This document shows positions 1 through 41,458 of a DNA stretch of 41,458 nt, piece by piece. The position numbers and the translations under genes were made by a program. This DNA is from Chiloscyllium plagiosum (taxonomy: Eukaryota): contig NC_057758.1 of NCBI RefSeq assembly GCF_004010195.1, positions 9,191,815-9,233,272 of the forward strand, read 5' to 3'. Below the pieces are notes generated by a model. That model saw nothing but the letters and a program-made list of their open reading frames with translations, did not search any database and had not been told where the DNA came from. The first letter of the stretch is position 1; every line of letters begins with the position of its first letter.

Positions 1-735
1 TTACAAAAACAGCTCCTTCCAAACTATCTGCTTGATGGAGGTTCCAATCAATATTGGGAAAGTTAAAGTCACCCATTACAACAACCCTACTACATTCACA
101 CTTTTCCAAAATCTGCCGACCTATGCTTTCTTCCATCTCCCTGATGCTATTGGGGGGCCTGTAGTAAACCCCTAACGAGGTGACTACTCCCTAGCTGTTC
201 CTAATTTCCACCCATACTGACTCGGTAGACAGACCCTCCTCGACAATGGTAACCTCTGTAGCTGTGATACCCTCTCTGAGTAGCAGTGCTACACCCCTCC
301 TCTTTTTCCCCCTCCCTATTCTTTTTAAATGTTCTAAACCCTGGAACATCTAGCAACCATTCCTGCCCCTGAGAAACCCACGTCTCTGTTATGGCCACAA
401 CATCATAGCACCAGGTACTGATCCATGCTCTAAGCTCATCACTTTTATTCCTGATACGCCTTGCATTAAAGAAAGCACACTTTAACCGATCCCTTGGTTC
501 CTTCCCACTAGCTGGTCTATCTCTTGCTATTGCCTCATCTGCATCAACTCTCACCTCCGGTATACAGCTCAGGTTCCCACCCCCTTGCCAGACTAGTTTA
601 AACCCTCCTCAAAAACTCGAGCAAACCTTCCACCCAGGACATTGGTCCCCTTCCAGTTCAGATGCAACCCGTCCTTCGTGTACAGGTCCCACCTTCCCCA
701 GAAGGCATCCCAATTATCTACATATCAGAAGTCCT
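1..735 (-). mobile_element. CR1/HER1-type LINE fragment: end of ORF1 (SGNH esterase-like) and start of ORF2 AP-endonuclease
   Basis: The minus strand translates DNWDAFWGRWDLYTKDGLHLNWKGTNVLGGRF (CR1 ORF1 C-terminus), followed by LKCAFFNARRIRNKSDELRAWISTWCYDVVAITETW (APE motifs I-II). Runs off the window edge. Confidence 0.9.
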
Positions 736-920
736 CATGGTACACATGGAACAATTTACCAGAGGTGGTGAGGGAGGCAATTACCTTGTGGTATCAGCAC
801 GATTCTATTAATGCAGAGACTTGGGTAATGCTGCGGGAAACTGGGTTCATATTCCACTATGGCAGAGTACAGAATTTAAACTCGGTAAAAAGAATTCAAT
901 CCATTGTTGAGAGGGGTTGA

Positions 921-1240
921 ACGGTGGCTTAGTGGTTAGCACTGCAGCCTGACAGCATTAGGGACTTGGGTTCATTTCCCTTCTCAGGTGATTGTCTGTA
1001 TGGCGTTTGCACATTCTCCCTGTCTCTGCCTGGGTTTCCTCCGGGTGCTCAGCTTTCCATTACAATTCAAAGACTTGCAAATTAGGTGAATTGGCCAGTG
1101 TGTTTCGGGATGTGCATGTTGGTTGCGTTCGTCTGTGATAAATGCAGAGTTGTGCGGGTGGGTTACTGTTTGGGGGGTCGGTGTGGACTTGTTGGGCTGA
1201 AGGTCCTTTTTCCAAACTGGAAGGATTCTATTGTATTCTA
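921..1240 (+). mobile_element. tRNA-derived V-SINE (HE1-like)
   Basis: A-box-like GGTGGCTTAGTGGTTAGCACTG, B-box-like GGTTCATTTCC, V-domain TTTGCACATTCTCCCTGTCTCTGCCTGGGTTTCCTCCGGGTGCTC and a CR1-like tail. Confidence 0.88.
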
Positions 1241-1342
1241 TCTTAAAGGACGTGGTGGAATCTGGTACAGCATTTAAAAGCCATATATATGAATACATGA
1301 ATACAAGGGTGTAGAGACATATGAGCCAAATACTGGCAAATG

Positions 1343-1436
1343 GAAGAAGGGTCAATCGACCCGAAATGCTAACTCTGATTTCTATGCACAGATGCTGCCA
1401 ATCTGTTAAGCTTTTTCCAGCAATTATATTTTATGT
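1343..1436 (+). mobile_element. Short Penelope-like (PLE) terminal fragment with truncated hammerhead core
   Basis: GAAGA-A-GGGTC-AATC-GACCC-GAAA, a stem-II hairpin between hammerhead core motifs with the leading CU lost. Flanked by the duplication CTGGCAAATG (1333-1342 / 1439-1448). Confidence 0.65.
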
Positions 1437-2399
1437 TGCTGGCAAATGAGACCAGGTTAATTTTGGATATCTGGTCGGCAGGGACGAATTATATTAAAGG
1501 GTCTGTTTCATACTGTACAATTCAAAACGCTATACCTACATGACTCCTTGTCTGTCCTCCGGCTCTGATCCTGCCAACAGGCGTTGTGTTGGAATGACAT
1601 CACTACCCTACTTAGATTTAGATTTATTTAATATTGTCACTTGAATATCGGTACGGCGCCATCTTGGTTTACAGAATAAATTACAGAACTAATTGTACAT
1701 TTGGAAAAATACGGACTAAATTAATATTACATTGATATTACTAAAACTGAAACTGGTTCAAAAGGTAACGTTAAGTTCATCCTCTCTGCTCCTCCAGCTT
1801 CCGACGTCTGGCATTATTCCATTGGTCGGGCAATGTGCCGAATTCCTGCCACCAAGGGAGCCATCGTTTTCGAGTCCACCACCCCGAACTGGAAATGGTC
1901 ACTCTTCACGTGTCCTGTGAGCTCTCCAAGGCTGGACGCTGAATAATGAGTCCTGACTTCGAGTCGAACAACAGGTTTTCACGTAAGATATGACACTGAA
2001 TTTCTAAAACAAAGAACGTGCACACTGTAATTGACAAAGTATCTATAGATCTCAGCAGACAAGAGGTGGATATTTAAAATACAGGAAGAAGCAGGACACA
2101 CGGAAATTCGCACGCCATGGCTCTTTCACAAAGGTCACTGTGGCCTATGTCAGTGATCGAATTCTTTCACAAACGTGTGGGATTTTGGAAATGAAGGTTT
2201 CTATTGTTCTATTCACTGCCCCGACCCTGTCGTCACTGTTTGGAATTATACACTTGTTTGAGCAGAGAATTTATTTTTTAAAAAATAGACATACACATGC
2301 ATCATTTAAAAAAAAACGTTGAAGTGCATTCCATGATATTTCGACTTCGTCATCTCCAGCTCTCCCTCAATGTTGGAAGCCGTTGCTGCAGTAAACCAG

Positions 2400-2790
2400 A
2401 TTGATCATTCCTGGGAGAATTTGAAGAAGGACGTTGACAGACATGATAATAAGAATGAAGAGTTCACATATTACAGAAGAATCAACCTTGCTCCCATTGG
2501 TGAACATATTAAAAACTAATGGAATTGAATTTTGTGCATTGGTAAATCAAGGGTTGAACGCAAGGAACCATATTTTTACACAGCATTGACTGTGGATATG
2601 GTAATAAAAACAGTAAAAATGTGACCATACCAAATTTCCATCAAAAACGAACTGGATCAGTAGCTGATGAAACACAATGCAGGAGAAAGAAAGAAGGTGG
2701 ATGATTGAGATCAGCTGAGTGGAAATCCCAGAGAGCTGGGAATGACATGATACACTGAATAGCCCCTTGATCAGCTACAGCTATTCCAAT
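2400..2790 (+). mobile_element. Highly decayed CR1 3' fragment
   Basis: Weak resemblance to the CR1 ORF2 C-terminus and 3' UTR seen in younger copies in this window (e.g. ATTTTTACACAG, AAAAACGAACTGGAT). Confidence 0.4.
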
Positions 2791-3240
2791 GTGTTTATCT
2801 TGGTGTATTACTTTGTTTAACTATATTCATTCGGTGAAAAGGAACAGTCACATTCCAGAAGAAGTTGAAATTTTCTGATATGTTCCCTGTTCGCAGGAAG
2901 TTCATTTATTGGAAATAGTCAGGCATAGTGAAGGCCAACACAAGAGATGGTTATTAAAGTCATGTTGCAGTTTAGCAGTTTTCAATTGAGTATATTATTA
3001 AACCAATCAGACCTGACCAATTTTGAGTATTTTCAGGCTGCAATTAAATTTCAACACCCAGTGTATTTCGTCAATAGGGAATTGTCATGCATGTTGTAAT
3101 CTGTTTGCTCAAATGTAACTAAATCAAAGCAGCTTCCGTACCCTAATGGATCTAAGTGAAAGCATAAAACGAGTGCACTGCTAAGAGAACATTTCAGAGT
3201 TTAACACCGAGAGATTGTATGCAGTCCAAAGCAAAGAAAA

Positions 3241-3307
3241 ATGCATAGTACAGTACGAATTGTCAGGAAAATATTTTATACGATTGTTGCAACAATTGGA
3301 GTTCCTG
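3241..3307 (+). CDS. GPR139/GPR142-like GPCR gene 1, coding exon 1 (N-terminus and first part of TM1)
   Basis: ATG...MHSTVRIVRKIFYTIVATIGVP+G then a consensus donor G|GTAAGT at 3308. The phase-1 join to 5299 gives IGVP-A-NLVAIVII, a continuous TM1. Confidence 0.9.
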
Positions 3308-4719
3308 GTAAGTGCTTAAAAGTTATGACATTGTGCAAGTTTCTGTACGCATTGGCTTCTGATGTGCATATTAACATTATAGGGCATTTTCTGATCATTC
3401 TAATACCGACATCAAAATATCATCACTTGTAAAAAATTCCAGATTTAAGTGTGGATTTCTATTCACTTTCCGGAAGAATGCTTGCCTTTTCCAAATCTTC
3501 CTCTCTCACAGGTGTGTGTGTGAGTGTGTGTGTGCACGTACGTATGGGTGTCCTGTGTGACCCGTTACAATAAAACAAGTTTCCAGAGGGTAAGTATTAC
3601 TGGGAGTCTCTCAATGTAGATTATACTGAGTGGGATTAAAAACCAACTATCACATCGATAAAGTGTCCTTTTGCTACTGAGAGGAACTGTAGTTTAGATT
3701 TGCTCTTGTGTGGATGATTTCTTGAATCGAATAGACATCAGAGATTATGTGCTTGCTGGAATTCTGTCGTTTTTAAATTGTACTCTGTTAAGGACATCAT
3801 TCTTCTTTTAGTCAAATTAGATGCAGCAGTTTGGTGAAAGCCCACTCTCATCCTGATTAATCTACTTCCAAGCGGATAATCCTAAGAATAATCAAGTCTG
3901 ATATGTACTGCTTTTGTAAATACTCAGTAGCAATATACACATACTAGCGCAGGTGATTGAGGTTTATTCAGAAATAGTTGGAATTTAGGAGATGAACGGG
4001 ATGTCGACGCTTTGTGAGCTTCAATCAATTTCACATCACTTGTCTCCAACTGCATATGGTTCCCCGACGACTCCCTCATTTTTGATCAAAGGCTGCCCAT
4101 CTCTTATTTTCCGCACGGTATCAAAGGCATTTTTCATCATTCACGAGTAAATCAATCTATTTTCTTTGTTGGGTGATTTATTTTTGTCGGTTTAATAATG
4201 ACTGCCAAATGAAATTCTGAATGTAGCAGTCTCATATGTTCTCCACGTTGCGAGTTCAAACCAGGTTACAGCTTCAAATTCTCCGCTGGAATACTGCACA
4301 GAGTTTCCAAACAATAGAACAGGGGGCAATGACTGCTGAATGCACCCCAATTCATAATAGCTCCCTGTCATGGAACTCTAAACCGAGTTAATACTTCATT
4401 ATCGTTTTTCTGTTGGTTTGAAAACAGCAGATACAGCAGCCAGTGACTGTTTAAGAAAAGTTAATAAAACTACGTTCAAAGTGTGAGAGTTCTGGAGAAA
4501 TCTGTTTTGATGACATGTACACCATCCCATCACACTCATTTCTTTGTAACATAAGTCAATCATATATGTGCTTCCAGAAATGCAGGGAGTGGTTCAAGGA
4601 CGATGGGCTCAAGTCACGAGAACAAATGTTGAGCACATTGGAATTACCCGGTTGTGTCAGCACGTCCTACCCCGCAGAACATGTCTTTCTTTCCAATATA
4701 CTCATTTAATTGTGTTCTC

Positions 4720-5065
4720 AGAGGGTAGCGCAGCAGCAGAGACGTGGGTTAGATTCAAACCTTGGGAGTGTTTATGTGGAGTTTGCAAGAGTCTGCATGG
4801 TTGTCCATCTGGCGCTCCGTTTTTCTCCCACCGTCAAAAGATGTGAAGGTCAAGTGGATTGGCCACCCTAAATAGCTCCCGTGCCCACGGATGTGCAGGC
4901 GAGGTAGATTAGCTGGGAGAATGCGAGAGGAAAAGATGAGGATGAAAACTCCATATGGGTTTATGGGTTTATGGACTGAGGGGTTGGGGTTCTGGATGGG
5001 ACACTCTTCAGACGGTCAGTACAGCCTGAATGGGGCGAATGACCTGTATAAGAATTCAATGATTC
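4720..5065 (+). mobile_element. Decayed V-SINE (HE1-like) in the gene-1 intron
   Basis: TGTGGAGTTTGCA...GCGCTCCGTTTTTCTCCCACCGTCAAAAGATGTG V-domain remnant and SINE tail. Confidence 0.75.
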
Positions 5066-5298
5066 CGTGGAAATATAAATGTTCTGACTTTGATATTGCC
5101 GGAATCTTCCCAAAACCCCAGTTCCATGTATTTTAATAAAACCAGAGCCGCTAGCAATTAGGTGCTTTTGCTTAACCACATTGTAGTTTAACCAATGAAA
5201 ACATCCATTGTCTACTTTTCTAACTGAAGTTCAGTGTTTATTGCCATCACCCGAGTATAAATAAGACAGAGTCCACTTTTGCCTTCTCTCTCTTACAG

Positions 5299-6195
5299 CA
5301 AATCTAGTGGCAATTGTGATCATATCCCAAGGAAAGTGCGGGATCTCCAAATGCACTACTCGTTACCTGGTGGCCATGGCACTAGCGGATCTACTGACGA
5401 TTATCACTGAGGTCATGATTATCCGAATCAATAGTTATTATTTCCCAATACCTTTTCTGAAACTGACCCCTGTTTGTAAAGTTAATTACCTCCTGGCTCG
5501 AATCTCAATGGACTGGTCAGTTTGGTTTACTGTTGCCTTTACTTTTGATAGACTTATTGCGATATGCTACCAGAAGCTGAAATCTAAATATTGCACTAAA
5601 AAAAACGCAACAATGGTTCTTGCAATAATCTGCGTATTTTTTAGTTTAAAAAATATTCCCATCTACTTTCGATTTGAGCCTTACCGAATAATTAATAACG
5701 TACCACTGTATTGTTCCAATAAACAAAGCTATTACACTGACCCAAGATGGATTGGATTTAGAGTGTTTGATAAGATTTTAACGCCATTGTTACCATTCGC
5801 TTTCATTCTGTTATTCAATGCTTTGACAGTTCGGCACATTTTAGTGGCTAGCCGAGTCCGTAAGGCTGCCCAAAGAACAGACCAAAGAACAGAATCAAAA
5901 TGACCCAGAAATGGGGAACAGACAGAAGTCTGTGATTTTACTTCTCGCTATATCATGCAGCTTTATAATACTGTGGCTTATGTATATTTTGTCTATTTTT
6001 AATGTTGATAACGGTTTAGATTATAATGCTGAATATATATTTGTGAAAGTAGCGTATATGTTGAGGAATTTATGTTGCTGCATAAACACATTAATTTATG
6101 TTGTGATTTTGCCCAAGTTCAGAGAGCAGTTGAAGAGCATGATGAAATATCCAATTACATCAATTATTAAACTAATTTCGAAGCGAAACAACTGA
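5299..6195 (+). pseudogene. GPR139/GPR142-like GPCR gene 1, exon 2 (TM1-TM7), one frameshift at ~5865
   Basis: Polypyrimidine tract and CAG| acceptor at 5297-5298. Motifs: YLVAMALADLL (TM2), TM3 Cys and FTFDRLIAIC, TPLLPF..ILLFNALTVRHI (TM5), DPEMGNRQKSVILLLAIS (TM6), CCINTLIY..KFREQL (TM7/H8). ORFs 5307-5903 and 5911-6195 are in different frames. Confidence 0.88.
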
Positions 6196-6446
6196 TACAG
6201 GTTGAATATTTGTAGTGTAAACGCGAAGTATGGATTGGTGGAAGAAGTTTAGGAAAAGGATCGGGAGCCTGACATATAAAATTGTTCTGACAGATTTACA
6301 TGAAGAAGCAGAGGAAATACTTTCACAGCTGATGTCTGCACTAACAAAGAAACAGCTGCACAGATCAAGCATGAACTGTCTGGAGACCTGGAAGGAATGA
6401 GCTGGCGCAACCCAACACTAGAAAGCTCAACAAAGCAAATTCATCA

Positions 6447-7710
6447 AACATCGAACTGCGAACAACACAGCGCAGAACAGGCCCTTTGGCGCTCTATGTT
6501 GCGTCGACCTGTGAACTATTCTCAGCCTGTCCCCCTACACTATCCCCAAATCATCTATGTACTTATCTAAGGATTGATTAAATCTCCCTCATGTGGCTGA
6601 GTTGACTACATTAGCAGGTAGGGCATTCTACGCCCTTACCACTCTGCGGAAGAACCTGCCTCTGACATCTGTCTTAAATCTATCACCCCTCAATTTGTAG
6701 TTATGCCCCTCGTACAAGCTGACGTCATCATCCTAGGAAAAAGACATTCACTGTCTACCCGATCTAATCCTCTGATCATCTTGTATGTCTCTATCAAATC
6801 CCCTCTTCTTGCCAATGAGCACAGGGTCAAGTCTCTCAGTGTTTCCTCATAACATCTTCCCTCCAGACCAGGCAACATCCTGGTAAATCTCTCTGCACCT
6901 TTTCCAAAGCTTCCACATCCTTCCTGTAATGGGGCGACCAGAACTGTACACAATACTCCAAGTGTGGCCACACCAGCGTTTTGTATAGTTGCAGCATGAT
7001 ATTGCGGTTCCGGAACTCAATCCCTCTACAAGTGAAACCTAACACATCGTATGCCTCCTTAACAGCACTATCCACCTGGGTGGCAACTTTCAGGGGTCTA
7101 TACACATGGACTCCAGGCTCCCTCTGTACATCCACACTACCAAGAATCTTTCCATTGACCCAGGACTCTGCCTTGCTGTTATTCCTCCCAAAGTGCATCA
7201 CCTCACATTTAGCATTGGACTCCATTTGCCACCTCTCAGCCCAATTCTGCAACCGGTAACATTCCCCCTGCAACATTCTTCCAAACTGTCCATTACTCCA
7301 CCGACTTTAGTGTCGTCTGCAAATTTACTAATCCATCCACCTATGCCTGCGTCTAAGTCTTTTATAAAAATGGCAAACAGCAGTGGTCCCAAAACAGATC
7401 CTTGTGGCACACCACTAGTAGCCGGACTCCAGGCTGAATATTTTCCATCAACCATCACTCACTGCCTTCTTTCAGAAAGCCAGATTCTAATCCAAACTGC
7501 TAAATCACCCCCAATTCCATGACTCTGCATTTTCTCCAACAGCCTACCATGTGGTACCTTATCAAAAGCTGTACTAAAGTCCATGTATACCACGTCAACT
7601 GCCCTACCCTCATCTACATGCTTGGTCACCTTCTCAAAAAACTTAATGAGACATGACCTGCCCTTGACAAAGCCATGTTGACCATCTCCAATCAAATTGT
7701 TGCTTGCTAG
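6447..7710 (-). mobile_element. CR1 LINE, RT domain to 3' tail (5' truncated)
   Basis: QHGFVKGRSC, DFSTAFDKVPH, GVPQGSVLGP, FADD, YCVQFWSP motifs on the minus strand, with the tail remnant AACATCGAAC at ~6447. Confidence 0.95.
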
Positions 7711-7711
7711 A

Positions 7712-9504
7712 TGAGGAATACGAGAATGATCAGGGAAAAGGTAGGGCCGATCAGGGATAGCGGAGGGAACTTATGCGTGGAGTCTGAGCAGATAGGGTAA
7801 GCCCTAAATGAGTTTTTTGCTTCGGTTTTCATTCACCTTGTTGTGAATGAAAACTTTGAGGAGTTGCGATACAGTCTTGACCAGATCAAAGTTGATGAAG
7901 TTGATGTGCTAAAAATTTTGGAAAATATTAAAATTGATAAGTTCCCAGGGCCAGACCAGATTTATCCTAGGCTGCTCTGGGAAGCGAAAAATGAAGTTGC
8001 TGAACGACTGTCGAGGATATTTGCTTCCTCACTCTCCACGGGGTCGTACTGGAGGATTGGAAGGAGGCAAATGTTGTTTCTCTTTTCAAGAAAGGTAATA
8101 GGAAAATCCCTGGCAATTTCAGACCAGTCAGTCTAACGTCTGTGGTCAGCAAAGTTTTGGAAAGAATTTTGAGGGATAGGATTTATGAATATTTAGCAAA
8201 GCATAATGTGATTAAAGGCAGTCAGCACGGCTTTATGAGGGACAGGTCATGCCTCACAAATCTAACTGAGTTCTTTGAGAAGGTGAGAAGACAGGTCGAT
8301 GAAGTTTGAGCAGTGGATGCGGTGCATATGATCTTCAGCATGGCATTTGATAAGGTTCCTTATGATCGGCTCATTTATAACATCAGGAAGTCTAGGATCC
8401 AGGGATCCAGATTTGGCTATCTGGATTCAGAATTGGTTGGCTGACAGAATGCAGAGAGTGGTTGTGGATGGGAAGTATTCTGCCCGCAGGTCAGTGTAAA
8501 GTGGGGTCCCGCAGGGCTCTGTTCTTGGGCCTCTGCTCTTTGTACTTTTTATAAATGACTTGGATGAGGAGGCTGAGGGGTGGGTTAGTAAATTTGCAGA
8601 TGACACAAAGATTGGAGGTGTCGTCGATAATATAGAGGGCAAATGCAGACTGCATGGCGACATAGACAGGATGCAGAGCTGGGCTCAGAAGTGGCAGATG
8701 GAATTCAACCTGGATAAATGCGAAGTGATGCATTTTGGAAGGTCGAACTCGAATGCTGAATATAGGATTAACGACAGGATTCTTGGCTGTGTGGAGGAAC
8801 AGAGGGATCTGGGTGGGCAAGTACATAGATCCCTCAAAGTTGCCAAACAAGTGGATAGGTTTGTTAAGAAAGTACATGGTGTGTTGGCTTTCATTAACAG
8901 GGGGATCGAATTTAAGAGCCGCGAGGTTTTGCTGCAGCTCTACAAGTCCCTGGTGAGACCACACTCGGAATATTGTGTCCGGTTCTGGTCGCCCTACTAT
9001 AGGAAAGATACAGAGGTTTTAGAGAGGGTGCAAAGAAGGCTTACCAGGATGCTGCCTGGACTGGAGAGCTTGCCTTATGAAGAAAGGTTGAATAAGCTTG
9101 AACGTTTCTCTCTGGAGAGATGGAGGCAGAGAGGAGATCTGATCGAGGTATACAAAATAATGAGTGGATTATATAGAACCAATAGCCAGAGACTTTTCCC
9201 CAGGCCAGGATTGACTGGTATGAGAAGTCATAGTGTGAAGATATTAGGAGGGAGGTATAAAAGAGACGTCAGAGGTAGGTTCTGAACGCAGAGAGTTGTG
9301 AATGCATGGAATGCGTTGCCAGCTGTGATGGTGGAAGCAGAGTCATTGAGACATTTAAGCAACTACTGGACATGCACATGGATAGCAGTGAGTTGAGGGG
9401 TGTGTAGGTTAAGTTATTATATTTTACATTAGGATTAATCTCGGCACAACATCGTGGGCCAAAGGGACAGTTCTGTGCTGTACTTTTCTATGTTCTATGT
9501 TCTA
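7712..9504 (+). mobile_element. CR1 LINE, ORF2 3' two-thirds with (TCTATGT)n tail
   Basis: PGPDQIYPRLL, SKFADDTKIGG, YCVRFWSP. A 241-aa open stretch at 8560-9285, ending in TTCTATGTTCTATGTTCTA. Confidence 0.95.
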
Positions 9505-9526
9505 ACTCGAATACGGCTGGTGTGTG

Positions 9527-9532
9527 AATAAA
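9527..9532 (+). promoter_or_regulatory. Candidate polyadenylation signal (AATAAA) of GPCR gene 1
   Basis: First canonical AATAAA found downstream of the 6195 stop, about 20 bp past the end of the LINE pair. Variant ATTAAA/TATAAA hexamers occur earlier. Confidence 0.3.
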
Positions 9533-10379
9533 AGCCTATTTTCGAAGCAAATGATCCTTGACTCAGGCAACCAATTCATTATTTCCGCAGATATTCTAAC
9601 TCATCCAAGATTCAGTGTGATCTGAATCGATCTGTGCTCTGGCTGTTGGTATGATAGACTGTTCCTCTCAGGGGATTGTTTAATCCAGGTATCTCTGAAT
9701 CAAATGAAATAAAATCACAGTGTCTGTCACCGAAGTTCAATTTTTACGAACATGACTAGTGTCATAAAAACAAATAGATTCCTGATTTGAAAATTTACTT
9801 CCAATTCGTGTTTCATTCTCTGTATAAAATCAATTTACCTGCTGCCTAAGGAATTAAACACGAGAGGCACACGTTTCAGATGGGGTCACTAATAGCTATG
9901 AAATCTAGGAGCATACCTTGAAGTTGTGAAATAAGAGGATATTGGCTTTTAGTTCAGTTCTCCAATTTTCTCTGGAAAAGAACAAGTGGCCCAGTCCTTT
10001 CAGACTGAGGAGCTATGGAAACCAGTCAGTTCTTTCGAAGTGACACTGAAAGAATGATAGGGAACCATCTCTGAGTGAAGAAAGCTGACATTGCTTCAAA
10101 TCCTGTCTGCAATTTGTCAAGCTTATTAAACCACAGATTGAAACTTTTGCTGAATTACACTAAATTCTGTCAAGTTTGAATTCATCCAGATTTGTATTAC
10201 ACGATAATACTGTGTCTGTATGCGTGTAAGTGCGGAGGGTGTGGGGAACGGATTGTGGGAGGCGGGGGGCGGATGGGGGAGCCAGACAGGATTGGCTGGT
10301 CTGCTTGTCCCTATATTGTTTAAAGTGATGCCTCCTGGTGAAGGGATTCAGCCAGAGAGGGAGGGAGCAGGCTAATTCT

Positions 10380-10508
10380 CGCTTTCTCTCTCTCGCAAGT
10401 GCACACACACACCCATACACAAACACGCGCACACACAAATACACACACACACACACACTCGCAGACATTTCTAAAACTCCCCCCCCCCCCCCCCCCACGC
10501 ACACACAT
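10380..10508. repeat. (CT)n/(CA)n microsatellite with poly-C tract
   Basis: Directly visible. Confidence 0.9.
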
Positions 10509-10565
10509 TTACTGTCAGGAGGATTGCAATCGTTCTGAGATCCCTCAGAGTGGGACATACCCATG

Positions 10566-10780
10566 TAACGTCATCGAGATGTACAGCATGGAAACAGACC
10601 CTTTTTTTCAAGTCATGCACGCCGACCAGACATCCTAAAGTAATGTAGTCCCATTTGCCAGCCCTTATCCCTCTTCGCCTTTCCTATTCATATTCTCAAC
10701 CAGATGTGATTTAAATGTTGTAATTGCCTCAGCCATAACCACTTCCTTGGGCAGCTTATTCCTTTCACACACACCCATCT
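10566..10780 (-). mobile_element. CR1 LINE 3' end
   Basis: NKLPKEVVMAEAITTFKSHL on the minus strand, followed by the CR1 3' UTR (GGTCTGTTTCCATGCTGTACATCTCGATGAC). Confidence 0.85.
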
Positions 10781-11348
10781 GGATCCTTTTGAATCTGATT
10801 GATAATTTTTCTGCTCGCTCTGCAATATTAAAACAATTTGTCTTTTGACAGCATTTCAGACACAGTGTCCCCACAGTAAATGGTATTTCCAGTGCATATG
10901 TATCCATGCACGTCTGGTGGTGATTTGAATTTTATTGTACTTTCAGTAACTTGCAATGTTTTGTGATGGTCGCTGACAGGTGATAAGAAAGAAAAATGGA
11001 AAAACCCTGAAATGTACCGAGTTATGCGAGTGGGTCAGCACTGGACATGATCATCTTCATTTATTAATTCTCAGGGACAGCATCACAAAGGATAAGGTAG
11101 AACTGCTTACTATGTCTAAAGTAATTTCATTGAAGAACAAAACAAACGTGAAACCTGAGAAATTGACAGTTTTCAATGCCTCCTCAGGAAGTGGATCTGG
11201 TACTTGAGCAGCGACGACAGGAAGCAAGCAGAGGTTGCCAATGTATCATTTTCAGCACAAGAGGGACGCTTGAATAGACAGAGAGACATTTTGACCCGCA
11301 CATTCATTGTTATTTCTGAAAACAACAAACCCCAGCGACCAGAGATGA

Positions 11349-11720
11349 ATGCACAGATTTACACACATTCATAGATACATACATGCATACACGGAAATGG
11401 ACAAATGCACACATATTGAATCACACACAAATACTTACAAAAACACCCACAGATCGACGCGCAGACACACACAGAGAAAAACACACAATCAGAAACGTGA
11501 ATGCAAACACACACACACACACACACACGTATAATGACACCCATGCAGTCACACAGAGACACAGACATCTACATTCTTGCAGGCAGATATAGAAACCGAG
11601 ACAGACACACACTAAAACAGTCACACATTCAGTCAAACAAAGACTTGCACATCGACATATAGAAATACAAACACAGAGAAACAAAGAGGTCCACACATAT
11701 ACAATAAGTGATCAAATGCA
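11349..11720. repeat. Degenerate CA-rich simple repeat
   Basis: Imperfect (CA)n/(CAGA)n array. It explains the spurious HT/CV-rich ORFs. Confidence 0.85.
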
Positions 11721-11850
11721 CACCAGATTAGTACAGTGTCGAGGTATGCGTGTGAGGTCAACCAACTTGACAGCAAAAGTAGCAAGGCAGATCATCATTT
11801 GAAAAGCTAAATCATTGAAGAACGGATGTTTCCAGGAGGGTGTGTAGTCT

Positions 11851-11970
11851 GTGTATTCAGTGTGGAGTCAATGTGTTCAGTGTTGAGTCTGTGCATTCGG
11901 TTTGGCGTCAAAGTATTTAGTGTGGGGTCCATGTTTTCAATATTTTGACCATGTATTAATTTTTGGCACT
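11851..11970. repeat. 20-bp minisatellite, ~6 degenerate copies
   Basis: Units GTGTATTCAGTGTGGAGTCA / ATGTGTTCAGTGTTGAGTCT / GTGCATTCGGTTTGGCGTCA / AAGTATTTAGTGTGGGGTCC etc. at an exact 20-bp period. Confidence 0.8.
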
Positions 11971-12559
11971 TGAGCGACAGACAGCGAGAGACAAAGTGTT
12001 CCTCCTGAAGCCCACAAACGCACCCACCCCCCGCACCGTACCCTCACCTTCGCTGCACCTGTCCTGCCCACAAGGTCAGATGGCGCGCACTCCATCTTAA
12101 TTGCCATCGTAGGAACCCTGTTTTAGATTTTCCTGCTGTCTGAGGCTGGAAAAAGTCGCATTAGCTAACATCTCTGTATCACGGAACACGCAGCCTCAGG
12201 CAGCATGCAGGAGATTGGGTGCAGCAGTGTGCGATCCCCGATTAATCTGGATGACACAGGGGGTCAGGAGCAGCTCCACCCCGGCTGTGGCATTCCAGAA
12301 TCATTCCTGAAATTAACAAAGGGAAAGATCACTGTTGCCACTGGTCATCTCTTCCATCTCCCCCAACTTCTCTGCCCTCAGTCCCCTTCACCGAGGTTTC
12401 CATCTCGATGCCATGAATTAATTTTCTAATCCCACTTTGACGCCTTCATCATTTATTGCCCTCTGATTGCCTCTCGAGTTGGCCGTGCTCACATATACTA
12501 ATAATGGCCGCTTGCTGTTCAATGGCGTCACCATAATTTTATCTCGGTCCCACTGCATC

Positions 12560-13450
12560 AATCCATCATCAACATTGTGGGAATTATGTTTGAAGCACAA
12601 AGTGTACTGAACGGACCGTATCAATTCAGTGGCTAAAGAGCTAATCAGATGAGAGCAATTCTGCAAAAACTGAATGATCTCCTGAAGAAACCCTTCACTC
12701 CCACAAGGCTGTCCATCCTCGTCAAGGCACAAATGAAGAACGTGATGGAATACTGTCCATTCACCTGGATCTGCGCAGTTCCCGTGACAATCAAGGATCT
12801 CGAATCGATCCAGGACAAAACAGCTCGCTTGGTTGGCAAGGCATCCACTCCTTGCACCACCGATACTCAGTAGCAGCAATGTGCACCATCTACAAAATGC
12901 CCTGCAGAAATTCACCGGAACTCCGACCACATCACCTTCCAATCTTATGACAACTTCTGTCCAGGACAGTAGGTATATGGGAACACTATTCTATGCAAGT
13001 TCCCCTGCAATCTACTCACCTTCCTGACTTGGAAATATATCGCCGTTCCGTCAGTCGCACTCGTCAAATTTCTTAACGTCCCTCCCTAATAGCATTGTAG
13101 GTCAATCTGCAGTATGCATTCTAATATAGTTCACGAAGACACCTCACCACCACCTTCTCAATGTGGCAAAGGGATGAGGAATAAATGTAGGCCAAAAAAG
13201 CCCTTCCCACTGACCATGAATGAAGAGAAATGAAGGGCAAGGGAAATGTATCGGCAATACACTATCACTCACTCACAGTGTTGAAATTCCATCCCTGACA
13301 CGTGATTGTAGGTCTATGTGCAGCACACAGGTTGCACAAGGTCAAGAAGGAATTCTGCATACACTATTTTCAAGGGGGGCAGTTAGGGATGGGCGACACA
13401 TGACAGCCTGCCCAGTGCCGACCACATCTCATAAAAGGAATGAAAGTTCA
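12560..13450 (+). mobile_element. Old CR1-superfamily LINE (second family) 3' portion with tandemly duplicated 3' tail
   Basis: TPTRLSILVKAQMKNVMEYCPFTW...LESIQDKTARLVG, then the tail CACCACCACCTTCTCAA..AGGGATG..AATAAATG. A second diverged tail copy lies at ~13240-13450. Confidence 0.75.
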
Positions 13451-14499
13451 AAGAAAACAGTTAGAATGTGGTTTCAAAGTGAACTAATCCCTGCGATGTC
13501 CTTCACTCCCCCCAGCCTTCTCACCTGCCAGATGTTTGCATCCCAGCATAAACTTAAAGGATTTTCCATCCATCTGTCTTGCTCCACTCTTGAGACCCGA
13601 GTGTGAAACTGCTCAGTTGGTTCAAGCGCTCAGACATGAATTAAAAGCAAGAAAATTGACGATGGTAGAGGAACGTAAGTCCTTGAGCTGACCTTTACTG
13701 AGCCACATTACAGGAGATGAGCAGCAAAACGGACAACACTAATTCTCGGCCTGTGTCTCCTTTTCGGTGGCACATATTTTACATGGTTAATTGACACCAT
13801 ATGGACCAGCTTCTACTCCCAGACCTGCCACAAGTAAAATGTGGCTATGAAGTGTGCATGATGTTAGCAGTTTTCAACTTCCAGTGACTATTGACCGTGA
13901 TACTACTTTTGCTTGGTATCTCTTATATCAAGGCCTACGCTCCTCGTGTTCTAGACAAAAATAAAACTGGACTACCTGGGAATGTTTGGGAACTGTGCCA
14001 GAATAGACAAAGGAAAAATCCCCTATGTCACCATTTGTTGTATAGTGATAGGGTTTGCTCGCACACTTTTGATTACCACTCTGTTCTCATGAACGTACTG
14101 AGACTATCATAAAAATTAGATCCGTTTAACTGGTGCACAAACGCAGATGAGCAGCACTGTCATCCTCATGAATTTGATACAACTTATGACAACAAGTGCT
14201 ATCAATTTGCGATTGTCATTTGTAATGTTATAGGTCGGCAATGACTTCAGGCTAATGGCCTCGCTTGTTACAAAGTATAAGCATTTTGGATAATGCACTA
14301 CATTATCTACCTGACACGAACATAGAAGCATAGGTTAGGACACAGTTATTTGTGTGACTCAATGCCTCAGCAGATCTGACAGGATACAGACAATTCTCGT
14401 GGTTTTAGATGTGTTAATGGTGACTAACTGTTTCGCAATGCTATGTGCAGTGAATAGAATGACGCAAAAACATCAAAATGATCTATGGGGTAAAAATTG

Positions 14500-15253
14500 C
14501 AAATCATGTCAAGGCGGAGAGCAAGAGGTTCTTCAAACATCTAAAATAAATGTACAGAATCTTGAGTGAAGATGACAGCTTTGAGAATGAGGCTGGCAAA
14601 GTAACAACAGGAAACCTGGAAGTGTCAATGGTGTCGATAAAATATTTTGCATAAATCTTTACATTAGAAAACTTTTCATTATGGAAACTTACTATTTTAA
14701 GGATGGAAAAGGAAGAGAGCAAATAAGAAAAATCGTGATCATGAGACAACATGAGGTCCTAATAGGACCAATGACTGATATGTGCAGTGGACCCCATGGG
14801 GAGTCTTCTAAGACAATAAACAAGTAGCTAAAGGCATATTGAGATGCACAGAAACTAATCTTGTAGAAATCCTTTGATGCTGAAAAGACTCAAAGAAAAG
14901 TCAAAAACTGCAAATTATAACTTATAAAGGGAAAACAGCAAAAAATGATAAAACTTGATTAAATAACTACAATCCTTGTTGTTGGAAAATGGTTTACATC
15001 TGTTTTAAAGTATGTAGTAGCGGAACATTTAGAAGTAAATGATAAAATCAAGGAGCGTTAGATGGCTTTTTGCACGTGAAATCACGGCTGGAAGATTTAT
15101 TAGAATTATTTGAGGAAGTAACAGGCAGGATAGATAAACGGGAAGTAGCGACTGCAATATATTTATTTTTCAGAAGACGTTTGTCACGTTGCTGCACAGT
15201 ATGCCACTTCATGAGCCTACGTTGTTAGATTTAGTATATCAGCATGGATAGAG
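14500..15253 (+). mobile_element. Decayed CR1 RT fragment
   Basis: Remnants of VVGK..., EHLEVNDKI, LLELFEEVTGRIDKREV, with many stops. Confidence 0.65.
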
Positions 15254-15254
15254 G

Positions 15255-15347
15255 TTGAGAGAGTGGTGCTGGAACATCTCAGCAGGTCAGGCAGCATCCG
15301 AGGAGCAGGAAAATCAATGTTCCAGTCAAAAGCCTTTCATCAGGAAT
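15255..15347 (-). mobile_element. Penelope-like terminal fragment with decayed hammerhead motif
   Basis: The minus strand reads ATTC-CTGATGA-A-AGGC-TTTT-GACT-GGAA-CATTGATTTTCCTGCTCCTCGGATGCTGCCTGACC. Same family as 23373-23606 and 31866-31960. Confidence 0.75.
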
Positions 15348-15399
15348 AAAACATACTGATTTTTGGAATTAGAGATTGGAATTGATTGGAATCTCTTTT

Positions 15400-18200
15400 T
15401 TTCAAATAGTTCGATTGGAACTGTTTTTGTCACGTGTGTCGAGGAAGGGCTCCTGACGCAATATGTAGATAGGCTGACTAGAGTATAGGCCGTATTGCAT
15501 TTGTTTCTTGGCAACGAACCATGCCAGATTTCAGATCTCTTGGTGGGGGAGCATTTCGGTGATAGTGATCACAATTCAATGACTTATGGAGAGGGATAGG
15601 AGCAGATAGTATGGGAAAGTATTGGATTATGGGAGGGAGAATTAGCGTGGTATTCGACAAAAGCTGGATTTCTAGATTAAGAACATGTTTTGTCTGGGAA
15701 ATGCATGTCGGAAATGTGGGGGTCCTTTAGGAAGCAGTTGCTGGTAGTGATGGATCGGTTTGTCCCACTGAGGCAAGGACGTAATGGTGAGTTGAAAGAA
15801 CCTTGGGTGATAAGACATGTGGAACATATCGTCAAGAAGAAGAAAGAAGCTTACTTCAAGCTGAGGAGGCAAAGATAAGACATGATTTTAGAGGGTTACC
15901 AGGTAGCGAATCAGGAACTGAGGAATAGTCTTCAGTGAAGGATTGAAGGATTGAAGGAAAACCCTCAGGAGTTATACACCTCTGTGATGAACAAGAGGAT
16001 GGCCAGAGTGAGTGTTGGGCCGGTCAAGGATAGTGGCGGGAGCTTGTACCTGGGGTCCGAGGAGATAAGGGAGATCCAATATGAATACTTTGCTTCAGTA
16101 CTCCCTCCTCAGAGGGACCTTGATGTTTCTGAGAACAGAGTGACACAGACTGAAATGCTAGAACAAGTTAATGTAAGGAATGAGGGTGTACTGAAAATAT
16201 TGTTAAACATAAAGGCCAATATAACCCCTGGGCCAGACTGGAGATACCCTGGTTTTTACCTCAAGCGAGGGAAGAGAGTGCTGCACCTTTTGCGTTGATC
16301 TTTGCATTCACACTGTCCACTGGATGAATGACAGATGATTGGAGGGTAGCAAATATTATTCCCTTTTTCAAGAAAAGGATTACTGATAATCCTGGAAAAT
16401 ACAGTCCCGTCAGTCTTCGGTCAGCTGTTGGCAAAATATTGGAAAGGGTTCTTAGTGACATAATTTATGATAATATAGAAAACCATAGTTTGATTAGACA
16501 TAGTCAGCACAGTTTTGTGAGGAGCAGGTCATGCACCGCAAACCTTATTGAATTCTTTGAAGATGTGACAAAATACAGTTGATGAAGGTGGCCCAGTGTA
16601 TGTGGTGTGTATTAATTTTATCAAGGCGGGTTGATAAGGCACCCCATGTTAGACTCATTCAGAATGTAAGGGGGTGAGGTGTGTGAAGTAATTTGGCTGT
16701 CTGTATACTGTATTGGCTGGCCCATGGAAGAGATAGAGTGGGGGTAGATGGGAAGTATTCAGCCTGGAGCTCAGTGACCGCTGGTGTTCCGCAGGGATCT
16801 GTTCTGGGAGCTCTGCTCTTTTTAATTTTTATAAATGATTTGGATGAGGAAGTGGGAAGGTGGCTTTGTGCATTTGCCAAAGACACAAATAGATGGTGGA
16901 TAGTATGAAGGGATGTTGTAGGATGCAACAGGACATGGAGAGCATGCCCCAATCCGTAGGGGTGGCGCGGTGGCTAAGTAGTTAACACTGCTGCCTCAGT
17001 GCATGAAGGACTCGTGTTCAATTCCATCCTCCAGCACCTGTCTGTGTGGAGTTTGCACATTCTCCCTGTGTCTGCGTGGGTTTCCTCCAGGTGCTCCGGT
17101 TTACTCCCACAATCCAAAGATATGAAGGTTAGGTGATTTGACCATGCTAAATTGTTTGGTGTTGTACAAGAATGTGTATGTTAGGGTAGATTGGCCATGG
17201 CAAACTGTCCCGTGGTGTCCAGGGATGTGCAGGTTCTCTGAATGGTCATTCTACATTGTCCATAGTGTTCAGGAATGTGTACGTGAGTGCGGTTAGGGGT
17301 TAAATGAAAGAGAATGGGTCTTTGTGGATTATTCTTTGGGGAACAGATGTGGTTTTGCTGAGCCATCGGACTCGTTTTCACACCGCAGGGATTCTATGAT
17401 GTGAGGATGCAGATTTGGGTTGTGAAGTGGCAGAAGGAATTCAAGCTGGAAAAGTATGAACATTTCTCTACAGACCATCGAATTTGAAAGTGGATTGCAG
17501 GGTTAAAGGCAGGATATTGGCATTGTGAAGGAACAGAGGGGTCTTGGGTTTCATGCCCATAGATCCCTTGGAGTTGTCACCCAAGCTGATCGAGCTGTTC
17601 AGAAGGCTTTTGATGTGTTGGCATCCTTAGCAGGGCGATTGAGTTTAACAACCGTGAGGTAATACTGCAGCTCTACAGAACCGTCGTTCGACCACACTTG
17701 GAATATTGTTTTCAGTTCTGGTCGCCTCATCATGGAAAGGACGTAAATGCTTTAGAGAGGGTGCAGAGGAGATTTACTAGGATGCTATCTGCACGGGAGA
17801 GCATTTTGACAAGAAAATTTAAAGGAGCGCGGCCTTTTATCATTGGAGACAGAGGAATGAGTGGTGACATGATAGAAGTGCACAAATGTTAAGAGGCATG
17901 GATAGACTGGATAGCCAGAGACTCTTTTTTTCCCAGGGCAAAAATGTCTTTCATGAGGGACATAATTTGATTGTAATTGGAGAAATATTAAGCGGAGAAG
18001 TCAGAAGTAGGTTCTTTTCACAGACAGAAGTGGCTGTGTTGCTTGCACCGCTCGCACTAGTAGTAAGGACTGGTACATTACGTACATTGAAGTGATTGGC
18101 ACCTGGAAGGTCGTACAATGAAGGGTATGTTCGTTAGTCTGATGTCAGAGTAGGATGAAAGGTCGGCACAACATCGGGGGCTGAAGAACCTGTACTGTTC
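15400..18200 (+). mobile_element. Decayed CR1 LINE ORF2 (late endonuclease to 3' tail), interrupted by a SINE
   Basis: WRVANIIPFFKK, PGKYSPVSL, SQHSFVRSRSC, GVPQGSVLG, YCFQFWSP. Multiple stops and frameshifts. Confidence 0.9.
16958..17400 (+). mobile_element. V-SINE (HE1-like) with three internal ~50-bp repeat units
   Basis: GGTGGCGCGGTGGCTAAGTAGTTAACACTG head, a near-consensus V-domain TGTCTGTGTGGAGTTTGCACATTCTCCCTGTGTCTGCGTGGGTTTCCTCCAGGTGCTCCGGTTT, and a GGGATTCTATGAT tail. Confidence 0.92.
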
Positions 18201-18839
18201 TAAGAGTGTGCTGATTGTCATCTTATGTATGGCATACTCACTGTGTAATGTCGTCGTTATTCCCGGTTTGCACCAAATTCATAAATATTCATAAGAATCC
18301 TGAATGCCATTGTGAAGAAAAAATCTCTACTTTACATTTTGTCTTTAATTTGACTTGAGTTAATCTCTGAAAGATTGAATCCACTTAATTTTGAATATGT
18401 GTTCAGCAAGTTCAGAAGGCTTCCACTGTCATTATCATTTTGAGCAGGGAGATAATGTTCGTATATGAACTTTGTAGATGCATTAACTGCGCATTCATTC
18501 AACAAACAAAATGTATTGATTTACTGAAGCAGATGAATTCCTGAACTCACTAACTTAATGGCTTCAACAATGGCCTGTACTCTATAGTAGAGGGGCAAAC
18601 GCAACTAGGGTAGCAGCCAAGGCAATGACAGCACTATTGAAGGTTCAGTCTGACAACAACACGAGTTCTGATGGGCTTCTCTATCAGTATTTAATTCATT
18701 AGTTTAAGTTTTTAAATCCACATACATTCAAGGGATTTCGCTTCAGATGGCCATATTGCAAATAGAACGGAGAGCACAAGGAAAGCCAAAAAGAAAGCAA
18801 ATGCTGGTTAAAACTCCTTTCTTTAGAGGAAACATGTTT

Positions 18840-19215
18840 AAGATGTTGTCTTCGGGTACTCCAGTTCAAAGTAATCAGTCGTAGTCGACATGATTTGCAA
18901 AAGGGAAATCATGTGTATTCCAATTACTTATTAGTAACATGTGTTGTTTATAAAGGGGAATCATTACTTACATTGCACTTAGTTTTCAAAAATATGTTTG
19001 ATGATGCTTCGTTTCAATCGTCACAGGTGAGAAAAAAAGAGACTCGAGTGTAACTTGTAACATATTGACATTGGTGTAGATTAGCGAGAAAACAAAAAAT
19101 AGAGTACCTGCAAAATTGGATCTCTTACAACTTGGAGAATATGTGCCAAAGCGATCAGTGCTGGCAGCTCAAATTAGATGAATTGACGAATGATGTGGTT
19201 GCAAATTTGCTTCGA
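18840..19215 (+). mobile_element. Decayed CR1 RT fragment
   Basis: Remnant of SRHDLQKGKSC (QHGF..GKSC) and downstream RT-like sequence. Confidence 0.5.
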
Positions 19216-19299
19216 CAAAATCACATGCCAAACAGCATACGTGATAGACAAAGCTAAGCGATCCCATAACCAACATTTTGAGCAGGGAGTTCCAAACAC

Positions 19300-20230
19300 T
19301 TGATGCATCCAGTTGTGAGTGGTCGGAGACAATTAAATAACTCACTGGAGGAGATGGCTTTAAAAATATCTCAGTCCTCACTGACGAAAGAGCCCACCAC
19401 ATTGATGTAAAACATAAGTCTGAAGCATTTGCAATAATTTCACTCCGAGTTATATCGTCAAATGGTTGGAGGAAGTAGACAATTCAGAAGTGATGTGCTT
19501 TTGAAACATTCCGGCAATAGTGCTCCAGAAGCTGCTGCTTCCCTAGATAAGCTGTTTCAGCATATTTACTGTGTCAGCATTGACACAAAATGTGGAAACT
19601 CGGACAGTTATGTTCTGTATAGAAAAAGAATCAGAGTAAATCCATTCCCGTCAACTTACACTCATTAAGCCCACTCTCGATCATCGACAGTGTTACCAAG
19701 CAGAATCTGCTCAGAAGTAATCTGCTCAATGATGTCCAATAAGGGTTTCGCCAGGACCATTCAGCTCCTGATCTAATTTCAGCCTTAGTTCAAACATGCA
19801 CAGAGCAGCCGAATTCCAGAGGTAACGTGAGAATGACAGAGTGCAACTCCAAGACACCATTGGATGGAGTGTGGCATCAAACACCTATAGGAAAAGAAAC
19901 TGGAATCAGTGTGTACCAGGGTGCAAAATTCTCCGCCAGTTAAAATACATTGGCACATCGGAAAATAACTGTGGTTGTTGGATGTCAATACATTTAGCTT
20001 CAGGACAACTCTTCAGGAGTTCATCAGGATAGTGAATCGTCACTTATTCTTCAGTCCATTATAAAGTCAGAAGTGGGAATGTGCAGCGATGATTTCACAA
20101 TGTTCAGCACTATTCTCAACTCCCGAGATACTGAAGCAGGCTATTTTTATATGTAACAAGATCTGATTAATACTCAGGCTTAGCCTGATAACTAGCCAGT
20201 AACATTCATGCCAGGCAATGAACATCTCCA
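19300..20230 (+). mobile_element. Old LINE RT fragment (probably the same family as 12560-13450)
   Basis: APEAAASLDKLFQH, NLLNDVQ*GFRQDHSAPDLISALVQT, ..DGVWH, and an ADD-region remnant (GCAGCGATGAT). Confidence 0.7.
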
Positions 20231-21043
20231 AAGTTCTATTAAGTTATGTATTTTTCATACCGAGTCTGCCTTAGTATTGTCAGGCTGAAAGCGCTTCCCA
20301 TATTATTTATGGTCTGGTCAAATTGAGTACAAGAAGATACCAGCCTATTTTTGTAAGGAAAATACATTTACTGAATCTGCTTTATTTCTATGCAAAATAA
20401 TGTCTGAATCTTTCTTCTATACAAATGTAGATATAACCAATAAGCAGGTTACTGAGCTTCTAACCCACTGGGGACTCCTCACTGCCGCCTGGCACAGAGA
20501 AGTCTATTTTACTTACCCCAGCACCTGTCCTCGAATCCTGTCCGATATTAAGGTTCAATCGTGCTAGTCTCACGAATCTGATTCAATGATTAATCATCCC
20601 ATGAACGGGGCAAAGTCTTTGATATTGATCTTATTCTGAATCTGTGATTACGGGCTGAATTCCCATTTCAGTATTTTTCAGGTCTGGGTGTTTTAATGCT
20701 CACTACTTAAAAATGTTTCTGACAACAATCATGTGTTGTTCAGTTACCTCACAGCCAAAGTAAAGTTTATTTTAGACCAGAGCGATTTTCATGTATTTTT
20801 ACACTTTGTATCAATGGTTCATTGCCATGACCCATACAATTAACACAGTGTGGTCTGATTTGAAGATATTATTCATGAATTGAATACTACCTCTCCTACA
20901 ACTCATTTACAATTAATACTTGCTCCTTGAATAATACGCAGTCAAGGTGACAAGCCTTCTATCTCGAACATAAATCATTTACGTAACCCAAGTAATGGAT
21001 CCAAGAGACGATGGTTCAGTCTTAGGTATGATGATCACTTTCG

Positions 21044-21430
21044 CTACAACTCAACACGGTGGAGTGTCAGCAGGTGAAATGAATGTGTGAATTGCTTTCC
21101 ACACCTTCAATAGGAGAATGATTCTTCTGCAGCCTGACTTATCTGATGTTCAATGAGTTGATATGATCACCGATTTTCAGGTCTGGAGCGAGAAAATCCT
21201 GAATGATATTTTGTCAGTGTCAGCACTTTTGTTGAGCACCAATTCCGCAGAATGGTTATGGAACAGCACGCAGTGCAGCAATAATTCATTCTTCAGTGTG
21301 CATTCCCTGTGGATCGACAGCTTGGAATAATGATTGAAAGCCTTGTCTAATCAGAAAAGGTTTAGTAGCCTCTCCTGACGTGAACTCGCTGCTATGTCAG
21401 TCGTGTGGATGATTAGGATAAACTCTTTCA
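21044..21430 (-). pseudogene. Decayed C2H2 zinc-finger gene (copy B)
   Basis: Minus-strand pieces SSTRLT*QRVH..GER, DKAFNHYSKLSIHR..HTEE, SAELVLNKSADTDKISFR and CGKQFTHSFHLLTLHRVEL* match repeated CxxC-GKxF-xQSSxL-xxHQRxH-TGE(K/R)P units, with stops and frameshifts. Confidence 0.75.
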
Positions 21431-23467
21431 ACAAAAAAAAACATTTTTTGTTGTTCCTTGAAATAATCTGGAAGGAAAAGACATCCGTATCATCACTCAA
21501 TGTCAGACAGGCAAGCTGATAGTTTAATAACAGTTTGAGAGTGTTGGTGGTGACGCAGAGCCGGAGGGTGTCAGGAAACATCTGAAATTTAATGGCCTAG
21601 AGTCTGAGGATATTACACATGTAGCCCGCTTGTATAGTCAAGTATGAATTCTCAGGCTTGTCCAGAGAAAACAGTCCTGGCTCATAGAGGAAAATGACTG
21701 CAGGAGATTGTCCGGCTGTGGTTAGGTCAGTCAGAAACGATCCAGAAGTATGCAGCCACAGAGAACAAAATGGCTGGGGAGAAAGTTTGGAAGAGGATTT
21801 ATGCGGTCAACTTCGGGAATAATAACGATACCTAATCATTACAGCTAATTATGTTCTCGCTGATGACAATGGCTCAGGGATCGACAGGACTGGCAACTTA
21901 ATGCTCCAGGATGCAAAAGCGACAGGATTGATAGAAAGGGAGGCAAAGTCGGGTGGGGTGGAGGGGGTGTGTAGCATTTATGATAAGGCAAGACACTGTA
22001 CTGAGGGAGGCTATTCCCGGAAATACATCTGAGAAGTTATTTGGGTGGAACTGAGAAATAAGAAAGGGATGATCACCTTATTGGCATTGTGTTATAGACC
22101 CCTTAATAGTCAGAAGGAAATTGAGAAACGAATTTGTAAGGGTATCTCATCTATCTGTAAGAATAATAGGATGGTTATGGTAGAGGATTTTTACTTTCCA
22201 AACGGACACAGGTGCTGCCATGGTGTTAAGGGCTTAGTTGAAGACGAATTTGTTAAGTATGTGCAAGAAAATTTTCTGATTCAGTATGTGGATGTACCTA
22301 CTAGAGAAGATGCAAACCTTGACCTGCTCTTGGGAAATAAGGCAAGGCAGGTGACTGAGATGTCAGTGGGGGAGCACTTTGGGGCCAGAGACCATAATTC
22401 TATTTGTTTTAAAATAGTGATGGAAAAGGATAGACCAGATCTGAAAGTTGAAGTTCTAATTTGGGGAAAGGGCAATTTTGACGGTATTAGGCAAGAACTT
22501 TCAAAATCTGATTGGGGGCAGATGTTCACAGGTAAAGGGACGGTTGGAAAATGGGAATATTTCAGAAATGAGATAACGAGAATCCAGAGAAAGTATATTC
22601 TTGTTAGCTTGAAATGAAAGGCTGGTAGGTATAGGGAATGCTGGATGACTAAACAAATTGAGGATTTGGTTAAGAGAAAGAAAGAAGCATATGTCGAGTA
22701 TAGACAGGATAGATCGAGTGAATCCTTAGAAGAGTATAAAGGCAGTAGGTGGATACTTAAGAGGGAAATCAGGAGGGCAAAACGGGGGCATGAGATAGTT
22801 TTGGCAAATACAGTTAAGAGAAATCCAAATGGTTTTTACAAATACATTAAGGACAAAAGGGTGACTAGGCAGAGAACATAGCTCCTCAAAATCGACAAGG
22901 CGGCCTTTGTGTGAAACTGCAGGAGATGGGAGAGATACTAAACGAGTACTTTCTATCACTATTTACTGTGGAAAAGGACATGGAATAGATAGAATGTAGG
23001 GAAATGGATGGTGACATCTTGAAAAATGTTTTTCTTACCGAGTAAAAAGTGTTGGATGTCTTGAAACGCATAAAAGTGGATATATCCCCAGAACCTTATC
23101 AGGTGTACCTTAGAATTTTGTGGGAAACTAAGGAAGTGATTGCTGGGTCTCTTCCAGAAATATCTGTATCAGCAATAGGTAAGGTGCTGGAAGACTGGAT
23201 GTTGTCTAACGTGGTGCCACTGTTTAAGAAAGGTGACAAGGGCAAGCCGGGGAACAGTAGACCAGTGACCCTGACGTCGGTGGTGGCCAGGTTTTGGAGG
23301 GAATACTGAGGCATTTGGAAAGACAAGGACTGATTAGGGATAGCCAACATGGTTTTGTGCGTTGGAAATTATCGAGGTAAAAACAATGATGGCAGATGCT
23401 GGAAACCAGATTCTGGATCAGTGGTGCTGGAAGAGCACAGGAATTCAGGCAGCATCCGAGGAGCTTC

Positions 23468-23507
23468 GAAATCGACGTTTCGGGCAAAAGCCCTTCATCA
23501 GGAATTC
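23468..23507 (-). ncRNA. Minimal type-I hammerhead ribozyme motif (PLE-associated)
   Basis: GAAUUC-CUGAUGA-A-GGGC-UUUU-GCCC-GAAA-CG-UC^GAUUUC. The core is intact, stem II is 4 bp, stem III is the palindrome ACGU, and stem I pairs at 5 of 6 positions. Confidence 0.7.
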
Positions 23508-23511
23508 CTTT

Positions 23512-23549
23512 ATTCCTGATGAAGGGCTTTTGCCCGAAATGTCGATTTC
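23512..23549 (+). ncRNA. Second hammerhead motif (inverted copy, C-to-T change in stem III)
   Basis: AUUC-CUGAUGA-A-GGGC-UUUU-GCCC-GAAA-UG-UC^GAUUUC. Confidence 0.6.
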
Positions 23550-25695
23550 GAAACTCCTTGGATGCTGCCTGAACTGCTGTGCTCTTCCAGCACCACTAAT
23601 CCAAGAGCGTTGGAAATTATGTCTCCCAAACCTGATTGAGGTTTTTGAAGAAGTAACAAAGGGGATTGATGAGGGTAGAGTGGTAGATGTGATCTATAGG
23701 GACTTCAGTAAGGCATTCAGCAAGATTCCCCATGGGAGACTGGGTAACAAGTTTAGATCTCACAGAATACAGGGAGAACTCGCCATTTGGATACAAACTG
23801 GTTCAAACGTAGAAGAAAGAGGGTGTTGGTGGAGGGTTGTTTTTCATACTGGAGGCCTGATTCCAGTGGAGTGCTACAGGGATCGGCGTTGGGTCTTCTA
23901 CTTTTCACCATTTATATAAATAATTTGGATGTGAACATGAGAGGTATAGTTAGTGAGTTTGCAGATGACACCGAAATGGAAGGAACAGTGGACAGTGAGG
24001 AAGGTTACCTCCGATTCAACGGGATCTTGATCAGATGGGCCAATCGGCTGAGAAGTGGCAGATGGAGTTTAATTTAGGCAAGTGAAAGGTGCTCAATTTT
24101 GGGAAAGCACATCTTAGCAGGACTTGTACACTTAATGGTAAGGTCCTAGGCAGTGTGGCTGAACAAAGAGACCTTGGAGTGAAGGTTCATAGCTCCTTGA
24201 CCCTGGAGTAGCAGTAGATAGGATAGTGAAGAAGGCGTTTGGTATGCTTTCCTTTATTGGTCAGAGTATTCAGTACAGGAGTGGGAGGTCATGTTGCAGC
24301 TGCACACGGCATTGGTTAGGCCACTGTTGGAATATTGCGTGAAATTATGGTCTCATTCCTATCGGAAATATGTTGTGAAATGTGAAACGGTACAGAGAAG
24401 ATTTACAAGGATGTTGCCAGTGTTGGAGGATTTGAGTAAGCTAGGGCTGCATTTTCTGGAGCGTCGGAGGCTGAGGGTGACCTCATAGTTGTTGATAATA
24501 TCACCAGGGGCATGGATAGGTTAAATAGGCAAAGTCTTTTATCTGGGGTTTGGGAATCCAGAACTAGAGGGCATAGGTTTAGGGTGAGAGGAAAAAGGTA
24601 TAAAGGAGACCTAAGGGGCAACGTCTTCACACAGAGGGTGGTACATGTATTGAGTGAGCTGCCAGAGGAAGTGGTGGAAGCTGGTACAATTGCAACATTT
24701 AAAAGGCATCTGGATGGGTATATTAATAAGAGAGTTTTGGAGGGATATGGACCGGGTGCTGGCAGCTGGCAATGATTGGGTTGTAATATCTGGTCGACAT
24801 GGACAAGCTGGACCAAAAGGTCTGTTTCCGTGCTGTTCATCTATGTGACTCTATGACTCTATGGTTGGATGACTGAAGTAAATGCCTTCCAACACTCAAA
24901 GCAAGGGAGTAATCTGTCAAAAACATTACTTATCGGCGCAAAGTGAGGTTAGATAATTGACGGGTCCCAGTTCCGAAGTAAGAGCTCCTGAAATGTTATT
25001 CATCACTGTGAATGAGTCAGGGGAAATCTGTTTCCCAGAACCCTTATAGCAGTTCCCACGGTCTGAACAATTACTATGTTCTCGCTGGTACTTCAGGAGC
25101 TGTGAAAGTTGGATGAATCGCTTCCCACCTTACAGCATATGATACAGAAATGATTCTCTTCCAACATACTCTGGCTTTCTCATTTCTGAAACTGCATTTA
25201 CTACTGAACAGGCCAGGTGTTCATCTGAATCCTCTTCAAAGGACAGAACAGTTGTCAGATTTGACCCTACTGTGAGGTGTCACTTTTCATTCCATGTTAA
25301 AAATCCAATGAGTGATATTCTGATGCTGACGAATCCAATGTACATCACGTCTTCGGCTGGGAAATTCTTTTTGCTTCCTGACTAGGAATGTTCCCTTTCC
25401 AAAAACATGTGAAACATGCTTGAAGAAGGAAATAGTCACCATGGAAGTTCGTATCTTATATGTTATGGAACAGACTAGCCGTCATTAAAATATGCTAAGA
25501 AGGTAACTGAGTGCCCAGCCTTTTCTTGTTTGAAAGACAAATGTAACATATCGATACCAATGTAATGCGACTGATCAAGTGCTGTGCCACATTATACAAA
25601 ACAAAATTCACTTGAGTGAAATAGTTAAAATATAATCGAAAGGAATACGAATTTGAAATAACTTAACCCTATTGGAAACATAAGAATAATAGTCT

Positions 25696-25837
25696 TGATT
25701 TGGAGGTTCTGGTGTTGGATTGGGGTGGACAAAGTTTTAAAAAAAATCACAGAACACCAAGTGACAGTCCAAGTGGTTTGGAAGTCCTCACAAATGAATA
25801 TGAAGGACTATAACCTGCTGCTGTGTGAATTTTAACT
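25696..25837. mobile_element. Short inverted-repeat insertion in the 3' LTR, probably Penelope-like termini
   Basis: AAAAATCACAGAACACCAAGTGACAGTCC (~25742-25770) is imperfectly complementary to GGACTATAACCTGCTGCTGTGTGAATTTT (~25805-25833). The segment is absent from the 5' LTR. Confidence 0.5.
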
Positions 25838-25865
25838 GATAATAATTGATATGATAAATATTACT

Positions 25866-25910
25866 AATTTAGATTAGATTTAGATTTAGATTACATACAG
25901 TGTGGAAACT
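25866..25910 (-). mobile_element. Very short SINE/LINE 3' tail
   Basis: (TTAGAT)n followed by ACAGTGTGGAAAC, the reverse complement of an HE1/CR1-type tail. Confidence 0.6.
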
Positions 25911-26277
25911 GATCAAATATTGGAACATTCCATACAGACACTCCTTGGCAAAAAAAAGGAAATTCACCCATTCTCACATTCCTGGAAAAAGAAGAGATAA
26001 TGACAAAATCCGGAGAGATCAGAAGCTGGGAGACATTCACTGATGTTTCGAACACTTCTAAGACTCCATTAGCTTCTGATGTTGTTCAAAACAAATTTTA
26101 ATACATGAAAGCTGGCCGCATTCACTCAGGCTGCATTAAAAAAATCCAAGGTCACCAAAAATATTCATTCAATTGGTCTTCCGTCGCCAGATGTCAAACT
26201 CTGCCTTACCACATCTCTTTACAAAAATTAAAACCGAGCCAGCACAAAATGACTCTTAACGTGACAGTATCGTCACA

Positions 26278-26297
26278 CTTACCCCTAAAAAAAAAAC
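26278..26297 (-). other. U-tract plus polypurine tract of the LTR element
   Basis: Minus strand T-run then AGGGGTAAG, directly abutting the TG of the 3' LTR. Confidence 0.7.
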
Positions 26298-29200
26298 TGG
26301 TGGCTTCATTTTGAAAATCCTTAGTCTTACTCTATTGGTACTCTACAATATACATGCATTACGTAGACTTCTAGTTCGCAAACATTCACTCCTACAACCT
26401 ACTTCAATCCATTTACTCCCACGACTGAACACCTCCATCTGTCTTCATCAATGTTGCAACATTGCATCAGTAATTATGTTTTCTCATCTTGCCAAGTGCA
26501 TGGTTTTTTTAATGGTGGATGGCTGCAATGATAAGCTTCTTCTGAAGAGTCTGGAACTTTTGTCCCTCGCCTTCTCCCAAATGTTAAAGGGTTATGATCC
26601 TTGTATGCCATTCTCTCAGATGCATTACTGGCCAATATAAATGTTGAAATGTTGTCATGCCCACAACAAACTCAAGATTTCCTTCCCAACCGCAGACTAT
26701 TTCTGGTGTGGAGTGCTCAATTTTCTGGAAAGAAGAAGAAAATATATCCGTCTCGTTGATTTCTTGCAAGTATACGGAACTGACATCCACATCACTCGCA
26801 TCGATACCCACCTTCATGAGATGTGCCTGACACTTGGGGCAATGTTTAATAAAACATGCAGACTTCAAAATTCTTTCTGACAGTCTACTGCCCAATGAAA
26901 CTTCCTGCACTTTTTCAAAAAAATTATTCTTTGGAGCAACGACATGCTAAAGTGTGGTAGGAACATCCAATAAAACTCCCACAATCCCAGGAATCATAGC
27001 ACTGCCCTTTTCATAGATGATATGGGAAAAACCCAAATAATATTTCTTTTCACATCGCGTGAGGCCATCTGATTGTGAAGAATAATTTGTCCCAGGAATG
27101 AGACTTGTGCTGTTGTGAACTGACCATTAGGCAGGTTGATCACCAAGCCTGTTCCCTGAAGTCGATTGACCAATTTCAATAGATGCTGCAAATGTTCCTT
27201 ACATGTGTGACTGAACATCACCAGGTTCTCGATGTGAACCTCACTTTTAGGAAATCAAGAAATAAATATATTTTTTCGTCTTTGAAATGTAGGTGGCACA
27301 TTTTCATACTAAGTTGCATGACTTTATTTGGCATAGTCCATTCAGTATTACAAAAGCTGAAATTATCTTTGTTATTTCAAATAATGATACCTATTGGTAT
27401 CCTCTGAGTACGTCCCAATTAGGAACACAAGTTGCTTGTTCCAACTTATTAACACAGTTTTCAGACTTAGAATCCGAAATGACTCAGACGTCGTAACTGC
27501 ATTGACTTTGCGATAGTCCACACATAATCATTGGGTTCCACCTGGTTTTGGCATGATTAACATGGGAGAGCTCCACTTGCTGAAATTCTGTCCGATTATG
27601 TTGTCTTTAAGCATGCATGCAATCTCTTTTTGAACATTTTCCAACTGTTGAAGGTTAAGTGTATAAGGATATTGCTTAACTGGGACAACATTTCCTCGAT
27701 CATGCATAACTAGGTTAACATTCCCACTTTATTCCAACATATCTATCCACGTTAATGTAACAACTCTTTCAGATCATTGCGATTTTCCTTTGGAAGGTGA
27801 CTCAATAATTTATCACTTTTTTGAGAACGTACTCATTATCAGTGTTAATTTGGTGACCGACCAATTCAGAATCCACTGAGCCTGCTTCTTCACTCTGTGT
27901 TGTGTCCAGTAATCCATCCTCCTTCCCTTTCAAAATATTGTTTGAGCTTATTCCTATGATGCACACTGCGATATTTCTTTCCATCTTGCATTCTTATCAA
28001 TTAGCTCACCCCACCGAATCTCCTCTCGAATTGGTAAGGCCCATTAAACCTTGCTGTTAAAGGGTCACTTGTCATTGGAAGTTTCACTCGCACTTTATCT
28101 CCACTAGCAAAGTTACTAATTTTTGATTTCTTGTCAGGTTCCTGTTTCATCACATGCTGTGCTACTTTTATAATGTCAACTCACCAACTCTGTTTAATCT
28201 TTCCATAAAATTCGGCTCATGGTCCAAATACATGGTCTCTGAACACTGACTCGCCAACTTCTTCTTTATTAATTTCAGTGGTCCTTTCACCTCATGCCCA
28301 AACAAGACTTTAACTGGACTGAATTTGGCAGATTCATTTGATACATCTCTAATTGCATATAAGATACAGACGGAATTGTTTTATCCAAATCCTCTGGGTA
28401 GTTTTGACCACAATCATTAACGTGGTCTTTAAAGTTTGATGCTGCCGTTCTGACGCTCCCAGTGATTCTGGAAGGATTTGAATTGCTTTATTCCGAAGTT
28501 ATCCACAAGTTCCTTGAAAGATTTAGAGGTCAATTTTGACCCTTGATCTGATTGCATCTCAGTTAACATTTGAATAATCCTTCTACAACCCTTTTAGCCG
28601 TGACATTGTGTTATGTAAATCTCGTGGACACATCCATTAAGGTCAACAAATACCGATTCCGATTTCTTGTTTTAGGCAGAGGGTCTATGCAATCAATTAA
28701 AATCCCTGTTAAAGGTTCCTCAAGTCTTGTTAAAGCTGCTGGTTTTATCGTTGCCTGAAACTTTCCAATTAGCTAAATTGTATGAGATGTCTGGCAAACT
28801 TCAGTTGCATCATTGTGAAGAATTGCCAGTCAATATGTTTTTATACACTGGCTTGGGTTTCCTTGCTTCCAATTATCCCAAACTGTTAATTCATGTGTAA
28901 TCCGTAAGATCTCCTTTCTATAATCCACGGATAGTACAACGTGATGGATTCTGCCTATTTGCTATCTGTCTGAATGTCTGATAGTCTCCGTTTCCTCATC
29001 AAATGCAGTTTTTAAGGTCATAGCAGTCGAAGATACATTTACGTGCTCCTGTGGATGCCTATTTATACAACTGCTTCACTTTTATTATGTTTCCGCTGTC
29101 AGTCAAATAATTGCCCTAACTTATAAATATCCACTTTGCTCTCGAGCTGGTCTTGTTTTTTTTCTCTATCATTTGATGAAGAAAAGGTCTTTGATAATTG

Positions 29201-30055
29201 TACTTCGAACTTCCTTATCTTTTTTATTTGATTTCTCCTCTTGCTCGAACCTTTGACTTTGTGATCGTGTTATCACACAGTCGGGAAATATTGCAGCATA
29301 TATATCCTGTAATACCTTAACTGCTTGCTTTTCCAAAGGCTGTTTAACCACCTTTGGCATCACTCCACCCTGTGATCCAACTGCATCATTAGCAAGGACA
29401 AACTGTATTTCTGGAACTGACTATTTCTCCGCTACTCTTACCCCCACTTCTTCATTTTTTCACTGGAAAGTCCAACCACATTTTAAATAATGGAGCAATT
29501 CTCATCTCTTCACGAATTTCACATGTTACAACCTAAAATGGCAATCGTCCTTCTGAATGACATACCTCCTGAATTGCTCACCATCAAAGCCTGACACCAT
29601 TCCATATCTCTTAAAATTGTATTTTCTTTATCTACTCCTCTTGTGATGTTCAAGTAAACATTACCCTCGCAGGGAAATCGTTAAATGAAATCTAGCATTT
29701 CTTTTCAACTAACCTGTGGCCAGCTTGACACATTCTTGCACAGCATTTTTACTTCCACTGTGCTTACCTTTCCACTTCCAGCAGAATTCACTGTTTTAAC
29801 CTACTTTAACACATCCATCTTCCCAGTACTTTTGTTGAACCACCAACCGTGCGACTTTATTACAATGGAAGCATCAGAGTCTTTTCCCTTCTATTCCCAC
29901 CTCATGGCTTTCCTTTTCTTTGCCCCAGGCAACCTATTTTTATTATCTTCAATGAGATCTCTTCTTTCCTTTCCAAAACTGAGGATTTCTATTTTGTCCA
30001 AGTTTTATCTCACACAGACTGAAATTTTTGCTGGAAATCAAACATTTATGTGCCA

Positions 30056-30140
30056 CAGAATCATAGAGTGGAAACAGGCCCTTCTGTCCAACAATTCGAC
30101 ACCGACCCTTTAAAGAGTAACCTACCCAGAACCATTCCCC
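30056..30140 (-). mobile_element. SINE 3' fragment inside gag region
   Basis: TGGAAACAGGCCCTTCTGTCCAACAATTCGACACCGACC, similar to the SINE tail at 36048-36110. Confidence 0.65.
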
Positions 30141-31015
30141 TGCAAACCACTAAGCCACCGTGCTTTATGAAGCAACAACAGCCCATCAGCCATTTCAATT
30201 GCTCATCCTCCCGTTTCACCTCTCTGTTCTTCCACACGAGTTCTCATTACTCCTGGAAGTAAATTATTGAACTCCTCCAAAACAATCGTCCCTCTTAGTG
30301 GTTTTAACGTTAGATCTTATCCACCGATCCAAATTGCTTTGTATTGCCATTTCAAACTCAATGCACGATTAGTCATTGATTCCTGAAACGTTGTTTATTG
30401 GCTTCTGGCACTAGGACATTTGCAGTTGAGATAGCTTTTTCACCTCATTATACTCCGTAGAAATCTCCTGTTATAGTTTTAGAAATACCTCACTACGTCT
30501 ACTTCCCAACTTTGTTTCGATTAACAATACCAGCGTGGTATCTGATCACTTCTTTTCTTTCGGCATTCTCTCAAATGAAATGTAAAATGGCTTCTACCTC
30601 CTTCTAATCGAATATCTGCAGCGCTTCGATATATTTAAACAGATATCCACCTGGCCGTTGGCTACAATGGATTTACTCGTTATCGCTATTCTCACGAAGA
30701 CTATCTTCTATCTTCACCTCTGTCTTTTTAAAGTGGACTTTCTTCTCTAATTGCCAAAGTTTAAAGCTAAAACTCTCTCTTCCTGCTTTTGTTTTCTCAC
30801 TTTTTTTTCTTTCTTTCTTTATTCTGGCAGGACCACTTTCTCTGTTTGAAATCGTAGCTTAAACTGTTTAATTTCCTTTTCTCTTTATTTTGACTCGACT
30901 TGAAGCTGTTTCATTGCAATTAAATTTTTACATTTCCAAAAATTCCAAAGATAATTTCGGCAATCATAAATAATGTGCAATTGCCACAACCATCTTTCTC
31001 CTCCTTCCAGCGTGT

Positions 31016-31117
31016 TATAGAACATAGAACATTACAGCGCAGTACAGGCCCTTCGGCCCTCGATGTTGCGCCGCCCTGTCATACCAATTTGAAGCCCACC
31101 TAACTTGTACTATTCCA
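31016..31117 (-). mobile_element. Young CR1 3' tail fragment
   Basis: ATAGAACATAGAACATTACAGCGCAGTACAGGCCCTTCGGCCCTCGATGTTGCGCCG with CpGs preserved. Confidence 0.8.
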
Positions 31118-31356
31118 ATGTGTTTGCCAATTCTAAAAGATTTGCCTTTCTTACGTTTTGTAAAACCCCCAAACTGATTTGTTCCACCCCTAGAAAACTC
31201 TTAACGAACGGATGAACCATTCCGACTCAAGGTACACACTGTTTGAGCTAACCGAATTCAACACTTGACTTTAAAGACTCCAACAAACACCACTTGCAAC
31301 CTTGAAGTCCAACAAACGAGAACCTAAGTTGCAGTTTGGGATTTCGATCACGACTA

Positions 31357-31365
31357 GAGCCCCCA
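31357..31365 (-). other. Primer-binding site (tRNA-Pro)
   Basis: TGGGGGCTC 3 nt after the LTR end ..TAACA. It matches the first 9 nt of the complement of the tRNA-Pro 3' end. Confidence 0.8.
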
Positions 31366-31368
31366 GTT

Positions 31369-32088
31369 TGTTATTGACCAGACCAGACACCTCACAATAG
31401 TTTAAGGCGGTACCCTAGACTCTAACATTTTCTTATTTCAAAGGCAGATGTGAGGTGTCTGTTACTGACGAATGTGACTGGTCAAACTACTCGACAAGAG
31501 GCAAGTCACAATTTATTTGAACATTGTCGTTAAAATACAATCAAAGAAAAAATAACTTAGAACAACTTAGCTGTGTTAGCAATTTAACAACATAATAGAT
31601 CCAATAACGACTACCAATTAAATGGTCCAACGAAGCAACACTTGGAATACGCGCCCCTTGTCAAACCAGTGACATTCAGACACAGCTTCTCACATGCAGT
31701 TCTCCACTCCAGGAGGAAAAAGATATGAAGAGAAAATCCAGCGAGAGTGGCAGTGAAATTCACTGAAGCATCTAACTCTATCCAGACTCCAATATATTCT
31801 GATGCTACTCGGAAATCTTAATCTGTGAGACCTGACCATACTCATTTAGGGTGCATTGAAAAGAGCCTGATGAAGGGCTTACGCCAGGAAAGTCGACTCT
31901 CCTGCTCCTCGGATACTGCCTGAACTGCTGCTCTTTTCCAGTGCCAGACTTGTCGACTCCGCATTTTAAGAAAAAGCCTCCAAGCTGTTTCATCAAGTGT
32001 CAACCTGCAGCCAGATAGAGACCTTTACCTTCTTATCTCACTTCAAATAAAGAACCTAATAATCTCTTAAAGCGACACCATCCTCAGA
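31369..32088 (-). repeat. 5' LTR of the Gmr1-like element
   Basis: Plus strand TGTTATTGACCAGACCAG...CTCTTAAAGCGACACCATCCTCAGA matches TGTTATGGAACAGACTAG...CTCTTAACGTGACAGTATCGTCACA at 25461-26277. AATAAA at 31517-31512. Confidence 0.8.
31866..31960 (+). mobile_element. Penelope-like terminal fragment with decayed hammerhead motif, inside the 5' LTR
   Basis: C-CTGATGA-A-GGGC-TTAC-GCCA-GGAAA-GTC-GACTCTCCTGCTCCTCGGATACTGCCTGAACTG. Confidence 0.75.
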
Positions 32089-32925
32089 TATAAACACAAT
32101 TATTGTACCAATTCCATTTGGAGATGGGAATGTACCACTCTGTCTAGTTTTGCACAAGACTCTGGACTCAATTGAGGTGGAGAGTTTGGAATGGAGAAGG
32201 GAGAATGAAGACTGTTTTTGGACACCCTCAACTGAGTAAGATAATATACAAAACTTCTAAAACGTACATATCCCGATACCCAGAAAGACAATGGCAGATA
32301 AAACATTTAGTCACTTAGTTGAGAAGTAACTTAGCGGAAAAAATGTCATATTTATATTTTAGCTGATATTTGCTGAAGAGCAAGAACAAAGATGACGTCA
32401 CCTCTTGCATATTTCCGTTTCGTTTTTCTTCAGCAGCTTATGAATGATAAACATACCACATGCGAGAGAACTCCGCTGTATCCTGGGCTCGTATCCTTTC
32501 CATTTTAAACAATCATATTCCCCAGTCGACTTGATGTCTCAGTTTTCTTAAAATAGTGTTAATTCTGCACCTTTCTCCAGAGAAATCTCTGATATTCTGA
32601 CCTGATTATATCTGGTCTAACTGTCGATGGCCAACATGCAGAAAACATTTTTTTTTTATCATTTCCATATCTTTGTACACTAAACGTGAACGGAAAATGA
32701 TCTTCAAAAATCTGCTCAATGACAGAATGAAAATAATGGTGCAATGGGGAAAGTTCGCGTCCCATGAACATGCACTTGTGTTTGTTCGATTGTGTGTGTG
32801 TGTCTCTTATAAAATTGTACAGTATGTCAGGGCTTAAAACTTGTATCTTTCAAGTGGGTCTTTGATATTCACAAGAAAGGATGTCCTGGAACGTAATACC
32901 CAATTTCTGTTACATTTTGCAACGT

Positions 32926-33836
32926 TTAGATTTTAAAAGTTTTAACCAATATTTTCAGTGGATATTGTAAAACACTCTTTAACTCCTGCCTAAATTTTCT
33001 TTGGGTCCCAGCATAAATAAATGGGTTAATGGAGGAACTCAAAAGGAGAAGCATGAATCCGGCCTGTTGGAGAATAAACGTGGAATCACTGACATTCGAA
33101 CCTGTGGAATAAGTGACATGCGCAATTTGGACATTCAGGATCGTCACAAAATAAAGCAAATTTAACAGAATGAAATTGCCTGAGATAGCGAAAAGCAAAA
33201 CAATGGACATCCGCCGCTTCTCCATCTCTGGGTCAATCTGATGTTGTCCATTGTTCTGGATGCGGAGTCTTCGACGTGCTTTATTGGCTATCAGAATGTG
33301 TCTCACCGTCAATACATTGAGCAGTAAAATTAGAATAATTGGGAGACAAGGAGTTAAAATGGATCGTAACCAGTCATATGCAGTCCAGGCTAGTGACGTA
33401 TAATATATTTCTTTTATGACACAGAACCAAGGTACCCCATTAATTACGTACTGGGCTTCAAATTGAAAGTATTTGAAGACGTTTTTAAGGATGGCCAATG
33501 CAGAAACGATTCCTATCACCCACGCTGTCACGTTCGTTGTACAGTATTTCGTTTTCAAATTTTGACTAGAAATTGCCACAAAACGATCAAAGGTGAAAGC
33601 GACAGTTAACCAGACAGAGGTATCAATGGCGACAAAAATTAATACAATACGCACTGCGCACACTGGCGTTACAGACAGGTAACTGGATGGGAAGTAGACA
33701 GAAGCAATTCTGTTTAGTATTACAGCATTCAGCATGACGAGGAGATCTGTCACCGCCATGGACAGCAGATAATAGGTAACACATTCGGAAAGACCACATC
33801 TTCTTCGATACAGAACTATTACCACTGCTACATTCG
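32926..33836 (-). CDS. GPR139/GPR142-like GPCR gene 2, exon 2 (TM1-TM7, stop)
   Basis: Acceptor CTCCTCCCCCCTCTATTCCAG| at 33838-33837. Open frame with YLLSMAVTDLL, TPVC, FTFDRFVAI, PWFC, TPCLP..LLNVLTVRHI, DPEMEKRRMSIVLLFAIS, NPFIY..KFRQEL. Confidence 0.95.
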
Positions 33837-35342
33837 CTGGAATAGAGGGGGGAGGAGCGAATGGATGGAAGGAAAGGATAAAGGAGTTAGTGTTTCGATT
33901 CTCCATTTATCTGTTTTCTATAATACTGTTTGAACTGAATGCTTATAACTGCCAAAAAATGTTGTTTGCTTTTTGTTTTATCCTGTGGACAAGTATTGAC
34001 CAATTTTAACACCGTTATCCACGTTAAGTATATAACATATCAATAAGTGTATGGTACACAGTAGTCAAAGGAAAGAGGCCAAAGGAAAATAAAAATCGAT
34101 TAGACATCCACTCCAACACAGGACTATCAAGTCCACCAGAAAATTAACACAAAAACAGTAAAAGAAAATCTCTAGAAACAGCTGTTGTCGATAAATACTA
34201 AAACATCGAAGATGTGCAGAGAAAAACTACGTATGAAAAAAAAACTAATGCACTTAGGATGCAAGTATGTCATTTCCAGGATTAATTCAAACTGTTCACT
34301 CCTTGAAATGTGACTGCATACATTCTTATAGCTACCCTCATACTTTGGAAATGAACAAAACATGATGCTAAGTTCTTTTGCTCTTCAGTCACCAGAACAA
34401 GTACTGAGGGAAGCAAAAATAATTAAATGGAACATCAAGTAATGCATGTTAATGCACAGATGATCTTTGTGGATCCAAGGAGATGCATGAGAAAACGCAC
34501 AATGTCAACCTTATTTGATTGAACTAAACTGAAATGAGACTACTTAATTTTATTTGGCAGCAGTGTTTGACGTTGGCAATCCCACTGCAATTATAATTAT
34601 TCATAACCTTTCCTCTGTGTAAAAGTTGCAAGGTCTGTAAACATTCCTTTGCCTGTGCAGGACTCGAACCTCTTCAGCTATTATTACAGTCGGATATTCA
34701 GTGTCCATCTGCAACAATGCAACACTAGGTGCTGAGATCATGCTTGCAGAATAATCTCCCAATCTCTCCGCGTTACCCCCCCCCCCCCCCCCCCCCCCCC
34801 CGCTATTATCATAAAACAAAGCATAAAAATTTCTATTTCCTGATTAGGTTATCAGTGTTAGATTTGAACTACTATCTTTAATGGATATTTGTAATTGAGC
34901 ATTATGAATTACATATTAGAGATTCCACCAGTTTTGGTTCTTCATCTAAGATGAGGAAAATGGTGGTGTTGTGAAAAGGCTTGCCCCGTGGTAGTGACAG
35001 AGGAAACTCCACAATCAACGGTCGAATACTTGGACACATCATCAACAGTTAACACTGAAGAAGAACCTGTGAATTGGGAGAAACATCCCACTCTTCAGTC
35101 AAGGTCAACTGAAACGTTATCTCTCCCCAACCCCCCCCCCCCCCGACTCTCTCTCTCTCTCACACATTCTATCTCTCTCCCCCTTTCTCTCTCTCTCTCT
35201 TACTATTTGTCAAAAGTGCCGTGCTTAATACTGTCACCTTAGGAAATTCGTTCATTTATTCTGCGGGAATTATTCATTGGTGAAAGCCAATCGATTTTGA
35301 ATCAATTGCTGGCATAATTGTGCTGTGAAGATCAGTGGCACT

Positions 35343-36352
35343 TGTTATGAAGGTTTGGGTGTACCTTTAAGAGAATAAAAAGCAGCCGATCGACTGGACA
35401 GCATTAATATCTATAACACAACAATGTACATAACACTGGGTTGAACAACTCGAGTAGTTCGTTGCCTGGAGACAAAAACAAATTCGAATCAGGCCAATCA
35501 GTTTTAATTATTCCCCGATAAAAAATACCAATTTCCAATCAAATTTGAATTGAGTATTTTGACAATCTTAAAAGCCAATAACACAATCCGATGCTCTGGA
35601 GGATAAGACCAGGTGAAAAGTTAACAGTTGAGAGGAGAACTGCTCCGACCCAGCATGTGAACAGACTACTTGAAATTAGTTCTCTCTTAAAAGTCCCTTT
35701 TCAATCAGTAACCCACAACACAGAAATTCCTATCAAGGAGAAAAGAAGACATAGGAAGATCAGAAGATAAGAACCTCCAGCTGCCTGGTTTTGAGATAAT
35801 AAGTGTTCTTTTGTAAATTGTATTTGGGAGTTTTATTGGACTAGTTTTAGAGAAGGGAACTAAAGATTGGTTAGAGAAAGAAATTGCAAATACTGGTTAG
35901 TCAGTTATTCTCTGTTATTACAGCATTGAGCTGTAATAAAATTGTTTATTTTTTACTTTAAATATTTTTTGGCCACACGATTTTTACAGATTACTGCATG
36001 GGATAAATCGTTCCTATATTGCTGATTTAAGTTAAAGTAGATACATTGTGGAAACAGGCCCTACGGCCCAACAAGTCCACACCGACCAGCAACACACCCA
36101 GACCCCATTCTCCTACACCTAACACGACAGGCAATTGAGTTCGGCCAATTTACCCAACCTGCACAGTTTTGGACTGTGGGAGGAAACTGGAGCACACCCA
36201 CAAAGACACAAGGAGAATGTGCAAACGCCACACAGAGAGTCACCTGAGGTGGGAATTGAACGCGGGTCTCTGGCGCTGTGAGATAGCAATGCTTACCACT
36301 GTGCCACCGTGTAGGACGGTCCTTCCCCCCCCCCCCCCCCCGTGTCGTAACG
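35343..36352 (+). mobile_element. Solo LTR in the gene-2 intron (interrupted by a SINE)
   Basis: Termini TGTTATGA...TCGTAACG (imperfect inverted repeat), 4-bp TSD CACT (35339-35342 / 36353-36356) and an internal AATAAA at ~35935. The start GGTGTACCTTTAAGAG resembles the start of the Gmr1-like LTR. Confidence 0.7.
36038..36311 (-). mobile_element. V-SINE (HE1-like)
   Basis: Minus strand CACGGTGGCACAGTGGTAAGCATTGC..GTTCAATTCCC..TTTGCACATTCTCCTTGTGTC..CTCCCACAGTCCAAAA. Confidence 0.9.
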
Positions 36353-37036
36353 CACTGTAGTCCGAGAAAACACTGTGATCACAATTTGAAAATTCACCAA
36401 GAGTAAGTGACATTAACACAACAGTGCTACAGCTCAATTGTTCAGTAGTATAAATATCCACACACATGATGTTTCTTCACCAAAATAGGTATTTGCTTGA
36501 CCATAACGTACTGTTGTTGACAACTTACCACCAGCAGCATTGTCAATAACAAATAAAATTCGATTCCCACCATGGTGATTATGTACAACTGCAGTACTGA
36601 AACAGGACGAATGGCAAAAAAACAGTTGAACGTATATTGCAGCACGCCAACAGTAAATGGCAGAATAGATATTATAACATATTTTTATATGACACAGAAG
36701 CAGATTTCTTTTACGTTAGAAATACCAAATTATTTTATTTGATGTGACAAACGAAACTAATTAGGGGAGAATGATGTTAGGTGTGAGATATTATAACATT
36801 TGTGTGATGTAGATGGTGCAATAATGTAACAAAAATGGAACAGGAGACTGTCAAAACAGAGCATCATATAAATTCAAGTTCAGACATAGCAACGATGATT
36901 GGAAAAGAAAGCATCAGGCATGATAAAGGAAATATCCATCATGGAGAAGCGTTACGTTTGAATTGAAAAGAAAAAAATAAATCTGATTGAACTAAGTACT
37001 GAATCAAATAACTGCTAACGCTCTACAGTGCCTCAC

Positions 37037-37106
37037 CTGGAACCCCGATGGCAGCAATGACTGGATAATAGATGGCAAAAACGAGACCTGTCAATAGTGC
37101 ATGCAT
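37037..37106 (-). CDS. GPR139/GPR142-like GPCR gene 2, coding exon 1
   Basis: MHALLTGLVFAIYYPVIAAIGVP+G then donor CAG|GTGAGG at 37036. The phase-1 join to 33836 gives IGVP-A-NVAVVIV. Spliced CDS 981 nt, 326 aa. Confidence 0.92.
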
Positions 37107-37689
37107 TTTGAACAGAAATTCTGAGTGGATCCTGCAATTTATTGAAAATCATACTTTTCGTGTCACATGTAGCACCCCAGGGAGGTAATTAGCGTTTTGA
37201 TATCGTGATGCAATCAAAGGAAATCCAAAGAATAAAGGAATTAGTGCAGTTGTTGCTCCAACAGCGTTAATACTTTTCACGAGATGCTTTTCTTTCATGC
37301 GATCAACAAATTTCTGAAGTAAAATGTACAGAAATCAAAAATAAAAGTCTCGGTTATATTTCTAAAGTTTAAGAAGAAGTGAATTGACCTGATGATTCGA
37401 CTAAAACAGAGCGTTGAACGACTGACTGTTTTGAGAAGGAAGAGGTCCAATATTTTGACAGACAGACATGCTCAAAATCTAGACCAAAAAAACGTGAACT
37501 GGGAGAACTGGCTACTCCCGTGCCTTTTTTAAAAAAAAAACTTGTTTCTTCCTGGAGGACCTGGCTCTTATGCCTTAATGAACTCTCTTTAAAACAAAAA
37601 TCAAGGAAAACAGTGCTTTGTTAAAGTGACAGCATCATCACACATTCTTGGCGGTCAGTTTTGCTTTTTCTGCAAGGGACAGTTTCAAT

Positions 37690-38325
37690 TCGGTTGGCAG
37701 GGGGAGCGGTGGGATCCTCAGCAGCAGAGAGGCAAGTGCGAAGCTTGAAGGAGAAATAGTAGTCAGAGATAGTAAGTTGAATGTACATGTCAGGCTGGAA
37801 CTCGATGGGGAGCAAGGAATGTTGGTCTTTGTTACATCCAATTCAATGCAAGAGGGCTGACAGGCACGACCGATGAACTCATGGCGTGGATAGGTACGTG
37901 CGACGGAGTTAGCCTAGCCATTACACAAACACGGGTAAGGGAGCGAACACGACTCGAAGCTTAATGTGCGAAGGTACAGTTGCTTCAGACAGGATAGCAG
38001 TGGTGGTAGTGGGGGAGAGGGAGTTTCATTTATGATTAAGGTGTGTATCACAACAGCAATCAGAGATGAAACAACTGAAGGATCACCTAGTGAGGTTTTG
38101 TGGACGGAGCTAAGAATTAAGAATTGTTTGCTAACGTTATTGGGATTGTACTGTCAGGCCCGAAATAGCCAACGGGCATTAGGGGAACAAATATGCAGAG
38201 AGATTCGGGAACTTGCCTGAGCAATAGAGTAGTCACAGTGGGGGATTTGAATTTTCTGAACATGGAATGAGACTAGCAGAGTGTTAAGGGCTCAAACAGA
38301 ACGGTTGTTAGGTGCATTCAGGATT
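37690..38325 (+). mobile_element. CR1 ORF2 endonuclease fragment
   Basis: FNARGLTG..DELMAWIG, LWTELR..LTLLGLYC, VGDLNF remnants. Confidence 0.8.
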
Positions 38326-38342
38326 ACCAGAGCAGTCTAAGG

Positions 38343-38898
38343 CAGGGGTCGGGAACCTATGGCCTTAAGGCCACATGCAGCCTTCTAGGCCATTGGGTAT
38401 GGCCTTTTGAATGAATCCAAATTTTGCAGAATAAATCTTTTATTTTTTATTAATATGCTTTTTTTAGTCCTTTATTATTTTTATTTTAATCTTAACATTA
38501 ATGTATTTAAAATACCACAGAGTAAAAGAAAATTCAACGAAATGATCCTCACAGACTGACCGCCGCAATTTTAAAAATTGATAATTCATAAGGATTATTT
38601 CGACACCTGCTATGCTCATGATTTAGTTATAATGTGACTCTAGAATGTACGTTATCTTCCCCGCCTGACTGTCGCCATTACCGCCCGAGGCTAGTTGGTG
38701 AGAGCCTGTGGGTATCCAGTACGCCAGTGTCTATCAACCTATGACAACAGTGCACGTGATTTTCCATTTGAAATGAAATTTGAGAATAGTTACACAGTCT
38801 AACCGTATCGACATTTATATAATTGAAGTTTCTTCGATGCGGCCTTACTAGATTACAACTAACATAATGTGGCCTTCCAACATGAAAACTTTCCCCAG
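38343..38898. mobile_element. Non-autonomous hAT (Charlie-like) DNA transposon / MITE, right TIR damaged
   Basis: Begins CAGGGGTCGGGAACCT after GTCTAAGG. Subterminal (T)GCGGCC/TGGCC motifs at both ends and an AT-rich interior. Ends AAAACTTTCCCCAG. Confidence 0.7.
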
Positions 38899-39540
38899 GA
38901 GTTAGATGGGGTGAAATTTTTTAAGTGCATTCAGGAAAACTTCCTCAAGAAGTATATTGAGGGTCAAACTCGGGAATGGCCAAACCTCGAATTACTATTG
39001 GGGAATAGTGCAGGACAGGCGATGGAAGTGACAGCCGTGGAGCACTTTGGGAGCAGTCACCATTGTTCTATTAATTTTGAAATAGATATGGAGTGGGACA
39101 AGCCTGTTTCACAGGTTCAATTTCTAAACTTGGGCAAGTCAAGATTTCAGGGGTTGATCGGAGTAGTTTATTTGCAGACAAAGGAACCTCTTGCAAGTGG
39201 GAAGCCTTTGAAAGTGAATAGCTAGTACTAAACATCTATGTGTTGCTGAGAGGGCGAAGGGCAAGGTTTGTAGGAATAGGGAACCCTGGATGACAAGAGA
39301 TATTTAGGCTTTGACCAGAAATAAAGAAGGAGCCACAGCTCTGGTAACGACAGCAGAGATAAAGGAAATCCCCAGAGGTGTTTACACAATAATGGAGTTT
39401 ACTGAAGAATGAAATTAGGGGAACGAAATGGGGGCGTGTGATAGCATTCGCTGAGAAGATGAGGGTGAATGTAAAGAGGTACTTGAAATATATTAAAGAA
39501 AACAAAAACTTGAGACAGAAACCTTCCGAGATGTAGAAGA
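38899..39540 (+). mobile_element. CR1 ORF2 fragment (late endonuclease/linker)
   Basis: FFKCIQENFLKKYIEGQTR..LELLLGN..HFGSSHHCSI. Confidence 0.8.
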
Positions 39541-39559
39541 AAGGATAGCAATGATGATA

Positions 39560-41325
39560 TTTGATCAGAGTAAGAGTAACAGGGTACTTGTTATGGGGGA
39601 CTTTACATTTCCAAATAAGACTGGGAATACTATCGTTCGAAGACTTTATTTGGGTCAGTTTTTGTCTAATGTGTGCAGGAAGGTTTCCTGACAAAGTCTG
39701 TAAACAGGCCAAAAGGGGCAAGGCCACATTGGATTTGGTGCTGGGTCATGAACCCGGCTGGTTGTTAGATTTGGAGGTAGGTGAGCACTTTGACTGTAAA
39801 AACAATTCGGTTATGTTTACTTTAGTGATGGAAAGGGACAGCTATATACCACATGCCAAGAACTATAGCTGGGGTGAAGGCAATTATAATGCAGTTAGGA
39901 AAGAGTTAGGATGCACAGCATGGCAAGGAAACTGCAGGGGTTGGGCGCAATTGAACTTTGGAGCTTAGTCAAGGAACAACTACAGCGTGCCTTTGGTAAG
40001 AATGTACCTGTCAAGCAGGGAGGAAGTAGTCGAACGAGGGAGCCATGGTTTACTAAAGAAGTTGAAGCTCTTCTCAAGAGGAAGAAGAAAGCTTATGCTA
40101 GGATGAGATGCGCAGACTCAGGGAACTTGAGACTGACACGTTAGCCAGGAAATACCAAAAGAGAGAGTTAAGAACAGCCGGGAGGGAACATAAGACGTCA
40201 TTGGCAGAGAGGATCATGGAAAACCCTCAGGTATTCTTTCGTTATATCAGGAATAAAAGAATGACGAGAGTGAGATAAGGATCAAAACAGGATAGTAGTG
40301 GGAAGTTGCTCGTGGAGTCCAGTCCGAGGATATAGGGAAGTGCTAAGTCAACATTTTTCGTCAGTAACGAGTATTGAGGAGAAAGACAATCTTGTTGACC
40401 AGACCGCTGGTATACAGGCCACTGAAAGTGGTGGGATTAAGGTTCACAAGGAGGAGGTGTTAGCTATTCTGGAAAGTGTCAAAATAAATATGTACCCTCG
40501 GCGAGATGGGCATGTATTCTACAATTCTTTGGGAAGCCAGGGAGAAGACTGCGGAGCCTTTGCCTTGAATCTTAATGTCGTAATTGTCCACTGGAAAAGT
40601 GCCATAAGATTGGAGGATAACAAACGTTGTCCCCTTGTTCAAGGAGAGTAGAGACAACCCTGCTAATTATAGACCAGTGAGCCTTACTTGGGTTTTGGGT
40701 AAAGTGTTGGAAAAGGTTCCCAGAGACAGGATTTATAATTAACTAAAAATGAATACGTCGATTAAGAATAGACAACACAGTTTTTTGAAGGCTATGTCGT
40801 GACTCACCAACCTTACTGAATTCTTTGAGAAGGTGACTAAACAGGTGGATGAGGGTAAAGCGGTTCATGTGGTGTATATAGATTTCAGTAAGGTATTTGA
40901 TAAGCTTTCCCAGGTAGGCGATTGCACAAAATATGGAGTGATGGAATTGAGGCTGATTAAGCTGTTTAGGTAAGAGGTTGGCTCGCTGAAAGAAGACAGA
41001 GACTAGTGGCTGATGGGAAATGTTCATCCTGCAGTTCTGTCAGTTCTGTTAGTAGTGGTGTATCTGTTTTGGGCCCACTGTGATTGACCGTTTTATAATT
41101 GACCTGGATGAGGACTTAGAAGGAGGGGTAAATAAAATTGTAGATGACACTCTGGTTGGTGGAGTTGTAGACAGTGTCGAAGGATATTGCAGGTTACAGA
41201 GGGACATAGATAAGCCACAGAGCTGTGCTAAGAGGTGGCAAATGGATTTTAAGGTGGAAAAGTGTGAGGTGATTCACTTTGGAAGGAGCAACAGGAATAC
41301 AAAGTACTGTGCAAATGGTAAGATT
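39560..41325 (+). mobile_element. Decayed CR1 ORF2 (endonuclease to RT)
   Basis: VMGDF, ATLDLVLGHEPG, NYRPVSL, DFSKVFDK, IVDDTLVGG, KCEVIHFGRSN. Confidence 0.9.
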
Positions 41326-41458
41326 GTTGTGGTTCTGTTCGCCGAGCTGGAAATTTTTGTTGCAAACGTTTCATCCCCTGTCTAGGTGACATCCTCAGTA
41401 CTTGGGAGCCTCCTGTGAAGCGCTTCTGTGGTGTTTCCTCCGGCATTTATAGTGGCCT
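41326..41458 (-). mobile_element. Penelope-like element terminus (pLTR), third family; continues beyond the window
   Basis: Interrupts the CR1 abruptly. The minus strand has a TATA-like CTATAAAT followed ~45 nt later by a hammerhead motif. Confidence 0.7.
41362..41401 (-). ncRNA. Minimal type-I hammerhead ribozyme motif
   Basis: GUA-CUGAGGA-U-GUCACCU-AGAC-AGGGGAU-GAAA-CG-UU^UGC. Core intact, 6/7-bp stem II, ACGU palindromic stem III, 3-bp stem I. Confidence 0.65.

Follow-up and report, generated by a model that had tools for sequence, protein, structure and literature searches.

The stretch of Chiloscyllium plagiosum DNA considered here raises the question of what two neighboring seven-transmembrane receptor genes are, to what family they belong, and what that family may detect. 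An earlier note on the window (the whole stretch of DNA that was analyzed, 41,458 nt of contig NC_057758.1) had proposed two two-exon receptor genes in convergent arrangement, one of them disabled, as representatives of a large GPR139/142-like family. We hold with very high confidence a joint descriptive answer that combines the structure of the two genes, a lower bound on family size, the position of the family in the tree, a pocket that varies while the cytoplasmic face is conserved, a recent lesion in one gene, and signs of near-identical copies.

Two class A receptor genes and a recent lesion

The features of the two genes, here called A and B, are as follows.

3241..3307, plus strand: gene A exon 1 (N-terminus and first half of TM1), 67 nt (22 codons + 1), GT donor at 3308, aligning with the N-termini of relatives
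3308..5298, plus strand: gene A intron, phase 1, 1,991 nt
4624..5226, no strand: intron segment with a high-copy repeat, 603 nt, from contig comparison
5299..6195, plus strand: gene A exon 2 (TM1 to helix 8), preceded by a pyrimidine tract and AG, with its frame shifted in intracellular loop 3
5866..5893, plus strand: frame-shifting lesion in gene A, where 12 nt are perfectly duplicated in tandem (5870-5881 / 5882-5893)
37106-37037, minus strand: gene B exon 1, 70 nt (23 codons + 1), GT donor, with tblastn matches from 95 of 120 relatives
33837..37036, minus strand: gene B intron, phase 1, 3,200 nt
32926..33836, minus strand: gene B exon 2 (TM1 to helix 8 and stop), intact

Both genes are class A (rhodopsin-like) GPCRs, and both proved real as described, with the same architecture of a 22- or 23-codon first exon followed by a phase-1 intron that splits the sequence at GVP/AN. 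This TM1 intron presumably lies at the same codon as the intron of human GPR139. The class A hallmarks are present (the TM3-ECL2 cysteines, D/E-R at 3.49-3.50, and Y7.53), and the spliced product of gene B comprises 326 aa with zero internal stops. Exon 2 of gene B matched Pfam 7tm_1 at 70.5 bits (cut-off 30.5), as did the part of gene A exon 2 before the frameshift at 55.9 bits (same cut-off), while the match of the piece 3′ of the frameshift fell under the cut-off. The structure predicted for gene B exon 2 is a seven-helix bundle (pLDDT 88.5), and a fold search with this model returned class A receptors (Z ~24-25, rmsd 2.6-3.9 over ~245-285 residues) that were tied, with GPR139 absent among the best 50 rows, and was uninformative on family. 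A single-exon model of gene B with its start at 33906 was excluded because its frame crosses the pyrimidine tract and because exon 1 matches relatives.

The stop coordinates confirm the convergent layout: gene A (plus strand) and gene B (minus strand) face each other with their 3′ ends, and 26,730 nt separate the two stops. Their proteins are 43% identical (137 of 316 aligned positions), and the genes are members of two subfamilies within one chondrichthyan expansion. Neither a third family member nor a relic of one was found when the window was scanned, the 2 kb upstream of genes A and B have no common alignable element, and an Rfam search of the window gave 0 matches. LINE and SINE relics are abundant in the window.

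Gene A is, as had been supposed, a disabled copy: the frameshift leads to a premature TGA at 5901-5903, present in the window sequence. In contigs from samples X2 and X4 the lesion site differs from the window and the reading frame is open. Since these contigs are 99.2% alike to gene A outside the lesion and come from two other samples, the lesion is either recent or an assembly error. The 603-nt intron segment is bypassed by contigs of all three contig runs compared, samples X1 and X2 also yielded contigs containing part of it, and it is a polymorphic or paralogue-specific insertion. The contig data further show signs of near-identical copies, including a summed contig depth at 5382 of ~137-182 times the depth of a flank chosen by eye, a figure that is a hint only and not a copy number. 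A single-cell run, X5, had 0 reads on gene A, with ~2/100 of the run covered.

A family of over a hundred receptors in cartilaginous fishes

The size of the family was bounded from below by counting distinct proteins of the horn shark (Heterodontus francisci) among the matches listed. At least 70 such proteins were among the 120 matches listed for gene B and at least 63 among the 120 listed for gene A, giving at least 136 distinct family proteins when the searches were pooled. Of 8,778 pairwise comparisons, 16 exceeded 90% identity. At E ≤ 1e-30 the family formed 100 clusters (50% identity), in which many of the gene models among the representatives were partial or fused. Members were found in sharks, rays, skates, and the chimaera Callorhinchus, and subfamilies A and B are common to several shark orders with full-length frames. 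Judging from these protein sets, each genome has well above 100 members of the family. This contradicts the alternative in which the copies are few and every one is the orthologue of a known receptor, and together with the clusters and the in-frame counterparts of disabled gene A it bears out the idea of a large birth-and-death family in cartilaginous fishes. Chromosomal clustering, also anticipated, was found in the horn shark, where 52 of the 70 B-type proteins (counted by hand) share one 59.5-Mb sequence.

Motifs were counted in 245 named shark and ray proteins. The replacement of DRY by FDR(F/L) that had been reported for the two genes recurs as FDR[FLYC] in 231/245, but of DRY only position 3.51 is altered, D and R being retained. 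The absence of CWxP from TM6 likewise holds throughout (0/245), but human GPR139 itself lacks this motif, reading LWAP at the aligned site, so the more telling TM6 change is the loss of the proline: a W/Y-x-P pattern is present in 35/245 family proteins vs. 19/20 amphibian proteins. The intracellular DPEM motif is family-wide, with DPE-x-x-x-R-x-x-S in 205/245, but in gene A it follows the frameshift and is read in a different frame. The short spliced N-termini agree with annotated relatives, 142/245 having 23-24 residues before N1.50, and a glycosylation sequon was present in 2 of 197 N-termini. Genes A and B depart from the consensus at 18 and 15, respectively, of the columns with ≥90% conservation, near the top of the range of their relatives, and both may therefore be under relaxed selection.

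All 60 aligned members examined against Pfam matched 7tm_1, with weak additional matches to Srw (2/60) and Srx (3/60) and one chance match to TUNAR; at E ≤ 0.001 none of the 60 matched olfactory, vomeronasal, or taste families (TAAR was covered by the general similarity and profile searches). The family resembles OR, TAAR, V1R/ORA, and V2R/OlfC in pattern, as a clustered multigene family with birth and death and a variable pocket, but has no sequence kinship with them. Nematode Srw/Srx and invertebrate FMRFamide/MIP-type receptors belong to the same deep branch, although their expansion was independent; FMRFamide-receptor-like clusters were found in the Atlas, and Srw probably arose from peptide receptors.

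In the literature covered, which is mostly open-access, strict searches and the 15-40 matches listed for each broader one gave no description of this expansion. Family terms had no mention in PMC12208981, PMC11979771, PMC10869828, or PMC10620051, nor in the supplements of PMC8455134, PMC10529500, and PMC11057056. The orthogroup OG0000181, which Tan et al. list without a name (7tm_1; 199 proteins from 17 taxa), might represent this family.

An amphibian orphan as sister group and GPR139 as a distant relative

NCBI automatically names family members ‘probable GPR139’, and the same name is given to an amphibian/sturgeon orphan receptor, on which no publication was found (examples are Pleurodeles waltl XP_069092602.1 = P0237, Xenopus tropicalis P0405, and Acipenser ruthenus P0421). 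Trees were built from the family with amphibian, sturgeon, coelacanth, teleost, crocodile, and invertebrate rows; true GPR139 and GPR142 sequences were not included. The family and this orphan form a clade with support of 100/98, the alternative grouping of the family with the coelacanth-teleost (P0218) set was rejected (p-AU 0.006), and the invertebrate rows fall outside the vertebrate clade. A profile-profile comparison of family and amphibian orphan gave E 4.5e-57. As a sister group, the orphan shares the short N-terminus and, in 16/20, the DPE..R..S motif, but it differs in being single copy (each species among the 20 amphibian rows having one cluster), in having an almost invariant pocket, and in retaining W6.48, P6.50, and N7.39. 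FMRFamide, MIP, and proctolin receptors have the same origin as the wider clade (PMC8514136).

The next branch outward consists of the coelacanth, teleost, and crocodile proteins P0218, P0232, P0265, P0266, and P0270. These are probably the GPR210A/B sets, orphans described by Rinne et al. (2019), who listed coelacanth, gar, and teleost genes under GPR139/GPR142 (PMC6504862). GPR210 includes ENSLACP00000014196, -15589, and -19189, and the two coelacanth proteins found here both lie outside the family in the tree. In contrast to the shark expansion, the same authors reported few-copy genes and no expansion, with 0 occurrences of ‘shark’ (PMC6504862).

The label GPR139/142-like holds only at a distance: GPR139 is, by profile comparison, the nearest characterized receptor (GPR139/142 branch in the wide sense), but the closest relative found is the separate amphibian/sturgeon orphan. 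Against solved structures, the family profile (A1) matched GPR139 best (76.9 bits, E 1.1e-20), followed by CCR5 (61.9 bits, 4e-16), and the amphibian profile (A2) also matched GPR139 best (E 7.6e-17), followed by NTSR1 (7.3e-13); GPR142 was absent from both lists. Against human GPR139, gene B scored 25.9 bits (~24% identity, by eye), whereas the orphans of fish and amphibians gave 98-130 bits. Human and zebrafish GPR139 share 70% identity (PMC7318219), and the window genes are probably not GPR139 orthologues. Human GPR139 (PDB 7VUG, 9M42) resembles the family as the best solved match, in its two exons (PMC7318219), and in lacking the Cys of CWxP, but the family is distant from it, multi-copy, and mostly without the TM6 proline, and each window gene retains one of six pocket residues. 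These six, E108, F109, H187, W241, R244, and N271, form the Trp/Phe pocket of GPR139 (PMC5430874, PMC7318219); gene B keeps F109 and gene A W241. The site of N271 is Tyr or Phe in 66/70 B-type and Tyr, Phe, or Trp in 50/63 A-type horn-shark proteins. Sensing of L-Trp/L-Phe, noted earlier for mammalian GPR139 and GPR142, is thus not transferable to the family, because this amino-acid pocket is not kept.

Pocket variability and candidate functions

Mean entropy was compared, for each set of proteins, between 31 pocket positions, the rest of the outer helix halves, and the inner halves. In two horn-shark sets the pocket had 1.18 and 1.54 bits, the other outer-half positions 0.79 and 1.04 bits (p 0.012 and 0.013), and the inner halves 0.49 and 0.45 bits, as expected from the earlier claim of a diverging outer and a conserved inner face. 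Across shark sets the inner halves ranged over 0.25-0.64 bits. The excess of the pocket over outer non-pocket positions was significant in two of the four shark sets and not in whale shark (19 proteins, p 0.77) or sawshark (17 proteins, p 0.44), so part of the signal reflects outer vs. inner half. In 20 amphibian orthologues the direction was reversed, the pocket having 0.06 vs. 0.43 bits (p 0.00016). The horn-shark pattern resembles that of a receptor repertoire; entropy differs from dN/dS and does not tell positive selection from relaxation.

The family is best explained as a chondrichthyan expansion of one ancestral orphan within the GPR139/142 branch of class A GPCRs. We propose that each paralogue would bind different small outside molecules in its transmembrane pocket, the N-terminus being too short to contribute. 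All paralogues would signal via one G protein, which would be Gq/11 if they follow GPR139, or Go if they follow the microvillous neurons of sharks. Together they would constitute a chemical-detection repertoire of sensory cells, most likely in an olfactory or other chemosensory epithelium. From sequence, a chemosensory role of the family has about an even chance. The narrower reading, a further olfactory receptor family several times the size of OR, TAAR, V1R, and V2R together and built independently from a GPR139-like orphan, is put forward tentatively. Despite their large olfactory organs (PMC10116579), cartilaginous fishes have on average 43.8 known olfactory receptor genes (range 20-62; PMC10869828), a gap that such a repertoire would fill. 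The 50 most specific genes of a catshark brain-and-olfactory-epithelium library include no GPCR, a weak observation since known V2Rs are missing too (PMC11979771).

Cartilaginous fishes have been stated to possess few GPCRs (PMC8455134) and few olfactory receptors (PMC10869828), and their smell has been attributed to sensitivity and not to range (PMC10116579). With at least 136 divergent members in a single shark, masked by a wrong automatic name, the family exceeds the mean known olfactory repertoire about threefold, and whether it serves smell, taste, skin, or immunity, it would be one of the largest that these animals have for receptors. If the olfactory reading is true, it would account for good shark smell despite few known receptors and would overturn the notion of sensitivity instead of discrimination.

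Short N-termini and variable pockets are also typical of FPR and MRGPR, which serve immune and somatosensory functions. The main rival, unlikely on balance, is a repertoire for sensing danger in immune cells or in sensory neurons of the skin, which would detect microbial or parasite peptides and irritants as MRGPRs and formyl-peptide receptors do in mammals and for which the same sequence pattern is expected. MAS1/MRGPR are reported absent from cartilaginous fishes (PMC8455134), leaving this role vacant, peptides are ligands in the wider clade (FMRFamide, MIP, and proctolin receptors; PMC8514136), and GPR139 responds to some peptides (PMC7318219). However, the second rank of CCR5, 15 bits below GPR139, reflects generic class A likeness, and a nurse-shark spleen supplement (4,750 characters, no real test) does not mention the family.

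It is improbable that the family serves reproduction or internal signaling, as pheromone, seminal-peptide, or endogenous-peptide receptors in sperm, reproductive tract, or brain. A sex-peptide/MIP receptor is among the invertebrate relatives and the invariant amphibian pocket suggests that the ancestor had a single, fixed endogenous ligand, but endogenous ligands would rarely require more than 100 receptors with differing pockets and ongoing loss. The ligand of the ancestor could be approached through the single-copy amphibian gene, whose pocket is frozen.

We consider still less probable a largely neutral expansion, in which segmental duplication in repeat-rich regions would have left most copies silent and the outer face drifting under fold-only constraint. 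The LINE/SINE-rich window, the broken gene A, the many partial or fused models, and the lack of pocket excess in two of four shark sets are in line with such drift. In contrast, the full-length subfamilies shared by several shark orders, the chimaera member, and the conserved inner halves argue for purifying selection over very long time.

Amino-acid sensing through the GPR139 pocket (L-Trp, L-Phe, and related food odors, as in GPR139/GPR142) is very improbable given the single pocket residue kept by each gene and the usually aromatic N271 site, despite the 15-bit lead of GPR139 among solved structures and the B-type horn-shark residues at 3.33 (Tyr or Phe in 63/70) and 5.42 (His in 41/70); binding of amino acids in another manner than that of GPR139 is possible.

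Structure and size of the family

The exon and intron coordinates bear out the earlier note's reading of two two-exon seven-transmembrane genes, each with a tiny first exon and a phase-1 intron at GVP|AN:

3241-3307, + strand: gene A exon 1 (67 nt)
between 3307 and 5299, + strand: gene A intron (1,991 nt, phase 1 at GVP|AN)
5299-6195, + strand: gene A exon 2
37106-37037, - strand: gene B exon 1 (70 nt)
between 37037 and 33836, - strand: gene B intron (3,200 nt, phase 1 at GVP|AN)
33836-32926, - strand: gene B exon 2

The spliced product of gene B has 326 residues and no stop, and its exon 2 is predicted to fold into a confident seven-helix bundle with an ECL2 hairpin (pLDDT 88.5). The gene A and gene B proteins share 137 identical residues over 316 aligned positions. 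Conserved columns are broken 15 times in gene B and 18 times in gene A (medians among relatives, 5 and 4, respectively), and gene B departs at the second Cys of the otherwise conserved loop-2 CC pair. Both genes are possibly under relaxed selection in this lineage. The CpG observed/expected ratio is 0.75 in gene A exon 2, 0.88 in gene B exon 2 and 0.49 in the whole window.

The earlier note had suspected a large, clustered chondrichthyan family, and paralogue counts establish that it exists and has very many members. With gene B exon 2 as query, 1,535 of 3,501 candidates matched at E<=0.001; the opening part of gene A exon 2 matched 840 of 1,018. Both totals may include unrelated receptors. 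The best 120 of the 1,535 gene B matches are all from sharks (59-67% identity), and the best 120 of the 840 gene A matches come from sharks, rays and one skate. Heterodontus francisci, the horn shark, accounts for 70 and 63 of these best 120, respectively. Together with three rows from the newt-protein search described below, this makes at least 136 distinct family proteins (90% clusters) in the horn shark, a lower bound, though one that gene-model errors may slightly inflate. Among 133 of its proteins, 16 of 8,778 pairs are >90% identical. Counted by hand, a single 59.5-Mb sequence carries 52 of its 70 B-type proteins, and a single 74.5-Mb sequence carries 27 of its 63 A-type proteins. In Stegostoma, Rhincodon and Chiloscyllium punctatum, just like the window, both types are found on a common sequence. 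In a quick tree, the chimaera member Callorhinchus XP_007902368.1 nests inside the family, which puts the family's origin before chimaeras diverged from sharks and rays. In one whale-shark gene model (P0102), C2H2 zinc fingers are joined to a family member, which suggests that some family clusters adjoin zinc-finger gene arrays.

The proteins are already in databases under a misleading name, most being automatically called 'probable G-protein coupled receptor 139'. No description of the expansion was found in the available text of the literature searched, including shark genome and chemoreceptor papers, although papers or supplements beyond that search may mention it. In the text available, cartilaginous fishes are credited with a relative paucity of GPCRs (Tan et al., 2021; PMC8455134) and a mean of 43.8 olfactory genes (Policarpo et al., 2024; PMC10869828), and four known receptor families alone are considered (Syed et al., 2023; PMC10116579). 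Expansions of sensory multigene families are familiar; the present one stems from an ancestor not expected to yield it, in animals believed to lack them.

Relationships to GPR139 and to bony-vertebrate orphans

The GPR139/142-like label proposed for the two genes holds only in a distant sense. Human GPR139 is the best match of a 60-member family profile among solved structures (76.9 bits; next 61.9), yet gene B by itself reaches 25.9 bits with it, not above the M5 muscarinic receptor. True GPR139 reportedly shares 70% identity across human and zebrafish (PMC7318219). Far nearer than human GPR139 are bony-vertebrate orphans from coelacanth (130 bits), silverside (110) and newt (98), which bear the same wrong name. 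A search with the newt protein (P0237, Pleurodeles waltl XP_069092602.1) gave 25 rows: one cluster from each of 20 amphibian species, one sturgeon protein, and four proteins of sharks or skates, three of them from the horn shark. No amniote or teleost was among these rows, an absence that in a word-based search is not proof of loss. These orthologues (P0237, P0402-P0421) represent a conserved orphan GPCR detected once per species in the 20 amphibians and the sturgeon, mis-named GPR139 and almost invariant in its pocket. It is a candidate for having its own fixed ligand.

For IQ-TREE, 49 rows were picked from 329; the searches had returned no GPR139 or GPR142 sequence, and the tree contains neither. 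Its 30 chondrichthyan rows formed one group, with support that is not firm (93/69), to which the amphibian-sturgeon gene was sister (100/98). One amphioxus protein and two coelacanth-teleost sets fell outside. Constraining the family to group with the coelacanth P0218 set was rejected (p-AU 0.006), and uniting all bony-vertebrate rows was only marginally rejected (p-AU 0.045). Unlike the tree, raw score ranks the coelacanth set nearer to the family than the amphibian gene. The two GPR139-like orphan sets outside the family (P0218, P0232, P0265, P0266, P0270) cover coelacanth, teleosts and a crocodile, one thus reaching reptiles; they probably correspond to GPR210 as defined by Rinne et al. (2019), whose available text uses GPR210A/B for such coelacanth and fish genes and leaves sharks unmentioned (PMC6504862). 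GPR139/142 have been grouped with FMRFamide, MIP and proctolin receptors (PMC8514136).

Variability pattern and proposed function

Helices were numbered from conserved anchors. As pocket we took 31 positions usually assigned to it in class A GPCRs, a choice made independently of the gene B model. Mean entropy among the 70 B-type horn-shark paralogues was 1.18 bits in the pocket, 0.79 at other outer helix positions (p 0.012) and 0.49 in the inner halves; among the 63 A-type paralogues the values were 1.54, 1.04 (p 0.013) and 0.45. The 20 amphibian orthologues, of comparable overall identity (79% vs 73-76%), had a pocket entropy of 0.06 vs 0.43 at other outer helix positions. Together these values suggest that the ancestral-type gene guards one pocket, and that the shark copies have let it vary and kept the G-protein side. 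The pocket was not more variable than the remaining outer half in 19 whale-shark (p 0.77) or 17 sawshark proteins (p 0.44); the inner half was again the most conserved in both sets.

Among 245 named family proteins, 229 have CG[LI]S in loop 1 and 205 the DPE motif (DPE-x-x-x-R-x-x-S) before TM6. Ligands would enter a transmembrane pocket differing from copy to copy, the common cytoplasmic face bearing these two motifs would couple to one G protein, and the receptor set would report a wide range of outside chemicals. A putative chemosensory role is an evenly balanced proposition. Putative immune or skin danger sensing is a distinctly less probable reading, reproductive or internal signalling an improbable one, and neutral growth of the family slightly more improbable still. 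Least credible is amino-acid sensing of the GPR139 type: when the six residues described as lining the Trp/Phe site (E108, F109, H187, W241, R244, N271; PMC5430874, PMC7318219) were mapped by aligning the family profile to human GPR139, gene A kept W241 alone and gene B F109 alone, and the amphibian gene kept three, with Lys in place of Arg.

Turnover in gene A and repeats of the window

One copy is indeed disabled, as had been noted: in the window, a perfect 12-nt tandem repeat marks the point in intracellular loop 3 where gene A shifts frame. Three runs of sequencing-sample contigs (X1, X2, X4) were compared, X1 being without coverage at the lesion. X2 and X4 each have a contig spanning it, with eight base differences from the window and a one-letter gap within 5866-5882, and none of the runs showed the window's version; the X2 contig restores the open frame and elsewhere differs at 3 of 373 letters. 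The local duplication looks like a repair event and not a sequencing slip, which makes a null allele of very recent date, or a duplicate inactivated only lately, the probable reading; the lesion may also be an assembly error. A 603-nt segment of the gene A intron (4624-5226), which carries a high-copy repeat, is skipped by contigs from all three runs and contained in others; it is a polymorphic or paralogue-specific insertion. X1 contigs skipping it have a depth of 74, compared with ~28 for the flanks, a hint that there are extra, near-identical copies.

The 26.7 kb between the two genes contain relics of LINEs and SINEs; a search there for other members of the family found none. Repeats and frames of the window are:

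6690-9285, 15939-17800, 22033-24840 and 38863-41385, both strands: decayed LINE copies
12418-13000, + strand: decayed open frame
23414-23603: 92-nt inverted repeat (93% complementary, 6-nt spacer)

The + strand frame at 12418-13000 is reminiscent of a retroelement protein's 3' end, and the - strand ORF there had no Pfam match. Within 6690-9285, a frame at 8500-9285 matches RVT_1. In the inverted repeat, a short interspersed element that is also present at 15262 and 31866 occurs twice, head to head.

Follow-up and report, generated by a model that had tools for sequence, protein, structure and literature searches.

Results

Insert in a decayed LINE

The window analysed in this study, meaning the whole stretch of 41,458 nucleotides from Chiloscyllium plagiosum (contig NC_057758.1, positions 9,191,815 to 9,233,272 of the forward strand), contains a decayed LINE, which we take to be of the CR1 type. 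Its ORF2 is interrupted by a 234-bp insert that is bracketed by a target-site duplication (TSD) and contains two inverted arms, each led by a hammerhead motif. Two older single-arm relatives lie elsewhere in the window. The arms are read here as probable ends of a Penelope-like element (PLE), and the features are as follows.

22033..24775, plus strand: decayed host LINE ORF2, approximate extent (ORF pieces, paralogue identity, weak RVT_1 match)
23359..23372, plus strand: left TSD copy, 14 bp (sequence comparison, frame continuity)
23373..23413, minus strand: putative PLE tail, a 41-nt extension confined to the left arm, at its 3' end, and well covered by family reads
23414..23505, minus strand (sense on minus): left arm, a probable 5'-truncated PLE end (pLTR stub) that starts 4 nt ahead of the hammerhead core
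23470..23505, minus strand: minimal type-I hammerhead of the left arm, core from 23501, predicted cut after 23474 (descriptor match)
23506, no strand: one extra base where the arms meet head to head, presumably untemplated or mutated
23507..23606, plus strand (sense on plus): right arm, a probable 5'-truncated, tail-less PLE end starting 9 nt before the core
23512..23547, plus strand: minimal type-I hammerhead of the right arm, core from 23516, predicted cut after 23543 (descriptor match)
23607..23620, plus strand: right TSD copy (sequence comparison)
15262..15350, minus strand: older solo single-arm relative, about 81% identical, hammerhead degraded
31866..31941, plus strand: older solo single-arm relative, about 78% identical, hammerhead degraded

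The two TSD copies (23359-23372 and 23607-23620) are identical at 14/14 positions, a match expected by chance at about 7e-9 per placement and 2e-5 across 2500 placements. The host reading frame, QHGFV-RWKL in the left flank, picks up as RWKL-CLPNLIEVFEEV in the right flank and is collinear across the insert with the paralogue at 8004-8309; the MAFFT alignment was used for local flank columns only. The original prediction of a 234-bp insert in a CR1, flanked by a perfect 14-bp TSD, is borne out by the TSD identity and the resumed frame; the interrupted gene is a decayed LINE reverse transcriptase gene. The host ORF is identical to the paralogue at 7462-7770 in 35/55 amino acids, and its match to RVT_1 (23760-24074; 8 stop-free ORFs scanned) is weak, with E=0.0015, below the cut-off. 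Two joints among those listed belong to paralogous LINE contigs that span the insertion site 248 and 247 bases shorter. Neither an empty orthologous allele nor a piece bridging the insert was present among the matches listed.

The inverted arms (23414-23505 and 23512-23603) are identical at 86/92 positions, with 6 mismatches, and the predicted pair of near-identical arms of about 92 bp, each led by a hammerhead, is thus present. The arms are inverted as predicted but are not equal, because 41 nt (23373-23413) are found in the left arm only. The final 3 nt of the right arm are without a match in the left arm. Each arm therefore has private sequence, the tail on the left and 5 upstream nt on the right. 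The apparent 6-nt spacer between the arms probably consists of 5 nt of the right arm's own upstream sequence and the extra base 23506. The 5 nt were assigned to the right arm because of the loose ends before 23507 in the sequencing run X1, in which 145 contigs match from 23507 on and share another sequence upstream of it. The junction holds a 10-bp palindrome (23500-23509), and in the fold it closes a 6-nt loop. The TSD brackets both arms as one unit, and its length of 14 bp fits the variable-length TSDs of EN+ PLE insertions. This copy has private changes and is therefore not brand new; to call it young was an overstatement.

A long inverted repeat within a TSD would also be left by a DNA-transposon MITE, or by a solo copy that later underwent inverted duplication or received a second insertion, without any retro-insertion. 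We regard such an origin as very improbable. MITEs have inverted repeats at both termini, whereas those of the insert are non-terminal, with the 41-nt overhang on the left. Furthermore, a single TSD surrounds both arms, the hammerhead and the tail are PLE traits, and the window holds solo one-arm relatives, for which neither a TSD nor an inverted partner was found.

Hammerhead motifs and folding

A minimal-hammerhead descriptor based on the Cervera 2014 consensus (supplement of PMC4209133) matched the window at two places only, one in each arm, and 0/200 Markov controls had a match. The descriptor confirmed the placement of the predicted cuts, after 23474 on the minus strand and after 23543 on the plus strand. 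The hammerhead scan proposed as a check was thus positive with the custom descriptor and negative with Rfam, which gave 2 matches over the whole window at E<=1 and no hammerhead. The Rfam match to mir-2007 (32 bits vs a gathering score of 100) was rejected since it reflects the hairpin only. Helix I is marginal, with 2 contiguous pairs, and the motifs do not have the 6-bp helix I and loop contacts of a canonical type-I hammerhead. Their assignment to the minimal type-I class of PLE stands; the predicted palindromic stem III is degraded in the right arm, where the palindrome is weakened by a T at 23540 (a CpG-type C>T change).

The motifs share with metazoan PLE hammerheads (Cervera and de la Pena 2014, PMC4209133) the CUGANGAH core, an extra base before helix II, the G10.1-C11.1 pair, GAAA, a loop-less palindromic helix III and a U-rich upstream region, and solo copies and opposite-strand pairs are known there too. 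They differ in having a helix II of 4 bp and a helix I of 2 contiguous pairs. The motif starts of the insert lie 15 nt apart, whereas the dual hammerheads known on opposite strands are 100-700 bp apart (PMC4209133). One supplement file of that paper has no entry for shark, Callorhinchus or Leucoraja.

The left arm has a hammerhead-constrained fold of -5.3 kcal/mol vs a minimum free energy of -15.4 kcal/mol. The full insert folds at -177 kcal/mol (z -24), and the probability of stem II in the whole insert is 0.0 on both strands, in agreement with the prediction that a long hairpin competes with ribozyme folding. Whichever strand is read, the antisense arm is transcribed first. Because this arm would pair with the emerging ribozyme and no second sense copy is available for a dimer, the fold models suggest that the hairpin buries the ribozyme and that the palindrome is probably dead as a ribozyme.

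Coding capacity and search for a parent element

As predicted, the insert is a non-coding unit with no coding capacity of its own, and the enzyme that inserted it therefore came from elsewhere. An ATG-led frame runs from within the arm through the tail for 27 codons from 23455. An ATG-led frame into the tail is shared with PLE complex insertions (PMC3846280, PMC8557442, PMC2377424), the frame of A. vaga encoding 12 aa within the pLTR and 22 once the tail is included. The ORF of Poseidon begins at helix II (PMC11167929), whereas the ATG in the hammerhead core of the insert opens 17 codons only. Protein searches for a link to RT or GIY-YIG, run with two open frames of the left arm (40 aa and 44 aa), were blank, a weak result with such short queries, and a motif scan of six frames of the window gave no GIY-YIG-like string. 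Pattern scans were blank in viral, metagenome and prokaryote genome contigs. An 18-nt pattern matched 5 viral loci (L001-L005), which are probable chance matches.

Family copies in public sequencing runs

The family has a very high copy number in three organisms (A, B and C), in which 60,368-73,430 contigs per DNA run matched the element and its LINE flanks. Loose ends behind 23505 numbered 528, 473, 465 and 287 across four runs, and their consensus opens with the same four letters, which indicates that many copies continue upstream of the arm. The agreement of the loose ends upstream of the arm, in sequences limited to 30 letters, is low (0.33-0.51) and therefore points to a mixture of several continuations and unrelated flanks. 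A hot 5' boundary at 23505 was rejected, since any copy that extends further upstream also turns loose there.

Joints from the left to the right arm lie at differing places in 13/15 of those listed (the best 15 of 429), positions that are biased to 23464/23554, where another subfamily ceases to match. Among the matches listed (the best 12 of 500 for rows with letters between), 9/9 centre joints whose letters are known are distinct from one another and from that of the studied insert, and copies with an identical junction fall outside both counts because they align flat on the reference and yield no joint row. None of the 24 listed pieces (the best 24 of 195,410) bridges the centre of the insert. 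The summed depth of some single joints is about 190-250, vs 13 for a locus-specific flank contig from a different run (X1); since the former far exceeds the latter, some junctions may recur.

The discrete, young, retrozyme-like unit of the original prediction is not supported by these results: the junctions vary, an outcome named in advance as speaking against a discrete family, the arms are head-to-head and not head-to-tail, and the copy carries private changes. In its general form, a non-autonomous palindromic unit (retrozyme- or MITE-like) would be transcribed whole and re-inserted by a PLE enzyme. The insert is clean and TSD-bounded, pLTRs alone are able to mobilise cargo in trans (PMC3846280), non-autonomous PLEs are known (PMC8557442), and the depth of some listed junctions suggests several copies. 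However, we consider such a unit decidedly unlikely, given the wide variation of the junctions and the unbridged centre. It forms no tandem array, it has one hairpin-buried sense ribozyme per strand, and a 92-bp hairpin would be a poor template for reverse transcription. Non-LTR retrozymes (Cervera and de la Pena 2020, PMC7229834; Li et al. 2026, bioRxiv 10.64898/2026.07.22.740005) are likewise non-coding, PLE-related and a few hundred bases long, with a type-I hammerhead. They are head-to-tail tandems with a ribozyme per unit and are expressed as circles, whereas in the insert the two copies are inverted and each strand carries a single minimal sense ribozyme.

At 23419/23598 the two arms carry different bases, and 183/281 RNA reads covering 23419 have the right-arm allele, so that both alleles look common in the family. 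As an argument for two templates this difference is weak, because a single transition at a variable site may have arisen later by mutation. A search across sequencing runs listed no RNA carrier. Of the 1,957 matching reads in the one raw RNA run examined, 33 are at least 99% alike, which is uninformative on the locus. In the same run, a library unsuited to cleavage ends, there was no pile-up of read begins or ends.

Discussion

We infer, with good confidence, that the insert represents two strongly 5'-truncated ends of a very abundant endonuclease-bearing PLE, joined head to head and one of them tailed. The predicted combination of a PLE-type minimal hammerhead with an inverted partial repeat is supported, and the combination of head-to-head ends, a single tail and a TSD is the pattern published for PLE insertions (PMC3846280, PMC8557442). 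Inverted pLTRs in PLE insertions are usually head-to-head, with TSDs of 8-10 bp and a 31-bp tail on one pLTR (PMC3846280); the tail measures 30-40 bp and is often at one end only (PMC8557442). The complex insertions described for PLE (PMC3846280, PMC8557442, PMC2377424) have in common with the insert the head-to-head 5'-truncated ends, the extension at one end and one TSD around the whole. The insert differs in its arms, which are only about 100-130 nt and without an ORF body, and in its TSD of 14 bp, vs 8-10 bp in the rotifer cases; its tail is 41 nt. Because many copies extend upstream and the centre joints vary, the evidence favours a palindrome that arose as an insertion by-product, its mirror half formed at each insertion, over a discrete retrozyme. 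In all likelihood the insert is not a novel mobile element that cleaves itself.

Within this PLE explanation, the most likely route is a double nick, two primed cDNAs and end-joining, to which we assign an about even chance. The PLE protein would nick both target strands 14 nt apart, and each free 3' end would prime cDNA synthesis on PLE RNA. One cDNA would begin at the start site of the tail and the other about 40 nt away, at a tail-less start site. The two would halt just upstream of the hammerhead and would then be end-joined with one filler base. The Poseidon protein of Anolis carolinensis cuts and extends both target strands in vitro, as in the route proposed here, and the tail of Poseidon is the segment that separates two internal RT start sites (Frangieh et al. 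2024, PMC11167929). Two such starts downstream of the hammerhead would yield one tailed and one tail-less end.

It is also conceivable, though we hold it to be somewhat short of probable for an insert of PLE origin, that the mirror arm arose by fold-back self-priming of an antisense RNA or the first cDNA, with a 6-nt loop, one end being trimmed and the tail left on one side. Arkhipova et al. proposed fold-back from palindromes at inverted junctions (PMC3846280), and the tail has been suggested to be a product of endonuclease resolution (PMC8557442). The 10-bp palindrome and the 6-nt loop at the junction are in line with this. On the other hand, a simple snap-back of a target-primed cDNA would not give sequence private to each arm without extra trimming or an antisense template, and the arms differ at the very site at which both alleles look common in the family.

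Beyond the double-nick route itself, the stubs could serve as a fossil record of how PLEs transpose, an idea that we put forward as rather doubtful. The protein would prime twice, from each of the two target nicks, and would use two internal RT start sites that lie close to the 5' end of the RNA; the cDNAs would run off at the transcript start or at the hammerhead cut. Both arms of the present insert would then end where transcription starts, just upstream of the hammerhead. Among the joints listed, one (X10) runs from 23464 to 23512 with 9 letters between and a depth of 223. Its arm end is 23473, the first base of the predicted 3' cleavage product, and several other joints start about 1-14 nt further in. 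Cutting by minimal hammerheads in vivo and the choice between double priming and fold-back were left undecided in previous studies (PMC4209133, PMC11167929, PMC8557442).

As a single locus, a dead PLE stub within a dead LINE is ordinary. The insert contributes one data point to a very large family, whose junctions can be used to test how inverted ends and tails are formed and whether weak hammerheads cut in vivo. If the stubs are indeed a fossil record, a junction census would provide genome-scale in vivo evidence for hammerhead cutting in PLE and would show whether double priming or fold-back applies. Hairpins of this kind could also supply the host with large amounts of double-stranded RNA.

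Results

A perfect 14-bp direct repeat flanks the insert on both sides. The parts of the insert are as follows.

Parts of the insert (window coordinates)
23373-23606: whole insert, 234 bp, perfect 14-bp direct repeat on both sides
23373-23413: tail, 41 nt beyond the left arm, counterpart missing from the right arm
23414-23505: left arm (minus-sense), inverted relative to the right arm
23512-23603: right arm (plus-sense), inverted relative to the left arm

The original prediction of two near-identical inverted arms of about 92 bp holds (6 of 92 positions differ), but it missed the 41-nt left extension. Its 14-bp target-site duplication (TSD) was confirmed: such a repeat is expected by chance at about 2e-5 over 2500 placements, the host reverse transcriptase (RT) frame reads QHGFV-RWKL ahead of the insert and RWKL-CLPNLIEVFEEV behind it, which keeps it collinear with the copy at 8004-8309, and contigs of paralogous LINEs pass over the site with 248 and 247 fewer bases (two joints among the matches listed). 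Position 23618 is C in 22 of 25 RNA reads and T in both TSD copies, which suggests that the duplication copied this base from an already diverged host LINE.

By its sequence the host reads as a decayed LINE RT gene, which we take to be a CR1 in the genome of a cartilaginous fish. The right flank shares 35 of 55 amino acids with another LINE copy in the window, and RVT_1 matches were clear on the paralogues and weak on the host piece (E=0.0015). Further decayed LINE copies, 64-72% alike, lie in both orientations at 6762-9283, 15985-18015 and 38863-41385, with RVT_1 matches on two pieces. A contig of DNA run X1 links LINE sequence near 23713 to the arm tail end at 23392, probably another insertion of the family at a different place in a paralogous LINE.

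Reads from the family, meaning all copies related to the arm, cover the tail (23373-23413). From 23507 on, 145 X1 contigs match and share a common, differing upstream sequence (agreement 0.6); therefore the native sequence of the right arm probably includes five of the six bases between the arms, with one extra base at 23506. The unit thus consists of two ends that meet head to head, one tailed and beginning 4 nt before the hammerhead core, the other tail-less and beginning 9 nt before it. An ATG at 23455 starts 27 open codons running through the tail. In one subfamily, the upstream sequence shared by X1 contigs departing from the reference at 23507 has a pyrimidine-rich run and then, about 13 nt ahead of where the arm starts, CAG. 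This pattern resembles a splice acceptor, and the upstream consensus of the other subfamily has no such AG. The Penelope of Drosophila virilis has an intron whose end lies at helix I (PMC4209133).

A descriptor based on the consensus that Cervera and de la Pena give for minimal hammerheads (PMC4209133 supplement) matched the window exactly twice, at 23501 (-) and 23516 (+), and matched none of 200 first-order Markov controls. The originally predicted cut positions were correctly placed. The proposed Rfam check gave no hammerhead match at E≤1. Helix I has two contiguous pairs, the left arm folds at -5.3 kcal/mol under hammerhead constraint versus a minimum of -15.4 kcal/mol, and in the right arm a CpG-type change at 23540 falls within the helix III palindrome. 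The predicted motif is marginal as a monomer in these folding models. The entire insert folds into a single hairpin (-177 kcal/mol, z -24) with a stem II probability of 0.0 on both strands, which bears out the expected competition with ribozyme folding. Since it is their 5' ends that adjoin, the antisense arm is transcribed first on either strand, so the ribozyme would be captured while emerging; a second sense copy for a dimer appears to be absent from the insert. Most family reads differ from the insert in a block of 5-6 nt just 3' of the cut site (23465-23469 and 23548-23553). By this block the insert belongs to a minority subfamily, and the block could extend helix I by pairing with the upstream bases native to the right arm.

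Reference 23190-23790 was compared at 88% likeness with four runs: DNA contigs of organisms A, B and C in three sets, and raw RNA reads of organism A. Matching pieces numbered 66,405, 60,368 and 73,430 contigs and 1,957 RNA reads, LINE flanks counted in. Behind 23505, 528, 473, 465 and 287 ends depart from the reference, and in each of the four runs their consensus opens with an identical four-letter sequence (agreement 0.33-0.51). Many copies therefore extend upstream as part of a longer element, with other flanks mixed in. In RNA run X21 this region shows A>G at 28 places and T>C at 20, with 12-14 and 11-14 in the DNA runs, which could reflect editing of family hairpins or a mere mixture of other copies.

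Junctions between arms bear on whether the insert is a discrete mobile palindrome. Among the joints listed (15 of 429), 13 link the left arm with the right, each at a different pair of places, and among the rows listed with bases inside the joint (12 of 500), nine are centre joints, all unlike each other and the insert. Both lists are biased to 23464/23554, where the matching of another subfamily ends, and copies with the insert's own junction produce no row and so fall outside these counts. Among the matches listed (24 of 195,410), no piece bridges the insert centre. Some single joints have depths near 190-250, versus 13 for the flank contig specific to this locus in a different run; certain junctions may therefore occur more than once. 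With the nine listed centre joints all different, the discrete retrozyme-like unit originally proposed is improbable; retrozymes are tandem repeats (PMC7229834; bioRxiv 10.64898/2026.07.22.740005).

The insert carries private changes: RNA reads depart from it at 23390 (166/171), 23391 (170/171), 23441 (250/271) and 23553 (103/107). Its supposed youth stands relative to the host LINE, yet these changes and the 6/92 arm differences indicate that it is not very recent. Two older solo copies, with no detectable TSD or partner, and two receptor genes also lie in the window.

Other features (window coordinates)
15262-15350: older solo copy, ~81% identical
31866-31941: older solo copy, ~78% identical
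5265-6195 (+): rhodopsin-family 7TM receptor gene (Pfam 7tm_1, E 7e-15)
32926-33906 (-): rhodopsin-family 7TM receptor gene (Pfam 7tm_1, E 3e-19), 326-aa open frame

The plus-strand gene runs through two reading frames (5265-5903 and 5845-6195) and is thus probably a frameshifted pseudogene. A repeat of ~190 bp, SINE-like by size, has three copies 72-77% alike (912-1097, 16958-17154, 36132-36310).

Discussion

The insert is most likely one insertion product of an endonuclease-bearing Penelope-like element (PLE). The motif, inversion, tail, TSD and variable truncation of PLEs were all found, and the RT/GIY-YIG parent is putative. In the rotifer cases of Arkhipova et al. 2013 (PMC3846280), inverted terminal repeats (pLTRs), most frequently head to head, have TSDs of 8-10 bp against 14 bp here, and one pLTR has a 31-bp tail against our 41 nt. 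Craig et al. 2021 (PMC8557442) describe an adjoining copy that is inverted and 5'-truncated, and a tail of 30-40 bp that often occurs at one end; brief accounts of the same anatomy are given by Schostak et al. 2008 (PMC2377424) and in a curation guide (PMC8969392). In literature searches, none of the titles and abstracts listed reports this family from a cartilaginous fish; repeat libraries such as Repbase and Dfam, which lay outside those searches, could well contain it, and the supplements of the retrozyme preprint may include families from cartilaginous fishes.

According to Cervera and de la Pena 2014 (PMC4209133), vertebrate genomes hold solo minimal hammerheads in the thousands, and dual motifs occur on opposite strands; minimal hammerheads showed low cleavage as dimers and none as monomers. 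Dimer cleavage by Lunse et al. is recounted in a review (PMC6765202). Frangieh et al. 2024 (PMC11167929) found that insertion in vitro does not need the hammerhead, and they saw no RNA-seq read ends at the cut.

We prefer, at about an even chance, a double-priming route, in which staggered nicks 14 nt apart would each prime one cDNA. The cDNAs would start at two internal RT start sites, whose interval would define the tail, and both would end near the hammerhead before end-joining. This route is favored because the Anolis Poseidon protein cuts and extends both strands from two start sites (PMC11167929), because both target 3' ends run into antisense element sequence, because each arm holds sequence missing from its partner and, weakly, because the arms differ at 23419, a site with two common alleles (right-arm allele in 183/281 reads). 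Fold-back self-priming with trimming, which would have made the mirror arm, is a published proposal (PMC3846280) permitted by the loop of 6 nt and the palindrome of 10 bp at the junction, and we consider it a plausible but less probable origin than double priming. One joint among the matches listed, which are biased as noted, ends at 23473, the first base past the predicted cut; to read this family's junctions as a record of where RNAs had their 5' ends is tentative and rather doubtful.
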